Origin: Blastocatellia bacterium | Lineage (GTDB): Bacteria > Acidobacteriota > Blastocatellia > RBC074 | NCBI GenBank assembly: GCA_031409955.1 | Contig: JANNYF010000152.1 | Location: forward strand, 7,070-71,069 | Reading direction: 5' to 3' | DNA length: 64,000 bases | Shown here: positions 1 through 64,000 of the stretch, in pieces | Layout: every line of letters starts with the position of its first letter | How positions within the stretch are numbered: position 1 is the stretch's first letter | Made by a program: the position numbers and the translations under genes | The notes under the pieces: model-generated | Database searches by the model: none | Told to the model about the DNA's origin: nothing | Seen by the model: only the letters and a program-made list of their open reading frames with translations

Positions 1-2
1 AG

Positions 3-941
3 CGATTCACTATCATTCACACGCATACACCGAAAGCAGGTTTACTTGGACAATTGGCGGCACGAATCGTAGGCGTGCCGATCATCGTGAACACGTTGCA
101 CGGGTTTTACTTTCACGATCACATGCCTGCTTTCTGGCGCAATTTTTATATTGCCACTGAGAAAATCGCGGCGCGGTGTTCGCATTCGATCCTCTCGCAA
201 AACAGCGAAGACATTCAGACTGCAATTCGTGAAAAAATCTCTCCGCCAGAGAAGATCAAATATCTCGGCAATGGGATTGATGTACAGCGCTTTGACCGAA
301 CTCATTTGGACGAAGCGCTGTTGGAAACAACGCGCCGCGAATTGGGATTGTCACGCGAACATCAGGTCGTCGGCTTTGTCGGCAGGCTCGTGCGCGAAAA
401 AGGGATTTTGGAATTGTTCACCGCCGCGCAGGAAATCTTACGGCACAAACCTGCGACGAAGTTTCTGATCGTGGGGCCGATTGATGACTGGAAAGCTGAT
501 GCGCTGACGCCTGCTGCTGCGCGTGAGTATGGCATCGCAGACGCGTGCATTTTTACGGGCTTGCGCAACGATATGCCCGAATTGTATGCGCTGATGGATG
601 TGTTCGTTTTGCCCTCGCATCGGGAAGGGTTTCCGCGTGCGCCGATGGAGGCTTCGGCGCTGGGTGTGCCGTGTGTGGTGACGGATATTCGTGGCTGTCG
701 AGAAGCCGTCGAACACGGGCACAATGGATTGCTGTTTCCGTTGGGTGACAGTCAAGCGATGGCCAAAGCGATTCTGACGTTGTTGGATAATTCACAACTT
801 GCCGGACAACTCGGCACGGCGGGACGCAAGCTGGCGCTGGAGAAATTCGACGAGCAACAGGTTTTCCAAAAGGTGAAAGCGGAATATATGCGCCTGCTCG
901 AAGCGCGCGGTTTGGTTGTGCCTGAACCTGCCCTTGCCTAA
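3..941 (+). CDS. Glycosyltransferase family 4 (5'-truncated by window edge)
   Basis: Frame is open from position 3 (HTHTPKAGLLGQLAAR). Contains GT4 motifs HGF, VGRLVREKG and EGFPRAPMEA. Confidence 0.93.
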   Translation, partial: RFTIIHTHTPKAGLLGQLAARIVGVPIIVNTLHGFYFHDHMPAFWRNFYIATEKIAARCSHSILSQNSEDIQTAIREKISPPEKIKYLGNGIDVQRFDRTHLDEALLETTRRELGLSREHQVVGFVGRLVREKGILELFTAAQEILRHKPATKFLIVGPIDDWKADALTPAAAREYGIADACIFTGLRNDMPELYALMDVFVLPSHREGFPRAPMEASALGVPCVVTDIRGCREAVEHGHNGLLFPLGDSQAMAKAILTLLDNSQLAGQLGTAGRKLALEKFDEQQVFQKVKAEYMRLLEARGLVVPEPALA

Positions 942-951
942 CACGACTCAG

Positions 952-1554
952 ATGAAACGAATTTTCGACTTCTTCATTGCTTTGCTGGCGTTGATTGCGT
1001 TGTCGCCTGTTTTGGCAATCACGGCGTTGCTAGTGCGCCTCAAACTTGGCTCTCCCGTCATCTTTCATCAAACGCGACCGGGACTCGGCACGCGGCTGTT
1101 TCGACTGCATAAATTTCGCACGATGACCGATGCGCGCGATGCGAATGGCGAGCTGTTGCCGGACGAAATTCGGTTGACCTCGTTCGGGAAATTCCTGCGC
1201 TCGACCAGTCTGGATGAATTGCCGGAATTGTGGAATGTCATTCGCGGCGAAATGAGTCTGGTCGGGCCGCGACCGCTGTTGGCCAAGTATTTGGAGCGGT
1301 ATTCGCCCGAACAATTGCGGCGACACGAAGTCAGACCGGGCATTACCGGTTGGGCGCAAATCAATGGTCGCAATGCGCTGACCTGGGAGCAAAAGTTCGA
1401 GCTGGACGTGTGGTATGTGGATCATCATTCGCTGGGGCTGGACATCAAAATCCTGGCGCTGACGGTTTGGAAAATTGTTCAGCGCGATGGCATCAATGAA
1501 CCAGGGCAAGCCACTGCACAGGAGTTTATGGGAAGTCAGACCCGCCCGCTATGA
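952..1554 (+). CDS. Bacterial sugar transferase (PglC/WcaJ C-terminal type phosphoglycosyltransferase)
   Basis: MKRIFD...KFRTM...SLDELPELWNVIRGEMSLVGPRP...RPGITGWAQINGRN; ATG at 952. Confidence 0.95.
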   Translation: MKRIFDFFIALLALIALSPVLAITALLVRLKLGSPVIFHQTRPGLGTRLFRLHKFRTMTDARDANGELLPDEIRLTSFGKFLRSTSLDELPELWNVIRGEMSLVGPRPLLAKYLERYSPEQLRRHEVRPGITGWAQINGRNALTWEQKFELDVWYVDHHSLGLDIKILALTVWKIVQRDGINEPGQATAQEFMGSQTRPL

Positions 1555-2219
1555 CCAAGCCAGACAGAGTTGTCATCATCGGCGCAGGTGGACACGGACG
1601 CGAAATCGCCGACATTCTGCGGCATCAAGCGCAAGTCGCGGGCGGTATCGCGCTGGAAGGCTTTGTAGACGGCAATCAAGAGTTGCACGGAAAAGAACTG
1701 GATGGAGTTTCGGTGCTGGGAGATTGGGATTGGTTTGACACCGCAGATCGGGCCGGATTGAAAGTAATTTGTGCGGTGGGCAATCCCCAGACCTGCAAAA
1801 AACTGGTCAACCGTGCTATTTTGACCAAGCTCGAATTTACGAACGCGATCTCGCCTTTAGCGCAACTCTCGCCCCGCGCGCACATCGGAAAAGGCGTTGT
1901 GATCTTTCCCCACGTCATCATTAACACTGGAGCACGAATCGGCAATTTCATCACGCTCAATATAGGTGTCAGCGTCAGCCACGACACAGTGGTTGGTGAT
2001 TACACGAACATCAATCCGGGTGTTCGTTTGGCAGGCAATGTGACTGTGGGCGAAGGTTGTTACATCGGAATGGGAACCAATATCATTCAGGGATGTTCGA
2101 TTGGCGCGTGGTCAGTGATTGGCGCGGGCGCAGTGGTGATTCGCAACATCCCGCCCAACACTACCGCCGTTGGAGTCCCCGCAAAGGCTATCAAAATCAA
2201 AGAGGAGTCATGTGAATGA
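1551..2219 (+). CDS. Sugar O/N-acetyltransferase, PglD/NeuD family
   Basis: IIGAGGHG N-terminus and hexapeptide left-handed beta-helix repeats; ATGA-type overlap with the upstream gene. Confidence 0.93.
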   Translation: MTKPDRVVIIGAGGHGREIADILRHQAQVAGGIALEGFVDGNQELHGKELDGVSVLGDWDWFDTADRAGLKVICAVGNPQTCKKLVNRAILTKLEFTNAISPLAQLSPRAHIGKGVVIFPHVIINTGARIGNFITLNIGVSVSHDTVVGDYTNINPGVRLAGNVTVGEGCYIGMGTNIIQGCSIGAWSVIGAGAVVIRNIPPNTTAVGVPAKAIKIKEESCE

Positions 2220-3418
2220 GTAATGAACCTGCAATTTTAGGCACTGCGCCGATCTTTGAGAACAAGGTCAATATCGTGCGCCCGCAATTGCCCAGCATGG
2301 ATGAAATGCAAGATGGAGTTCGCTCAATTATGGAAACCGGCATGGTGACCAAAGGCAAATACCTGCGCGAATTTGAAGAAGCCATCGCTGCACATTTGGG
2401 CGTCAAGCACGCGGTTGCGCTTTCAAGTTGTACAACCGGCTTGATGCTGTCGTATCAGGGATTAGGATTGAAAGGCGATGTCGTCGTCCCCAGTTTTACG
2501 TTTATGGCGAGCGTGAGTTCTTTGGTGTGGGCGGGTTTGCGCCCCATCTTTGCCGACGTGGATGCCGGAACGACAAACCTTTCGCCCGAAGCTGCCGAAG
2601 CCGCGATTACGCCGAACACCAGCGCCATCGTTGCCGTGCATAACTTCGGCAATCCGGCAGAGATTGAAGCGTTGCAAGCCGTCGCGGATCGGCACGGACT
2701 CAAGCTGGTTTTCGATGCGGCGCATGGCTTCGGCGCGCTCTATCGTGGCAAGCCGGTGGGCGGGCAAGGCAATGCGAATGCGTTCAGCCTCAGCCCGACA
2801 AAGTTACTGATTGCAGGCGAAGGCGGAATCGTTTCGACCAATGATGACGCGCTGGCCGATCACTTGCGCAAAGGGCGCGAATACGGCAACGATGGCAATT
2901 ACGACAGTGCTTTTGCAGGCATCAATGCGCGGATGCCGGAATTCAATGCGTTGCTGGGGCTGAAGAGTCTGAAAGGATTGGAAGGTGCAGCCCAGCGCCG
3001 CAATGCCACGGTCGCTATTTATCGCCGCGAGATGGGCAAATTGCCGGGCATTGAATTTCAGCAGGTGCATCCCGAAGACCGCAACTCTTATCGAGAATTT
3101 TCGATCCTGCTGAATGCTGATGCGTTTGGCGTGAGCCGCGATCATTTGGCACAGGCTTTAGCGGCAGAAAACATTGATACACGAAAATATTACGATCCGC
3201 CCGTGCATCGCCAAACGGCATATCGTCACTTTGCGCCGGACGAAAGCCTGCTGCCCAATACCGTGTTGCTGGCAGAAAACAGTTTGAGTTTTCCATTGTG
3301 GTCAAATTTGGAAGAGGAAACGGCGCTCGGCATCTGCGAAGCGGTGGCGCGCGTTCATCAAAATGCAGAAGCTGTGACGAAAGCGCTGAATCAATCGCGC
3401 AACGCTTCGGCTGTCTAA
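2216..3418 (+). CDS. DegT/DnrJ/EryC1/StrS PLP-dependent sugar aminotransferase
   Basis: SSCTTGL, FDAAHG, FSLSPTK (PLP lysine), GEGG. Confidence 0.95.
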   Translation: MSNEPAILGTAPIFENKVNIVRPQLPSMDEMQDGVRSIMETGMVTKGKYLREFEEAIAAHLGVKHAVALSSCTTGLMLSYQGLGLKGDVVVPSFTFMASVSSLVWAGLRPIFADVDAGTTNLSPEAAEAAITPNTSAIVAVHNFGNPAEIEALQAVADRHGLKLVFDAAHGFGALYRGKPVGGQGNANAFSLSPTKLLIAGEGGIVSTNDDALADHLRKGREYGNDGNYDSAFAGINARMPEFNALLGLKSLKGLEGAAQRRNATVAIYRREMGKLPGIEFQQVHPEDRNSYREFSILLNADAFGVSRDHLAQALAAENIDTRKYYDPPVHRQTAYRHFAPDESLLPNTVLLAENSLSFPLWSNLEEETALGICEAVARVHQNAEAVTKALNQSRNASAV

Positions 3419-3458
3419 TGCAATTGCAACCTGCCCCACCCAACGTCGGAGAAGATAC

Positions 3459-5021
3459 ATGCTGAATTGGCGTTCCTTTCGTTTCACACGGGAAATTGTC
3501 TTGCGAATGGGCGCAGATGCCGTATTGCTCAATGTCTCGCTGATCCTGGCACTGGCCATCCGGTATTTCTATCTGGTGGCCTTCGAGACATTGGAAGGAG
3601 GGTATACCTACAACCAGATGTTTTGGACGTATGTCACCTTCTTCAGTAAACGAAGCTGGTTATTGACGGCAATCTGTCTCGTCGTCTTTTTGATGAGCGG
3701 GTTTTACACGTACAGTCGTGCCTATCAGGGACGCTATAAAGCTCTGATAATTTTTCAGGCTGCGAGTCTCGGCTATCTGATCTTCAGCTTTTTCTCTTAT
3801 CTCTTTGGGTTGATGCCGCAACTACCACGCGGCGCAGTGTTGTTGGCATGGCTGATTAGTGTGGCATTGCTGATGGCAGCACGCGGCTGGTCTATGATTT
3901 GGCGAGACGTGATGCGGACCGAGTTGCAACACGGCAGGCATGCGCAGACGCGCGAGGTGCGCAACGTGTTGGTCATCGGCGGGGCGGGCTACATTGGCTC
4001 TGCTTTGTTGCCGAAGCTGCTGGACAAGGGCTATCGGGTTCGGCTGCTGGATTTGTTGTTGTATGGAACGGAGCCGATTGAAGGCTTGCTGACGCATCCG
4101 CGTCTGGAAGTGGTGCGGGCGGATTTTCGCGCCATTGATAAAGTCGTCGAGGCAATACGCGGCATGGATGCCGTGATTCATTTGGGCGCGATTGTCGGCG
4201 ACCCAGCCTGTGCGCTGGATGAAGAATTGACGATTGAAGTCAATCTGATGGCAACGCGGATGATCGCCGAAGTCGCCAAAGGCAGTGGTGTGAATCGTTT
4301 CATTTTTGCTAGCACCTGTTCGGTCTACGGTGCTTCTGACGAATTGCTGGACGAGCGTTGCGCGCTGAATCCGGTTTCGCTCTACGCACGCAGCAAGATC
4401 GCGTCTGAGCGCGTGCTGTCCCGCTTAGCCGACGAAAGTTTCGCTCCGACGTTGTTGCGGTTCGGTACGATTTACGGGCTTTCCGGGCGTACGCGTTTTG
4501 ATCTGGTCGTGAACCTACTCACGGCCAAAGCCATTGTAGAAGGCCGCATCACGGTTTCCGGTGGAGATCAATGGCGTCCTTTCGTTCACGTGGATGATGC
4601 GGCGCTGGCTGTTTTCAAAGCACTGGAAGCGCCGTTGCCCGCTGTTCATAACAAGGTCTTCAACGTTGGTTCCAACGACCAGAACCACACGATTTCACAG
4701 GTCGGAGAAGTTATTCAGCGATTAGTTCCATCAGCAGAATTAGTAGACGTCGCATTCGACGGTGACCGCCGCAATTACCGCGTGAACTTCAGCAAAGTCC
4801 AACAGGCTTTGGGATTCGTTCCGCAATGGACACTGGAGCAAGGAATCAATCAGGTAGTAGAGGCTATCAGGAGTGGCAAAGTGGCGGACTATACCAACGC
4901 CAAATACAGCAACGTCAAATTCCTCAGCGAAGAAGGAATGGCCAGAAATCTGCAAAATGGCTGGGCCTACGAATTGATGAATGAACCAATGATCACGCAA
5001 GTAGAAGGCTGGCCCAATTAA
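3459..5021 (+). CDS. NAD-dependent nucleotide-sugar epimerase/dehydratase with N-terminal multi-TM domain
   Basis: About 150 aa of hydrophobic helices, then GGAGYIGS, ASTCSVYG and YARSK (YxxxK). Confidence 0.88.
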   Translation: MLNWRSFRFTREIVLRMGADAVLLNVSLILALAIRYFYLVAFETLEGGYTYNQMFWTYVTFFSKRSWLLTAICLVVFLMSGFYTYSRAYQGRYKALIIFQAASLGYLIFSFFSYLFGLMPQLPRGAVLLAWLISVALLMAARGWSMIWRDVMRTELQHGRHAQTREVRNVLVIGGAGYIGSALLPKLLDKGYRVRLLDLLLYGTEPIEGLLTHPRLEVVRADFRAIDKVVEAIRGMDAVIHLGAIVGDPACALDEELTIEVNLMATRMIAEVAKGSGVNRFIFASTCSVYGASDELLDERCALNPVSLYARSKIASERVLSRLADESFAPTLLRFGTIYGLSGRTRFDLVVNLLTAKAIVEGRITVSGGDQWRPFVHVDDAALAVFKALEAPLPAVHNKVFNVGSNDQNHTISQVGEVIQRLVPSAELVDVAFDGDRRNYRVNFSKVQQALGFVPQWTLEQGINQVVEAIRSGKVADYTNAKYSNVKFLSEEGMARNLQNGWAYELMNEPMITQVEGWPN

Positions 5022-5650
5022 CCTTCGCGCAACACGACGCGTGCCGGGCCGCCGTCACCGTTCTTAATTTTCATCGGCAGGCAAATCAATTCGTACTCGC
5101 CTGCCGCAACGTCCGTCAAATTCAAGCCTTCCACAATCACGACGTTGTTGCCGAGCAGCGCGTAATGCGTGGTAGGCTGCTCGAAGTTGAATTTTTCAAT
5201 CGAGAGATAATCAATCCCTACCAGCTTCACGCCCAGTTCCACCAACCGCTCAGCCGCAGTTGTTTCCAGGTAAACAAATCCTGGCTCAAACTCGTGCGCA
5301 CCTGCTTGCCACAGCCGTGAATTGCGTGTTTTGAAAAGCACGCGCTCGACGCCTGCCAGCTTCGCTGCGTCAATCGTTGCCACATCAATCGCGCTGATTT
5401 CGCCTACATCCACGACGCGCGCCGGGCCAATCAACACGTCCAACGACAATTCATCCAGCGTTGCGGCTCCCGCGACGAAATGCGCTGGCGGGTCTACGTG
5501 CGTGCCAGTATGTGAACCGAAGCTCAGATGCGACACGGTGCAAATGTCGCCTGCGGCAAGGCTGGCCACTTGTGTGATTTGTACGGCTGGATCGCCGGGA
5601 TACACGGGCAATGCCGTTGAGAACGGAACCGTAATGTCGTAAAGCTTCAT
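5018..5650 (-). CDS. Cyclase family protein (kynurenine formamidase-like)
   Basis: HTGTHVDPPAH (HxGTHxDxPxH), GIDYLS, EGL, DGGPAR. Confidence 0.92.
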   Translation of the reverse strand: MKLYDITVPFSTALPVYPGDPAVQITQVASLAAGDICTVSHLSFGSHTGTHVDPPAHFVAGAATLDELSLDVLIGPARVVDVGEISAIDVATIDAAKLAGVERVLFKTRNSRLWQAGAHEFEPGFVYLETTAAERLVELGVKLVGIDYLSIEKFNFEQPTTHYALLGNNVVIVEGLNLTDVAAGEYELICLPMKIKNGDGGPARVVLREG

Positions 5651-5655
5651 CGTGC

Positions 5656-6801
5656 TTATCGTCCGGGTTGTTGTGGAATGGGGATGGAACGATCACTGCC
5701 TAATCCGTGAACAATGACGCGCCGAATGGCACGACTGGGATCGGCTACCGTCGTTGTGACGGTTGGGTGCGAAATGACTTTGGCCGCGCGACCTTCGGGG
5801 GGCGTTGCTTTGATCCACACTTCGAGCGTGTCACGGTTGACCTGATGTTCGGCTTTGACGCGCCAACCACCAGAAATAGTTTCTGCTGTTGCGACCACCA
5901 AAATTGAATTGCCGGAAACGCGTTCCACTTGCGCGAAACTTACCTTTACCAATTGCGGCTCCAACGGCGTGGGCAGCGGAACGGGCTGTTGCGTACCGTT
6001 AGTATTTGGATTCGTCGTTGGCGACTGGTTCCCGGTCGGAGCGGGAGTTGAAGTTGAAGGCGTTGTTGCGGGGGTAGGACGGGGCGGTGGAATCGTGCCA
6101 CGCTGCGTCAAATCCAGCGCCTCAATAAGATCGAGGCCAATCAGCGTGCCTGGCTCCACAATCGCTTCTTTGCCTTTCGCTAACAAAACCGCCACCACGC
6201 CCGCTGCCGCACCAACGGCTGCGCCCAACGCTGCGCCGCCCGCAATCGCGCCGATCACCGCGCCCGTCGCTGCCCCGCCACCAACAAACACGGTGTTGCG
6301 TTTCAATTGTCCTCCGCCTTCGATCAGGCCTTCCTCGTCAATTTTCAGTTTCTTGCGTTCCCCGGCATCCGCACTCGTCAATATTCCATTGAGCGGTAGC
6401 TCGCGCCCATCAGGCATCACCAAGCGGTCGAACGCGATTTCGATGATGCCGGAGCGCCGCCTCATCTGGGCGGGCGTGGCTTCTTTGATATGACCGACAA
6501 CCAATAAGTTCGCGGGCAACACCATACGGCCTGCTTCGTCTGTGATAGCTTCATCAATGCGGGCGTGAAAGCGATCACTGGGACGAACCTGACTGGAATC
6601 CAACCGCGTGTCCATCCGCAGGATAATCACATATCCTCTGGGCAGGAATCGCGTTCCGGCAGACAGCCGATTAAGTCCCACGTCACCGGCACGACGCGGG
6701 CGTTGTTGTTGTGCAAAAGCGGAAAACGCCAATGCGTTGATGATGAGTGTGGTGCTGATGATGACGCTGAACCAGGTCTGTCGTTTTTGTTTCATCCTCA
6801 A
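5656..6801 (-). CDS. Secreted hypothetical protein (beta domain, glycine zipper, Pro/Thr linker, C-terminal domain)
   Basis: Signal-peptide-like N-terminus, GGGAATGAVIGAIAGG zipper and a PT-rich linker. Confidence 0.75.
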   Translation of the reverse strand: MRMKQKRQTWFSVIISTTLIINALAFSAFAQQQRPRRAGDVGLNRLSAGTRFLPRGYVIILRMDTRLDSSQVRPSDRFHARIDEAITDEAGRMVLPANLLVVGHIKEATPAQMRRRSGIIEIAFDRLVMPDGRELPLNGILTSADAGERKKLKIDEEGLIEGGGQLKRNTVFVGGGAATGAVIGAIAGGAALGAAVGAAAGVVAVLLAKGKEAIVEPGTLIGLDLIEALDLTQRGTIPPPRPTPATTPSTSTPAPTGNQSPTTNPNTNGTQQPVPLPTPLEPQLVKVSFAQVERVSGNSILVVATAETISGGWRVKAEHQVNRDTLEVWIKATPPEGRAAKVISHPTVTTTVADPSRAIRRVIVHGLGSDRSIPIPQQPGR

Positions 6802-6807
6802 AATTCC

Positions 6808-7695
6808 TCAGACAAAATATTTTTTGCAAAGCTGCTTAAAAGCTCGGTGCAAAGGCGGCACTTGGTTACTTTTGAGCGCGACCAATCCCAACTCCCAATT
6901 ATCCTTAAAGCCGCGAATCGGCAACGCCAGTAGTTTACCAGTCTTGATCTCTTCGCGCACCGAAGAACGCGGCACAATGCTCAGCCCCAAGCCATGTTCG
7001 ACCATTCGTTTGATCGAAATCATACTGCCAAGCTCCATCATCACTTCAGGCCGCACACCGGATTTGGTAAAAAACAAATCTATCAAGCGGCGCGTATTGC
7101 CGCCCTGTTCGCCGAGAATCAACGGCTCTGCTGCGAGTTGTGCGGGGGTGATGCTGCGTTGATGCGCCAGGGCATGATCCGGTTGCACGATGGCCACCAA
7201 ACGGTCGCGTTGCAACACTTCGGCCCGAATGTCATTGGCTTCGACGGGGAGCGAAACCAAGCCCACATCCAAATCATTCTGCAAAATCTGCGCGACGATT
7301 TCAGAACTGGTGGCACGGCGCACGGTGACTTGGGCTTTGGGATACACGCGTTTGAGTTCGGCGAGGATCGTGGGCAATTGCTCGTTGCTTGCCATCGTCG
7401 AAGCCGTGCCAATGCGCAAACGTCCTTTCTCCGCGTCGCCTAATTCCTTGAGCGCGAGCAACGCTTCATCGTGTGCTTTGAGCAATCGCTCGGCGCGTCG
7501 CACCAGCAATTCACCCGCTTCGGTCAAAAACACTTTCTTATTTACGCGCGCGAACAACGGCACGCCGGTTTCGGTTTCGAGCGCTTTGATCTGCGCACTG
7601 ACAGCGGCCTGCGTCAAATGCACGCGTTCAGCGGCACGCGTAAAATTGCTCGTTTCCACGATGGCTAAAAGGGTGCGGAGTTGGCGAAATTCCAT
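6808..7695 (-). CDS. LysR family transcriptional regulator
   Basis: N-terminal HTH NFTRAAERVHLTQAAVSAQIKALE and a LysR substrate domain. Confidence 0.96.
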   Translation of the reverse strand: MEFRQLRTLLAIVETSNFTRAAERVHLTQAAVSAQIKALETETGVPLFARVNKKVFLTEAGELLVRRAERLLKAHDEALLALKELGDAEKGRLRIGTASTMASNEQLPTILAELKRVYPKAQVTVRRATSSEIVAQILQNDLDVGLVSLPVEANDIRAEVLQRDRLVAIVQPDHALAHQRSITPAQLAAEPLILGEQGGNTRRLIDLFFTKSGVRPEVMMELGSMISIKRMVEHGLGLSIVPRSSVREEIKTGKLLALPIRGFKDNWELGLVALKSNQVPPLHRAFKQLCKKYFV

Positions 7696-7701
7696 AAGGC
7701 G

Positions 7702-7807
7702 GTGGTCAGTGGTCGGTAGTCGGTGGTCGGTGGGGAAAAGGCAGAAGTCCGAACGCTGAACGCGGAATCCAGCACGTACCTCTTATTGACCACCGATCAC
7801 CGACAAC
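7702..7807. repeat. Inverted heptamer tandem-repeat element (GTGGTCG)n ... (CGACCAC)n
   Basis: GTGGTCA GTGGTCG GTAGTCG GTGGTCG at 7702-7733 and TGACCAC CGATCAC CGACAAC at 7787-7807. Confidence 0.8.
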
Positions 7808-7984
7808 TTTTTTCTATCATTACCATCAGAACTTTTAGTTTCATTTATGATAGTCGGTCAGTTTAGTATAAAGGCTCCCCAAGCTGCAAAAGTAAACGTC
7901 AGTTGTATTAGTGGGAAGCTCGCCCCCCCCCGTGAATGTCGAGCGTGATGCAACGCGTTAAAGTGGGAAGGATCGAAGAATGAC

Positions 7985-9064
7985 ATGCACCACCTCACCG
8001 AGGTTTTAGATTCCGTGGTCAGGAATCTGGCGGAGGATGACAAAGGCTCGCAGTATTGGTTAGGCGTTGATGGCGGTGGGACAAATACGCGGGCGATGGT
8101 CTTTCGTGCGCCGGATAATCTTGAGGTTGATTTGACCGAATGTGTCGTTGGCGAAGGCCGTGCCGAGGCTGCCAACTTCCATCGCGTCGGCGTCGAAGCC
8201 GCGACCAAATCTGTGACAACGGCCATCATCCTTGCGTGCCGTCAAGCCCAAATTACGCCATATCAAATCAGTGCCGCCTGCATTGGACTCGCCGGAGTTT
8301 CGCATCCTGACAATCATCGCAAAATGTACGACGCGATTGACGACGCATTGCCTGCGCTGAGGTTCACGTTGGAAACCGATGCGCGTATTGCCTTGGCTGG
8401 CGCAACCGCAGGCAAGCCCGGCATCGTGATTATTGCGGGTACAGGCTCCATCGCGTATGGCGTAAACAAAGACGGCGAAGTCGCACGCGCAGGTGGTTGG
8501 GGGCCAACGCTCGGCGACGAAGGCAGCGGCACCTACATTGGTCGCCGCGCGCTCGAAGCCGTCATGACCGCGTATGATCGGCGCGCTCATGATGAAACCG
8601 CATTGACGGAAAAAGTTTGCCGTTACTTCGACGTCAAAACACCGCCCGAACTTCCAGCCGTCATTTACAATCCTGATGCCAATGTGATGCCGCAAATCGC
8701 GCAACTTTCCCGGCTCGTAGTCGAAACCGCACAGGCAGGCGACGCGACCGCTATCGAAATTCTCAAAGACGCCGCACACGAATTAGCCCGCGCGATCAAA
8801 GCTGTGATTACGCAATTGAATATGCAAGAAGAAGCGTTTCGCATCGGCTATGTCGGCGGCGTGTTTAGTGCGGGCGAGTTAATTTTGCAGCCATTGCGCG
8901 AAGATCTTACCGCCTTCGCCCCAAAGGCGATGATCGAAGCCCCGCTTTACAAGCCAGCGGTTGGCGCGGCGAAGATGGCGCTGGCGAATTTTATCGAAAG
9001 CCGAGATCAATTGCTGGTTGGGCGACAAACGAGAAAAGCAAATCCATTACCCAGGCAACAATGA
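7985..9064 (+). CDS. BadF/BadG/BcrA/BcrD-type sugar kinase (MurK/N-acetylglucosamine kinase-like)
   Basis: LGVDGGGTNT, IAGTGS and GGWGPTLGDEGSG; directly upstream of murQ. Confidence 0.88.
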   Translation: MHHLTEVLDSVVRNLAEDDKGSQYWLGVDGGGTNTRAMVFRAPDNLEVDLTECVVGEGRAEAANFHRVGVEAATKSVTTAIILACRQAQITPYQISAACIGLAGVSHPDNHRKMYDAIDDALPALRFTLETDARIALAGATAGKPGIVIIAGTGSIAYGVNKDGEVARAGGWGPTLGDEGSGTYIGRRALEAVMTAYDRRAHDETALTEKVCRYFDVKTPPELPAVIYNPDANVMPQIAQLSRLVVETAQAGDATAIEILKDAAHELARAIKAVITQLNMQEEAFRIGYVGGVFSAGELILQPLREDLTAFAPKAMIEAPLYKPAVGAAKMALANFIESRDQLLVGRQTRKANPLPRQQ

Positions 9065-9951
9065 CCACTACCGAACAACCCAATCCTAACACGTCAGAAA
9101 TTGATCGCGTCTCCACGCTCGAAGCGTTGCGTATCATCAATGCCGAAGACAAAAAAGTTGCCGATGCGATTGCGCAAGTCTTGCCCGCGATTGCGAATGC
9201 AGTAGACGGAATTGCCGAACGTCTCGCACGCGGAGGCCGATTGATTTACGTCGGCACGGGCACGAGCGGGCGTTTGGGCGTACTCGACGCTTCGGAATGT
9301 CCGCCCACGTTTGGCGTGTCGCCGGAGTTGGTGCAAGGCATCATTGCGGGCGGCTACGAGGCTAGTTACAAAGCGGTCGAAGCATCGGAAGATGATCGGG
9401 CTGCCGGGGCTGCGGATTTACAAGCGCGGAATGTGAATGCGAACGATGTTGTCGTGGGCATTGCTGCGAGCGGACGCACGCCGTACACAATTGGCGCGGT
9501 CGAATACGCGCGCAGCATTGGCGCATTGACCGCCTGCATCACTTGCAATGCAAGCACCGCCCTCGCTGCTGCGGTGGAAATTCCGATTGAGCCGATTGTC
9601 GGCCCGGAAGTCATTGCCGGTTCGACACGCCTGAAATCCGGCACTGCACAGAAGTTGGTTTTGAATATGCTTTCGACAATGGCGATGGTGCGGCTCGGCT
9701 ATGTGAAGGGCAATCGCATGGCCAATATGCAAACCAAAAACATCAAGCTGCGTGAACGCGCGGTCGGCATCGTGAAAGACGAGTGCAACGTAGATCAAGC
9801 AACGGCACAAGCTGTTTTGGAAGCGGCGGAGTGGAAGTTGCCCGTGGCGTTAGTCATGCAGCAAGCGAATGTAAATCGAGAGGCGGCAGAAGCCGCGCTG
9901 GCAAAGGCCAATCAATTAGTGGCGCAGGCTGTGGCTGCATTAACCGCCTGA
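9061..9951 (+). CDS. murQ: N-acetylmuramic acid 6-phosphate etherase
   Basis: GTGTSGRLGVLDASECPPTFG, ASGRTPY, GSTRLKSGTAQKLVLNMLST. Confidence 0.97.
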   Translation: MTTTEQPNPNTSEIDRVSTLEALRIINAEDKKVADAIAQVLPAIANAVDGIAERLARGGRLIYVGTGTSGRLGVLDASECPPTFGVSPELVQGIIAGGYEASYKAVEASEDDRAAGAADLQARNVNANDVVVGIAASGRTPYTIGAVEYARSIGALTACITCNASTALAAAVEIPIEPIVGPEVIAGSTRLKSGTAQKLVLNMLSTMAMVRLGYVKGNRMANMQTKNIKLRERAVGIVKDECNVDQATAQAVLEAAEWKLPVALVMQQANVNREAAEAALAKANQLVAQAVAALTA

Positions 9952-9975
9952 ACACCCGTTCCTCTTGTTTCAATT

Positions 9976-11229
9976 TCACCTCGAATCACCTTCCATCACC
10001 CATTCTTCATTGAAATGCGCGTGCTTGATGGCTTTGCGCATCGGCTTGCCGCCTTTGTCCAAGCTCACTTCTTTTTTGTTCAGGAAATAGCTGTAAGTTG
10101 CGTGCAACGTGCCGTCTTTGCTTTGCATGATGGACGGGTAGTGAAACGAACTGGCTTCGGCTCCTGAAGCGTCAAGTTCAAGATGACGTTTCCACTTCCA
10201 GGTTTTGCCTTCATCGTCGGAAATGGCTACGGCGAGGCTGTGGCGACCGCGTTCGAGGTCGTTGTAAATCAGCGCCCAATGCCCATTGCGCAGGCCAATG
10301 ATCTCTGCGCCAGCGCCGGGATTCGGATGTTCGCTGTCGGTCACGGGCGACCACGTTTCGCCATTGTCTTTCGATTCGCTTTGGTGCAGGCGTTTGGGCG
10401 CAGGGCCGTTGTCGCGCATCAATGTGTACAGCGTGCCGTCCTTTTTGCGCACAATGCTCGGTTGAATATTGCCGCCGCCGACCAACGGCGTGCTGGTGTG
10501 CCAGGTCTTGCCCCAATCATCCGTAATCGCCATCAATGAAATCGAGAAGCCATCGGAATAAAGCGGCACGATTAGGCGCTTGTTGTTCAGGACAAATGGA
10601 TGTGCTCGCGTCATCCAGCCAATGCGGCGTGTGAGCTTGTCCGCCGCCATCTTGCGCATTCGTGCAATGTAGGCTTGCAGATTCTCGCGTGGATACTCCG
10701 ACGACAGCGCATTCGTGCTTTCAAATTGATCCATCACCTTATTCACGCCGTCCACGAATTCCTGCCCTGGCGTGACGTGCAAGACCTCCTGCACATCCCA
10801 TTTCGGCACGCCTTCGCCCGTCCAGCGAGAAGCGATTTTGTACTTCATCAACGCGCTTTCCCACAGGTTTGCCATAATCGTCGGCCACATCAACCAGAGC
10901 CGATTTTGCGGATCAACAAACATCGTGCAGTTCGTGTCGGGATAGCCGGGCGTGTCCGCCATCGTGAAGCGCGGCGACCATTGTTTCGCGCCTTTTTTCA
11001 AGCGCGCGCCTTCGACGATCACGTCATCCGCTGTGCGTTCGCCAGAGCCGTGAAACCAGCAAACGAGCAAATCGCCATTGGGCGCTTCGACAATGCACGA
11101 CGCGTGATTGTGCCAATGTTCAAGCGGGAAAATTAGTTCCGAGGTGAGAAAGGGTTTTGCTTTGGCTTGTCCGAAAACAGTGGTGCAAGCCAATAAACAA
11201 AGGCCGATCAGCGTTAAGATAGTTTTCAT
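9976..11229 (-). CDS. BNR/Asp-box exo-alpha-sialidase-like secreted protein
   Basis: Signal peptide and Asp boxes TDDWGKTW, SKDNGETW, SDDEGKTW; SFHYPS. Confidence 0.88.
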   Translation of the reverse strand: MKTILTLIGLCLLACTTVFGQAKAKPFLTSELIFPLEHWHNHASCIVEAPNGDLLVCWFHGSGERTADDVIVEGARLKKGAKQWSPRFTMADTPGYPDTNCTMFVDPQNRLWLMWPTIMANLWESALMKYKIASRWTGEGVPKWDVQEVLHVTPGQEFVDGVNKVMDQFESTNALSSEYPRENLQAYIARMRKMAADKLTRRIGWMTRAHPFVLNNKRLIVPLYSDGFSISLMAITDDWGKTWHTSTPLVGGGNIQPSIVRKKDGTLYTLMRDNGPAPKRLHQSESKDNGETWSPVTDSEHPNPGAGAEIIGLRNGHWALIYNDLERGRHSLAVAISDDEGKTWKWKRHLELDASGAEASSFHYPSIMQSKDGTLHATYSYFLNKKEVSLDKGGKPMRKAIKHAHFNEEWVMEGDSR

Positions 11230-11239
11230 AATCTCACTC

Positions 11240-12004
11240 CTATTGCAGTAACAACGACGAACACGTCAACCCGCCATCCATCTTTCTGAACTCACTCATC
11301 TCGACTTCCAGCACCGGCAAATCTAGTTGCATTAACTTGTGCTTCAAATCCGGGAACCCTGCCGCCATCACGAGATGATTGTTGATGCGCAAACAATTGG
11401 CGCCGTAATCTTCTTCCGGCAACGTCACGATCTTTTTGTAGCCTTGAAAGTCCGGGCAATTGGCAAATGACTTTGTTGCCACAATCGTGTCGTCGCCCAC
11501 ATAACAAATGCCTGTTTTCAAATGCAAAATGTCTTGCACCACAACCGGCACAACTTCGTAGCCGTGCGGCTGAACGATTTCGCGCAATGCGGATGCGGCT
11601 TCCATTGTCGTGCGGGCCGAAAGTCCAACGTAAAAAGTCTTGCCGATCAAGAGCACATCACCGCCATCCAATGTGACGGAAGCGGGCAGAAATTTAAGCG
11701 CGCGATATTGTTCCAACACCGGAGTGATAGAAGCCGTTTCGCCTCTTCTGCTCGGCGCGCCGGGATTTGTGATGACGGCGAATTCGGCAGTGACGAGCGC
11801 GGTGTCTTCGACAAAACAACCGTCCGGGAAATGTTCGTCGGCTTCCAGGTCGATCACTTCCAAGCCGCATGCCTTGAGCGTCAAGACATATTGCTCATGT
11901 TGTTCAAGAGCCAGCGCAATGTTCGGCGCGCCCCGATTGGCAGTCGTCATGCCGTTGCCAAAAGAGCGACCCGGTTTACGCGTGATGGCGATTTTGTAAT
12001 GCAA
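11240..12004 (-). CDS. Dimethylarginine dimethylaminohydrolase (amidinotransferase superfamily)
   Basis: DGCFVED, DGGDV, HLKTG and GGLTCSS (catalytic Cys). Confidence 0.92.
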   Translation of the reverse strand: MHYKIAITRKPGRSFGNGMTTANRGAPNIALALEQHEQYVLTLKACGLEVIDLEADEHFPDGCFVEDTALVTAEFAVITNPGAPSRRGETASITPVLEQYRALKFLPASVTLDGGDVLLIGKTFYVGLSARTTMEAASALREIVQPHGYEVVPVVVQDILHLKTGICYVGDDTIVATKSFANCPDFQGYKKIVTLPEEDYGANCLRINNHLVMAAGFPDLKHKLMQLDLPVLEVEMSEFRKMDGGLTCSSLLLQ

Positions 12005-12266
12005 GATGCCTCCGTGAATTTTGCATTTTCATGAAGATGGAAATCACGAGTCTGCATTGTGAACACGATCCAGAAGGTTGTCAAAATAACGCAGCAACCC
12101 CCTGTTAATATTGGCTGTCATAACGTATAGCTAACATCAATTTAATATTAGCAAAAACAATTTCCAGCCCTTGCCGAACGCGCTACGGCTTCATACAATC
12201 TGACCCCATCAACAGGACACTCTTCATTAACACACAGGATATTTCTTTCGAGAAGGAGCAATTACA

Positions 12267-15200
12267 ATGAAATACAAATTAGGACGAGGCGTGAGCCTTT
12301 TCTTTTTGCTGCTGGTTTCCCTCGCCGCTTTTGCACAAACGCAAATCACGACGGGCGTCATTCAAGGAACGGTGAGTGATCAGGCGGGCGCGGTGGTGCC
12401 GGGCGCAAACGTTGAGGTCAAAAACCTTGACACCAATCTCGCTAAAACTTTGGCGACCGATGCCGATGGGCGCTTTGTCTTTTTGCAAGTCCAGCCTGGA
12501 CGCTACACGTTGGCGGTAACGAAACAAGGTTATGCCAAACTCTTGCAGCAAAATCTGACGCTGACGGTCGGGCAAACAATCAGTCTGCCGCTACAGATGA
12601 AAGTTTCGGCGGTGGAGGAAACGATCACGATTACTAGCGCGCCGACAATTGACACCGTCAAAACGGAATCCAGTTCGACGCTCAATGAAATCGCCGTTGC
12701 CAACACGCCCGTGCTGGGACGCAAGTTTCTGGACATGCTCACGCTCACGCCGGGCGTCAGTGTGACGCAGGGGCCGGATGGCGATGTTGTCAACTTTGCC
12801 GGACAACGCGGTGTTTTCAATAACATCAGCCTGGACGGCGGCGATTACAACAACGGCTTTTTTGGCGAACAGGTGGGCGGTCAGCGCGCCGCCATTGACA
12901 TCACACTGGATGCGATCAAGGAATTCCAAGTCATCGCCACCGGCGCATCGGCGGAGTTCGGACGCACAGCGGGCGGTGTGGTCAACGTCATCACGAAATC
13001 GGGTACGAATAACTTTCACGGCTCAGTTTTTCACTTTCAACGATTGGAAAATTTGACTGCCAAAACTGCCGATGGCAACTCGCTGAAAGATTTTCATCGG
13101 GAACAATTCGGCGGCACGTTTGGCGGCCCGATTGTGAAAGACAAAGCGTTTTTCTTCGGTGCGTTTGAGCAGATCACCGGCAACTTCTCGCGCGCGAATT
13201 TGAGCGCGCCGATTGGCACACCGTGCAGCGTGCAGACCCCCACGATTCAGGCCAACGAAACGCTCATCAATGGCAGCGCCGATTGCCAACGCCTGGCGCT
13301 GATCAACTTTTTCAAGACGACGCGCCAACAGGACGAAGGCTTGCCGCTGAAGAAGCCCGTCAACACGTCGGCCTTTTTGGGCAAACTGGATTGGAAGTTG
13401 AGTGAGGCGAACGATCTTTCGTTCTCGTATAACTTCAGTCGTTCGCGCAAAGATAACGAGACGTTTGATGTGGCAACCTACGGCAATTCCGCCAACGGAA
13501 CCGAAGGGCCGGGCAAAATCAATGTGCTGAACTGGAATCTGTACACATCACTGTCTAGCACGAAACTGAACGAATTCCACGCGACGTTTTCGCGCGAAGA
13601 CCGTCCGCGAACTGCTGTAAAATCGAATGTTCCGGCAGACACGGCGATGGGCTTTGGGACAACGTTTCGGTTTGGCAATCCGTTCTTTATGCAGCCCGCC
13701 GTGGACGAACGGTTCCAACGCTTTCAGGTGCGCGATAGCTTCTCAATCATTGCCGGAGGGCACAACGTCAAATTCGGTGGCGAATATATTCGCAGCAACA
13801 ACGCGCAAGTCTTTCGCGGCTTTTTCACGGCGCGCTACATCTTCGACAGCGTCACAGGCTTCTTGCGCTACGCTTCACCTGCGAGTTTAGGCGCAGGGTT
13901 TGGGCCAAATATCAAAGGCTGCTCCAACGGTTCTTATGTTGCAGCAACAGGGAATTGTCCGACAGGAACAACGGCGACCGGCGGCCCGTTGTTATTGTAT
14001 TTGCAAGGCGCGGGGCCGAACGGCCCGGCCACTGATGCAGCAGGTGCATCAAACATCAACAATGACGAATTCGCCACTTTCGTGCAGGATAAATGGCAAT
14101 GGCGTCCTGGCTTCACGTGGCAATTGGGCTTGCGCTGGGAAGCACAGGTTCTGCCGAACCCTACCGTTGATCCCGCCAAGACTGCGTATGGTTTGTTCCT
14201 GAAAGACCCGCGCTTTCCGTCGGATGGCACGTTGCCCGATCAATGGAAAATGTTCCAACCGCGCGTCGGTTTTGCGTGGGACATTGCGAACAACAGTAAG
14301 TCGGTGTTGCGCGGTTCGTGGGGCATTTATAACGCGCGGCAAAACATGCTGTCGCAGGTCGGTTCGATCACCACGAACGGCGTGCAGCAACAAACGATCT
14401 TTCGCAATACGGAGCTGATCGGCTTTGGTTTGCCTGCGCCCACGTGGCCGGGTGTTCTGACGCCGACGGCGCAATCGTGCAGCGGGACATTGGGCAGCAA
14501 TCCATTTCCATGCTTTTCGGGCGTGCGTGCTTTCAGCCGCGATTACACGAACCCGCGTATTTACACGACGAATGTGCAGTTCGAACAGCAGATCGCGCCG
14601 GACACCGTGCTGTATCTGGACTTCACACATTCAAAAGGCGTGCGGCTGACACGCTTTTTGAACTACGGACGACTGGGCATCTTCGCGCCGTATCTGGACG
14701 AGACGGCGATCACAAGTTCATTAGGCAAATCGCTGTATCGCGGCTTTACAGTTGGCGTGCGGAAGCGGCTGTCACGCGGTTTCCAAATGGACACGAACTA
14801 TGTGTGGTCGAAAGACCTGGATGACGATTCGAACGAGCGCGATCCGTTCTCAGATCGTGCGTTTGACCTGCGGAATTTGGGGTTAGATTACGCGCTGTCC
14901 GACCGCGACATTCGCCACAAATTCAACTTCCTGATTTATGGCGAATTGCCCGGCGGCTTCCAAGCGAATACCAGGATTCAAGCACGTTCCGCGCAACCGA
15001 TCACGCCGGGCGCACGCACCGCAACCAATCGCAACACGACGCGCAAAGACAACGAATTCTTCTCATTCGATTGGCGTGTTTCGCGTCCGTTCAAATTCGG
15101 CGGCGAACGCTTTGCGTTGATTCCCACGGTGGAGATGTTCAATACCTTGAATAACAAGAACCTCATCAATCCGCTGACGACGCCGGGGTTATTTAATTTC

Positions 15201-15269
15201 GACGGCTTCCTGCGGCAAGGTGTAGGCGATCCGCGTCAGTTGCAATTGGCAGTGAAGTTGACCTTTTAA
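12267..15269 (+). CDS. TonB-dependent receptor with carboxypeptidase-regulatory-like N-terminal domain
   Basis: Signal peptide, GTVSDQAGAVVPGA, EFGRTAGGVVNVITKSGTN and C-terminal PRQLQLAVKLTF. Confidence 0.95.
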   Translation: MKYKLGRGVSLFFLLLVSLAAFAQTQITTGVIQGTVSDQAGAVVPGANVEVKNLDTNLAKTLATDADGRFVFLQVQPGRYTLAVTKQGYAKLLQQNLTLTVGQTISLPLQMKVSAVEETITITSAPTIDTVKTESSSTLNEIAVANTPVLGRKFLDMLTLTPGVSVTQGPDGDVVNFAGQRGVFNNISLDGGDYNNGFFGEQVGGQRAAIDITLDAIKEFQVIATGASAEFGRTAGGVVNVITKSGTNNFHGSVFHFQRLENLTAKTADGNSLKDFHREQFGGTFGGPIVKDKAFFFGAFEQITGNFSRANLSAPIGTPCSVQTPTIQANETLINGSADCQRLALINFFKTTRQQDEGLPLKKPVNTSAFLGKLDWKLSEANDLSFSYNFSRSRKDNETFDVATYGNSANGTEGPGKINVLNWNLYTSLSSTKLNEFHATFSREDRPRTAVKSNVPADTAMGFGTTFRFGNPFFMQPAVDERFQRFQVRDSFSIIAGGHNVKFGGEYIRSNNAQVFRGFFTARYIFDSVTGFLRYASPASLGAGFGPNIKGCSNGSYVAATGNCPTGTTATGGPLLLYLQGAGPNGPATDAAGASNINNDEFATFVQDKWQWRPGFTWQLGLRWEAQVLPNPTVDPAKTAYGLFLKDPRFPSDGTLPDQWKMFQPRVGFAWDIANNSKSVLRGSWGIYNARQNMLSQVGSITTNGVQQQTIFRNTELIGFGLPAPTWPGVLTPTAQSCSGTLGSNPFPCFSGVRAFSRDYTNPRIYTTNVQFEQQIAPDTVLYLDFTHSKGVRLTRFLNYGRLGIFAPYLDETAITSSLGKSLYRGFTVGVRKRLSRGFQMDTNYVWSKDLDDDSNERDPFSDRAFDLRNLGLDYALSDRDIRHKFNFLIYGELPGGFQANTRIQARSAQPITPGARTATNRNTTRKDNEFFSFDWRVSRPFKFGGERFALIPTVEMFNTLNNKNLINPLTTPGLFNFDGFLRQGVGDPRQLQLAVKLTF

Positions 15270-15494
15270 CTCTATTGCTGCTTTTCCAACGCCAAGATAC
15301 TAACAGTTCATAGCTGACTTTTTTCTAAGGCGGTTAGTATCCTGGTGTTTTGATTTGTTTGATTTGACTTTAGCGGTATTGGCGGCTTCATCAGGCATTT
15401 GGTCACCAGCGATGCTACGGTGACGCCGACCCTCTATCTATTACCGCATTTTGTTTGGGAACATTGCCTGAAGTGATGGCAATCTTTGCTCTTC

Positions 15495-15590
15495 TTAATG
15501 GATTTGTGTGAGCAAGTACCAAATTGTTGCCATCAATAACAAGAAGGTGAGCAGGCTCAAAGAGCCAAAGGCTAAGACATCTCGGCGCAT
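15495..15590 (-). CDS. Possible 31-aa single-TM small protein
   Basis: MRRDVLAFGSLSLLTFLLLMATIWYLLTQIH; not in the ORF track; weak RBS. Confidence 0.3.
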   Translation of the reverse strand: MRRDVLAFGSLSLLTFLLLMATIWYLLTQIH

Positions 15591-16100
15591 AGATTCTTGG
15601 TGATTTTCCGTTGAAAAAAAAGGCGCGGACAAATTCCCCCTAATCCTAACTCTTGCCCGCGCCTGCAACTTGCATCAGCAAATCAGCTTTAAATTAATCC
15701 TCGACTGGGTCCCGGTTCTCACGGCTTACCACCGTTACACGATGGCACCTCTTCTCCCCCAAGCAAGAGATGCTCTAATCCATTGCAAAACTTTCACTAA
15801 CGCTCCCCCCGGGGCGCTGTTCTATTAGTTAAGCAATGAGCCGCTATAACGGATAGTCGAAGACCGCAGAGCCAACCGAGCATTTCCCCGCGAAGTGAAG
15901 CAAAAGAGTTTCTTTCCACTTCAATCCGACAAGAGGAGTCTAGGTTAGGTGTGTTAGAGACAAGTGAAGTTGAATTTAAGTCTTTGAAAAATAGTCTGAC
16001 GTCAAGTATGAAAGCCGAAAGTCAAAGACAATCCTTTCGGCAATGGCTCAGTGCGGAGAGGCCGCACTGAAGGTTCGACAAACTTCAGGTTGTCACGGGC

Positions 16101-16232
16101 ATAGAGAAAGCCTTCCTGCGAGCTGGACACGTTGAGCTTGAATTGCTAGCCCGGTTCAAAAATCTCACGACCCGAAGCTTGAAATTCGGCTTGATAAGGT
16201 TTTCCGCCACGGTATTTCTGCACGGTCAGGAA
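16101..16232 (-). pseudogene. Fragment resembling the DUF4384-like C-terminal domain of acidobacterial Ser/Thr kinases
   Basis: FLTVQKYRGGKPYQAEFQASGREIFEPG*QFKLNVSSSQEGFLY with an in-frame TAG at 16146-16148. The family resemblance is from recall. Confidence 0.45.
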
Positions 16233-16337
16233 GCAGCTCGTGCCCCTTGCCAAACGGTCACGCCAGTGACGACGGCATCAATGCTCCCATCAACTAGACC
16301 TGCTTGCGACGGGCGTTCAGGCGTCAGGTGGTTGCGC

Positions 16338-16505
16338 TCAGATGTTGATGTAACCGGGCCTCTGCCGCGCGCCCGCCAGATAGCCGTGCGCCAGCCGGTG
16401 CAATTCGCGGTACACAGTAGCGTCAGTTGCGCCAGTGCAGCTTGCTCTCCCTGATTCCAGGCAACCAGCCATTCGGTGATATTCGGTGTTTTCGAGGATT
16501 CTATA
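16338..16505 (-). pseudogene. ECF-type sigma factor N-terminal remnant (TIGR02999/ECF43-like)
   Basis: NITEWLVAWNQGEQAALAQLTLL, then a frameshift into VYRELHRLAHGYLAG; stops shortly after. Confidence 0.7.
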
Positions 16506-16645
16506 ACCGCGTCGGTTCGCTGCAGCGAAAGCCATGATAAGGTAGCACAAAGGAAGTTTTTTTGAGTCTGTCCCCGGCGGTGCAGAGGCGTACCTGTTTC
16601 GCCACATCATTCATGAGTGGACGGACGAACAAAGAGAACCAAGCA

Positions 16646-16996
16646 ATGACTACAACAAAAGACGTCTTAGAGCACCACCTAAAATGTTTTGGCGCAGGCG
16701 ACCTCGCAGGCACCTTATCCGATTACATACCAGATGCCGTGCTGTTCCTGCCGGACGGCCCGCGCAAGGGAGTGGACGCGATGAGTCCCGTATTTCAGGC
16801 AATATTCGCCGAGTTCGCCAAACCGGGCGCGACGTTCAGCATGCAACAACTGTCCGTCGAAGGCGACTATGCGTATGTGTTGTGGACAGCAGAAACCGCC
16901 GACAACGTGTATGAACTGGGCACCGACACGTTCGTCATCCGCGACGGCAAAATCATAGCCCAATCATTCGCGGGCAAAATTAGGCCTAAAGGCTGA
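16646..16996 (+). CDS. NTF2/SnoaL-like protein
   Basis: VLEHHLKCFGAGDLAGTLSDY...GTDTFVIRDGKIIAQSF. Confidence 0.88.
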   Translation: MTTTKDVLEHHLKCFGAGDLAGTLSDYIPDAVLFLPDGPRKGVDAMSPVFQAIFAEFAKPGATFSMQQLSVEGDYAYVLWTAETADNVYELGTDTFVIRDGKIIAQSFAGKIRPKG

Positions 16997-17012
16997 AAAC
17001 ATATCGGCGAAA

Positions 17013-17091
17013 GTAGCGCAACTTGCCGAGGTTGCGGTGCTGCTCAACTCGCCTCTGGTCGAAACACCGCAACCTCGGCAGGTTGCGCTAC
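17013..17091. repeat. REP doublet (REPIN-like) with GTAG ends
   Basis: 27-bp arms at 17013-17039 and 17065-17091 in inverted orientation with 1 mismatch; each is GTAG plus an internal palindrome CGCAAC..GTTGCG. Confidence 0.8.
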
Positions 17092-17111
17092 GCTTACTTT
17101 GGAGACAACCA

Positions 17112-17891
17112 ATGAATCAGAAACCAAGACTGGCTGGCAAAGTTGCCATTATCACCGGAGCTACTGGCGGCATCGGTGAAGCGACCGCAAAACTGTTCCT
17201 GCAAGAAGGCGCGAGCGTCATGCTCGTAGGCCGTTCGGCAGACAAACTCAAAGAAACCCACGACCGACTGGCTGTAGACACAGGCCTCGCTCATTTTGTC
17301 GCCGATGCGGCAGATGAAGAAGCGACGGCGGCGGCAGTCGCGGCCACCGTTGCAGCCTTTGGCGGCGTAGACATCCTGTTCGCCAATGCGGGCACGGAAG
17401 GAAAGACCAATCCGATTGAAGCAACCAGCCGGGCAGACTTTGAGGAGGTGTTGCGCACAAACGTCATCGGCGTGTGGCTGGCAATGAAATACTGCGTCGA
17501 GCCGATGAAACAACGCGGCGGGGGTTCGATGATCGCCGTGTCTTCCATCGCAGGGGCCATCGGTTTCCCAGGCATGGCTCCCTACATCGCCAGCAAACAT
17601 GCGGTCAACGGTCTGGTCAAAACGGCGGCGTTGGAATTGGGTGCATCGGCAATACGCGTCAATGCCATTGCGCCGGGGCCTATCGAGAATCGAATGATGC
17701 GCTCGCTTGAATCGCAACTCGCGCCGGAAAATCCTGAAGCTATGCACGAGGGGGTCGCGACGCAAATTGCCCTGAAGCGTTACGGTACAAACGAAGAAGT
17801 CGCCCACCTCGCGCTGTTTCTGGCGAGCGATGAATCGTCGTATTGCTCCGGCGGAATTCACATGATTGATGGCGGATATACGGCTGCATAA
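17112..17891 (+). CDS. SDR family oxidoreductase
   Basis: TGATGGIG, NAG, YIASK, IRVNAIAPG, DGG; SD GGAG before the ATG at 17112. Confidence 0.95.
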   Translation: MNQKPRLAGKVAIITGATGGIGEATAKLFLQEGASVMLVGRSADKLKETHDRLAVDTGLAHFVADAADEEATAAAVAATVAAFGGVDILFANAGTEGKTNPIEATSRADFEEVLRTNVIGVWLAMKYCVEPMKQRGGGSMIAVSSIAGAIGFPGMAPYIASKHAVNGLVKTAALELGASAIRVNAIAPGPIENRMMRSLESQLAPENPEAMHEGVATQIALKRYGTNEEVAHLALFLASDESSYCSGGIHMIDGGYTAA

Positions 17892-18155
17892 TCGCACGGA
17901 GTAAAGCGGGCTATAGAATTCAAGAAAACGTTCATCCACGAAGTCACACCAAGTAGCACGAAGAAAAGCAGGAATCGCGTTTCTCAAAACATTGTAGGGA
18001 TGGGCGATGTCCTGGAGGATCGAAGTCATCATCATTGGTGGCAAGATGATTTACTCCCAGTTTTTCCATTACCGCCAGCGTCAGCGAATCGTTGGTCAGC
18101 AGACGCCGTTGCGGTGCAAGCTCCGCGCCGCGGTAGGCATAGGAAATAATTCCAC

Positions 18156-18264
18156 GTCGCGTTAGCGACGTCTGAATTCAACTGTCGCTGACGCGACATG
18201 CTGCTCATCGCGTAGCTTTCCGTGCAGTTCAATCCACGGCTAAATTCAGCCGCCGCTTACGCGG
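18156..18264. repeat. REP-like palindromic cluster
   Basis: GTCGCGTTAGCGAC / GTCGCTGACGCGAC inverted pair, plus a 34-bp unit at 18231-18264 that recurs at 19758-19791. Confidence 0.65.
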
Positions 18265-18354
18265 TGAAGAAACCGATAATCCAGCCATCAAAAAGCGAAT
18301 GTCTGATTATTCTCAATGCCAAAAGGCACAATTCACATTTCTGGAGAACCCAAT

Positions 18355-19629
18355 ATGAAACTCAGGTTTTTAATCGCTTCACTGCTCGTCTGTTTGTTTG
18401 CCATTCTCGCCTTTGCGCAACCACCCAAAGTCATCGCCATCAAAGCCGGACGCGTGCTGGACGTACGCACCGGGCAGATGCTCAACAACGTGTTCATCCT
18501 GATCGAAGGTGAACGCATCACGGCTGTCGGCGCAAACGTCACAGTTCCGGCGGGCGCGGAAGTCATTGATCTGAAAACGATGACTGTGGTACCGGGCTTG
18601 ATTGATTGCCACACGCATTTGACCTATGCGCCGGAGTTGTTCGGTGTGAAAGGCATGACGCAATCCATCCCGCGCCAAACGCTGACAGGAGCAAAGAACG
18701 CGCGCCTCACGTTGCTGGCGGGCTTCACAACTGTGCGTGACGTAGGCGCGTCTGGCTATTCTGACATTGCCTTGCGCGATGCGATCAATGCCGGAGACGT
18801 GCCCGGCCCGCGCATCGTTGCCTCTGGCCCTGCGCTCGGCATTACGGGCGGGCATTGCGATGACAATTACTTGCCGTGGGAGTTTCATCAACGCGCCGCA
18901 GGCGTTGCCGACGGCGTCGAAAACGTCATGGCCAAAACGCGCGAGGTCATCAAATACGGCGCGAACGTCATCAAGTTTTGTTCGACGGGCGGCGTGCTGT
19001 CGCTCGGCGATGATCCGAAAGCCGCTGAATTCACGCTGGAAGAAATGAAGACCATTGTCGCCGAAGCGCATCGGCTCGGACGCAAAGTCGCTGCCCATGC
19101 GCACGGTGGCGAAGGCTTGAAACAGGCCGTGTTAGCGGGCGTGGATTCCATCGAACACGGCTCGTATATTGACGACGAAGGCATCCGGTTGATGAAAGAG
19201 AAAGGCACCTACCTCGTGCCGACGATTTATCTGACCGAATGGTTTATGGAGAATTACGAAAAGCTCGGTCTGCCGCCGCAGATCATCGCCAAAGCCAAAG
19301 AGGTCATGCCCGCGATGAAAAAGAATCTCCGGCATGCCATTCAACAAGGCGTTCCCGTAGCCTTTGGCACCGACGCTGCCGTCTACCCGCACGGACTGAA
19401 TGCGCGCGAATTCGCCGTGCTGGTGCGGATGGGATTGACGCCTGTGCAGGCCATTCAAACCGCTACGGTCAACGCGTCGAAATTGGTTGGCAGAGCAGAC
19501 AGCATTGGCGCCATCGAAGCGGGCAAATTCGCCGACCTGATTGCCGTCGAAGGCGACCCGACCAAAGATGTAACCGAACTGGAACGCATCAAGTTCGTGA
19601 TGAAAGGCGGCGTGGTCGTGCAGAAGTAA
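18355..19629 (+). CDS. Amidohydrolase family protein (Xaa-Pro dipeptidase-like)
   Basis: Signal peptide, [29 protein letters not shown]. Confidence 0.93.
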
Positions 19630-19757
19630 GGAACGCGAAAAGCTTTAGCGGAAGCAAAAAGGAAGATAGATTTGTTTTTTCATTGGGCTAAAGCCACTGC
19701 TGTTCGCCATTCTCCACTAGCTCAAGCTAGGGGCAATTCATAATCTTCCCGGATTGA

Positions 19758-19791
19758 AATCCACGGCTACAATCAACCGCCGCTCGCGCGG
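19758..19791 (+). repeat. Second copy of 34-bp REP-like unit
   Basis: 29/34 identical to 18231-18264 by hand alignment. Confidence 0.65.
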
Positions 19792-19811
19792 CAAAGCGGG
19801 GTAAGATCAAC

Positions 19812-21254
<1,443 letters not shown>

Positions 21255-21325
21255 AGGAAAAGCGGCGATCAGCAGTCACGCAACCAGCCCTGGCCCGCCT
21301 GAGCGTCATCGCAAAGCCCTTCGTT

Positions 21326-21666
21326 TTGCAGACAAGCAAAAAGGCATCCATCAGTCAACTGACAGCGCGTTACGCCGCCATTCAGGCTCGCTTAGAAAAA
21401 AATCGCGCGAGGTACAACACGCGAACGAACCGCTCAACGCAGACTTTGCAGAACAAGCCGTCAAGCGCGAAAACGATGAAGTGCTGGATGCGCTGGACAG
21501 CGCAATCCGCGCAGAAATGGAACAGCTTCAAATCACGCTGAAGCGGCTGGGTGAAGGAGCGTACGGCATTTGTGAACGCTGCGGAAACCCCATCCCAATC
21601 AAACGGCTCGCAGCATTACCCCAGGCGAGCCGCTGTGTGGCCTGTGCTGAACAAGCGCAAGCCTGA
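21326..21666 (+). pseudogene. TraR/DksA C4-zinc-finger protein split by a frameshift at A7
   Basis: The first frame (..QLTARYAAIQARLEK) and second frame (REVQHANEPLNADFAEQAVKRENDEVLDAL..YGICERCG..RLAALP..CVAC) join at the A7 run 21396-21402. Confidence 0.75.
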
Positions 21667-21732
21667 ATCGGGCAGACGGGCAAGCGCGGGAAATCATTTG
21701 ACTGCACAACGTTCAATCCGAGACAATCAGCC

Positions 21733-22659
21733 ATGATGACTTTAGAGAAAATCTTTTGCCCAACTGATTTGCATTCGTCCCACAACGAAGCGTTGAGCTA
21801 TGCGCTGGCGTTGGCGAAAGATCATGAAGCGAAACTATATGTCTGCCACGTGGCAGAGGTAGAGGCATTGTCTGACGAAGCAGTACTCAAGTTGCGCGCG
21901 CAGCTTTCAGAAACCGTGCAACGGCATTGTTTTCACGATAGCGCAGGTCGTGCAGGATTGCCCGATTGGGAGCCAATCATCGCGATTGGTGATGCCACCG
22001 ATGTTGTTCCGCGTATCGCTGCCCAGCGACATGCAGACCTGATCGTGATGCACTCCCGGCGACAAACCTACGCTGCCACGTTGCTGGGTTCGACCGCCGA
22101 AGTTGTCAGCCGCACGGCTCCGTGTCCGGTGTTGGTTACACACCCAGACGAACACGATTGGGTCAACACGGAAACTGGGGAAATCCGGCTCAAGAACATT
22201 TTGATGGCGTATGATTTCTCGAATGATTCAGAAGTGGCACTGACACTTGCGCTGTTCTTCGCCGAAGAATATCAGGCCGCGCTGCATTTGCTGCACGTGA
22301 TCCCAACGAGCAGCGAAACGGCGAAAGGCACAACCGAGGAGCTGGAAAAAATCACGCTCGAATTGCAAGACGCGATTCCCGAAGACGCGCAGCTTTGGTG
22401 TGAGGTCAACACGGCGGTGCGCGAAGGCGTGCCGTATCGAGAGATTTTGGAATATGCCGACGAATACGAGATTGACCTAATCTGCCTGGGCGTAAGTGGC
22501 GTGGGCGGCGAGTTGCAAACACCTTTCGGTTCTCATCTCGAACCTGTTTTGCGACAGGCTTCGAGTCCCGTTTTGATCGCGCGTCCGCTGAAGGCCGCAA
22601 GCCTGGTTTTGGCGGAAACCAAAACGCAAACAGATGCTCAAACCTTATTTGAAGGGTAA
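21733..22659 (+). CDS. Universal stress protein, tandem UspA domains
   Basis: [25 protein letters not shown] and a second domain ILMAYDFS. Confidence 0.93.
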
Positions 22660-23882
22660 ACGCAACGAACGGTATCGCGCGCAATCAATAACTCTTCGTC
22701 CGTTGGAATCACGTATGCGGCAAGGCGCGATTCAGCGGTGCTAATCAAGCCTTCGCGTCCACCAATCATTGCGGTATTAAGCTCAGCATTCAGATGCAAG
22801 CCAAACCATTCCAAACCCGCACAGATTTGTGCGCGAATCTCGGCAGAGTTTTCGCCGATCCCGCCCGCAAACACGACGGCATCGGCTCCATTCATTGCCG
22901 CCAAATACGCGCCGAGATATTTGCGCACGCGGTAGCAAAACATCTCAATCGCCAACAACGCGCGGCGGTCTCTGTTCTGCTGTGCTTCATCCAACAAATC
23001 GCGCATATCGTGCGTCAGGCCAGAGATGCCCAGCAACCCGGATTGTTTGTTCAGTAGGCTTTCGACTTCGCGCGCCGACAAGCCTTCTTTCAGGCTCACG
23101 AAATCCACGATGGAAGGGTCCAGATCACCCGACCGCGTACCCATCATCAAGCCTTCGAGCGGCGTCATCCCCATCGAAGTATCCAGCGAATTGCCGCCCT
23201 TGATGGCCGCTGCTGAACAGCCATTGCCGAGGTGCAGCGTGATGATGTTGACGTCCTCGCGTTGCAAGTTGCGAAGCTGGCGATACCGATACGCGATGTA
23301 GCGATGCGAGGTGCCGTGAAAGCCGTAGCGCCGAATGCGATGCCGCCGATAGAGTTGATACGGCAGGGCGTACAGATACGCGTGTTCCGGTAGCGTTTGA
23401 TGAAAAGCCGTGTCAAAGACAGCAACCTGTGGCACACCTACGCCAAGCAGTTCGCGCACCGCGAGAATGCCTTTGATATTGGCGGGATTGTGCAACGGCG
23501 CAAGGTCAATACAATCTTCGATGCCGCGCAAGACTTCGTCAGTAATCAATGCCGATTGCACAAAACGTTCACCCCCGTGCACCACGCGATGGCCAACGGC
23601 TTGGATGTCGGTAATGCTACGAACTTCACTGATGCTGGAGGCTTCAGAACAGGCCCAGCGTAGGATGAAATCTACCGCCGCGCGAATGTCGTGCAGCAAA
23701 GCGGTTGAGCGTTGCGCCGCTTGTCCTTCGGTTTGCAAAGACAAGACTGCTTCGCCGCCGATGCGTTCGATGACGCCGCGCGCCAGTCGGCGATCCGTGT
23801 TTTGTTCGATTGCTTCAACGTCTGTTGCGATCAATTGAAACTTGATCGTGGAGCTGCCACAGTTCAAAACCAGAATGTTCAT
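22638..23882 (-). CDS. ackA: Acetate kinase
   Basis: [54 protein letters not shown]; ATG at 23882. Confidence 0.97.
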
Positions 23883-24105
23883 AACCAAACTATACTGCAA
23901 GCTTGAGACCAACACGAAGAAAGGGGAAAACAGTCGCCAAAGATATTGCGATAGAGGCGTTGGCACGAGGGAAGGACGGCATTTTGATTGGTTTACAAAA
24001 AGAGAAAACCAGCGCTTCACTTTTGAGCGAAGCATTGTGTCGAAGGAGAAGATATTGGAGGTGTCGTTGTTGGGTTTGGCGAGGGTGTTAGCGCAATAAA
24101 GTGCG

Positions 24106-24633
24106 TTATTTTCTGCGCGCGAAAAGTTGGGTCAGGTAAATGCGACCTTTGGCATCCACGGCAACGCCGATGCCGGTTTCAGTCAAATCCTGATCCAAAA
24201 TGTTGTGACGATGTCCGTTGCTGTTGAGCCAGCCTTTGACGGCAACATCCGCCGGGTCAGGATGCCCATAGTTCATCGCGATGTTTTCGGCGAGACGATT
24301 CCAATTGGTGATGCCGAAGCCCACCACGCGTTTGCGCATAGTGGTTCCATTGGGACTGACATGGTTAAAATAATCGCGCATAGCCATGTCCTGGCTGTGC
24401 AAACGCGCGACACCAGACAAATCCTTCGCCATTGACAGAGGCACGAGATGGTTTTCCTCGCGAAAGCGATTGATCGCGGAAAAGACTTGTTCTTCAATGC
24501 TGGCGGCAGTCGCAGCGCTGGAAACGGCAGCGGCAATGGGCACATTCGCCACCGCTTTTGTCGGGGGAGTCAAGACGTCAGACGCCAACAAAACAGACGC
24601 CAGACACAGAACAAGGCACAACACACGATACAT
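24106..24633 (-). CDS. CAP (SCP-like) domain protein
   Basis: [36 protein letters not shown]; SD GGAG before the ATG at 24633. Confidence 0.92.
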
Positions 24634-24863
24634 CTCGTAGCTCCTGTCAAAATGTGACGAAGGATGGGTCGGGGGCGGAAGTCGCAAAAACTATCTTCTT
24701 CGGTGTAGGTACTAAATGGTTTCGATCTGTCGTTATTTATTTTCGGGAAAAGGATGATTGTGAAGACTGACCGCTATTCAGTCATCGAATCGGGGCGGAT
24801 TATGCCTGACGAAAACTAATTTGGCAACCCTCAAGTCGCAAATTGTTTTGAATAAATTTATTG

Positions 24864-26933
24864 TTATTGTGTGTTCTTGATTTTGTCGCGCAGACGCGCA
24901 ATGACACCGACTTCAACCGAGTGCTCCAAGGCAACTTCCCAATTGCGCCGGGCTTCCTGCGCGCGTCCCAATTCCCGCAGCACATCGCCGAGGTGTTCAT
25001 ACACCATCGCATTGCGGCGCGCATATAACGCGGCCTTTTCCAAATGACCACGCGCTTCCTGCAAGCGTCCCATCTTGTACTGCACCCAGCCCAGGCTATC
25101 GAGGAAGCTGCCATTCATCGGCTCAATGCTGACGGCCTTTTCGATCAGCGGCAGAGCTTCGTTGTAGCGCGCGCTGCGTTCTGCCAGGTAATACCCCAGA
25201 TTGTTCAGCGCCGTCGCATTGTCCGGTTCACGTTGCAACACGGTGCGCAATGTTTTTTCGGCTTCGGAGCGTTGTCCCGCACGATCCTGGATGGAACCAA
25301 GTTGGATCAGCAAATCCATATCGTTCGCATCAAGTTCCAACGCTTTGCGAATCGTGGCTTCGGCTTCCTTGAGCTGCCCGCTTTGCAATTGAATATTGCT
25401 CATAATGGTCAGCAACGTCGTGTCGCCCACCGTTTGTTCTTTGAGCATCGCGCGCAGCGCTTCAAGGCTTTCATTGTAGTTGCGCAAATCGCCCAAAACC
25501 ATCGCTTCCGTCAACTTCAGCGAGCGGTCGGTGGGATAGCGAGTGAGCGCGGCGCGCGTGGCTTCCAACGCTTCGCGGTATTTGCCTTCCTCGCGTAACC
25601 CATCAATCAACAAAGAGCTGACCATCGGATTGTTTTCGCCCAGCAATTGTTGCGCGCGCGTGAACACGGCCTGCGCTTTTTTCTTGTCGCCCTGCCGATT
25701 GTACGTGCGCGTGAGCTGTGCCACTACGGTTGTGAGCGTTTCGGTGCTGGACGCATCCAGTTTGGTTTTGGTGGTTAGTTCGTTGAAGACACCTTCGTAA
25801 TAAGCAATCGCATCGGCGGCGCGTCCAAGTTCTTCGTACGTTTCGCCCAGAATCAGATTGAGCTTTTGCCGCGCGCCCGGCTCCAAACTGGTAATTCCCT
25901 GTTTGAGCGTTTCGACGGCTTCCGCGCGTTTGCCGGAGCGGCGTTGTGCCACTGCCAGCAATTCGATCACACCCGCATTGAGCGGATCCGCTTTTTGCAA
26001 TTCACGTAGCTTCGCAATCGCTTCGCCGTAGCGTCCGGCCCGCACCAATGCCGCCCCATATCCGATTTGCAGCACGGGCGTGTCGAAGCGTTTCAGTAGG
26101 CGGTAGTACGTTTGCAGTTCCTCTTCGCCGTTGCTGGACAGACGCAACATATTCATCAAATTGCGCGCATTGACCGCAGACTCAGGGTCACCCTCGAACG
26201 CGCGGCGGGCGGCTTCGATGGCTTGCGCGCGCTTGCCCTGGGCGGAATACAATTGCGAAAGCTGATACCACGCTTGATCCGGCGAGATTTCCGTATTCAT
26301 CACCTGACGATAAAACGTTGTTTCCGTCGGAGCGCCTATCGCCGTCAGCTTTTCGAGCGCTTTGGTCTGGCGCGCCAGATCATTTTTCGTTTGATACAAA
26401 TCCGCTAGAAAAGCCCACGCCTCCGCATTAGTCGCATCAAGGCGCGTGACTTCTTCGTAAGCGCGAATGGTGCGGTCAAGTTGTGCGGGCTTCGCTTCTT
26501 TTTCGGAGCGCGTCAGGATGAGATACAGCCGCGCCAGCCACCGATGCCCATTCAGGCAATCCGGGTCGAGGCGAATGGCCTCTTTCGCCTCGCGTTCCAT
26601 CGCATCGGTTTGCCCCAGATAAAGATAAATCTCGCTTAAATCGGCGTGTGGATCGGCGGCAGTGGGATCAAGCTGAATGATCTCTTTGTAGATCGTGACC
26701 AACTCGCCCAAATTGGGCTTCCGCAAAGATTTCATTCGTTGTGCTTCGATGTAGCGCAGATAGGCTTGCTTGCGATTGCGTTTGGCTTCGGCAGATTCGG
26801 AGACGGGAGCGGACGCCGTCGCCTGATTCGAGGGTGCGGGCGGTTGCGCTCCTTGCCCGGCCAAGGCCGTTGTCAGCGAAAGTAGTAGGCTTGCGCCATT
26901 GCTTGCTATGAATTGTTTCCAGGTTGATTTCAT
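24864..26933 (-). CDS. Exported tetratricopeptide repeat protein
   Basis: Signal-like N-terminus and many TPRs, including ALNNLGY..DSLGWV. Confidence 0.9.
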   Translation of the reverse strand: MKSTWKQFIASNGASLLLSLTTALAGQGAQPPAPSNQATASAPVSESAEAKRNRKQAYLRYIEAQRMKSLRKPNLGELVTIYKEIIQLDPTAADPHADLSEIYLYLGQTDAMEREAKEAIRLDPDCLNGHRWLARLYLILTRSEKEAKPAQLDRTIRAYEEVTRLDATNAEAWAFLADLYQTKNDLARQTKALEKLTAIGAPTETTFYRQVMNTEISPDQAWYQLSQLYSAQGKRAQAIEAARRAFEGDPESAVNARNLMNMLRLSSNGEEELQTYYRLLKRFDTPVLQIGYGAALVRAGRYGEAIAKLRELQKADPLNAGVIELLAVAQRRSGKRAEAVETLKQGITSLEPGARQKLNLILGETYEELGRAADAIAYYEGVFNELTTKTKLDASSTETLTTVVAQLTRTYNRQGDKKKAQAVFTRAQQLLGENNPMVSSLLIDGLREEGKYREALEATRAALTRYPTDRSLKLTEAMVLGDLRNYNESLEALRAMLKEQTVGDTTLLTIMSNIQLQSGQLKEAEATIRKALELDANDMDLLIQLGSIQDRAGQRSEAEKTLRTVLQREPDNATALNNLGYYLAERSARYNEALPLIEKAVSIEPMNGSFLDSLGWVQYKMGRLQEARGHLEKAALYARRNAMVYEHLGDVLRELGRAQEARRNWEVALEHSVEVGVIARLRDKIKNTQ

Positions 26934-26988
26934 CTGACTCCCCCTCGCATTCGTGACTGCAACGTGAACTCGCAAAATGACTCTGTTA

Positions 26989-27537
26989 TTACTCGGTCTC
27001 GCCCAACCCCAATTTGATTTGCTCGGCGCTCATCGGAGTGGCTGGCTGCGCCGTTTTTTCCGATTCAAGCTCGGCCACCGCGCGCTCCCATTCGCCGCGT
27101 CGTGGAAAGCTATACGCAATCAGCAACAACGCCGCAATGCCGAGTCGCCAACTATATTCGCGGTTGCTCGTGACCAAACTCGCCACGACGCCCAGAATGC
27201 CGACGACATCGCCCAGCACCGCACCGACCAACGCGCACAGATACAACTGACTCAACAACGCGTTGACGCCCAGCCGCCCGGCTTGCAGCAACCGCGCGGG
27301 CGCAAGAAAAAAGCGGCGCAGAAACACAACGGCAACCGATACAACGGCAACGAGGCCAATGATGATGTAATGGCTATTCGTCAGCCATTCGTAATCGCCG
27401 CGCGGCATCGCCGGAGCAAACGCCCAACCAATGACGACATACAACACAGTGCTGACGCCGAGCGCCACGACGAGCAACGCTGTCAACCGATACCGCGCGC
27501 TCAAGGCAGTTTGATTGGCACTGGAGATGTACATCAA
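26989..27537 (-). CDS. Hypothetical 4-TM membrane protein
   Basis: Four hydrophobic helices; ATGA overlap with the upstream gene. Confidence 0.8.
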   Translation of the reverse strand: MMYISSANQTALSARYRLTALLVVALGVSTVLYVVIGWAFAPAMPRGDYEWLTNSHYIIIGLVAVVSVAVVFLRRFFLAPARLLQAGRLGVNALLSQLYLCALVGAVLGDVVGILGVVASLVTSNREYSWRLGIAALLLIAYSFPRRGEWERAVAELESEKTAQPATPMSAEQIKLGLGETE

Positions 27538-28109
27538 CGCTTCTCCACGATCAGGTCATCGCCCGTGCCCGCCTTCAAATCCGGGCCGGACGAACTCAAT
27601 CGGTATTCATTGGTCGTGCCGCGATACAACAACGGCCGCTCCCACAAATCAAAGCGCATCGGCATCGGCAAATAGCGCGGCGCAAGTTGTTCCAGCAGTT
27701 GATCGAACCCCTCCGCCATCACATAGCCGCCGCGCTCTTCTTGGTACGCCGCAAGCGCTTTGGTAATTTTTTGCAACACGTCTTCCGTGCGGCGAATCTT
27801 TTCGCGGCGAATTGCTTCGGTGACCAATTCGACGGATTCCCAGTGCTGATCGCCGAGCCGAATATCCGCAACTTTCCACTCGCCCTTTTCCTGCTTAAAG
27901 CGCAACGCAGTTTCAATGTTTGCTTCGACCACTGCGTTCGCGCCGAAGCCATTGCTGACCGTTTTGATACGCACCTGATCGGGTTTCAATTCCGCGCCGC
28001 CGAGCTTGCGAATCAACGCGCGCGCGTGTTTGGCAGTCAACCCGCCCGCCGCCCAAACGGCGACGCCGATAGTTAAAATCGTGATGGCAAACATGAATCG
28101 TGGGATCAT
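27534..28109 (-). CDS. Membrane-anchored protein with C-terminal GspG/T2SSG-like domain
   Basis: LQKITKALAAYQEERG..DLWERPLLY..YRLSSSGPDLKAGTGDDL; no prepilin cleavage motif. Confidence 0.78.
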   Translation of the reverse strand: MIPRFMFAITILTIGVAVWAAGGLTAKHARALIRKLGGAELKPDQVRIKTVSNGFGANAVVEANIETALRFKQEKGEWKVADIRLGDQHWESVELVTEAIRREKIRRTEDVLQKITKALAAYQEERGGYVMAEGFDQLLEQLAPRYLPMPMRFDLWERPLLYRGTTNEYRLSSSGPDLKAGTGDDLIVEKR

Positions 28110-28353
28110 ACAGCACTGCTTTCGACGGAACGCGAGGATGGTAGCAAAAGTCCCTGCGGAACGCGAGCGGGCCGATTGGCTTTGTTTTATTCGTCTCAAG
28201 GGGAAGCCTCCTCCCATCTAGAACATTCAGAAAACATTCTCGCGGGCTGCTCGTACACAGCACATAGCATCGCGTTGGAATCCATTGTAGAATGCCGGGT
28301 CATTGCTGGTGGATAGGCTGTCTGTGAATGTTGAGGTGGAGCGGGAAACCGTT

Positions 28354-28890
28354 ATGAGTTGCTGTCATCAATGCCGGAACGAAAATTTGACGGGCGCAGA
28401 ATTTTGCGATGAATGTGGTGCGCGTATGCAAATCCTGCTGGCGCAAGCCCTGGTTCCGCCGCCCCCGCCGAGCTTTTTATGTGACGATTTGAAGCCAAGT
28501 CCGGCGCGCCCGATTTCTCCCATCAGCAGATTGTTTGAAGATGAGGAAGAAGTGGTGAGTGGCAATGCGCGTCTGGTATTGATCGTGGCAGGGCGCGCGG
28601 GCAAAGAGTTTTCGCTCTCGAGGGCAGAGATGTTGATCGGGCGGTGGGATGCAGCGCGCGGGATTTTCCCCGATGTGGATTTGGATGATGCCGATCTGGA
28701 AACCAAAGTCTCGCGGCGACATGCACGCATCTTCAGCCAAAACAATCAATTTTGGATTGAAGATTTGGGCAGCCTCAACGGCACGGTCGTCAATCGCCAA
28801 CATCGCCTGCAACGCGGGCAACCGTATTTACTCAAAGACGGAGACGAAATTATCGTCGGCAAGACCTTTCTGAAATTTAGCCTTGTGTAG
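28354..28890 (+). CDS. Zinc-ribbon plus FHA domain protein
   Basis: CHQC..FCDECG; FHA motifs IGR, VSRRHA, DLGSLNGT. Confidence 0.92.
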   Translation: MSCCHQCRNENLTGAEFCDECGARMQILLAQALVPPPPPSFLCDDLKPSPARPISPISRLFEDEEEVVSGNARLVLIVAGRAGKEFSLSRAEMLIGRWDAARGIFPDVDLDDADLETKVSRRHARIFSQNNQFWIEDLGSLNGTVVNRQHRLQRGQPYLLKDGDEIIVGKTFLKFSLV

Positions 28891-28894
28891 CGCT

Positions 28895-30412
28895 ATGCCT
28901 TACTGTTCCCATTGTGGCAATCAGACTGGAACCGGAGACCCCTACTGCGGCGAATGTGGCGCACGGCAGGAAGCGGTCGCCATGCCTTCGACGCCACTGG
29001 TCACGCCGCCCAAACCAAGGGGCAGCGTCAACAATGCGCCGATGAACTTTCAGCTTGCACCGGGGACGGTGTTGGCAGATCGCTATCAAATCCAGCAACG
29101 TGTGGGCGGCGGCGGCATGGGGTCGGTGTACAAAGCGACCGATCGCAATCTGGCGCAGCGCGTGGTGGCGGTCAAAGAAATGATCGAACTCTTCGCCGAT
29201 CAAACCGCCCGCGCTAAAGCCATTGAAGATTTCAAGCGCGAATCCGAATTGCTGGCACGGATGGAGCATCCTTCGATTCCGACAATTTATGATTACTTCT
29301 TTGATCTGACGCGAGGCCGCTATTATCTGGTGATGAAGTTCATAGATGGCGGCGATCTCGCCACCTATCATCAAGCGGCGAAAGGCATCGTGGATGAAAT
29401 AACCGTCACGCGCTGGGCGGTGCAAATCTGTGAGGTGCTGGATTATATCCACTCGCAAACGCCGCCGCTGATTTATCGAGACTTGAAGCCGGCGAATTTA
29501 ATGCTGGATGCCCGCACGCAACGTGTGATGTTGGTGGACTTCGGCATCGCGCGCATTGTGGCTCCGACGCAGAAAGGTGTCACGGCAGTTGGCACCATGG
29601 GCTACGCGCCACCGGAGCTGTTTGCCGGCAAGGCGACACCCGCTTCCGACTTGTATTCATTGGGCGCGACGATGTTTCATCTGCTGACCGGCAAAGACCC
29701 ACAGGACAACCCGCTGTTGATTTTCGACTTTACAAAAAACCCCACGCCGCGCGCCATTAATCCGGCGCTCACCGAATGCATGGAACAAATCATTTGCCGC
29801 GCTGTTGAGCATGAGGCTTTAGCGCGGTTCCCCACCGCCCGGGCTTTTGGCCTGGCATTGGAAGCGCACCTCAACGATCTCAAGGCTGACAACGTCACCA
29901 GCGCCATTCCAATCATGGTCAGCGCCGCCCCGGTAATTGACCCGGTAATTGAAAGGCTTGAGGAGAGCGCACAACCGGCGGTGCCTGCGCCGTTGACTTG
30001 CGTTACTTGCAGCGAAGAGATTAGTCTAGGTGATCTGTTCTGCCCGTATTGTGGAACCGTATTGCAACGCGGTCAACGCATCACAGCCCGACTGATAGTG
30101 TTTGGAACCAATGAAATCGCAGCGCAATTCCCGCTGGATGTGGAAGGCGAACATCTGATCGGTCGCCCGGATCCGCACAATGGCGTCATTCCTGCCGTAG
30201 ACCTTTCGCGCTACGATAAAGGCGGTGGTGTTTCACGGCGTCACGCACGGATTATTACGCGTGGTCAGCAATTTATTATTGAAGATTTAGGCAGCAGCAA
30301 TGGCACGTTCATCAACGACAAACTCCAACTGGGACCGTCTGTGCAACACGTGCTGCGAAGCGGCGACCTGGTGCGTCTCGGCAGTACACAACTCCGGTTT
30401 ATGATTAACTGA
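28895..30412 (+). CDS. Ser/Thr protein kinase with zinc ribbons and C-terminal FHA
   Basis: CSHCG..CGECG; GGGGMGSVY, VAVKE, YRDLKPAN, DFG, APPE; CVTC..FCPYCG; IGR..SRRHA..GSSNGT. Confidence 0.95.
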   Translation: MPYCSHCGNQTGTGDPYCGECGARQEAVAMPSTPLVTPPKPRGSVNNAPMNFQLAPGTVLADRYQIQQRVGGGGMGSVYKATDRNLAQRVVAVKEMIELFADQTARAKAIEDFKRESELLARMEHPSIPTIYDYFFDLTRGRYYLVMKFIDGGDLATYHQAAKGIVDEITVTRWAVQICEVLDYIHSQTPPLIYRDLKPANLMLDARTQRVMLVDFGIARIVAPTQKGVTAVGTMGYAPPELFAGKATPASDLYSLGATMFHLLTGKDPQDNPLLIFDFTKNPTPRAINPALTECMEQIICRAVEHEALARFPTARAFGLALEAHLNDLKADNVTSAIPIMVSAAPVIDPVIERLEESAQPAVPAPLTCVTCSEEISLGDLFCPYCGTVLQRGQRITARLIVFGTNEIAAQFPLDVEGEHLIGRPDPHNGVIPAVDLSRYDKGGGVSRRHARIITRGQQFIIEDLGSSNGTFINDKLQLGPSVQHVLRSGDLVRLGSTQLRFMIN

Positions 30413-30476
30413 TAGTTGGGTTTTGGATTTTGGATTTCAACCCTCCAATGTCAAATCCCAGTAGCCCCCAAATACG

Positions 30477-30974
30477 ATGAAGACTTCATCCGAAACTATT
30501 TTCACGGTTCCGCCAAAGGTAAGCGAGAATCCGTTTGTCCAGAAAATCCCGACGCGGACGGAAGCCCCGGCTAGTCTAGGCCTACGAGCAGCGGCTTTTT
30601 TAGTGGATTACATTTTGACACTGCTCATTCTGGGCGTCGCGATCTCGCTGGCGATGATTTTCAAGAACGCCTTCCCCAGCGTTGCCAGTTGGATCATCAA
30701 TCTCGGTTATGTGGCAATGCTGGGCTTCGTGGTGTGGAACTGGGGATATTTGAATGTGCGGGATGGGCAGCGCATCGGGCAACGCCTGGTCGGAGTCAAA
30801 ATCACCTGCGCGGACGGTAGTGTTTTGGGATACCGCACGATTGTGCTGCGGCATTTGCTGGGATATCCGCTCTCTTTGCTGTGTGTGGGGCTGGGGTTTT
30901 TATGGATCATTCTGGATCCGAAACAGCGCGGCTGGCACGACAAGCTGGCGGGCACCTTGGTTGTTAAGAGTTAG
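30477..30974 (+). CDS. RDD family membrane protein
   Basis: LRAAAFLVD, GQRLVGVKI, RGWHDKLAGTLVV. Confidence 0.93.
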   Translation: MKTSSETIFTVPPKVSENPFVQKIPTRTEAPASLGLRAAAFLVDYILTLLILGVAISLAMIFKNAFPSVASWIINLGYVAMLGFVVWNWGYLNVRDGQRIGQRLVGVKITCADGSVLGYRTIVLRHLLGYPLSLLCVGLGFLWIILDPKQRGWHDKLAGTLVVKS

Positions 30975-31022
30975 CAGTGACGGATGAGATCGCCCCATCA
31001 TCCGCTGTTCGAGGTAACAAGT

Positions 31023-32177
31023 ATGCTCAATTGTGGGAAATGTGGAGCATCGGTCACGGAAACGGCGATTTATTGTGCAAGTTGCGGTCAGCGCCTGGCG
31101 GCGAACACTTCGTCAGCAACAGACGCTAAATCAGACTCTCCCCTAACCAAAGCCGCCAGCGCATTAGCCAAAGCTTCCGGGCTGGCAAAATCGCAACCGA
31201 ACCCGCGCTTTGGTTTGCTGGTGCGCGGGCTTTCCATTGTGGCTGGCGTCGTGCTGGCGTTCAGCGCGTATCTGGTCTATCGCAATCAAAGCTCGGTGGG
31301 CGGCACTCCGCCTGTCCTCAATATTGTCGCGCCGTTGGATAAATTCAACCGCCTGGTACAAGCCGGGAAACTCAGCGCCGAACAGGGGGATTTCAAAGCG
31401 GCGATTGTGAACTTCGAGGAAGCCGAAAAGCTGGTTCCCAACGATACGGATGTGCTGAAAAAGCTGGCGGATTTTTACTCCACCAATGGGCAGGTAGATA
31501 ACGCCGTGGCCAAATATTCCCGCATTGTCGAGCTGGATCCAAAAAATGTCGAAGCGCGGTACCAACGGGCGGAAATCCACATGACGCGGGGCTTCTGGAA
31601 GGAAGCGGTCGAAGACCTTCAGTATCTGGCCAGCAATGCTGCTCATACTGAGCAAGGCAACCTCGCGCGGCAAATTCTCGGCGGTGGCTTCACCGCCAAA
31701 CGCACGATTGAGTCATTGCCCGAAAAACATGCTTTGGCAAGAGGGCGCGGCAAACGCGGGCTGCAATTACCCGAAGTGAATGACACGCCGCCGCAGTTGG
31801 CGCTCACCTTGCCCAAGCTGGTCAATGGCGTCCCGGTGGCTCCGCTCAGCGCTTCGCCTTCCTCCGAGGAATATACCGGTGCCAGTGTCCTGGCGAAACG
31901 GCACAAAGACAAAGGGCAATATTATCTCAACGCCAGGATGTATTATTCCGCCATCAAAGAGCTGCAAAACGCGCGCCAATTGACATTTGATGACAGCGAT
32001 CTCAATTATCTGTTGGGACAAGCCCACGATGGGTTGAAGCAGTACCCGCAAGCGCGCAAATTTTATGAGCAGTGTGACAGCGGCGTGTATGTTCAGGTCG
32101 CCCGCGGAGCCGCCCAACAAGCCCGGAAAAACGAACAAAAACAAGCGAAGAAAACCCGCGAGAAAACGGACGATTAG
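31023..32177 (+). CDS. Zinc-ribbon, single-TM, TPR protein
   Basis: CGKCG..YCASCG, a TM segment (LSIVAGVVLAFSAYLVY) and TPR repeats. Confidence 0.85.
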   Translation: MLNCGKCGASVTETAIYCASCGQRLAANTSSATDAKSDSPLTKAASALAKASGLAKSQPNPRFGLLVRGLSIVAGVVLAFSAYLVYRNQSSVGGTPPVLNIVAPLDKFNRLVQAGKLSAEQGDFKAAIVNFEEAEKLVPNDTDVLKKLADFYSTNGQVDNAVAKYSRIVELDPKNVEARYQRAEIHMTRGFWKEAVEDLQYLASNAAHTEQGNLARQILGGGFTAKRTIESLPEKHALARGRGKRGLQLPEVNDTPPQLALTLPKLVNGVPVAPLSASPSSEEYTGASVLAKRHKDKGQYYLNARMYYSAIKELQNARQLTFDDSDLNYLLGQAHDGLKQYPQARKFYEQCDSGVYVQVARGAAQQARKNEQKQAKKTREKTDD

Positions 32178-32258
32178 CCATTAGTTATTAGCTCCATCGG
32201 TGGCAAAGTCCTAAAGCTAATTGCTAACAGCTAATCGCTAATCTACTAACAGCTAACA
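32173..32258. repeat. Inverted heptamer tandem-repeat element (ATTAGCy)n ... (GCTAAyy)n
   Basis: Left arm overlaps the TAG stop at 32175-32177; right arm ends 3 nt before the ATG at 32262. Confidence 0.8.
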
Positions 32259-32261
32259 TTT

Positions 32262-33995
32262 ATGCCACGCCTCCTTGTCAAAACCGGCTCTGCCAACGCT
32301 GATTCGATAGTTGAATTACAACGCCTGCGCACCACGATTGGTCGTTCGGTGCGCAATGATTTGTGGACCGACGATCCCTTTACCTCGCGCCTGCACTCCG
32401 AAATTCGGCAGCGCGGCGATGGCTTCTGGCTCTCAGATTCGGGCAGCGCCAACGGCACGTATCTGAATGGTGCGCGGCTGACGGCTCCAGTCATGTTGCG
32501 CGAGCGCGATGTGTTCCGCGTGGGCGAAACCGAAATCGTTTATGTCGAAAGCGACGAGACAGCGCCGTTGCGGGGGCAAACCGGCGTGTTGATTACGCCT
32601 GCTTCAGAAGCCACACAAATCAAACCGGAAGCCACGATTGTTGCCAGCGCGAAAACCGCTGTGACGGCGGTGTCCCAAGTGCTTTCCGCGATTGACATCA
32701 ATCAAACCACGGTCAGCGGCATGCCGCATGTGGCCGACACATCTGCCGACCTGCTGGCCGTCATCAGCCGCGTGAGTGTGGCGTTGCTCTCCTCGCGCTC
32801 GCTGGACGACACCTTAACGCAAGTTCTGGATTTCGTGTTTGAAGCGTTGCCAGCGGATCGCGGCTACCTGATGCTGTTTGAAAAAGCGTCGGCGCGCGCG
32901 GAGCCGGAATTGATTTGCAAGGCGTTGAAAACGCGCAAGCCGATCCCGGCGTCCGAACAACCCGAAGTCAAAATCAGTCACTCGATTTCCGAGCAGGTTC
33001 TCAAACAAGGCAATTCCATTTTGACGTCCGATGCGCAACACGATCCGCGCTTTCAGCAAAATCAATCCATCGTGTTGAGCGGCATTCGCTCTGTGATGGC
33101 GGTGCCGTTGGCGATTGAAGGTCGCATCCTCGGCATGATTTATGTGGACAGTTCGTTTGGCACGAATCGCTTCACCGAACCGCAGTTGCAATTGCTGACC
33201 TTGATTGCAGGCGTCGCCACGATTCGCATTGATAACGCGCGCCTGTTGGAATTGCAGGTCGAGCAAAAGCGCCTGGCCAACGAATTGGCCGTTGCCAGCG
33301 AGATTCAATTGCGCCTGCACCCAGCCCATCCGCCGCAGATCGCAGGCTACAATATGATCGGCGTGAGCTTTCCGTGTTACGAGGTCGGCGGCGATTACTT
33401 CGATTTTATCGAACGCAAAGACAAGCGCTACACAATTGCCCTGGGCGATGTGTCGGGCAAAGGAACGGGCGCGGCGTTATTGATGACTTCGCTGCACGCC
33501 GCCGTGCGCGCCTACGTCACCACCCCGGCCTCCGCCCCCGAAGTCGTGTCGCAAATCAATCAATACATCTACGACAACACGCCGTCGAATCGCTACATCA
33601 CGTTTTTCTACAGTGAACTTGATCCCAAAACGCATCAACTGACCTACGTCAACGCCGGGCATAATCCGCCGCTGCTGGTGCGCGCCTCCGGCGAGGTCGA
33701 AGAGCTGGATGTGGGCGGCTTCCCCGTTGGGATTATGCCGTTTGGAGAATACCTGGAAGCCACGGTGCAATTGAACTCCGGCGATGTGCTGATTATTTAT
33801 TCCGACGGCGTGACCGAAAGCGTCAACGAAAATGACGATGAGTTTGGCGAGCAACGCCTGATCGAAGTCATGCAAAAAAATCGCACCCGCACCGCTGCTG
33901 GCATCCGTGACCGCATTGATGAAGCGCTCACCCGTTTTGTGGGCAAAGCGAAATCTGTGGATGATTTGACCATGGTCATTGTGAAGCGGGAGTAG
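32262..33995 (+). CDS. FHA-GAF-SpoIIE (PP2C-type) protein phosphatase
   Basis: FHA (IGRS, SRLH, GSANGT), GAF (RSVMAVPL), PP2C motifs VGGDYFD, GDVSGKG, NAGH, YSDG, DDLT. Confidence 0.94.
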   Translation: MPRLLVKTGSANADSIVELQRLRTTIGRSVRNDLWTDDPFTSRLHSEIRQRGDGFWLSDSGSANGTYLNGARLTAPVMLRERDVFRVGETEIVYVESDETAPLRGQTGVLITPASEATQIKPEATIVASAKTAVTAVSQVLSAIDINQTTVSGMPHVADTSADLLAVISRVSVALLSSRSLDDTLTQVLDFVFEALPADRGYLMLFEKASARAEPELICKALKTRKPIPASEQPEVKISHSISEQVLKQGNSILTSDAQHDPRFQQNQSIVLSGIRSVMAVPLAIEGRILGMIYVDSSFGTNRFTEPQLQLLTLIAGVATIRIDNARLLELQVEQKRLANELAVASEIQLRLHPAHPPQIAGYNMIGVSFPCYEVGGDYFDFIERKDKRYTIALGDVSGKGTGAALLMTSLHAAVRAYVTTPASAPEVVSQINQYIYDNTPSNRYITFFYSELDPKTHQLTYVNAGHNPPLLVRASGEVEELDVGGFPVGIMPFGEYLEATVQLNSGDVLIIYSDGVTESVNENDDEFGEQRLIEVMQKNRTRTAAGIRDRIDEALTRFVGKAKSVDDLTMVIVKRE

Positions 33996-34004
33996 GATTG
34001 GTCA

Positions 34005-34102
34005 AGAGAGTCAGAGAGTCTGGAGAGTCGTGAAAATCTCGGACTCTCCAGACTCTCTGGACTCTATAAACTCTCCAGACTCCCTGACTCTCCAGACTTT
34101 TC
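34005..34102. repeat. Inverted nonamer tandem-repeat element (GGAGAGTCT)n ... (AGACTCTCC)n
   Basis: Three purine-rich units, then about six pyrimidine-rich units ending AGACTTTTC directly before the ATG at 34103. Confidence 0.85.
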
Positions 34103-35320
34103 ATGCTTACCTCCTACCTCCTGATTCCTCTGCTCTCTCTTGCGCCCTGTGTTTTGTGGCTGTGGTATTTCTACAGCCGGAGCCTCTACAAACGCCCGTC
34201 GTTGCGGGTGATTGCTCTGACGTTTCTGCTGGGCAGTGTGGCGACGCTGATTGCGATTCCGCTGAATTTATGGGGGCAATCGCTGTTTCTGAATCTGTTC
34301 GGCCCCGGCGTTTGGACACGCGTGCTGGTGCTGTTTCTGGTGGTTGGCCCGGTCGAAGAATTGTGCAAACTTTTAGCGGTTGCAGTGTATGCCTATCGTC
34401 GCCGCGAATTCGATGAACCGTTGGATGGTGTGATTTACAGCGCGACTGGCGCACTTGGTTTTGCCGCCATCGAGAACGTCATTTACCTGTCACAAAACAA
34501 CCCGCTGTTGGTGTTGTTGCGCGGCCCGCTGTCCAATCCGGGACACGCGCTGTTTTCTTCGTTCTGGGGCATGAGTTTGAGCCGTGCGAAATCCGCCCCG
34601 AATATGGTTACGCAACGCTTTCCCATTATCCTGCGCGGGTGGGTGATCGCATCGCTGCTGCACAGCACCTTTGATGTATTGTTATTGGCTTCGGAACGCA
34701 TCAGCATCCTGCTGTTTTACGTCGTCATCGCCGCGTTAGTTGCCTTGTTTTTCTGGGTGCGCAAGCAGATTCGTTTTCACCGCGATACATCGCCGCACCG
34801 CGAAGGCACAATGCTTTTGCAGATTATCAACCTCTGCGAAAACTGCGGCACGAAAGGCATCGCGGGCGAGCCGTGCCTGAAATGTCAGAGCATTGTTCCC
34901 GCGCCGCCGGACTCACCCGTTTGCCCGGTCTGCGCTTCGATCAATCGCGCCGAAGCGAATTTCTGTTTGCGTTGCGGCGCGAATCTGAAATTGACGGCAG
35001 CAGAGAATTTGGATCATCGCCCGCATTTGATTTCTGTCTCCACCGAAGGACAGGAATCACTGGCCTGCATTTTGAATCGCAACGAAATCTTTATTGGGCG
35101 CACGCTGAACAACGATTTCGTGATTGAGCATCCGTCCGTTTCCAAACGCCACGCCCAAATCACGGCCACCAACGGCACCCACACGGTCACTGATTTAGCC
35201 AGCAGCAACGGCACCTTCATCAACGGGCAGCGCATCTCAACCACCACCAAACTTGAAGACGGTTGTGAAGTCCGCTTCGGGCGCGCGCGCTACGTCTACC
35301 GCCAAAACCGAAGCCAATAG
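34103..35320 (+). CDS. PrsW-family intramembrane metalloprotease fused to double zinc ribbon and FHA
   Basis: GPVEELCK (EExxK), GFAAIEN (FxxxE), HALF, HSTFD; CENC..CLKC..CPVC..CLRC; IGR..VSKRHA..SSNGT. Confidence 0.9.
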   Translation: MLTSYLLIPLLSLAPCVLWLWYFYSRSLYKRPSLRVIALTFLLGSVATLIAIPLNLWGQSLFLNLFGPGVWTRVLVLFLVVGPVEELCKLLAVAVYAYRRREFDEPLDGVIYSATGALGFAAIENVIYLSQNNPLLVLLRGPLSNPGHALFSSFWGMSLSRAKSAPNMVTQRFPIILRGWVIASLLHSTFDVLLLASERISILLFYVVIAALVALFFWVRKQIRFHRDTSPHREGTMLLQIINLCENCGTKGIAGEPCLKCQSIVPAPPDSPVCPVCASINRAEANFCLRCGANLKLTAAENLDHRPHLISVSTEGQESLACILNRNEIFIGRTLNNDFVIEHPSVSKRHAQITATNGTHTVTDLASSNGTFINGQRISTTTKLEDGCEVRFGRARYVYRQNRSQ

Positions 35321-35417
35321 CGATGGTTGCCCTCTTGCTCTCTCCCTCTTTCGCCCCGTCCCTCTTTCTCTCCCTCCTGCGCACTGGTACAATGCGCCTC
35401 TGATCCCCGAAGACCTA

Positions 35418-35615
35418 ATGGAACTTATGCTGCCGTTAAAGCACGTGACCGAACAAGACAAGCGCGCGTTGACTTTATACTTTGCCATCGCGTTGCTCGG
35501 CGCGGCGTGTGTGGTTTTTGCAATGCTGTACAAAGCAGATTTTCACGTCGGTAAAAAAGCGGACGCCGAACAATCACCAACCCCCGCGCCAAAGCCAACG
35601 CCCCGCAATCGCTAA
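35418..35615 (+). CDS. Small single-TM protein (65 aa)
   Basis: One hydrophobic helix and a Pro-rich tail; TAATG overlap with lnt. Confidence 0.65.
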   Translation: MELMLPLKHVTEQDKRALTLYFAIALLGAACVVFAMLYKADFHVGKKADAEQSPTPAPKPTPRNR

Positions 35616-37243
35616 TGAATATTGCCTCCCGCCGCATTTATCACTGGCTCGCCGCCGTTGTCTCAGGAGCGTTGCTGGTGCTGTCCTTCCCCAAATTTGA
35701 GTTCAGTTTTTTAGCCTGGATCGCACTTGCGCCCTTGTTGTTTGTGCTGACACAAGCTGAGCAAACCTTGCGCCGAGCATTTGGCTTGGGCTGGGTCACA
35801 GGCTTCGTGTTTTTCTTTTTCTCATGCAACTGGATCACGCATTCGATGATTCGGTATGGCGGAATGAATGTGGGTTTGGCGTATGCGGTCGCAGTGCTGT
35901 TCAGCGCAATTATCGGATTGTTCCCGGCGCTGTTTGCACTGGCGACGGTGCGCTTGCAAAAAGTTTTCGGGCTTTGGGCGTTGGGTGCTACGCCGTTGCT
36001 TTGGGTAGCGACGGAATGGTTGCGAGCAATAATGACCGGCGTAACGTGGAATGCGCTGGGCGTGTCGCAAGGCAGTCAGTTTACGGTTGCACGTTTCGCG
36101 CAAATCGGCGGGGTTGAGTTAATTAGTTGCAGTCTTGTTGCGACAAGTGCTGCGCTGATATTGCTGATGAACATCAAAACCCCAGCGGCAAAACGAATCC
36201 TCGTACTATTTTTATTCGTGGCGCTGGCATTTGTGCTGGTGGAGCGGGGAACTGCTCCGTCCCCCTTCACTAAAGTTAAGCCAATCGAAATCGCTGTCGC
36301 AGGCATTCAGCCCAACCTGCCGGTTGACATCCTGACGCATCCCGATGAATTCACACAGCGCAACACCAGTGGGCTGGAAACAAATCTCAAGCTCACGCGA
36401 GATGCCATCAATGAAACCCCGAACAAAAAAGCCGACCTCATCGTGTGGGCGGAATCGCCGCTCGTGCTGAATTACGAACAGGACGAAACCGCGCGGAACA
36501 AACTCAATGCGCTGGCCAAAGAGTACAACGCACATCTGCTTTTCAGTGCATTGGGACGCGATGGCGAGCAGGTTTACAACAGCGTACAAACGATTACACC
36601 GAACGACAAAGCACTGAAACGCTACGACAAAATGCGTCTCGTACCGTTTGGCGAATACGTGCCGTTGCGGGCGGTACTGGGCTGGTTCGTACCCGCGATG
36701 ATTGGTGATTTCACGCCGGGCAACACGGCGACGGTCAATTCGCTCAAGCTGGCGACAGAAGTTTCGGTTGTCCAAAACGATGAGACGAACGGCGAAGTGG
36801 CGCTCGAACGCACGACGAGTTTCGTCAAAGTCGGCACCTTCATTTGCTACGAAGCGGCTTATCCCAATCTGGTGCGGCAATTTGTTAACAACGGCGCAAC
36901 GCTGCTCATCAATGTTTCTGACGATGCGTGGTTTGGGAATTCTGCCGGAGCCGTGCAGCATCTGAATCACGCGCGCATGCGAGCGATTGAAAACAACCGC
37001 GATATTGTGCGCGTCACCAACAGCGGCGTTTCGGCCTTGATTACCGCGACTGGCGAAGTCGTTGCTCCCTTGCCGATGTTCGCCGCAGCCAGCAAAGTGT
37101 GGACGGCGGAAGAGCGCAAAGGTTTGACGTTCTATGCGCGGTACGGCGATTGGTTCGCCATGCTGAGCGTGGTCATTACAGCTATCGCCATTGGGGCCAG
37201 CTTCGTTTATCATTCGCGCGCCCCAGAAAAATCTCAGATTTGA
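35615..37243 (+). CDS. lnt: Apolipoprotein N-acyltransferase
   Basis: N-terminal TM bundle and nitrilase triad WAE, YDKMRLVPFGEY, ICYE; RAIEN, RVTNSGVS. Confidence 0.96.
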   Translation: MNIASRRIYHWLAAVVSGALLVLSFPKFEFSFLAWIALAPLLFVLTQAEQTLRRAFGLGWVTGFVFFFFSCNWITHSMIRYGGMNVGLAYAVAVLFSAIIGLFPALFALATVRLQKVFGLWALGATPLLWVATEWLRAIMTGVTWNALGVSQGSQFTVARFAQIGGVELISCSLVATSAALILLMNIKTPAAKRILVLFLFVALAFVLVERGTAPSPFTKVKPIEIAVAGIQPNLPVDILTHPDEFTQRNTSGLETNLKLTRDAINETPNKKADLIVWAESPLVLNYEQDETARNKLNALAKEYNAHLLFSALGRDGEQVYNSVQTITPNDKALKRYDKMRLVPFGEYVPLRAVLGWFVPAMIGDFTPGNTATVNSLKLATEVSVVQNDETNGEVALERTTSFVKVGTFICYEAAYPNLVRQFVNNGATLLINVSDDAWFGNSAGAVQHLNHARMRAIENNRDIVRVTNSGVSALITATGEVVAPLPMFAAASKVWTAEERKGLTFYARYGDWFAMLSVVITAIAIGASFVYHSRAPEKSQI

Positions 37244-37306
37244 GATTGGAAATTTGAGATAGCTGTTCCCTACATCTCAAATCTCAAATCTCAAATCTCA
37301 AATCTC
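37238..37306. repeat. Inverted heptamer element (TTTGAGA)n ... (ATCTCAA)4
   Basis: Left arm includes the lnt stop; the perfect ATCTCAA x4 array ends 2 nt before the ATG at 37309. Confidence 0.88.
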
Positions 37307-37308
37307 TT

Positions 37309-38301
37309 ATGCCGTTGCTGGAAGTCAAAAACCTGAAAACCTATTTTGCGACCGCGCGCGGCGAAGTGCGGTCGGTGGATGATGTATCGTTCACGCTCGA
37401 CAGCGGCGAAACGCTCTGTGTTGTCGGCGAATCCGGCTGCGGCAAATCGGTGACGGCGCTTTCGATTATGCGATTGGTCGCGTCTCCGGGTTACATCGCA
37501 GGCGGCGAGATTTTGTTTGAAGGCCGCGACCTGCTAGAGCTTAGCGCAGACGAAATGCGCAAGCTGCGCGGCGACGATATCGCCATGATTTTTCAAGACC
37601 CAATGACGTCGCTGAACCCGGTCTACACAGTCGGCGAACAGATTGCCGAAGCCATTCGCTTACATCGCGGCGTCTCAAACAAAGAAGCCTGGAATCAAGC
37701 CATCGAAGGCATGCGCGATGTAGCGATTCCATCGCCCGAATCCCGCGCCAAAACCTATCCGCACGAAATGTCCGGCGGGATGCGGCAACGCGTGATGATT
37801 GCGATGGCGCTGGCCTGCGACCCCAAACTGCTGATTGCTGATGAACCAACGACCGCGCTGGACGTGACGATTCAAGCGCAGATTTTGCAAGAACTGGCCG
37901 AATTGCAAACCAAACGCCAACTCGGCTTGTTGCTCATCACCCACGACCTCGGCGTTGTCGCAGAAACCGCAGATCGCGTCGCTGTGATGTACGCTGGAAA
38001 AATTGTCGAAGAAGCCCCGGTGCGCGAAATCTTTGCGCGCCCGCGTCATCCGTACACCGAAGGTTTGCTGCGCGCGGTTCCGCAACTCGGCGCAAAAGGC
38101 CATCAAACGCGCTTGCAAACCATCGAAGGCGTCGTGCCAAATCCGTTGGAATTGCCGCCCGGCTGCCGCTTCGCACCGCGCTGTCAGCACGCGCAAGAGC
38201 AATGCCGAACGGGTGAAATCGCGTTGGCAAATGCGGGCGAGGCGCATCTGTCGCGGTGTGTGCGCGTGAAGGAAATTTATAAAGAAGGTATAATTTGCTA
38301 G
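37309..38301 (+). CDS. oppD: Oligopeptide/dipeptide ABC transporter ATP-binding subunit (OppD/DppD type)
   Basis: [24 protein letters not shown] and C-terminal oligo_HPY cysteines. Confidence 0.9.
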
Positions 38302-38370
38302 ATTTCCCCTCATCCAGCAAAGTTGCGCTGCGCTGCTAATTTAATTTTAGCCGGCAATAAGGAGTTCGTT

Positions 38371-38658
38371 ATGGACGTAAAATCTGCTGTTCAAGTGGCA
38401 GTTCAATATATGAAAGATTTGTTCGCCTCTGAGCAAATAACCAATTTAGGATTAGAAGAGGTCGAGTATGACGATCATACAAACGATTGGATAGTAACCA
38501 TTGGGTTTTCCCGGCCCTGGGATTACCCACAAAGCAGCATCTTGCCAGGAATTGTTGTAAATTCATCTGCTCCACCAAAAAGAGCGTACAAAACCGTCAT
38601 AATTAACGACGGCACAGAAAAAATCCTTTCGGTGAAAAATCGTGAGATAAAACTCTAA
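38371..38658 (+). CDS. Hypothetical protein (95 aa), partner of the PIN gene
   Basis: SD AAGGAG; AT-rich codons; stop directly abuts the PIN ATG. Confidence 0.75.
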   Translation: MDVKSAVQVAVQYMKDLFASEQITNLGLEEVEYDDHTNDWIVTIGFSRPWDYPQSSILPGIVVNSSAPPKRAYKTVIINDGTEKILSVKNREIKL

Positions 38659-39123
38659 ATGGCTTCAGTAATCGTAGACGCCAATTTGTTAGTTCTCTTA
38701 CTGGTTGGGATTACCGACCGAGCGTTTATTTCTAAGCACAAGAAAACAAGAAGTTTTACCGAAGAGGACTTCGATCTCTTGACGATTTTCTTGTCGCAAT
38801 ATCAAAGTATAGTAGTAACGCCTAACATCCTTACTGAAACCTCTAATCTGGCAGGTTTGATAGGTGAACCTAATCGCTCATTTATTTTTGAGACCCTGAA
38901 AGTCTTATTGAAAGCCTATCAAGAGATTTATTTACCAAGCTCGACCATTTCCGACAATTTGCATTTTACTAGCTTAGGCATAACAGATTGCGGAATCATT
39001 GAAACACTGAGCAAGGAAGAGAATACGGAGTTAATTACGACGGATCTTGATTTATATTTGGCGGCGGCCAGTAGTGGAAAGAGAGTTTATAATTTCAACC
39101 ATTTGAGGGCTGCTTACCTATAG
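38659..39123 (+). CDS. PIN domain protein (putative ribonuclease)
   Basis: IVDANLL, ILTETSNL, GITDCGI and ITTDLDL give the four acidic PIN residues. Confidence 0.85.
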   Translation: MASVIVDANLLVLLLVGITDRAFISKHKKTRSFTEEDFDLLTIFLSQYQSIVVTPNILTETSNLAGLIGEPNRSFIFETLKVLLKAYQEIYLPSSTISDNLHFTSLGITDCGIIETLSKEENTELITTDLDLYLAAASSGKRVYNFNHLRAAYL

Positions 39124-39216
39124 TCTGTTTGGGATCATACAAAGAGAAAATGTCGTTTCGCAAGTCTTGCCGAAATTCTCTCCATCCGTCAGCGAAGCGT
39201 GTAAACGCCTGAAAAA

Positions 39217-40176
39217 ATGACTGCATCAACGCTCGTCGAAATCAAACAACTCAAGAAATATTTTCCGGCAGCGCACGGACAATTCGTGCATGCCGTAGAC
39301 GACGTTTCATTCAATATTCATCGGGGTGAAACGTTCGGACTGGTCGGCGAATCCGGCTGCGGCAAAACGACCGTCGGCAGATGTTTGCTGCGCCTGATTG
39401 AACCCACCAGCGGCGCAATCAAATTCGACGATCAAGATTTGCTCGGCCTCGGCAAAAGCGAAATGCGGGCGCTCCGGCGACGCATGCAAATCGTGTTTCA
39501 AGACCCGTATTCGTCGCTCAACCCGCGCATGAAAGTCGGCGACATCATCGGCGAACCACTGATCGTGCATGGCATCGGCAACAAACAAGAGCGCAAAGAC
39601 CGCGTCGCTGAATTGCTCAAGGTCGTCAAGCTTGATCCTGATTACGCGAATCGTTATCCGCATCAATTCAGCGGCGGACAACGGCAACGCATCGGCATTG
39701 CGCGGGCATTGGCGCTCAATCCTGATTTTATTGTGGCGGATGAGCCTGTGTCGGCGCTGGATGTTTCGGTGCAAGCGCAAGTTGTGAATTTGTTGCAAGA
39801 CCTGCAAGAGCAATTTGGATTGACGTATCTGTTCATCTCGCACGGACTCGCAGTGGTCGAGCATATTTCGACGCGCGTCGGCGTGATGTATTTGGGAAAG
39901 ATTGTGGAGCTTGCCCCGGCACTTGAACTTTACGAAAACCCGAAGCATCCTTACACGCAAGCGTTGCTGGCTTCGATTCCATTGCCCGACCCTGAACAAA
40001 CGCGTGACCGCGAGCGTATGGCTCTACGCGGCGAAGTTCCAACGCCGCTGAATCCGCCTGCGGGTTGTCGCTTTCACACTCGCTGCCCGCACGCGATGGA
40101 CAAATGCAAAACTACCGAACCCGAATTCAAAGAAATTGCACCCGGTCATTTCGCCGCGTGCTTTCTGAACGAGTAG
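39217..40176 (+). CDS. oppF: Oligopeptide/dipeptide ABC transporter ATP-binding subunit (OppF/DppF type)
   Basis: [36 protein letters not shown]. Confidence 0.92.
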
Positions 40177-40263
40177 ACAGTAGTCAGTAGCGGCCCCTTA
40201 TCTTTACTGCTGTACTCTGAAGCCTTCCTACCGATTACTGCCACCTATTAACAAGGAGGCAAT

Positions 40264-41028
40264 ATGACACCTGACACAAATGTTGTAGCCACTGCGGCTC
40301 CCGGCAACTTTTTCAGCCGCTTAATCGGCGTGTATTTCTCGCCGGGCGAGACCTTCAAAGAAATTGGGCAAAGTCCAAGCTTCATCGTTCCTTTGTTGGT
40401 GCTGATGCTGGTCGGCGGACTTGGCGCGTATGTATTGATTGAACGCGTCACCGTACCCAAATTTTTCGGACAGGGAATGGAACAAGCGGTCGCCAAAGGC
40501 CAGATGACACAAGAACAAGCCAATCAACGGCTCGAAGCGATGACCAGCCGAGAGCCAATGATTAAAGGAGGATTCTTTCTCTCTGGCTTCATTCAGTGGG
40601 CGATTATCCCGTTGATTGTGGCGGGACTCTTCAAACTCATCAGCATGGTGATGGGCAAGGAAAATCTATTCAAGCCGCTCTTCACCGTCACCGTATATTC
40701 CATGCTGGCCATTGCCATCTTGTCCACCCTGGTTTTCGTGACTACGTTATACCTCAAACCGGTTGACGAAATTGATATGCAAAGCCTCGGAACCACGAAC
40801 CTGGGGGCATTGTTGGAGATGTTGGTGGGCAAAGACGGATTGCCAAAATTCATTATGTCTTTGGCGCGCTGGATTGATATTTTTGCGATCTGGATGCTGG
40901 CGCTGCTTTCGATTGGCTACGCCGCCGTGACGCGCAAGCTGAAGACTTCAACAGCGGCATTCACGCTGGGCGGGCTGTACGCCACCGTTGCCTTGATTGG
41001 CGCAATTATCGCTGCCGTTCGCGGGTAG
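40264..41028 (+). CDS. YIP1-family membrane protein
   Basis: FFSRLIGVYFSPGETF start and a multi-TM profile; SD GGAGG. Confidence 0.82.
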   Translation: MTPDTNVVATAAPGNFFSRLIGVYFSPGETFKEIGQSPSFIVPLLVLMLVGGLGAYVLIERVTVPKFFGQGMEQAVAKGQMTQEQANQRLEAMTSREPMIKGGFFLSGFIQWAIIPLIVAGLFKLISMVMGKENLFKPLFTVTVYSMLAIAILSTLVFVTTLYLKPVDEIDMQSLGTTNLGALLEMLVGKDGLPKFIMSLARWIDIFAIWMLALLSIGYAAVTRKLKTSTAAFTLGGLYATVALIGAIIAAVRG

Positions 41029-41076
41029 CAAGAAAAGGCACGGGACTGGTGCGCCAAGCCCGTGCCTATCTCTCCG

Positions 41077-41703
41077 CTAAAATTCGCGCCCCTGCTCAAA
41101 CGCTAACACCTCATCCACGCTCAATCTCGGTTTGCGTGGGTGATTACCCGGAGCCGCATACCCAACCGCAATCAACATCACGGGTACATAGCGATCCGAA
41201 ATACCGAACTCACGCTTCACGCCTTCGGGGTCAAACCCAATCATCGGGCCACTCACCAAGCCTTTCGCCTCCGCCGCCAACATCAACGTCATCGCCACCA
41301 AACCGCCCGAACGAAGCGCTTCATCACGCTGCATTTGCGGGTTGCCCTGATACATGCCCGTCGCCATGCCAACCACGTGATCTGCTGTCGCCTGTGGCAT
41401 CGCGCCCGCATCAACTAAGGGCTGATAGATTTGTGGCAGCTTTTCGTAGGCCTGCAAATCGCCCAGAACGATGAAGGTTACGGCGGCATCTGCGACTTTG
41501 GCTTGATTGTACGCGACCGCTTTCAAGCGCGCCTTTTCTTCGGGTTTTGTCACGGCGACAAAGCGCCAATGCTGGATGTTGTACGACGACGGCGCTTCGA
41601 TAGCGTACGAAATCAGTTCTTTGATTTCCGCCTCGGAAAGCGTTTTGGTCGTGTCGAAATGATTCGCTGAAATTCGCTGTTTGATGGTCTCAAGTGTATC
41701 CAC
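41077..41703 (-). CDS. Nitroreductase family protein
   Basis: [24 protein letters not shown]; GTG start with SD GGAGG. Confidence 0.93.
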
Positions 41704-41748
41704 AAGTTCCTCCCTCTCACATAACGTTGCGTATCCGCAACAGATTGG

Positions 41749-42447
41749 TTATGGCAGATCAATCAAAATGATTTCACTGTCGGTTGTAGCTTCCAGCGCG
41801 AGGCTGGCTTCGCTGACGATGCGCGCCTGATCGCCTGTAGTGAAAGGCTCTCCGTTAATTTTCACTGCGCCTTCAATCACATACAGAAACGCGCGCCGCT
41901 GCGCTGCCAACGGATGCGCAATCGTGTCGCCCACGTTCAGCCGTGCCACATAAAACGTCACATCCTGATGCACTTTCACTGCGCCCGGCATATCCTGCCC
42001 GGAAGCAATCGGCAGGAATTTGCCGGTGCGCTCCTCGGTTGTGAATTGTTTTTGTTCGTACGAAGGCGTAAGCCCCGCCCGCTCTGGCAGCACCCACATT
42101 TGCAGAAGCTTCGCCACATCCGTTTCCGAAGCATTGAATTCCGAATGCGCCACGCCCGTGCCCGCCGTCATTCGTTGCACTTCGCCCGGACGAATGAAAC
42201 CAACGCCGCCCGTGCTGTCTTTGTGCGCGAGCGCGCCGCTCAGCACGTAGGTCACGATCTCCATTTCACGGTGCGAATGCGTCGGGAAGCCCCCGCCGCC
42301 TTTGATCGTGTCGTGATTGAAGACGCGCAACGGCCCGAAGGCCATATTGTTCGGATCGTAGTAGCGGTCAAAGCTGAATAACCAATAGGCCGAAAGCCAA
42401 TCGCCTTCGAGATGAAACCGATCTTTTGCTGCAATTTTCTGAATCAT
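41749..42447 (-). CDS. Pirin family protein (YhhW-like)
   Basis: FGPLRVFNHD, THSHREMEIVTY, HKDS, AHSE, LQMW. Confidence 0.94.
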   Translation of the reverse strand: MIQKIAAKDRFHLEGDWLSAYWLFSFDRYYDPNNMAFGPLRVFNHDTIKGGGGFPTHSHREMEIVTYVLSGALAHKDSTGGVGFIRPGEVQRMTAGTGVAHSEFNASETDVAKLLQMWVLPERAGLTPSYEQKQFTTEERTGKFLPIASGQDMPGAVKVHQDVTFYVARLNVGDTIAHPLAAQRRAFLYVIEGAVKINGEPFTTGDQARIVSEASLALEATTDSEIILIDLP

Positions 42448-42481
42448 ACATGGACCTCCTCAAATTTGTTGCCTGATTAAC

Positions 42482-42497
42482 TGTCAACTGATTAACA
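42482..42497 (-). promoter_or_regulatory. Putative MarR operator upstream of pirin
   Basis: Plus-strand TGTCAACTGATTAACA matches TGTCAACCAGGAAACA upstream of marR (TGTCAAC-N5-AACA). Confidence 0.5.
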
Positions 42498-42531
42498 ATA
42501 AGAGCAAAAAAAACGACCTCTACGGATGAAG

Positions 42532-42963
42532 CTAATGAAGCAATTTGTCGAGCAGTTCACTTAATCCTTTCTGCTCCGCTTTCGTGAGTGGTTTCAAGGA
42601 ATTTTCCGCTGCCTCCAGAATTTGTTTGAGCGTGCCTTCGATAAACTGAGCGCCTGTTTCGGACAACTCAATCAATTTCACGCGCCGATCCCCGCAGGCC
42701 AATCGTTTGACGTATTTCTTTTTTTCGAGCAAATCAATCAGCTTCGTTACATTCGCCCGCGACGAAAGCATCCGGCGTCCAATCTCAATCTGCGAAATCG
42801 GTTCGCCCGCACCATTCAGAATGCGCAGTACGTTGTAATGATTGTCCGTCAAGCCCCATTGCCCAAATCGCTCGTCTGATGCGCGCCAGAGTCGGTCACC
42901 CGCGCGCATCAATTTGAGTAGCGCTTGCTCAGCGCTATTGTTTGGAATTTTGACCTTGGGCAT
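42532..42963 (-). CDS. MarR family transcriptional regulator
   Basis: GLTDNHYNVLRIL, SRANVTKLIDLLEKK, DRRVKLIELS; the ATG at 42963 lies downstream of the promoter. Confidence 0.93.
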   Translation of the reverse strand: MPKVKIPNNSAEQALLKLMRAGDRLWRASDERFGQWGLTDNHYNVLRILNGAGEPISQIEIGRRMLSSRANVTKLIDLLEKKKYVKRLACGDRRVKLIELSETGAQFIEGTLKQILEAAENSLKPLTKAEQKGLSELLDKLLH

Positions 42964-42990
42964 ATTTGCATCCTTCCATTCGACAAGCGC

Positions 42991-43029
42991 ATAATAATCA
43001 TTCACCAGTGAATTGTCAACCAGGAAACA
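42991..43029 (-). promoter_or_regulatory. Sigma70-type promoter of marR overlapped by operator-like motifs
   Basis: Minus strand TTGACA-17 nt-TATTAT (43014-43019, 42991-42996); palindrome ATTCACCAGTGAAT in the spacer. Confidence 0.65.
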
Positions 43030-43049
43030 ATTAACCAGGAAACTATTTT

Positions 43050-43469
43050 ATGACCCTCCATTTACGCCGCGTCCAATTGCTGCTTTTGTCGTTGGGAATC
43101 ACTTTTGTGCTGCTCCGTTTGTGGCTCCACAATTTTCCCAATACAGATCTGAATGTTGGCGCATACAACATCCATCATCTTTTTACTGGTTTGCTGCTCA
43201 TTACGCTGAGCGGCATTCCGCTGGCGATTTTTCAAGGGCAGAGGCGCTGGCTGGACTTCGCGGCGCTGGTGTTTGGCATTGGGCTGAGCCTGGCATTGGA
43301 CGAATGGGTGTATTTGATTACGACAGATGGCACGAACGCCTCGTATTTGTTGCCGGTTTCTTTCTGGGGCGGCGTAGTAATGGCGGGATTGGCTTGCGGC
43401 TATGCCCTGATGCTGGTATTTCTTTCCGCAATTATTCACCGCAAACCAAAAGGAGAATCGAATGTCTGA
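43050..43469 (+). CDS. Hypothetical membrane protein
   Basis: Four TM helices, NIHHLFTGLLL, ALDEWVYL; overlaps the next gene. Confidence 0.78.
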   Translation: MTLHLRRVQLLLLSLGITFVLLRLWLHNFPNTDLNVGAYNIHHLFTGLLLITLSGIPLAIFQGQRRWLDFAALVFGIGLSLALDEWVYLITTDGTNASYLLPVSFWGGVVMAGLACGYALMLVFLSAIIHRKPKGESNV

Positions 43470-44256
43470 CGCAGTAATTCTGACGAACATCGAAAACAAA
43501 GTTGCGACCTTAACGCTCAATCGTCCTGACAAGCTTAACGCGTTGAGTCGTGATTTGATTGGGCAAGCCATTGATTTGCTCAAACAATGGAGCCGCGATC
43601 CTGACATCGGAGCCATCGTGTTGACCGGCACAGGCCGCGCGTTTTGTGCGGGCGGCGATGTCTCGAACATGGCCAAAGAAAATGCGCAGCCGGAAACATT
43701 GGAACAACAAGTGGACGGCTTGCGACAAGCACAGGAGCTGTCGTGGCTGCTCTACAACAGCCCGAAAGTCACGATTGCTGCTGTCAATGGCTTTGCGATG
43801 GGCGCGGGGCTGGGCATTTGTTTGTCGTGCGATTTACGCATCGCATCGGAGCAAGCGAAGTTCGGAACGGCATACGCCAAGGTTGGATTCGGCGGCGATT
43901 TCGGCACGACCTGGACTTTGGCTCGTTACGTCGGCGCAGCCAAAGCGAAAGAGATGTTTTTTCTCGCCGACATCATTGACGCCGCGGAAGCGCAGCGGCT
44001 CGGTTTAGTGAATCGCGTGGTTGCGCACGATGAATTGATGGCGCAGGTCAACGAAGTCGCTGCACGCATTGCGCACGGCCCGTTGACGAGCTATCGCTAC
44101 ATGAAAGCCAACATCAACCTGGCGCAAAGCACCGATTTTCGCACGCTGCTCGACCGCGAAGCCGAAACGCATTTGCGCTGTGGGATGACCGAAGACCACA
44201 AAGAAGGCGTGCGCGCGTTTATGGAAAAGCGAGCGCCGAATTTTACCGGAAAATGA
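43462..44256 (+). CDS. Enoyl-CoA hydratase/isomerase family protein
   Basis: LNRPDKLNAL, FCAGGD, AVNGFAMGAG, CDLRIAS. Confidence 0.95.
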   Translation: MSDAVILTNIENKVATLTLNRPDKLNALSRDLIGQAIDLLKQWSRDPDIGAIVLTGTGRAFCAGGDVSNMAKENAQPETLEQQVDGLRQAQELSWLLYNSPKVTIAAVNGFAMGAGLGICLSCDLRIASEQAKFGTAYAKVGFGGDFGTTWTLARYVGAAKAKEMFFLADIIDAAEAQRLGLVNRVVAHDELMAQVNEVAARIAHGPLTSYRYMKANINLAQSTDFRTLLDREAETHLRCGMTEDHKEGVRAFMEKRAPNFTGK

Positions 44257-44260
44257 CCCC

Positions 44261-44420
44261 CCACGAAGCCACACGAAGAAGCACGAAGAAGAAATCAGAC
44301 AGGATTGACAAGATGAACAGGATTGATGAAACACTACTATTCGTCGAGGGTTTCTGTTCATCTTGCTCATCCTGTTCATTCTGTCAAAGATTCTTAGTGT
44401 AACTTCGTGTGGCTTCGTGG
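44261..44420. repeat. Nested inverted-repeat intergenic element
   Basis: Perfect 18-bp outer IR (CCACGAAGCCACACGAAG, 44261-44278 and 44403-44420) around an inner ACAGGAT(T)GA-type IR. Confidence 0.85.
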
Positions 44421-44437
44421 ATGAAGAGGACAAGACA

Positions 44438-45238
44438 ATGAACTTCCAACAAATCATCTACGCCAAAGAAAATCACGTTGCCACGATCACCTTGAATCGC
44501 CCGACCAAGCTCAATGCCTACTCAGAAGTGATGGTGCATGAAATCATCATGGCCTTAGCCGACGCGCGTGATGACGACGATATTCGCGCGGTCATCCTCA
44601 CAGGCGCGGGACGTGGCTTTTGTTCGGGCGGCGACATCAGCACAGGGTTTCAATACCCGGCGCGCTATCGCGGACATCGGATGGAATCTATGCTCGAAAT
44701 GCGCGAGAACATGCATCAGCTTGTGACAATGCTGCGCCGCTTTGACAAGCCAACGATTGCAGCGGTCAATGGCCCGGCGGTTGCGGGCGGCTTGACGCTG
44801 GCGCTGTGCTGCGACTTCCGCCTTGCCGCCGAAAGCGCGCGGCTGGGCGATACGAGTTTGAAGTTTGCGTTGATTCCCGATGAAGGCGGCGCGTATCTGT
44901 TTCCGAAATTTATGGGTTTGCAAAACGCGTTGAAGATGTCGCTGTTTTCTGAAGTGTACCCCGCGCAACAGGCAAAAGAATTAGGGCTGGTGACAGACGT
45001 CGTGCCGGACGCGGAATTGATGATCACCGCGCGCGCCTGGGCGGAACGGTTGGCCGCAGGGCCGCCGATTGCGCTTCGCTTGACCAAGCGGATGATGTAC
45101 AAGCAACAAGCAATGGATTTGGAAAACGCGTTGGAGGATGCGGCGCTGGCGACGCTCGTGTCGAATTACTGCGAAGACGTGAAAGAAGGAACTGCGGCGT
45201 TTCACGAGAAGCGCAAGCCGAATTTCAAAGGGCGCTAA
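44438..45238 (+). CDS. Enoyl-CoA hydratase/isomerase family protein
   Basis: LNRPTKLNA, FCSGGD, AVNGPAVAGG, CDFRLAA. Confidence 0.95.
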   Translation: MNFQQIIYAKENHVATITLNRPTKLNAYSEVMVHEIIMALADARDDDDIRAVILTGAGRGFCSGGDISTGFQYPARYRGHRMESMLEMRENMHQLVTMLRRFDKPTIAAVNGPAVAGGLTLALCCDFRLAAESARLGDTSLKFALIPDEGGAYLFPKFMGLQNALKMSLFSEVYPAQQAKELGLVTDVVPDAELMITARAWAERLAAGPPIALRLTKRMMYKQQAMDLENALEDAALATLVSNYCEDVKEGTAAFHEKRKPNFKGR

Positions 45239-45242
45239 CCGC

Positions 45243-46307
45243 TCAATCATTGGCACTGCCCGCACGTTGCCGATACACATACGCCAACAACTCTGCCACC
45301 GCGCGAAACAGTTCGGCGGGAATCGCGCGACCAATTTCGACGGTGCGATAAAGTGAGCGCGCCAGGGGCGGATTTTCAATCACAGGCACGTCATGCGCCC
45401 GCGCAATTTCACGGATGCGTTTGGCCATATCGTCCGCCCCTTTTGCCACCACCACAGGCGCGGCGTGGTTTTCGCGGTCATAGCGCAGCGCCACGGCAAA
45501 GTGGGTCGGGTTGGTGACGACAACATCGGCTTTGGGCACTTCCGTTGCGATGTGGCGTTGCAACATGGCCCGCGCCAGGCGGCGGCGCTGGCCTTTGACC
45601 ATCGGGTCGCCTTCCTGTTGGCGGTACTCGTCTTTGATTTCCTGCTTGGTCATCTTCAAGGACTTCTCGTGCTTGAACCAACCGTAGCCATAATCCACGA
45701 CGGCAAAAACCAAAACGACCATTCCCGCGCGCAATCCCAACCGATAGAGCAAATCGCCAACCGTCATCATAATGTGCGGGGCTGGTGCGCCGACCAGGGC
45801 CGGAGCTTCGCCCATCGCTTGCCTTACGGTTTCGTAACAAACCGCGACCATCACACCGATCACCAAAATGCCTTTGGCAAATTGCACCACACCTTCCATG
45901 CCCATTGAGCGTTTGAGATTGGCGAGCGGATTGAAGCGTTCGGCTTTTGGCTTGAGCGCTTCCGGCGTGAACAGAAACCCGCCTTGGGCAACGTTGCTGG
46001 CAACACCGGCAATCAGGACGGCGGCAATAATCGGCAACGACAGCACGGCCAGGCGTGACAACGCTTCCATCAGCAGTTGGGTGGCGACTAAGGGCGTGAG
46101 CGCGGCATCACTGCTGGCGTGCAACATCGTGCCGGTCATAAACACGGTAATGTGTTGGAGGATTTGTTCGCTCAGCATCCGCAGCATCAACAGCGCGGCG
46201 ATGAACCCAACCGCCGCAGGCAACTCCGGGCGACGCGCGATCTGCCCTTTTTTCCGCGCATCTTCGCGGCGTTTTGGAGTCGGTTTTTCAGTGCGATTTG
46301 AGGCCAT
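45243..46307 (-). CDS. flhB: Flagellar export switch protein FlhB
   Basis: RTEKPTPKR, KMTKQEIKDE..EGDP and TNPTH autocleavage motif. Confidence 0.96.
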   Translation of the reverse strand: MASNRTEKPTPKRREDARKKGQIARRPELPAAVGFIAALLMLRMLSEQILQHITVFMTGTMLHASSDAALTPLVATQLLMEALSRLAVLSLPIIAAVLIAGVASNVAQGGFLFTPEALKPKAERFNPLANLKRSMGMEGVVQFAKGILVIGVMVAVCYETVRQAMGEAPALVGAPAPHIMMTVGDLLYRLGLRAGMVVLVFAVVDYGYGWFKHEKSLKMTKQEIKDEYRQQEGDPMVKGQRRRLARAMLQRHIATEVPKADVVVTNPTHFAVALRYDRENHAAPVVVAKGADDMAKRIREIARAHDVPVIENPPLARSLYRTVEIGRAIPAELFRAVAELLAYVYRQRAGSAND

Positions 46308-46396
46308 GAAAAGTCTGGAGAGTCTGGGGAGTCTGGAGAGTCTGGAGAGTCTCGGACTTCAAAGACTCTATGGACTCTCCAGACTCTCCAGACTCA
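46308..46396. repeat. Inverted nonamer tandem-repeat element between fliR and flhB
   Basis: (AGTCTGGAG)x4-5 and (AGACTCTCC)n; begins in the fliR stop and ends at the flhB ATG. Confidence 0.88.
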
Positions 46397-47170
46397 CATT
46401 GTTCCCAACATTCGTTCGACCGTGTGGCGCAGCGTGGTGAAGGCAGTGCGGATGGCGCCGGGCAAAAAGAAAACGGAGGCACCAATCAACCACAAGCCGA
46501 CGGCGATTTTGAGCGGAAAACCGAGAATCAGGATTTCTAATTTTGGCGCGACGCGTCCGGCCACCGCCAATAAACTTTCCACCGCCAACAACACGATGAT
46601 GGCCGGAGCCGCCAGCGCGACACCAACTGCCAACGCATCGGCGGAAAGCCGCAACATGATTTCGGCCATTGAACCGTTCATCCCGAAGCCGCCCGGAGAA
46701 ACAAATTGAAAACTGCGCACCGTGATTTCCAACATCCAATGGTGTCCGTCCGCGCCCAGCATCACCATTAGCCCCAGCATCTGCGCCAAAATCCCCAGCG
46801 CGGCGGTTTGCGCCTGGGTCGCCGGATCAATCGTACTCGCCAGGGATAAGCCCATTTGAAAGCCAACCAGGCTCGCCGCCACTTCCAACGCGCTGAACAC
46901 CAAACGTCCGGCAAAGCCTAAAATAAAGCCGATCATCAACTCTCCGCCGAGCAACAAGGTCAGGCTGACCACCTCCGTCGGCGGCGTTGGCACGTGCGGC
47001 AGCAGCACCGGCGTGACGATCAAGGCGATACCCATAGCCAGCAGCGCGCGGACTTTGCTATTCACCGCTTGGTGATTCCAAAACGGCGCGAACGTGACGA
47101 CGCCTCCCACGCGGGCCAGAACGACCACGAAGATCAAGACCGGGCGCAGTGGGATGATGATTGGTTCCAT
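46394..47170 (-). CDS. fliR: Flagellar biosynthesis protein FliR
   Basis: ARVGG..FAP, GFQMGLSLA..DP, DGHH, LAAP, GFPLKI. Confidence 0.95.
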   Translation of the reverse strand: MEPIIIPLRPVLIFVVVLARVGGVVTFAPFWNHQAVNSKVRALLAMGIALIVTPVLLPHVPTPPTEVVSLTLLLGGELMIGFILGFAGRLVFSALEVAASLVGFQMGLSLASTIDPATQAQTAALGILAQMLGLMVMLGADGHHWMLEITVRSFQFVSPGGFGMNGSMAEIMLRLSADALAVGVALAAPAIIVLLAVESLLAVAGRVAPKLEILILGFPLKIAVGLWLIGASVFFLPGAIRTAFTTLRHTVERMLGTM

Positions 47171-47275
47171 GGCGGGTGCGGCACGGGGGAATGTAAGCGA
47201 CCTGAACTTCTCGGAAGGATGCTGACAGCAGCTCAGGTCGCTTACGTTTCCCGTACTGCATCGGTATCCCAACCC

Positions 47276-47545
47276 TCACTTGATATACAGCGTGAAATCG
47301 CCAAACAGTGAGTTCGTGAACGTTACCAACACTTCTAAAATCCACGGAAACGTCAGCAAAAACACGCCAAAGATCGCAGCGACGCGCGGCGCAAACGAAA
47401 AGGTTTGATCCTGAATTGACGTCAGCGTTTGAATCAAACTCACGCCGACTCCCACGGTAACGGCAACGCCGAGCATCGGCCCAATGATCGCCAGTAAAGT
47501 TTCCAGCGCGCGCTGAATCAGTGTCATTACAAGTGCATCAGACAT
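47276..47545 (-). CDS. fliQ: Flagellar biosynthesis protein FliQ
   Basis: GVSLIQTLTSIQDQTFSFAPR..PW. Confidence 0.94.
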   Translation of the reverse strand: MSDALVMTLIQRALETLLAIIGPMLGVAVTVGVGVSLIQTLTSIQDQTFSFAPRVAAIFGVFLLTFPWILEVLVTFTNSLFGDFTLYIK

Positions 47546-47557
47546 AAGCAACCTCAT

Positions 47558-47624
47558 AGTCCAGGGAGTCTAGGGAGTCCGCGACTCTCTAGACTCCCTG
47601 GACTCTCTAGACTCTCCCAGACTT
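47558..47624. repeat. Inverted nonamer tandem-repeat element between fliP and fliQ
   Basis: AGTCCAGGG AGTCTAGGG AGTCC / GACTCTCTA GACTCCCTG GACTCTCTA GACTCTCC. Confidence 0.85.
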
Positions 47625-47626
47625 TC

Positions 47627-48385
47627 TTAATAAAGGCTTTTCACCAACGAACCAACGATCAAGTACCAACCGTCCACCATCACAAACAACAAAATCTTGA
47701 ATGGCATCGAAACGACGACGGGCGGCAGTTGCATCATACCCATTGAAAGCAGGACGGATGACACCGCCAGATCAATCACTAAAAACGGAATGAACAGCAC
47801 GAAGCCGATTTGAAATGCGGTCTTCAGCTCGGAAATCATATAGGCCGGAACCAGCGTCGTCGTTGCCACATCGTCTGGCGAGTTCGGCATTGCGCTGTTG
47901 GAAATTTTGATGAACAGCGCCAGATCGCGTTCGCGTGTGTGTTTGAGCATGTACGCGCGCATTGGCACTAAGGCACGTTCTATCGCCTGCGTTTGCGTGA
48001 CTTGTCCGGCCAGCATCGGTTGCAAGGCTTCCTGATTGATACGCGTCATCACGGGGGCCATCACGAACATTGTCAGAAACAACGACAGCCCGATGATGAC
48101 CTGATTATTCGGTGCTTCCTGGGTGCCGAGCGCTTGTCGCAAAAAGTGAAAGACAACGATCAGCCGCGTGAAGCAGGTCATCGAAATCAGGATCGCCGGA
48201 ATGAAGCTCAGCAAGGTGAGCAACACCATGATCTGCACCGGCAAGGATCCGCTCGTTTTGCTCAGATCAAAGCTGGATGCCGGAGCGTCCTGCGCGATGG
48301 CGGTTGGCACTGCTGCCAACAGCAACAAGGCTGGCAGTAGTACCAATTTCAGTTTTCGACGAAGAGCTGTAGCGTTCATCGTCAT
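47627..48385 (-). CDS. fliP: Flagellar biosynthesis protein FliP
   Basis: LTLLSFIP..MTCFTR..LRQALGTQ..PNNQ, PAYMISELKTAFQIGF, PFKILLFVMVDGW. Confidence 0.97.
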   Translation of the reverse strand: MTMNATALRRKLKLVLLPALLLLAAVPTAIAQDAPASSFDLSKTSGSLPVQIMVLLTLLSFIPAILISMTCFTRLIVVFHFLRQALGTQEAPNNQVIIGLSLFLTMFVMAPVMTRINQEALQPMLAGQVTQTQAIERALVPMRAYMLKHTRERDLALFIKISNSAMPNSPDDVATTTLVPAYMISELKTAFQIGFVLFIPFLVIDLAVSSVLLSMGMMQLPPVVVSMPFKILLFVMVDGWYLIVGSLVKSLY

Positions 48386-49008
48386 GACTCTCTCCTGTCG
48401 CTCCACGTCGTGTTGATAAGCGAAGCGCGTGCCATCTCATGCTCGAATTGCGGCGGCGCATTCACCTCCAACAAATCCGTCACGGTGCGAACCGTTGGCA
48501 TATAACCGTTCTCCGGTTCTGCTTCGTCGGCCTGCTCGGCTAACAGTGTCAAGCCCTGCGGCGTGGAGCCGATGAGCAAGGTGCGCTCGCCAAACTTGAC
48601 GAGGGTTAACGTGCGGCGTTCGCCAAGCGGCACAGTGTCCAGTACTTTCAGCCCGGCAGTTTCGCCTTGCTGTTTGCCAAAATTGATAAGCCCGAAATAG
48701 CGCAAGCCCCAGCCGGCGGCGGCGATGACGCCGACAATCAACAGCAATGCGCCAAACGTGCGCAGCAACATTCCGCTCGCGCTGGGCGCTTCGGTGGCCA
48801 GTTCATTTCGGTCGTTCAATTTGAAAGGCAGCCGCTCCTCTTTGGGCTGCGATTCCGGCACGGAAGCTAGTGGCGGTGCGGGCGACGCCTTCGGCAACAC
48901 ACGTGCAGCGGAAGCGTCCTCTTTCGATTGCGCTAGAACGCAGAGGCCGACGAGTACGGTCATTGACGCAATCCTCAAAATACTCGTAATAGGGTTTGGT
49001 AATTTCAT
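48382..49008 (-). CDS. fliO: Flagellar biosynthesis protein FliO
   Basis: TM segment then LKVLDTVPLGERRTLTLVKFGERTLLIGST; located between fliN and fliP. Confidence 0.88.
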   Translation of the reverse strand: MKLPNPITSILRIASMTVLVGLCVLAQSKEDASAARVLPKASPAPPLASVPESQPKEERLPFKLNDRNELATEAPSASGMLLRTFGALLLIVGVIAAAGWGLRYFGLINFGKQQGETAGLKVLDTVPLGERRTLTLVKFGERTLLIGSTPQGLTLLAEQADEAEPENGYMPTVRTVTDLLEVNAPPQFEHEMARASLINTTWSDRRES

Positions 49009-49027
49009 TTTGGCTTGTGGTGGGTGA

Positions 49028-49318
49028 TTAGTTTGTGGGGCGTTCCTCTGCGATCACCTCGTTGATGCGAACGCCCGTATGATCTTCGATCATGACTATT
49101 TCGCCGCGCGCCACGCGACGATCACCAGCCAGCACATCCACTCCATCACCTGTCGAACGAGTGAGTTGAATGACGCTGGACGGCTCGAGTTCCAGAATGG
49201 CCCGCGCCGTCAACGTGGCGCGTCCAATTTCAATCGAAAGCGGTACGGGCAGGTCGCTGAAATAGCGCCACGATTCAATCTCGCTTTCATTCGCCGCTCG
49301 TAATAAATCTTCGGTCAT
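49028..49318 (-). CDS. fliN: Flagellar motor switch protein FliN (SpoA domain only)
   Basis: DLPVPLSIEIGR..SVIQL..VARGEIVMIEDHTGVRI, about 96 aa. Confidence 0.88.
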   Translation of the reverse strand: MTEDLLRAANESEIESWRYFSDLPVPLSIEIGRATLTARAILELEPSSVIQLTRSTGDGVDVLAGDRRVARGEIVMIEDHTGVRINEVIAEERPTN

Positions 49319-49340
49319 AGAGGGTTTCAATTTCTGCCAA

Positions 49341-49997
49341 TTACATCTGTACAATGAAATCGGTGATGTAAATCGCTTCGATGTGAGGTTCTTCAATCGC
49401 CGCGCGTGCTGCTTTCAGCAGTTCTTTGCGCAAGATGGATTTGCCTTGTTGGGTCAAGATTTCATCGGAGGTTTTGGTGGTCAGCACAGCCAGCATAGCG
49501 TTGCGTACTCTGGTCACCAAGATCGGGTCCGCCTTCTCCTCTTTGGTTTCGCCCACGCCGATGCTGACTGACATTCGCAAATACCGCGAATCTTCGCTGT
49601 CCGCCAGGTTCACCACGAAGGGCGGCAATTCGATAATCTTTTTGACTTCTTTGTCTTCCGGCAAATCCAGCTTCTTGATGCTGAATTTTGGTTTGGCCGA
49701 TTTCCCCTCTTTGCCTGCTTCTGCGGCGGCGTGTTCATCGGCAGCCGGTTCCTCTTCTTCCTCTTCTTCCTCTTCTTCCTTTACGTCTTTTACTTTTTTA
49801 CTTTTCTTATCTTTCTCGGCTTTCTTGTCCTTTTCGGCGGTTTCCGCCTCAGCCGCATTGCCGCGTTTCAGAAAGAAGAACGCGCCCCCGCCACCCACTG
49901 CCAACACGACCACCGCGATGATGATGAGGAGCAATGGCTTTTTCTTTTTTGCGCTACCTTCTTCAGTTGCTGCAGCGGGTGCTGGTGTATCAGACAT
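49341..49997 (-). CDS. fliL: Flagellar basal body-associated protein FliL
   Basis: N-terminal TM, K/E-rich linker, PFVVNLAD..RYL, IYITDFIVQ. Confidence 0.94.
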   Translation of the reverse strand: MSDTPAPAAATEEGSAKKKKPLLLIIIAVVVLAVGGGGAFFFLKRGNAAEAETAEKDKKAEKDKKSKKVKDVKEEEEEEEEEEPAADEHAAAEAGKEGKSAKPKFSIKKLDLPEDKEVKKIIELPPFVVNLADSEDSRYLRMSVSIGVGETKEEKADPILVTRVRNAMLAVLTTKTSDEILTQQGKSILRKELLKAARAAIEEPHIEAIYITDFIVQM

Positions 49998-50033
49998 AAG
50001 ACCTCCAAATAAATGACCTCCGTCGAAGTCATA

Positions 50034-50049
50034 AGCGATTTGCGTGCCG
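50034..50049 (-). promoter_or_regulatory. Sigma54 (-24/-12) promoter upstream of fliL
   Basis: Minus strand CGGCACGCAAATCGCT gives GG-N10-GC. Confidence 0.65.
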
Positions 50050-50171
50050 CTCTTGGTCATTACATAGTTGGGCGCGAATCTCACGGGTTTCTAAGGATTT
50101 ATTCGAGAGCGGCTGAAACCCGGATGTTTGCAGAGAGCAGAAACTGACGGGAGTCCGGTAGTCAGGCACGG

Positions 50172-50184
50172 GATTTCGTCACTC
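50172..50184. promoter_or_regulatory. Putative enhancer (bEBP) site upstream of fliL
   Basis: GATTTCGTCACTC, identical to 63687-63699 upstream of the flgB sigma54 site. Confidence 0.55.
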
Positions 50185-50272
50185 GGAAAACCCACCCATG
50201 TCCTTGCCATTCGCTTTGCCAACATTCTAGGCAAGAGCGCCGATCACGCCCCGTGCAGAAAGCGCAGGCAGC

Positions 50273-51325
50273 TTATTTGTGAGCGTGTTTGGCGGGGGCG
50301 GGCGGCGCTTCAGTTGCCTCCGTACGGCTCTTTTTAGGGGCGGCAGCTTTGGCCTTGCCGCGTTCTGTGCCTTTGGTCTCTTCAGCGGTCTCTTCAGCCG
50401 ATTCTTCCGTCGAGACGTCAGGTGCCTTAGCGGCCTCTTTTCCTCCTGGTTCCTTGCCAGCGGATTTCTTCTGCGACGACTCTTCTTCTGTGGCTTCGTG
50501 ATCCTTGGACGAAGCCTTTTCTTCTACGACTATGGGCGTCGTTGGTACCGACTTGTTCAGGCGTAAGACGGTGATATTGATGCGCCGATTGGCGGCGGCA
50601 AATGGTTGATTGGGATAGAGCAATTCGGTGTCCGCATGCCCAATCACGCGACGCACCTGCTCGGCCTTGACACAATTGGCTTCCAGCCCGCGACGGGCGG
50701 CATTGGCGCGGTCAGCCGAAAGCTCCCAATTGGTGTAGGAGGAGCCGGACGGAAACAAATGCCGGTCGGTGTGACCGCCAATAGAAATTAAGTTCGGCAA
50801 GGGACAGATGGCCTTGGCAATTTCGGCCAGCAGGATTTTGGCCCCCGCACTCAACTCTGCGCTGCCAGACGCAAAGGTCACCCGATCTGCCTTGTCTATG
50901 ATTTGGATGCTGAGACCTTCTTCTGTCACTTTAACCTTGACGCGATCCTTGAAGGCCGCTAATTCAGGACTGGTCGTAATACGTTTTCTCAACTCTTCCG
51001 CAATTGAATTGAGCATGGCTTGCTCGACGGTGGCATCGGGTGCAGGGTCCTGGCTCACTTTATTGGGGCCGCCCAAAATGCCGCCGGCTTGTGTTTCAAA
51101 CACCCCTGCCGAACGGAAGTAGCTGGCGACCGACACTTTCAGTTTTTGATCTGCCTGGGACAACAACCACAGCACCAAAAACAGCGCCATCATCGCGGTT
51201 ACGAAATCGGCATAAGCCACTTTCCACGAACCGCCGTGATGTCCACCGTGTCCCGCCACTTTCTTAATGCGGCGGCGGGGTTTCTTTTCTGGTTCCTCTT
51301 TTTTCCCTTTGGCAGCAATACTCAT
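50273..51325 (-). CDS. motB: Flagellar stator protein MotB
   Basis: GGSWKVAYADFVTAMMALF, OmpA-like GHTD..NWELSADRA..NRRI; charged low-complexity tail. Confidence 0.96.
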   Translation of the reverse strand: MSIAAKGKKEEPEKKPRRRIKKVAGHGGHHGGSWKVAYADFVTAMMALFLVLWLLSQADQKLKVSVASYFRSAGVFETQAGGILGGPNKVSQDPAPDATVEQAMLNSIAEELRKRITTSPELAAFKDRVKVKVTEEGLSIQIIDKADRVTFASGSAELSAGAKILLAEIAKAICPLPNLISIGGHTDRHLFPSGSSYTNWELSADRANAARRGLEANCVKAEQVRRVIGHADTELLYPNQPFAAANRRINITVLRLNKSVPTTPIVVEEKASSKDHEATEEESSQKKSAGKEPGGKEAAKAPDVSTEESAEETAEETKGTERGKAKAAAPKKSRTEATEAPPAPAKHAHK

Positions 51326-52182
51326 CGCGGTTTGATCTCTTTCAGTTTCGGTTCGATTTCTGATGTTGAGGGACGGTCAAAGCTATAGATTGCTTTGCGC
51401 GCGAATTCAATCGCAGTCATGGGCGCAGCCCCATTGGCAAAGGCGATCAGCCCCGTTTTGATACAGGCGTAATACTTCGCTTCGTCTTGCGCCAGGTTTT
51501 CCAAATTGGTCGCAATCGGCCCCAGAAACCCGTATGAAAATAACAAGCCCAGAAACGTTCCGACGAGCGCCGCGCCGATGTGATGACCTAACTCTTCCGG
51601 CGGGCCATCCAGGTGTTGCATCGTGACGACAATGCCCAGCACGGCAGCAACAATGCCCAGGGCCGGAAACGCATCGGACACGCGCGTCAGCATCGCAGGA
51701 ACTATGGCCCCTTCGGCGTGATGCGTTTCCAACTCAGTCTCCATAGACATTTCGATTTCTTCGGTTTGCGCCGCGCCGTTGACCATCAGCTTGAGCGCAT
51801 CGGTCATGAAATCCATGGCGTGATGATTGGCCAGAAAGCTCGGATATTTCGAGAAGATTGAGGAAGTCACCGGATTGTTGACGTCTTCTTCAATCGAGAG
51901 CAAGCCGCCCTTTTTAGCGTTGATGTAAATTTCGTATTGCAGCTTCAGTAATTCGGTGTAGGTGGCCTTGTTGTAAGGCGACCCTTTCAAGGCCAGCGGC
52001 AACGCTTTCGTGATTTGCATGAGCATTTTGAGCGGGTTGGCCGCAATCAGCGTCCCAATGGCCGCACCGCCAATGACCACAAATTCGGCGGGCTGGAGTA
52101 GCACGCCCAGGGGCCCGTTAATCATAAGGAAGCCCCCCATAACGCAGCCCATAACAACGACAATTCCAATGATGAGAAACAT
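51322..52182 (-). CDS. motA: Flagellar stator protein MotA
   Basis: QPAEFVVIGG, AFPALGIVAAVLG, ALVGTFLGLLFSYG; ATGA overlap with motB. Confidence 0.96.
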   Translation of the reverse strand: MFLIIGIVVVMGCVMGGFLMINGPLGVLLQPAEFVVIGGAAIGTLIAANPLKMLMQITKALPLALKGSPYNKATYTELLKLQYEIYINAKKGGLLSIEEDVNNPVTSSIFSKYPSFLANHHAMDFMTDALKLMVNGAAQTEEIEMSMETELETHHAEGAIVPAMLTRVSDAFPALGIVAAVLGIVVTMQHLDGPPEELGHHIGAALVGTFLGLLFSYGFLGPIATNLENLAQDEAKYYACIKTGLIAFANGAAPMTAIEFARKAIYSFDRPSTSEIEPKLKEIKPR

Positions 52183-52315
52183 GTAGTTCGATTGGTTGAG
52201 CCATCAGCCTTCCGCTGATGGTAAGTCATAGAGATTATCCGAGGCCATTGCTGAGGCACGAAGAAGCAGTGCCGGGCAAAATATCACCCGACGACGCACC
52301 TCACGCCTGACTTCA

Positions 52316-52343
52316 ATATCGGCAGGTTTGTCGGAGAACTTGA
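52316..52343 (-). promoter_or_regulatory. Sigma28 (FliA/SigD)-type promoter upstream of motA
   Basis: Minus strand TCAAG-N15-GCCGATAT. Confidence 0.65.
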
Positions 52344-52387
52344 GGCGACTGACAAGAAAGAGTCATAAAACCACCAGCAGAATGTAA

Positions 52388-52430
52388 CGCCGTCATCGCT
52401 TCCCGGCAGACAGGAAAAGCGATGACGGCG
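52388..52430 (-). terminator. Strong hairpin downstream of flgE (likely terminator)
   Basis: Perfect 14-bp IR CGCCGTCATCGCTT / AAGCGATGACGGCG; only a short T tail on the minus strand. Confidence 0.55.
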
Positions 52431-52497
52431 AGGGGGAGAAGTGAGGCTTAGGGGTTAGGTGTACTGGCAAATGACATTGGATACGGGCCATTGCACC

Positions 52498-52549
52498 TAG
52501 TAGCAAATTTATTTGCTCTGCTGCAAACCAGCGAATGAATTCGCTACTA
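52498..52549. repeat. GTAG-type REP doublet
   Basis: TAGTAGCAAATTTATTTGCT ... AGCGAATGAATTCGCTACTA, inverted with 3 transition mismatches. Confidence 0.65.
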
Positions 52550-52577
52550 CGTGCGTGCTAACCTGATTTGTCAATAC

Positions 52578-52664
52578 AGTTAGGAATTAGGAATTAGGAG
52601 TTAGGATATGTGGCCACGAGCGTGAAAACAAAACCTAAATCCCAGCTCCTAATTCCTAACTCCT
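52578..52664. repeat. Inverted heptamer element (ARTTAGG)4 ... (CCTAAyT)n
   Basis: AGTTAGG AATTAGG AATTAGG AGTTAGG and CCTAAAT CCCAGCT CCTAATT CCTAACT, just after the flgE stop. Confidence 0.85.
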
Positions 52665-52673
52665 GTTCGGTCT

Positions 52674-53945
52674 CTATTGAATCTGGAGCAGGTCTTGCAA
52701 CGTTTGGCTGATCGTGGTGATGACCCGCGAGTTCGCCTGGAATCCACGTTGCGCGACGATCAGGTTCGTAAATTCTGTCGCAATGTCCACGTTGCTTTGC
52801 TCCAGCGAAGCGCCGACAATCGTGCCTCTGCCACCGCTCCCTGGCGTTCCAATCGAAGGCTGCCCGGAAGCAATGGTTTCACCATACATGTTATTGCCCA
52901 AACGTCGCAGGCTGGACTGCGAATTGAACGTGGCGATGCTCATTTGCCCCAGCAAGCGGCGCTGCCCATTGCTGAAGACGGCATAGAGTCCGCCATTTTG
53001 ATCGGGCGATTGCGCCAACCCCACGAGTTCCCCCGCAGCAAAACCATCCTGCTCGGTGGAAGCAACGCTGGAAGGCGAAGCATAGTTGGTGAAATTCGCG
53101 GCCCCGCTACCAACCGGCGGCGCAGGCTGACGCAGGTTGATCGTCACGGAAGGCAACGTCGCGCCATTCAGAACCGCAGCGGGTGCAACCACTGCCAGCG
53201 CAGTGGGAGCCGTCAGCAATCCATCCGAATCGAATGTCACCGCCACCGGAGCCGCACTGGCCGCACCACCATTGACACTGGTGGTGGCCGCAGTGCCATC
53301 CACTTGCGCTTGCATGAGGTATGAACCATCCGCCTGTTTGGTAAAGACTAAATCCATTTTGTGGGCCGCGCCTTTTGAATCATAAACGTTCACCAGCGCG
53401 TGAAAATCTGAGGCCACCGGGTCTTTACTATTCAGATTCATTCGAAAGGTCGCTTCGGACGTAATGACCGGAGCCGCCGTCTCTCCGATAGGCACGTTGA
53501 GCGAAGTTAACGATGCGCCCGATGGAATGACGCCATTGACTGCGGCATAACCTTGCACAGCCTGTCCGCTGGGGCTGACGATATTTCCTGACCTATCTAA
53601 CGCGAAATCTCCGGCGCGCGTGTACGTCAACGCACCCGAAGAATCCGCGACGACAAAGAATCCATTGCCTTCAATCGCTGCATTGGTGGCCGTATCCGTG
53701 AGGTTCAATGTCCCTTGGGCAAAATTCGTCGGCGTCGCCGCCAATCGCACACCTTTCCCAAATTGCAAGGCCGTGCCTGCGCCGTTGAGCCGGATGCCGG
53801 AAGAATTTGTGAAGATATCCGCGAAACTCACTGAGCTGCTCTTGAACCCAACTGTATTGGCATTGGCGATGTTATTGCCGGAAACACTGATTGTTTCGGA
53901 AGCAGCATTTAAGCCCGAAAGAGCGGTCGAAAATGAAAATCCCAT
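52674..53945 (-). CDS. flgE: Flagellar hook protein FlgE
   Basis: GNNIANANTVGFK, YTRAGDF, LEQSNVDIATEFTNLIVAQRGFQAN. Confidence 0.97.
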   Translation of the reverse strand: MGFSFSTALSGLNAASETISVSGNNIANANTVGFKSSSVSFADIFTNSSGIRLNGAGTALQFGKGVRLAATPTNFAQGTLNLTDTATNAAIEGNGFFVVADSSGALTYTRAGDFALDRSGNIVSPSGQAVQGYAAVNGVIPSGASLTSLNVPIGETAAPVITSEATFRMNLNSKDPVASDFHALVNVYDSKGAAHKMDLVFTKQADGSYLMQAQVDGTAATTSVNGGAASAAPVAVTFDSDGLLTAPTALAVVAPAAVLNGATLPSVTINLRQPAPPVGSGAANFTNYASPSSVASTEQDGFAAGELVGLAQSPDQNGGLYAVFSNGQRRLLGQMSIATFNSQSSLRRLGNNMYGETIASGQPSIGTPGSGGRGTIVGASLEQSNVDIATEFTNLIVAQRGFQANSRVITTISQTLQDLLQIQ

Positions 53946-54051
53946 GTTTGTACTCCTTTGTTTGCCAGGAAGCAGGTCTCTTTTGCAACCGAAGCTGACG
54001 CTGCGGTGACAACCAGCGCTTGCGGCGCTCCAACCTTCATCCCGATCTTAG

Positions 54052-54303
54052 TTATTTATTGCCGAGGTCAAGCAATTGGTTCAGTTTACTGTTGATCCCC
54101 GTGAGCTGTTCGAGCGAGCTGAATTGGGCGAGTTGGGTCATATACTGTGTGCCGTCCTGCGGGTTCAAGGGGTCTTGATTCTTCATCTGGGCGACCAGGA
54201 GTTTCAGAAACATTTCCTGATCGGCACCGACTTTGCTGCCCGCTGTGGTAGCGGTGCTGGAAGTGCCGGACGCCGCGTTTTGATTGATGCTATTGATATT
54301 CAT
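54052..54303 (-). CDS. flgD: Flagellar hook capping protein FlgD (short, N-terminal domain only)
   Basis: FLKLLVAQMKNQDPLNP..QLAQFSSLEQL; SD GGAGG. Confidence 0.92.
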   Translation of the reverse strand: MNINSINQNAASGTSSTATTAGSKVGADQEMFLKLLVAQMKNQDPLNPQDGTQYMTQLAQFSSLEQLTGINSKLNQLLDLGNK

Positions 54304-54333
54304 AAATTCCTCCGCAAAGGTTGCTGATGGCTC

Positions 54334-56478
54334 TCAAGCATGCAGGCTCAAGAGTTTGTTTTCTGAAACTGGAGTCGTGCCGTCCGCGACCATTTGATCG
54401 GTGGGCAAAGAATCCGCATTCGGGCCATGAGGTTGTGAGGCCTGTTGCTGACCGGCCTGCTGACCGGCTGGCTGACCAAATTGTTGTGCTGTCTGACTCT
54501 GAACTTGAGTCGTAATTTGTAATTGTTCGACCACCAATCCCGCGCGTTCCAAACTCTCGCGCAACTGTCCGATGCCGTGCGTCAGGGCTTGCGCGGTGTC
54601 GGCCTGCTCAACCGTCAGCGACGCGCTCACGCGACCATCCGCAGCCCGCGTCACTTCAACTTCCACGCGTCCCAACTCCACCGGATTCAAACTGAAGCGG
54701 AGCGTGCGCGTTTCGTTGGGGGGAATGGATTGCGCCAATTCAAGCACCGGTTGCATTGTTTGAGCGATGGCTGGTGCTGGCGTAGTGTTTGCCACATTGA
54801 CAGCAGGCGGCGACGCGTTGACAGACGGGCTGGCAGGCATAGTTTGCCCCGTTGTCACGGCCTCGACACCTTCCACCATGAAGTCCTTGCGCCCAATCAA
54901 TTCAAGCGGTAAGGATGGCGGTGGCAAAGCAGCTTCTGCCCGGTTAGCAACGACACGTGGTGCGTTATCAAAAGCAGGCGGCAGCGATTCTCCTGAACCC
55001 GAAGCGAGCGGCGCGCGCGCAGTGGTTGCGACCTTCCCGACGTTTTCAACCTTTTCGACAGCGGGCAACGGTGTCTGCGCCTGACTCACAAGCTTGTGTT
55101 GGGGCGCGCGCAGTGACGCTGGCAACGTTTGCGGCGCAGCTTCGATGACGACATCATTTACGGGCGCAAAGAACGAGGGTTGCCCGCTCGCCACAGGGGT
55201 TGACGCAACTGACGCAGGAACCACTGTGGTATTCGGCGCAGGCATATCTTTCATTGCCACGGTTGGCAACGATTCGATGTGGCGCGCCTGTTCTGCCACA
55301 ATCGTTTTCACGACTGCTGCCGCAAGTTTCACCACCTCGGTCACGCTTGGTAGTCGCTCTCCAAACGTCGAAGACAACACTTTCGGAGCGGAGCTGACGG
55401 GTTGAGCCGAGGCAAGGATTGCAGGCCGGATGTCAGCCTTCATCTCGAATTTCGGCGCGTTTGTCAGCGGCTCTGGCAAGGGGTCGCTCGTTGCCGATGG
55501 TTGCGTTGATGTCAGGGTTCTATTCTCGATTTTTATATCTGTTTCGACAGGCGGGAGAGAAAAATCTTGCGGTACCAACTGCGCTGATGATGCAGACAAT
55601 CGTTCATCCTTCGGCGCAGAAGTCATCACGCGTTGCGATGTGAGCGGAGGCAATGCTTCATTGCGCGCAATTGGAATTTCAACGGACGGAGAAAGTGACG
55701 AAGGCTCGCTGCTTAGTGGGATGTCGCGCGCGGGCAAAAGATCACGCTCCGCCATCGCTGGGAGCGCAGGCGTCGAGCCGCTGCTGGCGAATTCGGAAGC
55801 GGGCGAAAGTGGTTCGATAAACTTCAGTTTGTCATGAGTTTTCGGCCCGCTCTCCTGATTAACCGTTTCGACAAACGGAAGTTTATCGAACCTGGGTGGA
55901 GTCGCCAGCGGTGGAGTCTTGTCAGCTCGTGCTGGCGCAACAAATTCGCTGTGCGGGGAATCTACGAAAGGTGAAACAGGCGTCATCCTGTTGTTATCTT
56001 TGGTGGTCGCTAACGGACTGACATTTGTTTCACTGGTTGGCTCGCTCTTGCTTGAAACCGCTAACGGACTGATGTCCATTCTACTTTTTGTTTCGCGCTG
56101 GTTCGCAGTTTCTAACGGACTGATGTCTGTCCTACCGTCATCGCTCGTCAATTCAGGGGACGAAGTTATCGGGACATCGGGTGTCATGACGGTTGTCGGT
56201 GGCGCAACACCCGTTGCAGCAACGGTCGCTCGCAACTCCGCTGGCAGCGTGAAGGCAGCGGCGACGGGTCTCGCTTCCATCGTTTGCACTACCCGTTCGG
56301 TAGCGGTTGACGGCACGAAGGTTGGCGTGGCAACTGCGAGTGGTGCGGGGTAGGACGCCGCCAGCAAGGCCGCGAAATCCTGCGGTGCCTGATCCGTTGC
56401 TTCTGGCTCTGCCGCCGCGTCATTTGCCGTTGTGGCGGTCGGCACGAACCAGTCTGCAAAGTTGGAGATTCCCATCAT
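54334..56478 (-). CDS. fliK: Flagellar hook-length control protein FliK
   Basis: Long P/A/T/S-rich disordered region and C-terminal LNPVELGRVEV..LRESLERAGL; located between fliJ and flgD. Confidence 0.9.
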   Translation of the reverse strand: MMGISNFADWFVPTATTANDAAAEPEATDQAPQDFAALLAASYPAPLAVATPTFVPSTATERVVQTMEARPVAAAFTLPAELRATVAATGVAPPTTVMTPDVPITSSPELTSDDGRTDISPLETANQRETKSRMDISPLAVSSKSEPTSETNVSPLATTKDNNRMTPVSPFVDSPHSEFVAPARADKTPPLATPPRFDKLPFVETVNQESGPKTHDKLKFIEPLSPASEFASSGSTPALPAMAERDLLPARDIPLSSEPSSLSPSVEIPIARNEALPPLTSQRVMTSAPKDERLSASSAQLVPQDFSLPPVETDIKIENRTLTSTQPSATSDPLPEPLTNAPKFEMKADIRPAILASAQPVSSAPKVLSSTFGERLPSVTEVVKLAAAVVKTIVAEQARHIESLPTVAMKDMPAPNTTVVPASVASTPVASGQPSFFAPVNDVVIEAAPQTLPASLRAPQHKLVSQAQTPLPAVEKVENVGKVATTARAPLASGSGESLPPAFDNAPRVVANRAEAALPPPSLPLELIGRKDFMVEGVEAVTTGQTMPASPSVNASPPAVNVANTTPAPAIAQTMQPVLELAQSIPPNETRTLRFSLNPVELGRVEVEVTRAADGRVSASLTVEQADTAQALTHGIGQLRESLERAGLVVEQLQITTQVQSQTAQQFGQPAGQQAGQQQASQPHGPNADSLPTDQMVADGTTPVSENKLLSLHA

Positions 56479-56933
56479 GATGCTCCTCGCATGCGACGTA
56501 CCGTAGCAATCGTCGCCAATTCATCCATCAAATTCTGATCTTCGCGCGCCAGCTCCGCCACATAGCGGACATAGTATTGTTCGCGCAATTTTGCCGTCGC
56601 TTCCGCTGCTGCTGACGCTTTGACAAGCTCGTGCAATTTTGTTTCGCGGTGGCGCTCGCACGCCGCGTGATGCGCGCGCGCGGCGGCCAATCGGTGGTCC
56701 AACGTGGCAATGTATTCCGTGTGCATTTTGGCTTCGTGCGCGTTTGGTGCTTTGGTCTGCAAGTTGGCAGCGAACGCAGTGATGGCTTGATTGATCGTGT
56801 CACGCAACGCTTCCAGATGGGCGGCGGCGGCGGTGACTTCGACGGCGGCTTGTGCCAAAGCACGTTCGGCGTTTTCGCGTTCCTGTTCGCGCAAATCGTG
56901 GAGCGTTTGCAATGAAAACTTGAAGCGTTTCAT
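56475..56933 (-). CDS. fliJ: Flagellar export protein FliJ
   Basis: MKRFKFSLQTLHDLREQERE coiled coil, DQNLMDELA; follows fliI. Confidence 0.88.
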   Translation of the reverse strand: MKRFKFSLQTLHDLREQERENAERALAQAAVEVTAAAAHLEALRDTINQAITAFAANLQTKAPNAHEAKMHTEYIATLDHRLAAARAHHAACERHRETKLHELVKASAAAEATAKLREQYYVRYVAELAREDQNLMDELATIATVRRMRGAS

Positions 56934-58306
56934 GCGTTACCCTCCCGCGCACCAACGGTCATCAAGTGTGAAACCGCGTCCGCAATCGTGACGGCATCCT
57001 CCCGCTCCTGTCGCAAGTAGCCGATCATTTGGTCGTAGCGCGCGATGGCTTCGTCCACGCGTCGGTTGCTGCCGGATTGATACGCGCCAATGTTAATAAG
57101 GTCTTCGGCCTTTTCGTAGGCCGCCAACAGCTCGCGCAAATGCCCGGCAGCCGCGCGATGTTCTTTGGTTGTGACTTCAGAAAACAACCGCGAATTGCTG
57201 TGCAGAATATCAATGCATGGATAGTGATTGCGGGCCGCCAATGCGCGCGAAAGCATAATGTGTCCGTCCAGAATCGAGCGCACAGAATCGGCGATGGGTT
57301 CGTTCATATCGTCACCTTCGACCAGCACCGTGTAAAAGCCGGTGATCGAGCCGCCCGCTGAGAAATTGCCCGCGCGTTCGAGCAGACGCGGTAACAACGC
57401 AAACACCGAGGGCGTGTAGCCGCGCGACGAAGGCGGTTCGCCTGCTGCCAAACCAATCTCGCGCTGCGCCATCGCAAAGCGCGTCACCGAATCCATAATC
57501 AACAACACGTTCGCGCCCTGGTCTTTGAAGTATTCCGCCATCGCTGTCGCCGCCATTGCCGCACGAATGCGCACCAGCGGCGCATCATCTGAAGTCGAAA
57601 CAACCAGCACGGAACGCTTCATGCCTTCTTCGCCGAGTTCGCGTTCGATGAAGCCCCGAACCTCGCGGCCTCGTTCACCGATCAACGCGATCACGTTCAA
57701 ATCCGCCGCCGTGTTTTTCGCCATCATGCCGAGCAACGTGGATTTGCCGACGCCGGAACCACCGAAGATGCCGATGCGCTGTCCGACGCCTACGGTCAGC
57801 AGCCCGTCAATTGAGCGCACGCCCGTGCCGAGTGGTTCGCTGATGTTGGCGCGCGCCAGTGGGTTGGTGGAATCGCGATGCAGCGGGTAATGATCTTTGG
57901 CTTCAATCGGGCCGCGGTCATCCAATGGCCTGCCCATCGCATCAATCACGCGACCTAAAAACCGCTCGCCGACGGGAACGCTGGCGGACGTACCTGCGGC
58001 AATAACTGAATCGCCTGCGCGCACGCGTGGCATTCGTCCCAGCGGCATCAACAACACGGTTTCATCGCGGAAGCCAATGACTTCAAGCTCTGCATCCGGC
58101 TCGCCCTCCTGCCCTTTGAGCAAACACATATCGCCGACCGACACGGCAGGCCCGTTGGATTCGACGACCAGGCCAACGGCGCGCGAAATAATGCCGGACG
58201 AGGTCATCGGCTGCATAGCGTTGAGCCGCTTGAAATACGGTGACAGCAGCGACGACGCGTCGGCCTGTGCATATTGCTCAATGGTGTGTTGTCTGATCCA
58301 GCCCAT
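56930..58306 (-). CDS. fliI: Flagellum-specific ATPase FliI
   Basis: GGSGVGKS, ALIGERGREV, MDSVTRFAMAQRE, LLERAG, GAYQSG. Confidence 0.96.
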   Translation of the reverse strand: MGWIRQHTIEQYAQADASSLLSPYFKRLNAMQPMTSSGIISRAVGLVVESNGPAVSVGDMCLLKGQEGEPDAELEVIGFRDETVLLMPLGRMPRVRAGDSVIAAGTSASVPVGERFLGRVIDAMGRPLDDRGPIEAKDHYPLHRDSTNPLARANISEPLGTGVRSIDGLLTVGVGQRIGIFGGSGVGKSTLLGMMAKNTAADLNVIALIGERGREVRGFIERELGEEGMKRSVLVVSTSDDAPLVRIRAAMAATAMAEYFKDQGANVLLIMDSVTRFAMAQREIGLAAGEPPSSRGYTPSVFALLPRLLERAGNFSAGGSITGFYTVLVEGDDMNEPIADSVRSILDGHIMLSRALAARNHYPCIDILHSNSRLFSEVTTKEHRAAAGHLRELLAAYEKAEDLINIGAYQSGSNRRVDEAIARYDQMIGYLRQEREDAVTIADAVSHLMTVGAREGNA

Positions 58307-58327
58307 TGTTATTCCTTATTAGTTGAA

Positions 58328-58432
58328 CCACGGGGAACACGGGGGCACGGGGAGGAAGGAGAGTTGGTAATACGAAGAAACGGCTGGCACGGATTTGCCG
58401 TGTCACCGCGTCTCTCCCCGTGTTCCCCGTGG
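58328..58432. repeat. Inverted repeat element (CACGGGGRA)n between fliH and fliI
   Basis: CCACGGGGAACACGGGG ... CCCCGTGTTCCCCGTGG with an inner GGCACGG/CCGTGTC hairpin. Confidence 0.8.
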
Positions 58433-58460
58433 TAAAACAGTCTACTCAATCCCTACTCCT

Positions 58461-59183
58461 TCATTGAAAAAAGCCGCGCTCAATGCTGGCAAATTGTTGT
58501 TCGATGCGGGCGTCAATGTCGCCATGTTCGCTTTGAATAATGCAGCCGCCGCGCCCGACGGAGGCGTCCGCCACAAATTCCAAAGCGCTGGTGTTGCTCA
58601 ATTCGTGACGACGTGCGGTGACGTATTCAAAGTCTTCGGGATGCAGCAACACCTTGGCGACTGCCCGTGGATGTAAGCGTTCGAGTGCCACGCGCGCCAA
58701 CGTCAACACGATGTCTGAATCAGTGGTCACTTCCCGATGCACAACTTTGCGCGCCACCTCCAACGCGAGTTTTACCAGATCGCGTTCCGCTCGCGCCGCA
58801 ATCAATGCGTAGAGAGGTTCCAGTTCGGACAGAGTGTGCGAGAGTTTTTCGCGCAGGTCTTCGGCGGCAGTGTTCACGTCTTCCGCCACTTTGGCACGCG
58901 CGGCGGCAAACCCTGTTTCATACGCGTCGCTCTCAATTTGAGAGACGCGTGCCTGCGCCTCGGCCAGCAAGGCATTCGCTTTCGCCTCTGCCGTTGCGAT
59001 GAGTTCGCGCGCTTGTCGTTCGACCTCCTCCAGGCGGAACTGCGGCGCGTGCATTTCTGCGGTGGACGGACTTTCAGCGCTCTCCCAAAATCCTTCGGCG
59101 ACCGATCCCGCTTGACGGGGAATAGTGAAGGGCGCAAAAGCCACGCCAACTGGTGGCCCGGCCTTGAATAACCTAGCTGACAT
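58461..59183 (-). CDS. fliH: Flagellar assembly protein FliH
   Basis: AYETGFAAA (AxxxG) repeat, LALEVARKVV, GGCIIQSEHGDIDARI; located between fliG and fliI. Confidence 0.92.
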   Translation of the reverse strand: MSARLFKAGPPVGVAFAPFTIPRQAGSVAEGFWESAESPSTAEMHAPQFRLEEVERQARELIATAEAKANALLAEAQARVSQIESDAYETGFAAARAKVAEDVNTAAEDLREKLSHTLSELEPLYALIAARAERDLVKLALEVARKVVHREVTTDSDIVLTLARVALERLHPRAVAKVLLHPEDFEYVTARRHELSNTSALEFVADASVGRGGCIIQSEHGDIDARIEQQFASIERGFFQ

Positions 59184-60291
59184 AGCCATCCTCTCCGCCT
59201 TCGCCGCCGCCGAGGTTGATGATGCCCTGCTCTTCGAGTTCGCGCATAACGTCCACGACTTCGCGTTGCGCTCCGGTAACATCTTTGATTTTGACCTGTC
59301 CCATGAAATCCATTTCTTCCTTCATCATCTCGACCGCGCGCGAGGACATATTCGAGAAAAAGCGGCTTTGCAATTCGGGGGTCGTGCCCTTGAGTGCAAG
59401 CGCCAGCACCTTCTTGTCCACGCGTTGCAGCATTTCACGAATGCCGAGATCGTCCACCAGCAACAGATCATCAAAGGTCATCATCAAGTTGCGAATTGCC
59501 AGCGCGAGATCGGGATTGCCGGCTTCAATTTCTTCCAGCATTTTCTGCGCGACATCGCGTTCGAGTCGGTTGCAGATTTCCGCCACGGGACGCACGCCGC
59601 CGACCGCCTGGCGATTGTCGCTGCCGATGGCTTTGAGCTTGTGATCCAGCACGACCGAAATCTGGCGAATGACATCCTGCGAAATGGATTGCAGGCTCGC
59701 CATGCGCAATGCAATGTCAGCGCGTTGGGCTTCCGGCAAACAACGCAATGTGGCCGCCGCCGTCTGTGGTTCGAGATGCGCTAAAACCAGGGCGATGGTT
59801 TGCGGATGTTCGTTCTGAAACAGCTTCGAGAGTTGCTGCGGATCAATCTTTTGCAAGGCGTCGAAGCCAACTGTAGATTCGAGCGAGCGCGTGATGCGAT
59901 CCAGCAAGCGGCGCGCGGTTTCCGGCCCATACGCTTTGGTGATGAGGCGCTTCGCATAATCAATGCCACCCGTCACCACGTAGTTGCGCGCGGTCAGCAA
60001 TTGCTCGAACTCCTGCAAAATTTCGTTGGCAACGTCGGCGGGGATTTGTTGGAGCGAAGCTAATTCGCGCGAGATGGCTTGCACTTCATCTTCTTCCAAA
60101 AAGCGGAAGACTTCGCTAATCGCATCGTCATCCAATGACGCACACAGAATGGCGGCCTTGCGCGTACCCGCCAACGTCTCCGTCATGCGGCGCATAGTAT
60201 TGCCCGCCTGCGCTATCGGCAGAGAAGAAGGGCGCTCATCTTCATCTTCGAGCGCTTCGAGCATTTGTGCGGCGGTTGCGGCTTCAGCCAT
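59173..60291 (-). CDS. fliG: Flagellar motor switch protein FliG
   Basis: KAAIL, GGIDYAK, EHPQTIALVL, GGVRPVAEI, MFTF-like MMTFDDL, ALALKG. Confidence 0.96.
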   Translation of the reverse strand: MAEAATAAQMLEALEDEDERPSSLPIAQAGNTMRRMTETLAGTRKAAILCASLDDDAISEVFRFLEEDEVQAISRELASLQQIPADVANEILQEFEQLLTARNYVVTGGIDYAKRLITKAYGPETARRLLDRITRSLESTVGFDALQKIDPQQLSKLFQNEHPQTIALVLAHLEPQTAAATLRCLPEAQRADIALRMASLQSISQDVIRQISVVLDHKLKAIGSDNRQAVGGVRPVAEICNRLERDVAQKMLEEIEAGNPDLALAIRNLMMTFDDLLLVDDLGIREMLQRVDKKVLALALKGTTPELQSRFFSNMSSRAVEMMKEEMDFMGQVKIKDVTGAQREVVDVMRELEEQGIINLGGGEGGEDGYVS

Positions 60292-60305
60292 AGTCAGTTC
60301 CTCTA

Positions 60306-60404
60306 AAAAAGGCAAAGGCAAAGATTGACTCTCAATTGATCTGAAATTTGAAATTTGAAATTTGAGATGACAATGATTTTTCCGAATCCCACTTTTGCCT
60401 TTTG
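60306..60404. repeat. Nested repeat element between fliF and fliG
   Basis: Outer AAAAGGCAAAG / CTTTTGCCTTTT IR enclosing (GAAATTT)3. Confidence 0.75.
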
Positions 60405-60411
60405 ATTTTTT

Positions 60412-62256
60412 TTAGCTCCTTGTTTCGTGCAGCCACGTGCGCAAAGTCATTGCCACAAGCTCGGGTTCCTGGCGGCTGCGTTCGGTTAATCGTTCGCGCA
60501 AAATCAGCGGCGAAGATAACTCGACTTCGATTGCGCTGGCCATTGCGCCGGACGCTATGCCGCCGGGCTTCGCGCTTGTGGCGAATTCCTGCGGCGCATT
60601 CATTTCGGCCTCTAATTCGGCGACGGTGCGCGGCGTAGTGTCACTCAACAACTGCGCGACGGTGGTGGCTTCGGACGAGGGCGCGGCAAGCTGGTTCTCA
60701 CGTTTTTCTTCGATCCGCGCATTGCCCGTTCCGACGGTACCCGCCGTGTCTGCGGTTGCGCCCACCTCTGCTGCCGCCAACAATTTAGGCTCGGCTGCGC
60801 CCGATGCCTTCAGCGCTTTTTGCGCGGGACGAACAACGAAGAAAATTAATAACAACGCGGCCAGCACGAGCGAGCCGTATTTGATTCCGGTCAGCACCAT
60901 GTCGCGATACCGATCCAACCAGGATGGCTTGCTCGCTTCGTCGTCCATTTTGTTGAAGGGGAACGATTCGACGACCACTTGATCGCCGCGTTTGGTATCA
61001 ATACCAATGGCCGCCGCCACCAAATCCTGAATCCGCTTCAGCTCTTCAGGGGCCCGCGCAACGGACGCGCCGTTCACCGCTTTGTGATCTATCAACACCG
61101 AAGCAGACAGCCGCGTGACGCGCCCCAGGCCGCCAATCGTGCGGCGAATGGTCTTGTCAATTTCGTAATTGAGGGTTGAGGCGTTGCGCTGATCGGGAGC
61201 CATCTGCGGCGGCATTGCAGGCGTGGGCTGTGGTGTCGCTTGCGACTGTCCATTGGCAGGCGGCGTGGGCGTGGGCGTGGGTATCGGAGTAGGCGGCGGT
61301 ACCCGATTGTTAGGATCATTGCCGCGCGTGCCGACAACGCCGCTGATCGCCGGGCCGGGCGTGCGATATTCGGCGGAGCTTTGTTGCGAACGAATGACGG
61401 CAGATTGGGGGTCGTATTTTTCTTCGGTTTGCTCAACCTGGCTGAAGTCCACGTCTGCTGCAACATCAGCCTGCACGTGACCTTTGCCGACCACTGGTTC
61501 CAGCAAGGCAATGATGCGCGCGGCGGTTTCAGTTTCCAGCTTCTGCCGCGTTTCCAGATGTGAATTGAAGATATTTGCGCCGCCGGCTGCCGCCCCGTTG
61601 CGACCGGGCGCAGACAACAATCGCCCCCGATTGTCCATCACGGTGACATCTGCCGGATCAAGCCCTTCTGCCGAGGAAGCGACCAGATTGACAATCGCAT
61701 CCGTGCGTTCGCGCGCCAGTTCGCGGGATTGCCGCATGCGCAAAACGACGGAGGCTTTTCCCTTTTCTTTCTTTTCGGCAAAGACTGATTCGCGTGATGG
61801 TGTGATGTGAACGCGCGCGGTTTCGACTTCGTCCAGGCCTTCCAACGTGCGAGCGAGTTCGCCTTCGAGCGCGCGTTGGTAATTCACTTTTTGCGAGAAA
61901 TCCGTCGCGCCGAAATTGGCACGATCAAAAATATCGAAGCCCACATGACCGCCTGTCAACGTATTGGACGCCATTTGCAACCGCAGTTCCGGCACGCGCT
62001 CCGACGGCACACTGATCGTGCTGCCATTCGCGGAAAGGCGATAGGGAACATTGGACGCTTTCAGTTGTTCGATGATCGCTTGTGCGTCCGTGCCTTTAAG
62101 GTCAGAAAACAGCACGCCATATTCGGTTTGCGAACCGAAATAGGCCAGCGTGACCAACAACCCCAAGGTGCCGACCACAGAGCCGCCGACAGCCAACCGC
62201 TGCCGCAGCGTGAGCCGGTTCCACTGAGCAATCCATTGCGAGAGAAATTCAGGCAT
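60412..62256 (-). CDS. fliF: Flagellar MS-ring protein FliF
   Basis: YGVLFSDL, HVGFDIFD, YQRALEGELART, ARVHI, KASVVL, RLSASVLI. Confidence 0.97.
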   Translation of the reverse strand: MPEFLSQWIAQWNRLTLRQRLAVGGSVVGTLGLLVTLAYFGSQTEYGVLFSDLKGTDAQAIIEQLKASNVPYRLSANGSTISVPSERVPELRLQMASNTLTGGHVGFDIFDRANFGATDFSQKVNYQRALEGELARTLEGLDEVETARVHITPSRESVFAEKKEKGKASVVLRMRQSRELARERTDAIVNLVASSAEGLDPADVTVMDNRGRLLSAPGRNGAAAGGANIFNSHLETRQKLETETAARIIALLEPVVGKGHVQADVAADVDFSQVEQTEEKYDPQSAVIRSQQSSAEYRTPGPAISGVVGTRGNDPNNRVPPPTPIPTPTPTPPANGQSQATPQPTPAMPPQMAPDQRNASTLNYEIDKTIRRTIGGLGRVTRLSASVLIDHKAVNGASVARAPEELKRIQDLVAAAIGIDTKRGDQVVVESFPFNKMDDEASKPSWLDRYRDMVLTGIKYGSLVLAALLLIFFVVRPAQKALKASGAAEPKLLAAAEVGATADTAGTVGTGNARIEEKRENQLAAPSSEATTVAQLLSDTTPRTVAELEAEMNAPQEFATSAKPGGIASGAMASAIEVELSSPLILRERLTERSRQEPELVAMTLRTWLHETRS

Positions 62257-62268
62257 TCGGGTCTAAAA

Positions 62269-62350
62269 AGTCGGAGAGTCGGGAGAGTCGGAGAGTTTGG
62301 AGAGTCGAGAGAGTCAATAGAGTCAGGACTCTTCAGACCCTAATTGACTC
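62269..62350. repeat. Inverted nonamer tandem-repeat element between fliE and fliF
   Basis: (AGTCGGAG(A))n x5-6 and a GACTC-containing partner arm that starts at the fliE stop. Confidence 0.82.
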
Positions 62351-62654
62351 AAACTTGCATGCGCATCACTTCTTCAAAAGCACCAATGAATTTGTTGCGC
62401 ACTTGCAGCGCCAGTTGAAAGCTGAGATCAGCGGTTTGCAACGCGGCGATGGTACGATGCAGGTCTTGCGATTCGCCTGTCACAGCTTTCCCAATCTCTT
62501 GCTCGGCACCTTTCTGCGTGCGATCCAACGTTTCAATCGAAGATTTCACATACTCGCCAAACGACGAAGAGCCAGCGCCCATAATCGAACTGGCTAAGGT
62601 CGGCGACGCAATCGGCGTCGGCGTCGTCAGGGCTAACGTTCCAGAAGTTTTCAT
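62349..62654 (-). CDS. fliE: Flagellar hook-basal body protein FliE
   Basis: SFGEYV..DLHRTIAALQTADLSFQLALQVRNK..EVMRMQV. Confidence 0.94.
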   Translation of the reverse strand: MKTSGTLALTTPTPIASPTLASSIMGAGSSSFGEYVKSSIETLDRTQKGAEQEIGKAVTGESQDLHRTIAALQTADLSFQLALQVRNKFIGAFEEVMRMQV

Positions 62655-63109
62655 TATGCTTCACCTAATTTGAGAGTGGCGCGCGCGAGTTCTTTGGCTG
62701 TATTGAACGCCGTAGCATTGGCTTCAAACGAGCGCGCGGCAGAGATCATATTGACGGTTTCTTCGAGCGGGTCTACGTCCGGCAACTTCACGTAGCCATC
62801 GGTATCCGCATCAGGATGTCCCGGGTCAAAGCGCCGGATGAATTGATCCGGTGGCGCGAGTTCCGCGCTGATCCGCACGCCCTGCGGCGCGCCCGATTGC
62901 GCATCGGCAAACAGGCTGGGCGAATCTGAAAATGAATTGTTCTCCTGTATCGCCACCGTTTCAAATACGATGTCGCGGCGACGATATGGCCCGCCTTCGT
63001 TGGTGCGCGTGGAATGCGCGTTGGCCAGGTTCGCGGCGGCAGTTTCCAACCGCTCGCGTTGTGCCGTCATACCTTGCGATGAAATTTTGAAGATGGTGAA
63101 TAGTGACAT
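62654..63109 (-). CDS. flgC: Flagellar basal-body rod protein FlgC
   Basis: GMTAQRERL..NLANA..PYRRR, DPGHPDAD..GYV..P.VD. Confidence 0.96.
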   Translation of the reverse strand: MSLFTIFKISSQGMTAQRERLETAAANLANAHSTRTNEGGPYRRRDIVFETVAIQENNSFSDSPSLFADAQSGAPQGVRISAELAPPDQFIRRFDPGHPDADTDGYVKLPDVDPLEETVNMISAARSFEANATAFNTAKELARATLKLGEA

Positions 63110-63163
63110 AATTGCTAATGCGAGAGCGCCAAGCTCAAATTTGAAATTTGAAATTGGCCCCGT

Positions 63164-63544
63164 TTACCTTCCCTCACGAATGGCCATCCGCAACGTGCGG
63201 ATGCGTGATTGCAGCATCGTGGTGCCGGTCAAATAATTCATGCCAGCATTCGAGAGAGCGGACATCTCCTGCCCGGGGTCTACGTTATTGCCATCCAGGC
63301 CGGACACGCGCTTGTTTTGCGCCACGACGCTCGGCGTGTGTTCAAATCCCGTGCCCATAGAACCGGGTGTCAACGCTTCGTCAGTGGCTTGCTTTAAGTA
63401 ATCAGCGAACTCTAGTTCCTGTGCCTGAAAACCGGGCGTGTCCACGTTGGCCAGGTTGCTGGCTACGATTTGTGCGCGCTGGCTGTGAACATCTAAAAAC
63501 TGAGTCAACAAATTGGTGATCCTATCCAGACCAGGTGCGTCCAT
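63164..63544 (-). CDS. flgB: Flagellar basal-body rod protein FlgB
   Basis: SNLANVDTPGF, DGNNVD; SD GGAGG. Confidence 0.95.
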   Translation of the reverse strand: MDAPGLDRITNLLTQFLDVHSQRAQIVASNLANVDTPGFQAQELEFADYLKQATDEALTPGSMGTGFEHTPSVVAQNKRVSGLDGNNVDPGQEMSALSNAGMNYLTGTTMLQSRIRTLRMAIREGR

Positions 63545-63570
63545 AGTCGAATACCTCCAACGGCAGTCTT

Positions 63571-63587
63571 AGCAACCATCGTGCCTG
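63571..63587 (-). promoter_or_regulatory. Sigma54 (-24/-12) promoter upstream of flgB
   Basis: Minus strand CAGGCACGATGGTTGCT gives GG-N10-GC with consensus GGCACG and TTGC. Confidence 0.8.
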
Positions 63588-63686
63588 AAGTGTAATTGGC
63601 GAAATTATTAGAGTTATTCCGATAGGTGGGAAAAGAAGAAGGCGCGCGCCTGCCAGCACGCCGACACTTACCGTAGGCACTGCCGT

Positions 63687-63699
63687 GATTTCGTCACTC
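63687..63699. promoter_or_regulatory. Putative enhancer (bEBP) site upstream of flgB
   Basis: GATTTCGTCACTC, identical to 50172-50184; a related TTTGTCACT lies at 63742-63750. Confidence 0.55.
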
Positions 63700-64000
63700 T
63701 TTCAGCCAGAGGCAAGCAAAATGACTGAATTCAGCCGGGCTTTTGTCACTTTCTCATATTTTCTTCTTGCATTACCTTACGTTTTCGCTAAACTGCGCCT
63801 GCCTCGACCCCGAACTCAACCTTTGACTCAAACATGTTAGCCCACGAATTTGATTTTTCAGCGGTTCCCACTCAACAAGAATACGCACCGCTTTGAACGC
63901 GGTATGGGACTTCTCACAACCTGACGAAAACCGTTCCCATGACGAGTTCATACAAGCAATGTTTCCGCCCTGGAAACCGATCTTAAATTATTGAGCGCGT

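Follow-up and report, generated by a model that had tools for sequence, protein, structure and literature searches.

Heptamer repeats between genes have long been known in cyanobacteria and Xanthomonas. The STRR heptamers of filamentous cyanobacteria, nif intergenic regions included, were reportedly described by Mazel in 1990 and by Jackman and Mulligan in 1995, and the STRR2 unit TTGGTCA is identical with the ATTGGTC unit of two loci compared here (L005 and L041). Hairpins of STRR heptamers stand between hupS and hupL in cyanobacteria, where a role in transcript stability or translational coupling has been proposed (PMC2670836), and a stem-loop stabilizes the nifH1 transcript of Anabaena (PMC4284476). 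Quadruplex-forming GGGNATC heptamers were described in Xanthomonas and Nostoc (Rehm et al., 2015; PMC4692102). The Xanthomonas unit GGGAATC forms 70–75 "convergent" inverted pairs per genome, enriched between aligned ORFs, whose G-rich array is always nearer to the 5' neighbouring ORF, regardless of ORF orientation; stop codons are overlapped on the coding strand, the C-rich strand lies at most 50 nt upstream of starts, and the number of copies differs from strain to strain, whereas the type, single or paired, is kept (PMC4692102). Direct repeats of TAACTGA are found in Beggiatoaceae, cyanobacteria and Bacteroidetes (MacGregor, 2015; PMC4679880), with a patchy cross-phylum distribution and indels in 7-nt steps between strains; their arrays stand a few nt upstream of starts lacking a canonical Shine-Dalgarno (SD) sequence and occur reversed after stop codons (PMC4679880). 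Finally, REPINs are inverted doublets that form long hairpins and are dispersed in the genome (PMC3116915, PMC2817692).

Arrays and hairpins in the window

The stretch analysed here, referred to as the window, comprises 64 kb of a Blastocatellia acidobacterium, an affiliation borne out by the relatives of its FliP and by synteny, and many gaps between its same-strand genes are filled by mirror-image tandem repeats of 7–10 bases. They are palindromic short-unit arrays, mostly of 7-mers, together with 9- and 10-mers around a GAGTC core. With a period of 5–11 and at least 2.5 copies as criteria, 18 intergenic arrays were counted in 7.2 kb, against 0.25 expected from dinucleotide shuffles (maximum 2 in 100). 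A separate tally placed 14 of 19 window arrays in intergenic DNA, which makes up only about 6.9–7.2 kb of the 64 kb. The periods called by TRF were mostly 7, but also 8, 9 and 10. Short-period arrays were present at all 14 sites where the initial annotation had placed them (TRF, sequence reading). The elements, including one hairpin absent from that list, are as follows.

7700–7808, unstranded: lysR/ROK-kinase divergent intergenic region (LysR family); two-armed, G arm (GTGGTCG)x4.9 at 7700–7733 and C arm GACCACCGATCACCGACAAC at 7788–7808 (TRF); inverted repeat of 21 nt, 86% complementary; in the sense direction of lysR, the C-rich array stops 6 nt short of the ATG.
30416–30470, plus strand: STK-FHA/RDD junction; weak element (TRF, Pfam); (TTGGATT)x3.1 begins 3 nt past the stop, and a degenerate C-rich partner (CAAATCC..CCCCCAAAT) ends ahead of the ATG.
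32171–32258, plus strand: TPR/PP2C(SpoIIE-FHA-GAF) junction; two-armed (TRF, fold); TAG stop inside (ATTAGCY)x3, and (RGCTAAY)x6.9 stops 3 nt before an ATG without SD.
34001–34098, plus strand: PP2C/PrsW-FHA junction; two-armed 9-mer (TRF), (GAGAGTCTG)x3.3 and (GACTCTCCA)x6.4; start without SD.
37234–37306, plus strand: lnt/oppD junction; two-armed (TRF); TGA stop inside a TTTGAGA-type G arm; C arm of perfect (ATCTCAA)x4.7, 100% matches (TRF), 2 nt before the ATG; less expanded orthologues in L001 and L002.
40172–40250, plus strand: oppF/yip1 junction; degenerate (TRF); TAG stop inside (AGTAGAC)x2.7, a unit kept in L001 and L002; the partner, TACTGCTGTACTC..CCTACCGATTACTGCC, is eroded, and a normal SD (AAGGAGG) comes after it.
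44259–44420, plus strand: double palindrome, one nested inside the other, between a pair of enoyl-CoA hydratase genes, missed in the initial annotation; outer CACGAAG arms at 44259–44290 and 44391–44420, inner GATGAACAG arms at 44299–44323 and 44354–44387; the gene downstream has its true start at ATG 44438, which is preceded by an SD.
46310–46397, minus strand: fliR/flhB junction; two-armed 9-mer (TRF, Pfam), on the plus strand (AGTCTGGAG)x4.6 and (GACTCTCCA)x2.6; in the sense direction the first GAGTC unit overlaps the TGA stop, and the C arm closes with TTTTC ahead of the ATG.
47171–47275, minus strand: fliQ/fliR junction, filled by a non-tandem hairpin (GTAAGCGACCTGA / TCAGGTCGCTTAC); true fliR start read.
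47558–47616, minus strand: fliP/fliQ junction; two-armed 9-mer (TRF) with a 3-nt loop; C arm directly adjoins the fliQ ATG.
52578–52664, minus strand: directly 3' of the flgE stop, about 390 nt upstream of motA; two-armed (TRF), (TTAGGAA)x3.9 and (CCTAACT)x4.4; inverted repeat of 26 nt, 88% complementary.
58322–58438, minus strand: fliH/fliI junction; two-armed (TRF), (CACGGGGAA)x2.9 and CCCCGTG x2; inverted repeat of 23 nt, 91% complementary; an unrelated hairpin within, then an SD-like AAGGAA.
60305–60411, minus strand: fliF/fliG junction; AAAGGCA x2.7 and TGCCTTT, both short, form outer arms around a one-directional (TGAAATT)x3.4 array (TRF); inverted repeat of 18 nt, 83% complementary.
62269–62348, minus strand: fliE/fliF junction; essentially one long arm (TRF; FliE), on the plus strand (AGTCGGAGAG)x5.5, which in the sense direction is a C-rich array ahead of fliF; complementary sequence is limited to some 1.5 degenerate units beside the fliE TGA stop, and a search for inverted repeats of 10 nt or more found none.
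63131–63155, minus strand: flgB/flgC junction; single (AAATTTG)x2.7 array (TRF, Pfam), its unit of the family of 60342 and related to 37238.

Nine to ten of the 14 sites were counted as genuine palindromes with both arms and a significant hairpin energy, the remainder being one-armed or degenerate. The z-score of the sense-RNA fold was significant at 44261 (-9.8), 46308 (-7.4), 52578 (-6.6), 47558 (-5.9), 34005 (-5.4), 37238 (-4.3), 58328 (-3.3) and 7702 (-3.0), and weak at 32173 (-1.7), 40171 (-1.3), 62269 (-0.7), 60306 (-0.6) and 30415 (-0.5), so that five of the 14 sites fold no better than shuffles; 63134 has one arm only, and intergenic regions without arrays scored about 0. The non-tandem fliQ/fliR hairpin (z -6.1) indicates that hairpins of any kind occupy such junctions, and every fliP-fliQ-fliR-flhB junction in the window carries some hairpin, tandem or not.

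Like intrinsic terminators, the elements place a stable hairpin just past a stop codon. Unlike them, they have no T run after the stem, and most lie inside operons, abutting the next start codon. The terminator scan picked up none of them, and since a U tract is lacking they are not terminator-like; this candidate was rejected. Searching the whole window against Rfam 15 at gathering score gave 0 matches.

The claim that units vary while the architecture stays constant was borne out, and units of at least eight unrelated families were counted in the window. The GAGTCT family occurs at four places (34005, 46308, 47558, 62269) and the AAATTTG family at three (37238, 60342, 63137). Between different elements, 17 exact unit matches were found against 1.5 expected, and 54 with one mismatch against 19.9. 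Identical units recur across genomes of 44–67% GC, including a "Deltaproteobacteria" MAG (L041). We consider it very improbable that the arrays are multimeric protein-binding sites (for S1, CsrA- or Csp-type proteins or a DNA-binding regulator) or G-quadruplex/i-motif structures. Such roles have been proposed for TAACTGA repeats, Nostoc heptamers and GGGAATC, and the present arrays do adjoin start codons; however, no single binding specificity fits at least eight unrelated families in one window, and arm complementarity would be left unaccounted for. Concerning quadruplexes, direct reading finds no G3 tract in GGAGAGTCT, TTTGAGA, ATTAGCY, AGTTAGG, GTGGTCG or AGTAGAC; CACGGGGAA (58328) is the sole unit with such tracts and has three, so that no window unit reaches the four or more G3+ tracts of a G-quadruplex.

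Gene borders and polarity

Several observations of the initial annotation on gene ends and starts stood up. Arrays overlapping the stop codon were read directly at 32173, 37238, 40171, 46308 and 62269, and a C-rich arm ends 0–6 nt before the ATG of lysR, PP2C, prsW, oppD and flhB, as well as of fliQ. An SD is missing from all eight starts that an arm abuts (duplex dG -0.9 or above; the median at other starts is -3.1). Arrays occupy 34 of 94 co-directional intergenic regions, compared with 3 of 31 convergent and divergent ones (Fisher p=0.006).

The further claim that the elements are oriented with transcription on both strands proved to be a tautology of symmetry. The reverse complement of a palindrome reading G arm to C arm again reads G arm to C arm, and its orientation is therefore uninformative on transcription. 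What polarity there is comes down to the 5' position of the G-rich arm, which is to say G-rich after stops and C-rich before starts. Strict TRF-called pairs were G-first in 22 cases and C-first in three by G/C count, with two ties (p=1.6e-4); an independent inverted-repeat finder gave 21:4, and the GGAGAGTCT palindromes of metagenome contigs were G-first in 13 of 13. Non-tandem hairpins of the same loci split 27:17, and intergenic regions without arrays show no skew. The polarity is thus specific to arrays and is not obviously predicted by a pure tolerance or a pure selection model. Comparison of the two strands gave null results: predicted stability was higher for the sense strand in 14 elements and for the antisense in 12 (Wilcoxon p=0.98, n=26), G.U excess in stem mismatches was 11 sense against 11 antisense, and arm-length asymmetry (7/7/14) carried no strand signal. 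With the modest power of n=26, selection on sense RNA structure is not detectable by the G.U and stability tests.

These data bear on the possibility, which we regard as rather unlikely, that the hairpins are adaptive RNA devices selected as regulators of operon expression, their tandem nature being incidental. They could act through translational coupling, by setting fliPQR-flhB stoichiometry, or by 3'-end protection as for REP in malEFG. The hairpins at all fliP-fliQ-fliR-flhB junctions, the occupation of fliP|fliQ across the close clade, the SD-less arm-abutted starts and the preference for co-directional junctions agree with such a function, and equal roles have been proposed in the cyanobacterial literature (PMC2670836), with the nifH1 stem-loop as a further case (PMC4284476). 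Against it, neither G.U content nor stability bears a sense-strand signature, many relatives cope with junctions of 0–10 nt, 7702 and 52578 are in non-coupling positions, and five sites fold no better than shuffles.

Turnover and dispersal among relatives

Comparison with relatives shows that the elements are secondary fillings of junctions that were ancestrally 0–20 nt long, often with overlapping stop and start. The fliR|flhB junction is TAAATG in L003 and measures 1–10 nt in about 20 relatives, and at fliP|fliQ the compact relatives have a gap of 0–1 nt, the start being read as overlapping the stop. The same fliP|fliQ junction holds unrelated units in L001–L005, L007, L012, L036 and L039, even among relatives 89–95% identical in FliP, and is occupied throughout the close clade despite unit turnover. 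This turnover is shown to be fast: units are replaced, copy numbers shift, pairs of arms arise within older pairs, and elements shrink to roughly a single unit. L002, for instance, has the outer CACGAAG arms of 44259–44420 in common with the window and different inner arms, and its fliR|flhB junction has been reduced to TAA-GTCCATAGA-TTTTTCATG.

Loci L138 and L155, from one metagenome, have a composite element of about 200 nt in common (75–82% identity) within unrelated flanks, which shows that at least some composite elements have been copied to new places. This would suit MITE- or REPIN-like non-autonomous mobile elements with tandem arrays as terminal inverted repeats and a transposase elsewhere in the genome, a reading that we hold to be improbable. 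The recurrence of unit families within the genome (GAGTCT four and AAATTTG three times per 64 kb) and between genomes speaks for it, as does the replacement of unrelated elements by one another at one junction. However, reading of the junction sequences revealed neither target-site duplications nor conserved termini; outside L138/L155, copies, those of the window included, have only the unit in common, with no core; and the growth of a single arm by perfect copies (ATCTCAA x4.7) indicates slippage. No transposase or RAYT was present among the approximately 45 window ORFs scanned (Pfam/NCBIfam), about 20 ORFs in 1–28 kb lying outside the scan. The REP/REPIN family itself was rejected on the grounds of at least eight unit families and of arms that vary between sites.

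The initial annotation also mentioned similar arrays flanking four-helix-bundle and GxxExxY cargo genes. Arm spacing lends this no support: TRF-called arms of the same period within one element are never more than 125 nt apart, and looser arm pairing yields three spans of 373–384 nt (L027, L034, L039).

A dedicated DNA-level process that adds repeats, telomerase- or reverse-transcriptase-like, was also considered and is judged quite improbable. A break at the junction or hairpin tip would be healed by templated G-rich units on both 3' ends, resulting in head-to-head arrays whose G-rich strands point inward. There is a slim chance that inward G polarity, same-unit arms, central births and a small common repertoire are all the signature of one unrecognised process of templated repeat addition, telomerase-/reverse-transcriptase-like or by a break-healing polymerase with short templates, acting at junction breaks or hairpin tips. 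The hairpins would then be its footprint and not selected devices. It would accommodate a G-first polarity that is array-specific and symmetric, arm pairs arising at the centre of old ones, a limited unit repertoire common to distant genomes and the presence of one unit always on both arms. On the other hand, an mRNA rule describes the polarity equally well, three pairs run C-first, arrays commonly have a single arm or arms of unequal length, and the idea is purely inferential, with no enzyme or template identified.

Proposed explanation and known systems

Tentatively, and with a confidence that stops a little short of probable, we explain the elements as palindromic arrays grown by slippage and kept as coupling-preserving junction hairpins of the heptamer-repeat class. 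Arrays would grow by replication slippage, and the second arm may come from inverted duplication or arm-to-arm conversion. One palindrome (L198, 22+19 copies) carries its unit variants in mirror order, with a score reached in 0 of 300 permutations. The elements would last mostly where the junction is co-directional and co-transcribed, since a stop-to-start hairpin without U tract would loop the inserted DNA out. A terminating ribosome would melt the stop-proximal G-rich arm, bare the SD-less, C-rich start region and thereby keep the ancestral translational coupling; the hairpin might also buffer the 3' end of the upstream mRNA, as REP elements do. Against coupling, 7702 is in a divergent region and 52578 is separated by 390 nt from the start that follows. 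Local slippage by itself would not lead one to expect the recurrence of units across distant genomes, and the preference for 7 nt, which is left unaccounted for, counts against the slippage and coupling explanation. The array-specific polarity and the lack of a sense-strand signature in G.U content and stability weigh against it as well. Of the RNA device or insertion/expansion mechanism initially put forward, hairpins of transcribed regions at co-directional junctions and insertions or expansions into 0–20-nt junctions hold, while sense-strand specificity is not supported.

As regards known systems, REPs form a conserved family of 20–40 nt, present in hundreds of copies and served by a cognate RAYT transposase, and a REP hairpin within the malE-malF operon is said to protect the upstream mRNA (Newbury, in 1987). 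Like REP, BIME and REPIN, the present elements are extragenic palindromes transcribed inside operons, with hairpins lacking U tracts; unlike REPs, their arms are tandem arrays differing from site to site, with no conserved family and no RAYT among the ORFs scanned. With TAACTGA they have in common heptamer arrays close before SD-less starts, whereas TAACTGA forms 169 direct sets and one indirect, of a single unit, and here paired multi-unit palindromes prevail. With the Xanthomonas pairs they share opposite-strand arrays of one unit whose G-rich strands converge (22:3 here), but there one unit with G3-4 tracts dominates each genome, and here the units are many and mostly without G tracts, so that the G4 reading does not transfer. 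The likeness to STRR lies in tandem 7-nt units in intergenic DNA, with several unit families per genome (here, in 64 kb), in inverted arrays folding into hairpins between co-transcribed genes, and in a structure that is constant while the sequence varies between close relatives. Unlike STRR, GAGTC-family 9- and 10-mers are prominent beside the 7-mers, arrays fill whole stop-to-start junctions of the flagellar operon, and the host is an acidobacterium and not a (heterocystous) cyanobacterium, for which reason the elements are filed under the wider heptamer/LSSR class and not under STRR sensu stricto. The initial description of an "unrecognised" mechanism was therefore wrong, as the elements essentially match a described family (STRR hairpins, PMC2670836; GGGAATC pairs, PMC4692102), and we rate them as a new example, in a Blastocatellia acidobacterium, of the long-known cyanobacterial and Xanthomonas heptamer repeats.

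Arrays and hairpins of the window

Tandem Repeats Finder (TRF) returned short-period arrays at all 14 positions listed in the initial annotation, with sequences that agree with it. Arrays with a period of 5-11 and at least 2.5 copies numbered 18 in 7.2 kb of intergenic DNA (6-nt margins included), compared with 0.25 on average and never more than 2 in 100 dinucleotide-preserving shuffles, and are far beyond chance. The G+C content of the window is 54.6%, and its genes are arranged as follows.

Genes and gene clusters of the window (position, strand, content)
Within 28.9-45.2 kb, plus strand: FHA-linked signalling cluster (Ser/Thr kinase-FHA, RDD, TPR, SpoIIE/PP2C-FHA-GAF, PrsW-FHA)
Within 28.9-45.2 kb, plus strand: Lnt, OppD/OppF-type ATPases, Yip1 and two enoyl-CoA hydratases
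41077-41703, minus strand: nitroreductase family protein
41749-42447, minus strand: Pirin
42532-43005, minus strand: MarR
45.2-63.5 kb, minus strand: flagellar operon, first part (flgB flgC fliE fliF fliG fliH fliI fliJ fliK)
45.2-63.5 kb, minus strand: flagellar operon, after an unassigned 388-nt gap (flgE motA motB fliL fliN fliO fliP fliQ fliR flhB)

Assignment of fliJ, fliN and fliO is by position alone. About 40 Blastocatellia/Pyrinomonadaceae loci are syntenic with the flagellar operon, and the closest FliP matches, from MAGs of the same groups, reach an identity of at most 90%; on both counts the window belongs to the acidobacterial class Blastocatellia. Array elements occupy four consecutive junctions of the FHA cluster (28883-35320), which encodes a kinase-FHA with a zinc ribbon, SpoIIE/PP2C-FHA-GAF, a PrsW protease-FHA, RDD and TPR proteins. 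The oppD-oppF gap (38302-39216) holds two small low-GC ORFs, 38371-38658 (95 aa) and 38659-39123 (154 aa), neither with a Pfam or NCBIfam match; the N-terminus of the latter reads 'IVDANLL' and is PIN-like by eye. The same junction in two relatives (L001, L002) carries another insert, a Uma2-family PD-(D/E)XK putative restriction endonuclease (PF05685, E = 1.7e-29), and looks like a place where small selfish genes settle. A stretch of 1.4 kb (15270-16645) is without a convincing ORF or Rfam match.

Sense strands were folded and compared with 100 shuffles each. Significant hairpins were obtained at 7702 (z = -3.0), 34005 (-5.4), 37238 (-4.3), 44261 (-9.8), 46308 (-7.4), 47558 (-5.9), 52578 (-6.6) and 58328 (-3.3), and weak folds at 32173 (-1.7), 40171 (-1.3), 30415 (-0.5), 60306 (-0.6) and 62269 (-0.7), while 63134 consists of one array; for nine intergenic regions free of arrays, z ranged from -1.4 to +0.6. 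On these scores, about nine or ten of the 14 elements are truly two-armed, the rest being one-armed or eroded. The proposed contacts with coding sequence were borne out: a stop codon lies within the first unit at 32173 (TAG in ATTAGCC), 37238 (TGA in TTTGAGA), 40171 (TAG in AGTAGAC), 46308 and 62269 (TGAGTC), and the C-rich arm ends 0-6 nt 5' of the ATG of lysR, PP2C, prsW, oppD, flhB and fliQ. All eight arm-abutted starts are without a Shine-Dalgarno (SD) sequence, showing no anti-SD pairing (dG >= -0.9 kcal/mol); the median for other starts is -3.1, with several at -8 to -12. In the 25 nt upstream of starts generally, G excess is about 0 in Blastocatellia (L001-L040) and +1.5 in other phyla (L042-L080) on crude gene maps, which suggests a weaker dependence on SD sequences in Blastocatellia.

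Two structures were absent from the initial annotation. The fliQ|fliR junction (47171-47275) is filled by a non-tandem hairpin (GTAAGCGACCTGA / TCAGGTCGCTTAC, z = -6.1), the true fliR start being the ATG near 47170 and the longest-ORF start (TTG, 47272) about 35 codons too long; in two relatives (L027, L034) this junction has REP-like non-tandem palindromes with a common core, GCAGGCTGCCAGCCTGC, and in other relatives tandem-array palindromes. Positions 44259-44420 form a nested double palindrome, and the true ech2 start is the ATG at 44438. Between flgE and motA, relatives keep a promoter motif of the sigma-28 (FliA) type, TAAAGTTT-N11-(G)CCGATA; it lies just 3' of the flgE stop in L008-L025 and at about 52270-52330 in the window, where it reads TCAAGTT..GCCGATAT. 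Because of this motif, the element at 52578 is placed upstream of an internal promoter and does not adjoin a coupled start. Non-tandem hairpins were also found between convergent genes, one at 16997-17093 with a 27-bp stem (GTAGCGCAACTTGCCGAGGTTGCGGTG..., z = -8.8) that is nearly all Watson-Crick with two G.T pairs, and one at 41029-41076 with a 9-bp GC-rich stem that some outer pairs lengthen (z = -4.6); both resemble bidirectional terminators or REP-like elements.

Several readings were rejected. The window has no Rfam match to a known RNA family, and no element qualifies as an intrinsic terminator, as no T run follows the stem. Cargo genes between arms find no support in the spacing of same-period TRF-called arms, which lie at most 125 nt apart within one element (looser pairing gives three arm spans of 373-384 nt). 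The 4.2-kb fliP|fliQ insert of the related locus L035 is a 1300-aa hybrid sensor histidine kinase/response regulator gene (L035:10664-14566) and has no arms on either side. Searches of the literature that sought to connect such arrays with four-helix-bundle or GxxExxY genes, or sought the unit sequences of STRRs, gave no usable result. The idea that units are quasi-palindromes was dropped, best-register self-complementarity being marginal (0.517 vs 0.493 +/- 0.013). A split ribosome-binding site, with an SD at the upstream gene end carried to the start by the hairpin, was discarded as other junctions have no such SD; GGGAG is retained at the fliR end in L001, which amino-acid conservation accounts for.

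Polarity of the arrays

According to the initial annotation, all elements are oriented with transcription and the bias holds on both strands. This is an artefact of symmetry: the reverse complement of a palindrome with its G-rich arm first is again G-first, so the same bias on both strands is unavoidable, and the polarity, being symmetric, is uninformative on the direction of transcription. The only real polarity is that the G-rich arm lies 5', the C-first class being almost absent. In the window and the Blastocatellia loci, G exceeds C in 22 of 24 left arms and C exceeds G in 16 of 18 non-tied right arms. Pairs with both arms called by TRF, metagenome matches counted in, comprise 22 G-first, three C-first (all T>A-first) and two ties (binomial p = 1.6e-4); an independent inverted-repeat finder gave 21:4, and six more elements, concealed under spurious ORFs, are all G-first. 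Partnerless arrays have the 5' side of the G-rich strand towards the nearer gene in 21/26 cases (p = 0.0025). The rule amounts to 'G-rich sense strand 3' of stop, C-rich sense strand 5' of start' in all four gene configurations and, because of this equivalence, gene-adjacent elements cannot separate its statement for DNA from that for mRNA.

The G-first polarity is specific to arrays and not general to hairpins or intergenic DNA of these genomes. Non-tandem hairpins are G-first and C-first in a ratio of 27:17 (tandem vs non-tandem, Fisher p = 0.06), and array-free intergenic regions have no G/C skew by stops (-0.2, +0.5) or starts (-0.5, 0.0), compared with +2.3 and -1.8 in array-bearing regions of the close clade. 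A dedicated, templated process of repeat addition, which might be considered for a polarity confined to arrays, appears quite improbable to us.

The two strands of 26 elements between co-directional genes were compared. No stability advantage of the sense strand was seen (sense more stable in 14, antisense in 12; mean difference -0.8 kcal/mol; Wilcoxon p = 0.98), nor any excess of G.U pairs, each of which is an A.C mismatch on the other strand (11 elements have more of them when folded as sense, 11 when folded as antisense). Arm length is likewise not asymmetric, the start-proximal arm being longer in seven elements, the stop-proximal in seven and neither in 14. The one real transcription-related feature is a preference for co-directional genes: in the close clade, counting intergenic regions from 25 nt upwards, arrays occur in 34/94 co-directional, 1/17 convergent and 2/14 divergent ones (Fisher p = 0.006). 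With this preference on one side and the even strand comparisons on the other, a selected regulatory RNA device seems unlikely, if still worth weighing.

Junctions in relatives and turnover of units

Operon order is conserved in relatives, which allows a junction-by-junction comparison; exact look-ups of window proteins and a coding-sequence pattern run against metagenomes yielded no contigs of the same species. Most Pyrinomonadaceae have minimal junctions, with TAAATG, TAATATG or TAGAAAATG at fliR|flhB and a gap of 0-1 nt at fliP|fliQ, read as a start overlapping a stop. Palindromic arrays of 60-240 nt occupy the same junctions in the window's nearest clade (L001-L005, L007, L012, L036 and L039). 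The arrays are later fillings of compact junctions, which were probably translationally coupled.

Units at these junctions are unlike even among genomes with FliP 89-95% identical. For fliP|fliQ they are GGAGAGTCT (window), AATTGAG (L001, L002), ATTAGCY (L003, L005), ATTTGRG (L004), GGATGAR (L007, L036), GCAGATT (L012) and GGAGTCC (L039). Unit families at lnt|oppD and oppF|yip1 are common to L001, L002 and the window; of the three, only the window has a perfect ATCTCAA x4.7 run in one arm, which looks like recent slippage. The fliR|flhB junction of L002, merely TAA-GTCCATAGA-TTTTTCATG, reads as a collapsed element, one unit between the flanks seen in the window. At ech1|ech2, outer CACGAAG arms are common to the window and L002, with different inner arms (GATGAACAG vs CAAAAGG), and L001 has the inner pair alone; new pairs therefore arise inside old ones.

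The unit repertoire is limited. Between different elements, 17 exact and 54 one-mismatch unit matches were counted, compared with 1.5 and 19.9 when unit letters were permuted. Recurring units include AAATTTG (twice in the window, and L004), ATTGGTC (twice in L005, and in L041, a 'Deltaproteobacteria' MAG), AGCTGTT, ACAGTAG and AAAAGGC. An exact search of metagenome contigs with GGAGAGTCTGGAGAGTC gave 120 loci, mostly lone two-unit matches, including 13 genuine two-armed palindromes on contigs of 44-67% G+C, 13/13 of them G-first; the viral collection gave lone two-unit matches only. Two contigs of metagenome Ga0187894 (L138:197-392 and L155:6753-6961) have a common composite of about 200 nt, 75-82% identical, with GGAGAGTCT as outer arms, CATTGTC as inner arms and a core of about 70 nt, to which L155 adds a third, outermost arm pair of CACAGAGGA type. 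Their flanks have no similarity by blastn or tblastx, and whole elements are therefore copyable to new sites. Mobility of the MITE/REPIN kind, to which such copying is relevant, is nevertheless judged rather improbable for the elements as a class. The largest palindrome found (L198, 22 + 19 copies) has its unit variants in mirrored order between arms (0/300 permutations), which points to inverted duplication or arm-to-arm conversion and not to independent slippage; mirror order is significant in L198 only, the window arrays being too short to inform. Overall, the arrays undergo rapid turnover, with nesting, slippage, mirror symmetry and occasional dispersal.

Proposed looping-out by hairpins, and comparison with heptamer repeats

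Records of heptamer-type tandem repeats began with cyanobacteria in 1990 and were later extended to Xanthomonas, Beggiatoaceae and Bacteroidetes. We know of no established origin or function for them. The elements presented here are hairpins without U tracts, prefer co-directional genes and have lost the SD at arm-abutted starts. We tentatively favour, with a confidence somewhat short of even, the reading that they are secondary fillings which persist as looped-out hairpins and keep the flanking cistrons coupled. Inserted DNA would persist where a hairpin loops it out and brings stop and start together. Given the established ribosome footprint, a ribosome terminating in or beside the G-rich arm would have to melt the first 12-15 nt or so of that arm, which would free the complementary C-rich segment bearing the start codon, and the downstream cistron could remain coupled to the upstream one across an insert of 60-100 nt. 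Like REP elements, the hairpin may also protect upstream mRNA.

The window and its relatives extend heptamer-type arrays to an acidobacterial clade, in which roughly one in three co-directional intergenic regions measuring 25 nt or more has them. At one and the same junctions, the flagellar operons of this clade and its relatives offer a clean comparative series, which begins with stop and start codons that overlap or nearly adjoin and ends with palindromes of 60-240 nt. The limited unit repertoire, common to several genomes, sharpens the old puzzle beside the symmetric, array-specific polarity, and together with the comparative series they make it more testable. If the hairpins keep translational coupling across inserts, they illustrate how an operon can put up with junk between cistrons that are coupled; a polarity that stemmed from a mechanism of synthesis would reveal a new source of bacterial repeats.

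Heptamers are the commonest long simple sequence repeats according to Mrazek's survey, as cited in PMC4679880. Hairpin-forming 7-bp arrays between co-transcribed genes, such as hupS-hupL, are 'not unusual in filamentous cyanobacteria' (PMC2670836), and a Nostoc preprint reports that heptamer arrays affect reporter expression, leaving the mechanism unsettled. The TAACTGA arrays of Beggiatoaceae, cyanobacteria and Bacteroidetes precede SD-less starts by a few nt and have the reversed orientation after stops (MacGregor, PMC4679880). In Xanthomonas, each genome has 70-75 convergent inverted pairs of GGGAATC heptamers. The arrays show enrichment between aligned ORFs, overlap coding-strand stop codons, have the C-rich strand within 50 nt upstream of starts and the G-rich array 'almost exclusively' closer to the 5' neighbouring ORF in any orientation (Rehm et al., PMC4692102); their polarity rule is identical to that of the window elements. 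The G4 reading of the Xanthomonas arrays calls for a number of G tracts that the window elements do not reach, and arrays acting by G4 formation or protein binding are very improbable here. The window elements differ from STRRs in the strict sense, which have a cyanobacterial host, but share the defining features of the heptamer class, with short units, a location between genes, unit families and convergent pairing, and they belong to this described class as an acidobacterial addition.

What the first reader, a model, noticed from the sequence alone, without database searches (positions are those of the whole stretch)
28354..35320. Self-contained zinc-ribbon/FHA phosphothreonine signalling cluster: writer, readers, eraser and protease output
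Seen: six co-oriented genes, namely ZnR-FHA; ZnR-kinase-ZnR-FHA; RDD; ZnR-TM-TPR; FHA-GAF-PP2C; and PrsW-double ZnR-FHA. That is four FHA domains and at least six CxxC ribbons in 7 kb. The kinase has intact catalytic motifs and no TM segment. Known: FHA binds pThr, PP2C reverses it, and PrsW proteases cleave anti-sigma factors in regulated intramembrane proteolysis. Inference: the membrane TPR/RDD proteins feed a soluble kinase whose phosphosites recruit the phosphatase and a membrane protease. I know no characterised pathway with this composition. It is my best protein-level candidate for an undescribed system, either envelope-stress/developmental signalling or a conflict system.
Basis: partly seen in the sequence, partly recalled or inferred. 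Interest (0 to 1): 0.72.

Follow-up and report, generated by a model that had tools for sequence, protein, structure and literature searches.

The report
Phosphothreonine-wired membrane protease operon
Six adjacent genes in a soil acidobacterium (class Blastocatellia) encode a protein kinase, a phosphatase, four phosphate-reading domains, six zinc ribbons and a membrane-embedded protease; they are always inherited together, which points to an uncharacterised switch where phosphorylation controls protein cutting at the cell membrane.

Summary
Window 28354-35320 holds six co-oriented genes: ZnR-FHA; ZnR-kinase-ZnR-FHA; RDD; ZnR-TM-TPR; FHA-GAF-PPM phosphatase; and PrsW-double ZnR-FHA. That is four FHA domains and six zinc ribbons. 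Every catalytic and pThr-binding residue is invariant or nearly so in 50 orthologues.

The order and strand are the same in 49 of 49 complete Blastocatellia loci, where g6 is 54-94% identical, while the flanking genes change. One locus lacks the first two genes. Full-length PrsW-ZnR-FHA proteins were found only in this class.

New here: the closest non-FHA relatives of the protease (PrsW-double ZnR, mainly Chloroflexota) sit directly after a ZnR-RDD gene in about 44-51 of 74 loci. PrsW-ZnR-RDD, FHA-RDD and probably kinase-RDD fusions also exist. The cluster is therefore an older RDD + PrsW membrane kernel with a kinase/FHA/phosphatase layer added.

This makes RDD a partner of the protease rather than an input to the kinase. 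A defence-system reading is disfavoured. The phosphatase is RsbU/SpoIIE-type, not PstP-type.

I found no paper on this cluster or on RDD-PrsW pairing. It is a new variant of known Ser/Thr-FHA signalling, and the mechanism is inferred, not shown.

The parts
28110..28353 (.). Divergent intergenic region between the minus-strand GspG-like gene and g1; presumed promoter region. A GGTGGAG Shine-Dalgarno-like motif precedes the g1 ATG.
   Evidence: no consensus sigma-70 site was found here
28354..28890 (+). g1: zinc ribbon (aa 4-21), Pro-rich disordered linker, FHA (aa 106-169). Soluble. Paralogue of the C-terminal ZnR-FHA of g2 (42% identity over the FHA).
28883..30412 (+). g2: zinc ribbon (aa 8-25), Hanks-type Ser/Thr kinase (aa 68-340), zinc ribbon (aa 373-390), FHA (aa 425-500). 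No TM segment. The start may be the ATG at 28895.
30477..30974 (+). g3: RDD-family integral membrane protein; R37, D44 and D155 are invariant.
30984..32177 (+). g4: zinc ribbon (aa 17-34), S/T-rich linker of variable length, invariant A-S-G-L/F motif (aa 64-67), one TM segment (aa 76-94), fast-evolving TPR domain predicted to be periplasmic.
32262..33995 (+). g5: FHA (aa 24-88), GAF (aa 178-325), SpoIIE/RsbU-type PPM phosphatase (aa 387-576). The most conserved protein of the cluster.
34103..35320 (+). g6: PrsW-type glutamic intramembrane protease (aa 1-229), invariant juxtamembrane S-P-H-R-E-G-T (aa 230-236, nt 34790-34810), double zinc ribbon (aa 245-291), FHA (aa 330-393).
35489..35509 (+). 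Terminator-like hairpin (8-bp stem, T-run) downstream of g6. It is the longest-stemmed plus-strand candidate between g1 and the next gene (lnt).

Best explanation
This is a vertically inherited operon specific to Blastocatellia. It places an older two-gene membrane kernel under Ser/Thr phosphorylation control. The kernel is an RDD membrane protein plus a PrsW-type intramembrane protease carrying cytoplasmic zinc ribbons.

Shown:
- the domain content;
- intact catalytic and pThr-binding residues;
- strict co-conservation of the six genes;
- the RDD-PrsW pairing in a second phylum.

Inferred mechanism:
1. The soluble kinase g2 autophosphorylates on its conserved activation-loop threonines.
2. 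It also phosphorylates disordered S/T-rich cytoplasmic linkers, above all the juxtamembrane linker of the bitopic protein g4.
3. The zinc ribbons on g1, g2, g4 and g6 give weak, phosphorylation-independent tethering. The four FHA domains then lock the complex together on pThr. This two-point docking is as shown for archaeal ArnA.
4. The FHA on g6 brings or activates the PrsW protease at the phosphorylated membrane complex that contains RDD and g4. The output is regulated cleavage of a membrane protein, most likely g4 or g3.
5. The GAF-gated phosphatase g5, recruited by its own FHA, resets the system.

Inputs would be a periplasmic cue at the TPR domain of g4, a cue at the intramembrane site of RDD, and a small cytoplasmic ligand at the GAF domain. 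The likely role is envelope or cell-surface homeostasis, not defence.
For: - Domains and motifs.
- Operon-like layout: median gaps of 25-122 nt, the longest-stemmed plus-strand terminator-like hairpin after g6, and a divergent upstream gene.
- Synteny: 49 of 49 complete loci share order and strand, flanks vary, and divergence of g2, g4, g5 and g6 is correlated (Spearman 0.63-0.86).
- Distribution: full-length PrsW-ZnR-FHA occurs only in Blastocatellia-type loci. An exhaustive search of 1.84 billion representatives found only two other full-length clusters.
- Kernel: a ZnR-RDD gene lies directly upstream of PrsW-double ZnR in 44 (HMM) to 51 (blastp) of 74 loci, mostly Chloroflexota, with no other conserved neighbour.
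- Fusions: PrsW-ZnR-RDD (P0193) and FHA-RDD (L110). A kinase-RDD defence profile is matched separately by g2 and g3.
- Linkers: the g4 linker is 28-284 aa long with 22% S+T, against 10% in the rest of the protein. The g1 linker is 44-166 aa and Pro-rich.
- Precedents: ArnA, where the ZnF tethers and the FHA binds pThr (PMC12852372). The FHA-PP2C/kinase operon of Deinococcus. Fha binding pThr on the membrane protein TssL, and FHA-gated DgcB (PDB matches). PrsW-FHA/ZnR proteins predicted to be signalling peptidases (PMC3482391).
Against: - There is no experimental evidence for any step. The substrate of the protease is unknown, and the direction of information flow is inferred from architecture alone.
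- The phosphatase is RsbU/SpoIIE-type rather than PstP/PrpC-type.
- The Chloroflexota kernel works without a kinase, so phosphorylation is an add-on and may modulate something other than proteolysis.
- One locus (L052) keeps g3-g6 but lacks g1-g2 at that position.
- The one characterised RDD protein was reported to be a cation/proton antiporter (PMC5996927), which does not fit a protease-partner role.
- B. subtilis PrsW cleaves its substrate on the extracytoplasmic side (my own knowledge). The conserved g4 motif, by contrast, is cytoplasmic.
Confidence: 0.5

Rival explanations
1. An envelope-growth or division scaffold analogous to the actinobacterial FhaA/FhaB-PstP-PknA/PknB module. Here the kinase, phosphatase and FHA proteins organise membrane proteins, and the PrsW and RDD domains act mainly as membrane anchors or sensors rather than as a proteolytic output.
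For: All four FHA domains match the FhaB/FipA model in NCBIfam (it is the top hit for g1 and g5), although below its cut-off. The cluster is class-wide and vertically inherited like a core function. lnt follows it in the close relatives.
Against: No RodA, PBP or PASTA-domain gene is in the cluster. The PrsW catalytic residues are invariant in 50 of 50 orthologues, which argues for an active protease. lnt adjacency is lost in the more distant loci.
Confidence: 0.15
2. The phosphatase g5 is the real output. As an RsbU/SpoIIE-type PPM, it dephosphorylates an unlinked STAS-domain anti-sigma antagonist (partner switching). The kinase and FHA parts only recruit or gate it, so the cluster would control a stress sigma factor encoded elsewhere.
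For: The phosphatase matches PF07228 (SpoIIE). Its nearest solved relatives are Rv1364c, RssB and SpoIIE. g5 is the most conserved gene of the cluster.
Against: No STAS, RsbW-like or sigma gene was found among the ORFs scanned across the 64-kb window, or in the conserved part of the related loci. This reading does not explain the strict linkage to PrsW-FHA and RDD.
Confidence: 0.1
3. An anti-phage or inter-bacterial conflict system, in which a kinase senses infection and a protease or membrane effector executes the response.
For: The kinase matches PADLOC PD-T4-6 and Mad6 profiles, and g3 matches the RDD tail of one PD-T4-6 profile. PrsW domains occur in polymorphic toxin systems (PMC3482391).
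Against: - The PADLOC hits are generic Hanks-kinase similarity, and all NCBIfam defence models score far below their cut-offs.
- There is no toxin or effector domain.
- Gene order is fixed, the genes diverge in step across a whole class, and the flanks are housekeeping genes.
- Zhang et al. separate the FHA/ZnR-fused PrsW proteins from the toxin-linked ones.
Confidence: 0.05
4. There is no common function: the genes are adjacent only because signalling genes are abundant in these genomes.
For: FHA, kinase and TPR genes are common in Acidobacteriota (my own knowledge).
Against: Order and strand are identical in 49 of 49 loci down to 54% identity, with changing flanks. The components share zinc-ribbon modules. 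RDD is independently linked to PrsW, FHA and probably kinase elsewhere.
Confidence: 0.02

Closest known systems
PrsW (YpdC) of Bacillus subtilis, the site-1 protease of anti-sigma-W RsiW
   Same: g6 has the same Pfam family (PF13367, 134.6 bits) and the conserved EExxK, FxxxEN, H and HxxxD motifs.
   Different: g6 scores 99.5 bits against the NCBIfam equivalog cut-off of 225. It has a C-terminal double zinc ribbon and FHA. No sigma/anti-sigma pair is nearby. It is paired with RDD.
PrsW fused to FHA / Zn-ribbon, 'signalling peptidases' predicted by Zhang et al. 2012 (PMC3482391)
   Same: The domain fusion is the one seen in g6, and the prediction that signals sensed by the fused domains gate cleavage is the same.
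   Different: That paper gives one sentence on architecture. It describes no operon, no kinase/phosphatase/RDD partners and no test.
ArnA/ArnB/ArnC of Sulfolobus acidocaldarius (archaellum regulation)
   Same: ArnA is a zinc-ribbon, disordered linker and FHA protein like g1. Its ZnF gives loose binding and its FHA gives tight pThr-dependent binding after phosphorylation by a Hanks kinase (PMC12852372). The ArnA FHA is a structural match.
   Different: ArnA's partner is a vWA protein. There is no protease, no RDD and no FHA on the kinase or phosphatase. The system is archaeal.
Mycobacterial fhaA-fhaB-pstP-rodA-pbpA-pknA-pknB cluster
   Same: Both are operons that combine FHA readers, a PPM phosphatase and Hanks kinases acting at the membrane. 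FhaB is the best FHA-specific NCBIfam match of all four FHA domains.
   Different: The mycobacterial cluster has PASTA receptor kinases, a PstP-type phosphatase and RodA/PBP genes. It has no PrsW, RDD or zinc ribbons. (The cluster's composition is from my own knowledge.)
Type VI secretion threonine-phosphorylation pathway (PpkA / PppA / Fha-TagH, pThr on TssL)
   Same: It has a writer, an eraser and an FHA reader. The FHA docks on a phosphorylated cytoplasmic tail of a bitopic membrane protein to switch on a membrane machine (PMC3953482).
   Different: No T6SS genes are present here. The output here is a protease, not a secretion apparatus.
Deinococcus radiodurans DRA0331-DRA0334 operon (vWA, kinase, FHA, FHA-PP2C)
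   Same: It is an operon with a stand-alone FHA protein and an FHA-fused PP2C that act antagonistically on kinases (preprint 10.64898/2026.01.23.701218).
   Different: A vWA protein takes the place of the membrane proteins. There is no GAF, PrsW, RDD or zinc ribbon.
FraH of Anabaena (double zinc ribbon, Pro-rich linker, FHA)
   Same: The architecture is the same as g1 (my recollection of Merino-Puerto et al. 2011, which I could not read here). FraH acts in intracellular membrane reorganisation (PMC11500504).
   Different: FraH is cyanobacterial and has no known linked kinase/protease operon.

Membership tests
Hanks-type Ser/Thr protein kinase (PF00069) | Gly-rich loop, catalytic Lys, (H/Y)RD Asp, Asn, DFG, and an activation loop ending in APE | tested here: met
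   G75-G80, K98, Y198-R-D200, N205, D219-F-G, T234/T238, and A242-P-P-E245. Invariant in 48-50 of 50 orthologues.
FHA phosphothreonine-binding domain (PF00498) | Conserved Gly-Arg, Ser-x-x-His and Asn-Gly residues that contact pThr | tested here: met
   All four domains keep them, 50 of 50 orthologues each. Actual pThr binding was not tested.
PPM/PP2C phosphatase, SpoIIE/RsbU branch (PF07228) | Metal-binding Asp motifs (GDxxD, GDVSGKG, SDG, DD) | tested here: met
   D378, D381, D396, D515 and D567/D568 are invariant. The nearest solved relatives are Rv1364c, RssB and SpoIIE.
Hanks-kinase-cognate phosphatases (PstP / PrpC / Stp1 type) | Sequence membership in the PP2C_2/PP2C branch, and demonstrated dephosphorylation of the neighbouring kinase | tested here: not met
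   Only PF07228 (SpoIIE) was hit, with no PP2C or PP2C_2 model. Activity on g2 cannot be tested here.
PrsW family intramembrane protease (PF13367) | Multi-helix membrane core with EExxK/R, FxxxE, H and HxxxD/N motifs | tested here: met
   134.6 bits. E85, E86, K89, F120, E124, N125, H148 and H187 are present in 50 of 50 orthologues, and D191 in 47 of 50 (N in the other 3). The AF2 model has seven long helices over aa 2-229, with pLDDT mostly 82-95 across that region.
PrsW sensu stricto (site-1 protease of an anti-sigma factor; NCBIfam NF033739 equivalog) | Score above the equivalog cut-off, and a cognate ECF sigma/anti-sigma pair | tested here: not met
   99.5 bits against a cut-off of 225. 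No sigma or anti-sigma gene was found among the ORFs scanned across the window.
RDD family (PF06271) | Membrane protein with one conserved Arg and two conserved Asp | tested here: met
   72.4 bits. R37, D44 and D155 are present in 50 of 50 orthologues.
T6SS threonine-phosphorylation pathway | Linkage to T6SS core genes (TssL/M, TagH-type Fha) | tested here: not met
   The TagH model scores far below its cut-off. No T6SS genes were found in the window.
Known anti-phage defence systems (PADLOC; PD-T4-6, MADS, BREX kinases) | All system components present, or a full-length match to a single-gene system, in a defence-island context | tested here: not met
   Only the kinase domain matches, plus the RDD tail of one profile. 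g1, g4, g5 and g6 have no hit. NCBIfam MAD6 and PglW models score far below their cut-offs. The flanks are housekeeping genes.
ArnA-type ZnF-FHA adaptor | N-terminal zinc ribbon, disordered linker, C-terminal FHA, and a vWA partner (ArnB) | tested here: inconclusive
   The architecture is met for g1. No vWA gene is present, and orthology was not tested.

The most novel reading that the evidence does not exclude
RDD proteins and PrsW-zinc-ribbon proteases form an ancient, previously unrecognised two-component membrane proteolysis module, seen here in Chloroflexota and Acidobacteriota. In Blastocatellia the module has become the first example of intramembrane proteolysis gated by phosphothreonine: a Hanks kinase writes pThr on a membrane partner, and the protease's own FHA domain reads it to trigger cleavage. 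If true, this would give the widespread RDD domain of unknown function its first mechanistic role. It would also directly link Ser/Thr kinases to regulated proteolysis in bacteria.
Probability: 0.3. Interest if true: 0.78.

Novelty: new variant of a known kind. Interest (0 to 1): 0.6.

Why it matters
Bacterial Hanks kinases, FHA readers and PPM phosphatases are well known, but their outputs are mostly metabolic enzymes, division proteins or secretion machines. A kinase-FHA layer wired onto an intramembrane protease would be a new output class.

The result also offers a testable partner, PrsW, for the RDD domain. RDD is very common and its role is described as unknown (PMC12419801). Only one member has been characterised, and that was reported as an antiporter (PMC5996927).

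The cluster appears to be a core trait of Blastocatellia, which are abundant and poorly studied soil bacteria. The parts are small enough for reconstitution in E. coli.

Tried and rejected
- **Search for the six-gene cluster outside Blastocatellia.** I ran genome scans with g6 and with the most divergent full-length representative P0122, one metagenome scan and an exhaustive representative search. They returned only Blastocatellia-type full-length hits. Other phyla gave isolated FHA matches, FHA next to a kinase, or a stand-alone FHA-GAF-PPM (L115), never the set. The contig that carries P0122 itself was not found.
- **Context of the PrsW-RDD fusion P0193.** The last genome scan found only relatives of its RDD part.
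- **Defence reading.** PADLOC gave only generic kinase hits.
- **RNA elements.** Rfam found no match in the window at gathering thresholds.
- **Promoters.** The promoter scan gave nothing above shuffled expectation.
- **Fold search.** Foldseek of the g6 model against the PDB matched only the FHA domain and found no solved PrsW-like core.
- **Extra gene between g3 and g4.** The apparent extra DNA in distant loci is a longer g4 linker, except in L049, which has a real insertion; L046 shows the same wide gap but was not opened.
- **FraH.** I could not confirm its architecture from a paper held here.


Full report
**1. What is there**

Window 28354-35320 carries six plus-strand ORFs.

| Gene | Coordinates | Domains |
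|---|---|---|
| g1 | 28354-28890 | zinc ribbon + FHA |
| g2 | 28883-30412 | zinc ribbon, Hanks kinase, zinc ribbon, FHA |
| g3 | 30477-30974 | RDD |
| g4 | 30984-32177 | zinc ribbon, one TM helix, TPRs |
| g5 | 32262-33995 | FHA, GAF, SpoIIE-type PPM phosphatase |
| g6 | 34103-35320 | PrsW, double zinc ribbon, FHA |

- Twelve CxxC motifs form six ribbons.
- Hydropathy gives no credible TM segment in g1, g2 or g5. It gives one in g4, and several in g3 and g6.
- g1 overlaps g2 by 8 nt, and g3 and g4 are 9 nt apart.
- The longest-stemmed plus-strand terminator-like hairpin lies after g6, at 35489-35509.
- Upstream, a minus-strand operon diverges from the cluster: a weak GspG-like protein, a membrane protein, a 703-aa TPR protein and a CAP protein. 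Downstream lie lnt and two oligopeptide-type ABC ATPases.
- The rest of the window is ordinary chromosome: sugar-modification genes, metabolic enzymes and a large flagellar cluster. Rfam found nothing.

**2. Is it a unit?**

A genome scan with g6 identified the window as Blastocatellia (Acidobacteriota). It returned 77 relatives, most of them full-length, with 54-94% identity.

- tblastn and ORF-level blastp of all six proteins show the same six genes, in the same order and on the same strand, in 49 of 49 loci that contain them all. Further complete copies appear in later scans.
- An independent gene call with precomputed Pfam on a 77%-identical relative gives the same picture.
- Flanks are kept only in close relatives. 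In L019, for example, the neighbours are a ResB-like gene and a BON-domain gene.
- Median intergenic gaps are 25-122 nt.
- Divergence of g2, g4, g5 and g6 is correlated across loci (Spearman 0.63-0.86), as expected for co-inheritance.
- There are exceptions. L052 keeps g3-g6 but has unrelated genes in place of g1-g2. L049 has a HAD-like gene and a small membrane gene inserted between g3 and g4; L046 shows the same wide g3-g4 gap but was not opened.
- Conservation ranks g5 > g1 ≈ g6 > g2 > g3 > g4 by median identity. The periplasmic TPR part of g4 evolves fastest.

**3. Are the parts functional?**

In 50 aligned orthologues, the following are invariant or nearly so:

- the kinase residues K98, D200, N205, D219 and T234/T238;
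- the PPM aspartates;
- the PrsW residues E85, E86, K89, E124, N125, H148 and H187;
- the RDD residues R37, D44 and D155;
- the pThr-contacting R/S/H/N residues of all four FHA domains.

Two short invariant motifs stand out. One is S-P-H-R-E-G-T, immediately after the last PrsW helix of g6. It is disordered in the AF2 model, and a related S-P-F-R occurs in Chloroflexota and Myxococcota relatives. The other is A-S-G-L/F, about ten residues before the TM helix of g4.

The g4 linker between the ribbon and this motif varies from 28 to 284 aa and is 22% Ser+Thr, against 10% in the rest of the protein. The g1 linker is 44-166 aa and Pro-rich. g1 is a paralogue of the C-terminal ZnR-FHA of g2, at 42% identity.

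**4. How far does it extend?**

An exhaustive phmmer search of 1.84 billion representative proteins found only two other clusters that cover PrsW, ribbons and FHA full-length: P0121 (54%) and P0122 (44%). Everything else was a fragment, a PrsW protein without FHA, or a multi-FHA protein.

Scans with P0122 in genomes and metagenomes again gave full-length matches only in Blastocatellia-type loci. Other phyla show pieces: kinase-FHA and ZnR-FHA in Chloroflexia (L106, L108), and a stand-alone FHA-GAF-PPM in Aminicenantales (L115). None shows the whole set. Within the sensitivity of these tools, the six-gene composition is specific to this class.

**5. The older kernel (new result)**

The nearest PrsW relatives that lack FHA are proteins of about 290 aa with PrsW and a double zinc ribbon (P0128, P0149). 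One representative, P0193, is a PrsW-ZnR-linker-RDD fusion.

I fetched 74 genome loci of P0128 relatives. They are mostly Dehalococcoidia/SAR202 and Caldilineaceae, plus three MAGs labelled Paracoccaceae. I scanned them with HMMs built from the Blastocatellia orthologues.

- An RDD gene lies on the same strand directly upstream of PrsW in 44 loci by HMM, and in 49-51 by blastp.
- For 40 of 47 RDD ORFs, the end lies within 13 nt of, or overlaps, the PrsW reading frame.
- These RDD proteins carry two or three N-terminal zinc ribbons.
- No other neighbour is conserved. No FHA or PPM gene was detected, and a kinase lies within the flanks in only 8 of 74 loci, never adjacent.
- RDD is also fused to FHA in a Nitrospiria protein (L110 18-1661).
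- One PADLOC PD-T4-6 profile is matched by g2 over its kinase part and by g3 over its C-terminal part. This implies that kinase-RDD fusions exist.

RDD is therefore repeatedly linked to PrsW, to FHA and probably to kinases. The Blastocatellia cluster reads as [RDD + PrsW-ZnR] plus an added layer of pThr writer, readers and eraser, plus g4. No paper in the searchable library contains both 'RDD' and 'PrsW'.

**6. Mechanism**

*Shown:* composition, intact sites, co-inheritance and the RDD-PrsW pairing.

*Inferred:*
- The soluble kinase phosphorylates itself and the S/T-rich cytoplasmic linkers.
- The zinc ribbons provide weak constitutive tethering and the FHA domains provide tight pThr-dependent binding. 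This was demonstrated structurally for the ZnF-linker-FHA protein ArnA (PMC12852372).
- The FHA of g6 couples the protease to the phosphorylated membrane complex.
- The GAF-PPM g5, docked by its own FHA as in the Deinococcus FHA-PP2C, resets the system.

Two further precedents apply. Agrobacterium Fha binds pThr on the membrane protein TssL, and Bdellovibrio DgcB is gated by its FHA. The DgcB FHA is among the best structural matches of the g6 FHA.

The most likely substrate is g4, which is bitopic with a cytoplasmic ribbon and a phospho-acceptor-like linker, or g3. This is speculation.

Caveats:
- g5 belongs to the RsbU/SpoIIE branch of PPM phosphatases.
- The only characterised RDD protein was reported as a cation/proton antiporter (PMC5996927). 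Aravind and colleagues call the RDD role unknown, with a cytoplasm-facing intramembrane binding site (PMC12419801).
- No sigma or anti-sigma gene is nearby.

**7. Comparison and novelty**

The general logic, a kinase + PPM + FHA operon at the membrane, is well known from mycobacteria, T6SS, Deinococcus and Sulfolobus. The PrsW-FHA/ZnR fusion was listed in 2012 as a probable signalling peptidase (PMC3482391).

What is not described is this six-gene composition, its class-wide conservation, and the RDD-PrsW kernel. I rate it a new variant of a known kind.

The defence reading is unlikely. PADLOC gives only generic kinase hits, all NCBIfam defence models are far below cut-off, there is no effector, the synteny is fixed and the flanks are housekeeping genes.

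**8. Verdict**

The writer/reader/eraser/protease module is real and co-conserved. RDD is reassigned to the protease side, and the anti-sigma and conflict readings are not supported.
- Confidence in the general model is about 0.5. Confidence in the specific phospho-gated cleavage of g4 or g3 is about 0.25-0.3.
- Interest is 0.6.

Noticed in passing
window 24106-28217 (minus strand): A divergent upstream operon encodes a 191-227 aa protein with a weak GspG/T2SSG-like C-terminus (E 6.6e-4, just below the Pfam cut-off), a three-TM protein, a 703-aa TPR protein and a CAP-domain protein. At least its GspG-like and three-TM genes sit next to the six-gene cluster in close relatives and again in distant subclades (L054, L056, L057, L062, L064, L074); the TPR-protein gene also appears in L062, L064 and L074, and the CAP gene only in close relatives. 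They are absent from that position in the 60-64% identity group. A functional link is possible.
   Followed up: partly
window 45243-63544 (minus strand): A large flagellar gene cluster is present: FlhB, FliR, FliP, FliO, FliL, MotB, MotA, FlgE, FliK, FliJ, FliI, FliG, FliF and rod proteins. This Blastocatellia bacterium is probably motile. It lies about 10 kb from the cluster, and no link was shown.
   Followed up: no
L240-L313, e.g. L243 7002-8852: A conserved two-gene pair occurs in Chloroflexota (Dehalococcoidia/SAR202, Caldilineaceae) and in three MAGs labelled Paracoccaceae. A protein with two or three zinc ribbons and an RDD domain is followed immediately by a PrsW-double zinc ribbon protease. 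No other neighbour is conserved.
   Followed up: partly
L110 18-1661 (Nitrospiria MAG); protein P0193: These are fusion proteins. L110 encodes FHA, a Pro-rich linker, RDD and a C-terminal extracytoplasmic region. P0193 is PrsW, zinc ribbon, Pro/Ala-rich linker and RDD. The source genome of P0193 was not found.
   Followed up: partly
L052 1-6600: One Acidobacteriota MAG keeps g3-g6 but has unrelated genes where g1 and g2 normally lie. The kinase may be encoded elsewhere or may be lost.
   Followed up: no
L049 5447-6506 (probably also L046): A HAD-superfamily hydrolase-like gene and a small 96-aa membrane protein are inserted between g3 and g4 in L049. g4 is split there into two frames, possibly through a long-read indel. 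L046 shows the same wide g3-g4 gap in the ORF table but was not opened.
   Followed up: no
L004, L013, L015, L021, L022, L024, L027, L028, L044, L069: Records titled 'uncultured Heliobacteriaceae' or 'Heliomicrobium sp.' carry the acidobacterial g6 at 54-89% identity, and the longer contigs among them (e.g. L004, L015, L022, L028) carry the whole cluster. Their organism labels look wrong. The 'Paracoccaceae' labels on L240-L242 may also deserve checking.
   Followed up: no
L078 4905-6863 (Myxococcales MAG): A PrsW protein with several C-terminal zinc ribbons but no FHA lies convergent with an ORF that resembles an ECF sigma factor by eye; no family search was run on it. This hints that some ZnR-bearing PrsW relatives keep the classical sigma-related role.
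   Followed up: no
window 38323-39123: Two small ORFs without Pfam hits lie between the two ABC ATPase genes, in the lowest-GC stretch of the window (0.48 against about 0.54). A 77%-identical relative has a Uma2-family gene at the same spot (L321 14256-14843), so this is a variable insertion site.
   Followed up: no
window 54-5021: A sugar-modification set is present: GT4 glycosyltransferase, Bac_transf initiating transferase, PglD-like acetyltransferase, DegT aminotransferase and an epimerase/dehydratase. It resembles a bacillosamine-type glycan pathway.
   Followed up: no
proteins P0126, P0130-P0136: Very large proteins (up to 5734 aa) carry four to eight FHA domains that resemble the g6 FHA. 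Their nature and origin are unknown.
   Followed up: no

Follow-up and report, generated by a model that had tools for sequence, protein, structure and literature searches.

Tandem-repeat palindromes fill the spacers between Blastocatellia genes: a probable REP- or MITE-like family

Why does one nonamer recur as an array in four spacers of a single bacterial contig, and why do two of the copies end in an identical stretch that includes a start codon? The question is raised by a window of 64,000 nucleotides, the whole stretch of Blastocatellia DNA that was analysed here. A sequence-only reading had taken these copies for an element, mobile or converting, by which a translation start is delivered or targeted, with GGAG words whose sequestration or exposure may control initiation. 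The four copies are indeed located where that reading had placed them, as intergenic arrays each accompanied by an inverse array (E1 to E4, Table 1). The nonamer GGAGAGTCT occurs exactly six times in the window against 0.15 expected, a count that 0 of 100 shuffles reached, and 21 times against 5.7 expected when up to one mismatch is allowed, with 17 of the 21 matches falling within E1-E4. The exact form is confined to E2 and E3, apart from a lone extra match at 31133 within a coding sequence, and the one-mismatch variants AGAGAGTCT and GGAGAGTCG are found in E1 and E4.

All four elements share an architecture in which GAGTC-type units at the 5' side, an array of the GGAGAGTCT type, are followed by GACTC-type units that form the inverse array AGACTCTCC. 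The arrays have a period of 9 and 2.6-6.4 copies (TRF); the elements start with (A)nGTCTGGAGAGTC and finish with GACTCTCCAGAC(T)n, and the 3' arm of the nonamer hairpins usually closes with a T-rich degenerate unit (AGACTTTT). The orientation shared by the four copies is uninformative, because the palindrome 5'-GGAGAGTCT...AGACTCTCC-3' reads alike on both strands. As RNA, E1, E2 and E3 are predicted to fold into hairpins with stems of 25-35 bp (-55, -55.5 and -43.5 kcal/mol; z -6.3, -7.3 and -5.1, respectively), while the fold of E4 is weak (-23 kcal/mol, z -0.8) because its 5' arm is decayed. Across the whole window, Rfam 15 gave 0 matches at the gathering score.

Table 1. Nonamer elements, the shared 19-mer and further hairpins of the window, in order of position
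Feature	Position	Strand	Context and make-up
GGTCGGT heptamer hairpin	7698..7810		divergent region; adjoins the start of the minus-strand gene 6808..7695
TTAGCTA/CTAACAG heptamer hairpin, another family	32165..32261	+	TPR-SpoIIE spacer; 3' array ends 4 nt before ATG
E1	34005..34102	+	fills the spacer between the FHA-GAF-SpoIIE phosphatase gene (32262..33995) and prsW-FHA (34103..35320); ~3 GAGTC-type units, loop GTGAAAATCTCG, ~6 GACTC-type units, the last being AGACTTTTC right before ATG
19-mer at prsW	34087..34105	+	ACTCTCC-AGACTTTTC-ATG; last two units of the E1 3' arm and the native start
GATTTGA/ATCTCAA heptamer hairpin	37228..37308	+	LNT-ABC spacer; 5' arm overlaps the LNT stop
19-mer at flhB	46305..46323	-	last two units of E2 and the native flhB start codon
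E2	46308..46393	-	nonamer hairpin, entire fliR-flhB spacer; fliR stop TGA (46394-46396) overlaps the first unit (TGAGTC), last unit AGACTTTTC adjoins the flhB ATG (46307)
Strong hairpin of unique sequence, no tandem repeats	47171..47275	-	fliQ-fliR spacer; -50 kcal/mol, z -5.7
E3	47558..47626	-	nonamer hairpin filling the fliP-fliQ spacer; 5' end GAAAGTCTGG after the fliP stop TAA
TTAGGAA heptamer hairpin	52570..52673	-	upstream of flgE (52674..53945)
Long hairpin with CACGGGGAA octamer/nonamer arms	58322..58438	-	fliH-fliI spacer
(CAAATTT)3.4 array, decayed, same class	60322..60411	-	upstream of fliG
E4	62257..62348	-	decayed nonamer copy, fliE-fliF spacer; fliE stop TGA overlaps TGAGTC; 2-3 degenerate 5' units, ~7 CU-rich 3' units (CGACTCTCC...), end GACTTTTTAGACCCGA-ATG

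The nonamer elements represent one family of a class found across the clade, namely hairpins made of tandem units of 7-10 nt, which occupy most short spacers there. By eye, some 13 of the window's intergenic spacers hold tandem-repeat hairpins or decayed arrays, those outside E1-E4 including arrays of period 7 (TRF). Arrays with an inverted partner reach 1.4-1.5 per 10 kb in the window and the syntenic relatives, against 0.27 in control loci of other phyla totalling 330 kb. Unit numbers vary, the 3' arm of the LNT-ABC hairpin having five copies in the window and 4-9 in relatives, and the CAAATTT unit is also present as a small palindromic copy at 63110-63163. At the fliQ-fliR junction, where the window has a hairpin of unique sequence, the relatives have tandem-heptamer hairpins.

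The nonamer family itself is widely dispersed. A scan with 17-mer dimers recovered at least 109 stretches; among the matches listed, about 61 derive from more than 20 Blastocatellia/Pyrinomonadaceae metagenome-assembled genomes (MAGs), most of these being compact FFFF-loop-RRRR hairpins, and, again among the matches listed, up to about ten hit loci come from a single MAG. The hosts, more than 20 genomes at species level, belong to soil and sediment Acidobacteria. In four source metagenomes the arrays are covered 15-40 times as deeply as their flanks, a depth to which other species in the sample may contribute, and the loose ends of the arrays lead into many different flanks, with copies in the dozens. 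Copies within one genome have a loop sequence in common, in either orientation (AAAAGAAAGAATCTAGTT four times in SMAG_U3489). The spread over genomes, the depth and the common loops argue against the chance expansion that the sequence-only reading had named as its alternative. They also bear out the part of its proposal that concerned a dispersed repeat family, the part on delivering or targeting starts finding no support (see below). The apparent link to flagellar operons, in which three of the four copies lie, reflects the content of the window (4 copies in 64 kb), for copies of the family elsewhere are found next to permeases, kinase-cluster genes and a wide range of others. As to mobility, the flanks of E1-E4 show no direct target-site duplication (the empty site in relative L001 reads TAA-ATG against TGA-[86 nt]-ATG in the window), and no related insertion sequence with matching ends was present among the fetched loci; with neither a mobilising enzyme nor a target-site duplication nor a donor element detected, it is the distribution of copies on which the term 'mobile' rests.

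The position of the elements relative to genes is equally telling. They span whole short spacers, from stop codon to start codon. By crude ORF calls at the MAG loci, which left 11 of 43 elements unclassifiable, 20 elements lie between co-directional, seven between convergent and one between divergent genes. The distance from the element end to the stop codon has a median of 7 nt (32/35 within 25 nt), and that to the start codon a median of 14 nt, with 19 of 25 start-facing ends within 0-25 nt. Stops are abutted at least as tightly as starts, and the seven convergent sites have no start in the vicinity. The preference for co-directional and convergent spacers matches the pattern of REP sequences, which occur chiefly between ORFs that run in the same direction or converge, about 20 nt or less from their 3' ends (PMC3733652). 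Oriented copies show a surplus of units in the 5' arm as often as in the 3' arm (7/16 each).

Orthologous spacers retain a hairpin even though its units differ in sequence, in number and even in family, and the loops host other, nested elements. Between SpoIIE and PrsW, a nonamer-type hairpin is present in all four genomes compared (window, L119, L120, L121), with differing units (GGAGAGTCT, GGAAAAGTCT, TCGAGTTTG) and co-varying arms; in L121 the unit variants stand, by eye, in mirrored order. At fliP>fliQ, a tandem-repeat arm pair drawn from at least four unit families is present in 7/7 genomes, the energy z-scores being significant in most and weak in L003 and L004. The fliR>flhB spacer contains a heptamer hairpin within nonamer basal units in L118, a palindromic MITE of about 250 nt in the loop in L117, a 15-nt remnant in L003 and nothing in L001. 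Identity is 0.30-0.68 in the spacers and 0.75-0.92 in the flanking coding sequences. Among transition mismatches in the stems, G.T numbers 124 and A.C 167 on the sense strand, and in 35 of 49 cases the better fold is that of the antisense strand; both effects are modest (p about 0.01) and the orthologous sites are partly non-independent. Since G.T is not in excess and the antisense strand folds better, the hairpins appear to be maintained at the level of DNA rather than of sense RNA.

Overall, we consider it probable that these elements are a REP/MITE-like family of non-coding intergenic palindromes, specific to the Blastocatellia lineage of the Acidobacteriota, shaped by slippage, copying from arm to arm and nested insertion, whose hairpins are tolerated between cistrons or in 3' UTRs. 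Replication slippage would change the number of units, and template switching could copy one arm from the other, so that the two stay complementary as the unit sequence drifts. The loop may also receive other hairpin elements or MITEs, after which the structure would collapse. Such a course implies that the basal units beside the genes should be old and the apex young. The elements would be transcribed within operons, and might be tolerated because the upstream stop and the downstream start sit at the base of one helix, and also because an unpaired U/C-rich last unit would be left before starts that lack a Shine-Dalgarno (SD) sequence. By analogy with REP elements, they would act, if at all, on mRNA stability, processing or attenuation.

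Several known systems share parts of this description. REP hairpins are themselves insertion targets for other elements, IS1397 and ISKpn1 inserting into their loops. The REP/BIME/REPIN sequences of Proteobacteria, tagged by GTAG or CGTC and present in high copy number, are likewise short, non-coding extragenic palindromes that lie between co-directional or convergent genes near 3' ends, form clusters and persist vertically in a lineage (PMC3733652, PMC3116915). However, REP stems are 6-13 bp of unique sequence, whereas the Blastocatellia stems are 25-35 bp of tandem 9-nt (7-10-nt) units; the terminal GTAG/CGTC tag outside the stem is absent, many unit families coexist and turn over at a given site, and G.T pairing, a sign of RNA function in REPs, is not enriched on the sense strand. 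RAYT-like genes flanked by TIRs occur in other Acidobacteria (PMC3733652). The TAACTGA repeats of marine Beggiatoaceae, cyanobacteria and some Bacteroidetes (MacGregor 2015, PMC4679880) and the STRR heptamers or long simple sequence repeats of cyanobacteria are also tandem 7-nt units, nearly always intergenic, of patchy, lineage-specific spread and with a copy number that varies between relatives, which often end a few nucleotides from the start of SD-less genes. TAACTGA arrays, however, are direct (BOGUAY has 169 direct sets and one inverted), are dominated by a single unit and favour one strand relative to the gene, unlike the Blastocatellia arrays, which have an inverted partner and thus form hairpins, use many units and abut stops too. 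Like STRRs, E1-E4 do contain intergenic units within the 5-11 nt range repeated directly in tandem, but the arrays are not lone direct arrays in a preferred orientation upstream of starts.

MITEs, including the Correia/NEMIS elements of Neisseria and minisatellite-containing MITEs (PMC10969869, PMC4596501), are similarly small, non-autonomous intergenic palindromes that are co-transcribed with their neighbours and receive nested insertions. The Blastocatellia elements differ in having a tandem array as their body, no target-site duplication and no terminal inverted repeats apart from that body. Mycobacterial interspersed repetitive units (MIRUs) lie between the genes of operons, with ends that overlap the upstream stop and the downstream start and copy numbers that vary between strains; they are direct tandem units of 40-100 bp with short in-frame ORFs thought to mediate translational coupling. 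E2, by contrast, is a hairpin in which no ORF links stop to start: the one that opens at the fliR stop (GTG AGT CTG ... TAG) ends after nine codons, far from the flhB ATG. Quasipalindrome correction by template switching reportedly goes back to work by Ripley and Lovett. Short-range template switching is documented to create perfect inverted repeats in one step and to homogenise hairpin arms (PMC8794818, PMC13100816), and it would explain the co-varying arms and the mirrored order of unit variants in L121. It is described as a source of sporadic mutations rather than as what drives such a class of tandem-repeat palindromes throughout a genome.

Two observations go against a purely mutational account. 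The hairpins persist at the same junctions over about 15-20% protein divergence, in spite of complete sequence turnover, and at fliQ-fliR of the window a unique-sequence hairpin substitutes for the repeats. Such a model does not predict this, and both observations point to selection for the hairpin as such. The hairpins could thus be selected RNA elements of operon mRNAs with the tandem-repeat architecture as a by-product, possibly acting as intercistronic stabilisers, sites for processing by RNase III or other enzymes, partial terminators, or stop-start bridges for SD-less reinitiation; we regard this as a serious alternative, although a good deal less likely than not to be correct. Perfect stems of 25-35 bp are classical RNase III substrates. 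The REP-like placement, the position of both stops and starts at the helix base and an A-run/hairpin/T-run architecture in about 40% of copies (by eye) are also in its favour. Against it stands the lack of a G.U excess over A.C on the sense strand, where, if anything, the reverse holds. Moreover, junctions can be empty without obvious harm, as in L001, and the hairpins of L004 are weak or absent (z -0.1 to -1.1). A proper U-tract is missing in most copies. A T-run is seen by eye in about 40% of the copies in other MAGs; in the window E1 and E2 end in UUUUC, E4 in UUUUU and E3 in no U-run, the stems are far longer than those of typical intrinsic terminators, which combine a short GC-rich stem and a loop of 3-8 nt with an immediately adjoining U-tract (5 or more of 8 nt), and a terminator consensus scan flagged none of E1-E4.

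A bolder proposal, which we hold to be rather unlikely, is that Blastocatellia organise their operons around self-renewing tandem-repeat palindromes, with the stop and an SD-less start at one helix base and reinitiation across the hairpin. Whatever its sequence, a hairpin would then be kept at practically all junctions between cistrons (fliP-Q-R-flhB, the kinase/phosphatase cluster, LNT-ABC), and would be regenerated by template switching and loop-targeted nested insertion. If true, this would be a bacterial counterpart of ribosome shunting, in which the number of units would tune coupling.

That the elements deliver or target start codons, with GGAG words controlling initiation, now seems improbable. 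The closeness of start-facing ends to start codons suits it, as does AGACTTT(T) followed by ATG within 0-9 nt at eight or more further loci in other genomes. SD sequences are absent at RDD, SpoIIE, PrsW, ABC, FlhB, FliF and the gene 6808..7695, all directly behind tandem-repeat hairpins, against about 37% with SD-like motifs overall; fliQ probably starts at ATG 47546, with a GAGG SD in front. The TAACTGA repeats of Beggiatoaceae are a precedent for start-proximal repeats at SD-less genes (PMC4679880). The identity at prsW and flhB is itself exact, the 19-mer ACTCTCCAGACTTTTCATG, ATG included, being found at both places against 0 expected, and by eye the likeness extends to about 36/37 nt with one indel. 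However, the window PrsW is recorded as 405 aa from ATG 34103, and relatives of PrsW and FlhB have the same length at 100% coverage, so that ATGs 34103 and 46307 are the true starts. Both are native, because relatives without the element retain them: the flhB ATG is present in L001, where it directly follows TAA, and in L003 beside the remnant. At prsW the window shares the 14-mer CCAGACTTTTCATG with the orthologous site of L120, and at flhB with that of L118; CCAGACTTTTC-ATG is likewise conserved as the basal unit at each orthologous site. Such conservation argues against new delivery and indicates that the 19-mer consists of two shared family units ending at two native ATGs. SD sequestration fares no better: at 50-90 nt upstream of the AUG, the GGAG words fall outside any SD window, the arm next to the AUG is CU-rich, and the 20 nt before the prsW, flhB and fliF starts contain no SD. 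The tighter and more frequent abutment of stop codons, and the seven convergent contexts against one divergent, likewise speak against a start-centred role.

It is very unlikely that the arrays are binding platforms, for CsrA on GGA, for a GANTC methyltransferase or regulator on GAGTC/GACTC, or as an uptake-sequence-like signal. Every nonamer does hold a GGA and a GANTC site, the flagellar cluster of L004 includes a csrA-fliW pair, and flagellar operons house most of the window copies. Equivalent positions in relatives, however, carry unrelated units without these motifs (TTAGCTA, AATTGAG, AGTTGTC, ATCTCAA), long stems bury the GGA words, many of the genes that the family borders are not flagellar, and a spacing of 9 nt does not put the sites on one helix face. 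Finally, short-read assemblies do break at the arrays, but chance low-complexity expansion or assembly artefact is next to impossible, given counts that shuffles never reach and the recurrence of the same elements in separate assemblies and samples (X1-X4), as well as at the orthologous sites of relatives that were assembled independently.

The exact nonamer GGAGAGTCT occurs six times in the window against 0.15 expected, a count reached by no shuffle, and with at most one mismatch it gives 21 matches against 5.7 expected, 17 of which fall inside four short regions. Clustering of GAGTC and GACTC words yields exactly four arrays, and the four copies (E1 to E4 in the table) reported by an earlier, sequence-only reading are borne out at their places by word counts, shuffles and clustering. 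Each array occupies its whole intergenic spacer and runs from GAGTC-type units on the 5' arm to GACTC-type units on the 3' arm. The exact nonamer is confined to E2 and E3, one-mismatch variants are found in E1 and E4, and in E2 and E4 the first unit, TGAGTC, includes the upstream stop codon TGA. Predicted RNA folding gives -55, -55.5 and -43.5 kcal/mol for E1, E2 and E3 (z -6.3, -7.3 and -5.1), while E4, whose 5' arm has decayed so that about seven direct CU-rich units are left, folds weakly as a result (z -0.8). The common orientation of the four copies relative to transcription was dropped as uninformative, since the order GGAGAGTCT...AGACTCTCC reads identically on either strand of the palindrome. 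A search of Rfam returned no match across the whole window, and a consensus terminator scan flagged none of E1 to E4.

Tandem-array hairpins and a nested core: positions in the window, or fetched loci for the MAG Holy_42
Feature	Position	Setting	Detection
E1	34005-34102	spacer FHA-GAF-SpoIIE phosphatase gene / prsW-FHA	
E2	46308-46393	spacer fliR / flhB	
E3	47558-47626	spacer fliP / fliQ	
E4	62257-62348	spacer fliE / fliF	
GGTCGGT hairpin	7698-7810		Tandem Repeats Finder + inverted repeats
TTAGCTA hairpin	32165-32261		Tandem Repeats Finder + inverted repeats
ATCTCAA hairpin	37228-37308		Tandem Repeats Finder + inverted repeats
TTAGGAA hairpin	52570-52673		Tandem Repeats Finder + inverted repeats
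CACGGGGAA hairpin	58322-58438		Tandem Repeats Finder + inverted repeats
CAAATTT arrays	60322-60411 and 63110-63163		Tandem Repeats Finder + inverted repeats
Holy_42 core	L031 (2697-2881), L006, L017, L019, L036, L040, L075, L083	core between arrays	

The nonamer element is one family within a larger class of tandem-unit hairpins, as hairpins with arms of tandem 7-9-mers are found in many further window spacers. Counted as arrays of period 6-11 having an inverted partner within 160 nt, such pairs have a density per 10 kb of 1.41 in the window and 1.52 in nine syntenic relatives, against 0.27 in a 330-kb set of loci from other phyla.

The behaviour of this class over time can be read from orthologous junctions. 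The fliP-fliQ-fliR-flhB region was compared in seven genomes, the window and related loci whose FlhB is 91% (L115 and L117), 86% (L001), 85% (L118), 84% (L003) and 78% (L004) identical to that of the window, and the kinase/phosphatase-prsW-LNT region in four (the window, L119, L120 and L121). Between fliP and fliQ, all seven genomes carry an inverted tandem-array pair, built from GGAGAGTCT in the window and L115, AATTGAG in L117 and L003, TTAGCTA in L001 and ATTTGAG in L118 and L004. Between fliQ and fliR, clear heptamer hairpins are present in five relatives (AATTGAG in L115, L117 and L003; AGTTGTC in L118 and L001), only a weak structure in L004 (z -0.5), and a unique-sequence hairpin in the window (47171-47275, minus strand, 105 nt; -50 kcal/mol, z -5.7). 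Between fliR and flhB, the window and L115 share the nonamer hairpin, L117 (2239-2561) has nonamer-like arms whose loop contains a ~250-nt palindromic MITE (-181 kcal/mol for the whole spacer), and in L118 outer nonamer units enclose a heptamer (AGTAGAA) hairpin. The same spacer is reduced to a 15-nt remnant in L003, GTCCATAGATTTTTC, which aligns with the last two units; it is an unrelated 52 nt in L004, and in L001 it holds no element, the TAA being followed at once by the ATG. Collapse of the element is clearly indicated only by the L003 remnant. Treating L118 and L001 as sister lineages, so as to polarise loss of the fliR-flhB element, was rejected since their mutual FlhB identity is only 83%, so that L001 may either have lost the element or never have gained it.

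At the SpoIIE>PrsW junction, a nonamer-type hairpin of -61 to -75 kcal/mol is found in all four genomes, and its unit pairs differ with both arms co-varying (GGAGAGTCT/AGACTCTCC, GGAAAAGTCT/AGACTTTCC and TCGAGTTTG/CAAACTCGA), while the LNT>ABC junction holds the same ATCTCAA hairpin in 4/4 genomes, its 3' arm varying from four to nine copies. Between fliE and fliF, tandem-heptamer arrays occur in more distant relatives, whose FliE is 66-71% identical; those of L124, L126 and L127 form hairpins that run to the ATG, and the contig of L122 breaks off inside its array. Overall, orthologous spacers are 0.30-0.68 identical against 0.75-0.92 in adjacent coding DNA. Folding z-scores are significant at most junctions of the closer relatives, and weak or non-significant in L004 and at fliP>fliQ of L003.

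A scan with the 17-mer GGAGAGTCTGGAGAGTC over one genome per GTDB species gave at least 109 stretches. Among the matches listed, about 61 belong to more than 20 MAGs labelled Blastocatellia, Pyrinomonadaceae or 'Chloracidobacterium' and are mostly compact hairpins of 70-130 nt resembling the window copies; the remaining listed matches are single occurrences in unrelated taxa, in line with chance for a 17-mer. Copies within one MAG have a loop sequence in common, whichever way round they lie with respect to the plus strand (for example AAAAGAAAGAATCTAGTT four times in SMAG_U3489 and AGAAG(C/A)CAAATGCCTTT twice in H3_16), and thus descend from one progenitor per genome. The window sequence itself is present in freshwater-sediment metagenomes, and no RNA run was found to contain the locus; in four source metagenomes the E2 array has 15-40x the depth of its flanks by the assembler's measure, and many contigs with differing flanks terminate in it. 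These patterns read as evidence of a family dispersed by copying, and neither a target-site duplication nor a mobilising enzyme was found for it. Short-read assemblies break at the arrays (window 46302-46368; runs X1, X3, X4 and X5) and contain chimeric E2-E3 joints that skip 1240 nt (46351 -> 47592), so that MAGs of this clade are likely fragmented or mis-joined there.

How could a hairpin persist while its sequence is replaced? Unit number differs between close relatives, which indicates slippage, and replication slippage would thereby change the number of units. Arm complementarity is kept at 85-100% while orthologues diverge by 30-70%, and in L121 the order of unit variants is, by eye, mirrored between the arms. 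Both features fit a model in which template switching copies one arm onto the other; this process is documented to create and repair hairpins (PMC8794818; PMC13100816). Other elements lie within the loops of L118, L117 and eight loci of the MAG Holy_42, where a conserved core of ~180 nt (...AGCTCCGTAGGAGCGCAATGTTTATAG...CTATAAACATTTCGTCCCTAACGGGAC...) sits between two nonamer arrays at no fewer than eight loci, among them a position between tandem paralogous FtsX/MacB-type permease genes. Together with conserved basal units, those beside the gene, and a variable apex, such nesting suggests that loops serve as insertion targets, and sites would then cycle through insertion into the loop, nesting and collapse. 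A unit surplus on the 3' arm is seen in E1, E4 and several heptamer arrays; arm-length asymmetry tied to transcription was rejected as a general rule, as 16 oriented nonamer copies from other MAGs split 7 to 7.

On balance, we favour, with some reserve, a palindrome family of REP/MITE-like character, driven at the DNA level, whose intercistronic hairpins are tolerated or have a mild function. That the hairpins are primarily selected RNA elements is a less probable account, though one to be taken seriously, for their retention at the same junctions despite sequence turnover argues for some selective value. Against it stands the wobble test: selection on the sense RNA should place G.U above A.C, yet sense-strand transition mismatches comprise 124 G.T and 167 A.C (p = 0.014; 42 hairpins with gene direction known), the reverse of the expectation, and in 35 of 49 hairpins folding favours the antisense RNA, although these samples include orthologues and are non-independent, which makes the missing signature an absence of support and not proof of the opposite. 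The wobble result and the empty fliR>flhB junction of L001 together argue against a strict requirement for the hairpin.

A mild function for the DNA-driven family is conceivable. Transcripts of the fliPQR-flhB and fliE-fliF operons must presumably include the elements. In the predicted structure the helix has the stop codon at its 5' base and the start codon 0-15 nt off its 3' base, and the last unit, rich in U/C, is left unpaired. This geometry is compatible with reinitiation by terminating ribosomes which, if it occurs, would explain why insertions are tolerated exactly at such spacers. REP-like mRNA stabilisation, processing or attenuation would, by analogy, be equally possible roles.

The sequence-only reading had proposed a mobile or converting element that delivers or targets a translation start and may regulate initiation by sequestering or exposing SD-like GGAG words, a proposal we now consider improbable. 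Its central observation stands, as the 19-mer ACTCTCCAGACTTTTCATG is identical at 34087-34105 (+) before prsW and 46305-46323 (-) before flhB. In the fetched data, CCAGACTTTTCATG is found only at prsW (window, L120) and flhB (window, L118), and L117 has CCAGACTTCTCATG at flhB. E3 has the inverse of this terminal unit, GAAAGTCTGG, at its 5' end, E4 closes with GACTTTTT, many of the copies listed from other MAGs start with (A)nGTCTGG and finish with CCAGAC(T)n, and L120 has whole arrays of GGAAAAGTCT. Therefore, the 19-mer comprises a unit, a basal unit and the native ATG, AGACTTTTC being the usual T-rich basal variant of AGACTCTCC, and the identity arises because the element extends right up to the coding sequence. 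Delivery of the start codon thus gives way to a family structure that ends at native ATGs, and the 19-mer end at each site predates the species splits sampled here.

Further, ATG 46307 (flhB) and ATG 34103 (prsW) are real starts, given that relatives of both proteins have equal length at 100% coverage and the window PrsW is recorded as 405 aa. An exact-sequence look-up of the window FlhB gave no identical record, and its relatives were reached via homologue searches; the FlhB and PrsW homologues carry the labels Blastocatellia, Pyrinomonadaceae or Acidobacteria. SD-like motifs precede only about 22 of 59 window genes, and none was seen before prsW, flhB, fliF or other window genes directly behind tandem-repeat hairpins, with the exception of fliQ. 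The fliQ start is probably ATG 47546, 7 nt past a GAGG SD and matching the MSDALVM of relatives, and probably not ATG 47557, which lies within the last unit of E3. In the ABC-Yip1 spacer (window 40177-40263; orthologues L119-L121) the conserved hairpin, ACAGTAGTCAGTAG...CTACCGATTACTG, is of an ordinary kind, and between it and the start lies a canonical SD, AAGGAGGC, at 3-4 nt from the latter. SD sequences are thus in use in this organism where the start is not abutted by a repeat hairpin.

In a position census with crude ORF calls around 43 compact elements, 11 were unclassifiable, and those with ORFs on both sides comprised 20 co-directional, seven convergent and one divergent. Element ends facing a stop codon lie at a median distance of 7 nt (<=25 nt in 32/35), and those facing a start at 14 nt (<=25 nt in 19/25). 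The proposed link to start codons is thus real, yet no stronger than that to stop codons. Their placement amounts to the filling of short spacers, away from promoter regions, and matches the pattern reported for REP elements (PMC3733652). Finally, a binding platform for CsrA (GGA) or at GANTC sites was rejected because unrelated units fill the same junctions in relatives.

Placement, palindromy and a probably high copy number liken the nonamer family to REP/BIME elements, but it lacks their GTAG/CGTC tag and is not known to have a RAYT. STRR and TAACTGA arrays are similar in placing tandem short units beside SD-less starts, and differ in being direct repeats without an inverted partner (PMC4679880). 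Unlike MITEs, the nonamer elements show no target-site duplication, and unlike MIRUs, no bridging ORF was found in them. In the literature searched, no description of inverted tandem-array hairpins was found for Acidobacteria or elsewhere, an absence that is not proof of novelty.

Acidobacteria are among the most abundant soil phyla and, to our knowledge, there is very little description of their intergenic repeats. Should the pattern extend to whole genomes, it would provide a natural system that keeps a hairpin while sequence, unit length and repeat family turn over, and hence a clean test of stem compensation by DNA template switching versus RNA selection. It would also account for the fragmentation of Blastocatellia MAGs at array sites and offer a testable model for the translation of SD-less genes inside operons. 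Longest-ORF gene calling runs into hairpin spacers, as with fliR, whose longest ORF (TTG 47272, 292 aa; minus strand) starts 102 nt early, an excess of about 34 codons; comparison of the fliQ>fliR junction across relatives places the true start at ATG 47170, where the conserved N-terminus MEPIIIPLRP begins (fliR = 46394..47170).

Several other features of the window deserve mention. A near-perfect 27-bp hairpin of unique sequence (GTAGCGCAACTTGCCGAGGTTGCGGTG / inverse; 16997-17093, -57.7 kcal/mol, without a T-run) fills the spacer of the convergent genes 16562..16996 (+) and 17094..18044 (-). Behind the 1000-aa gene 12267..15269, 873 nt without a long ORF (15270-16142) are highly structured (-264 kcal/mol), contain a hairpin ACTAACAG.../...GGTTAGT near 15295-15345 and TTTGATTTG repeats at 15349-15367, and gave no Rfam match. 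The prsW-FHA gene closes a conserved signalling cluster (28303-35320; syntenic in L119, L120 and L121) in the order small FHA protein, Ser/Thr kinase-FHA, RDD protein, TPR protein, FHA-GAF-SpoIIE (PP2C) phosphatase and PrsW-FHA. Moreover, ORF 49341..50084, fliL by synteny and ~34 codons longer than FliL in relatives, carries in-frame tandem repeats near its 5' end (49749-49838; TTCCTCTTC x3.6 and an 18-mer x2; coding strand GAAGAGGAA) that would encode a Glu-rich low-complexity stretch.
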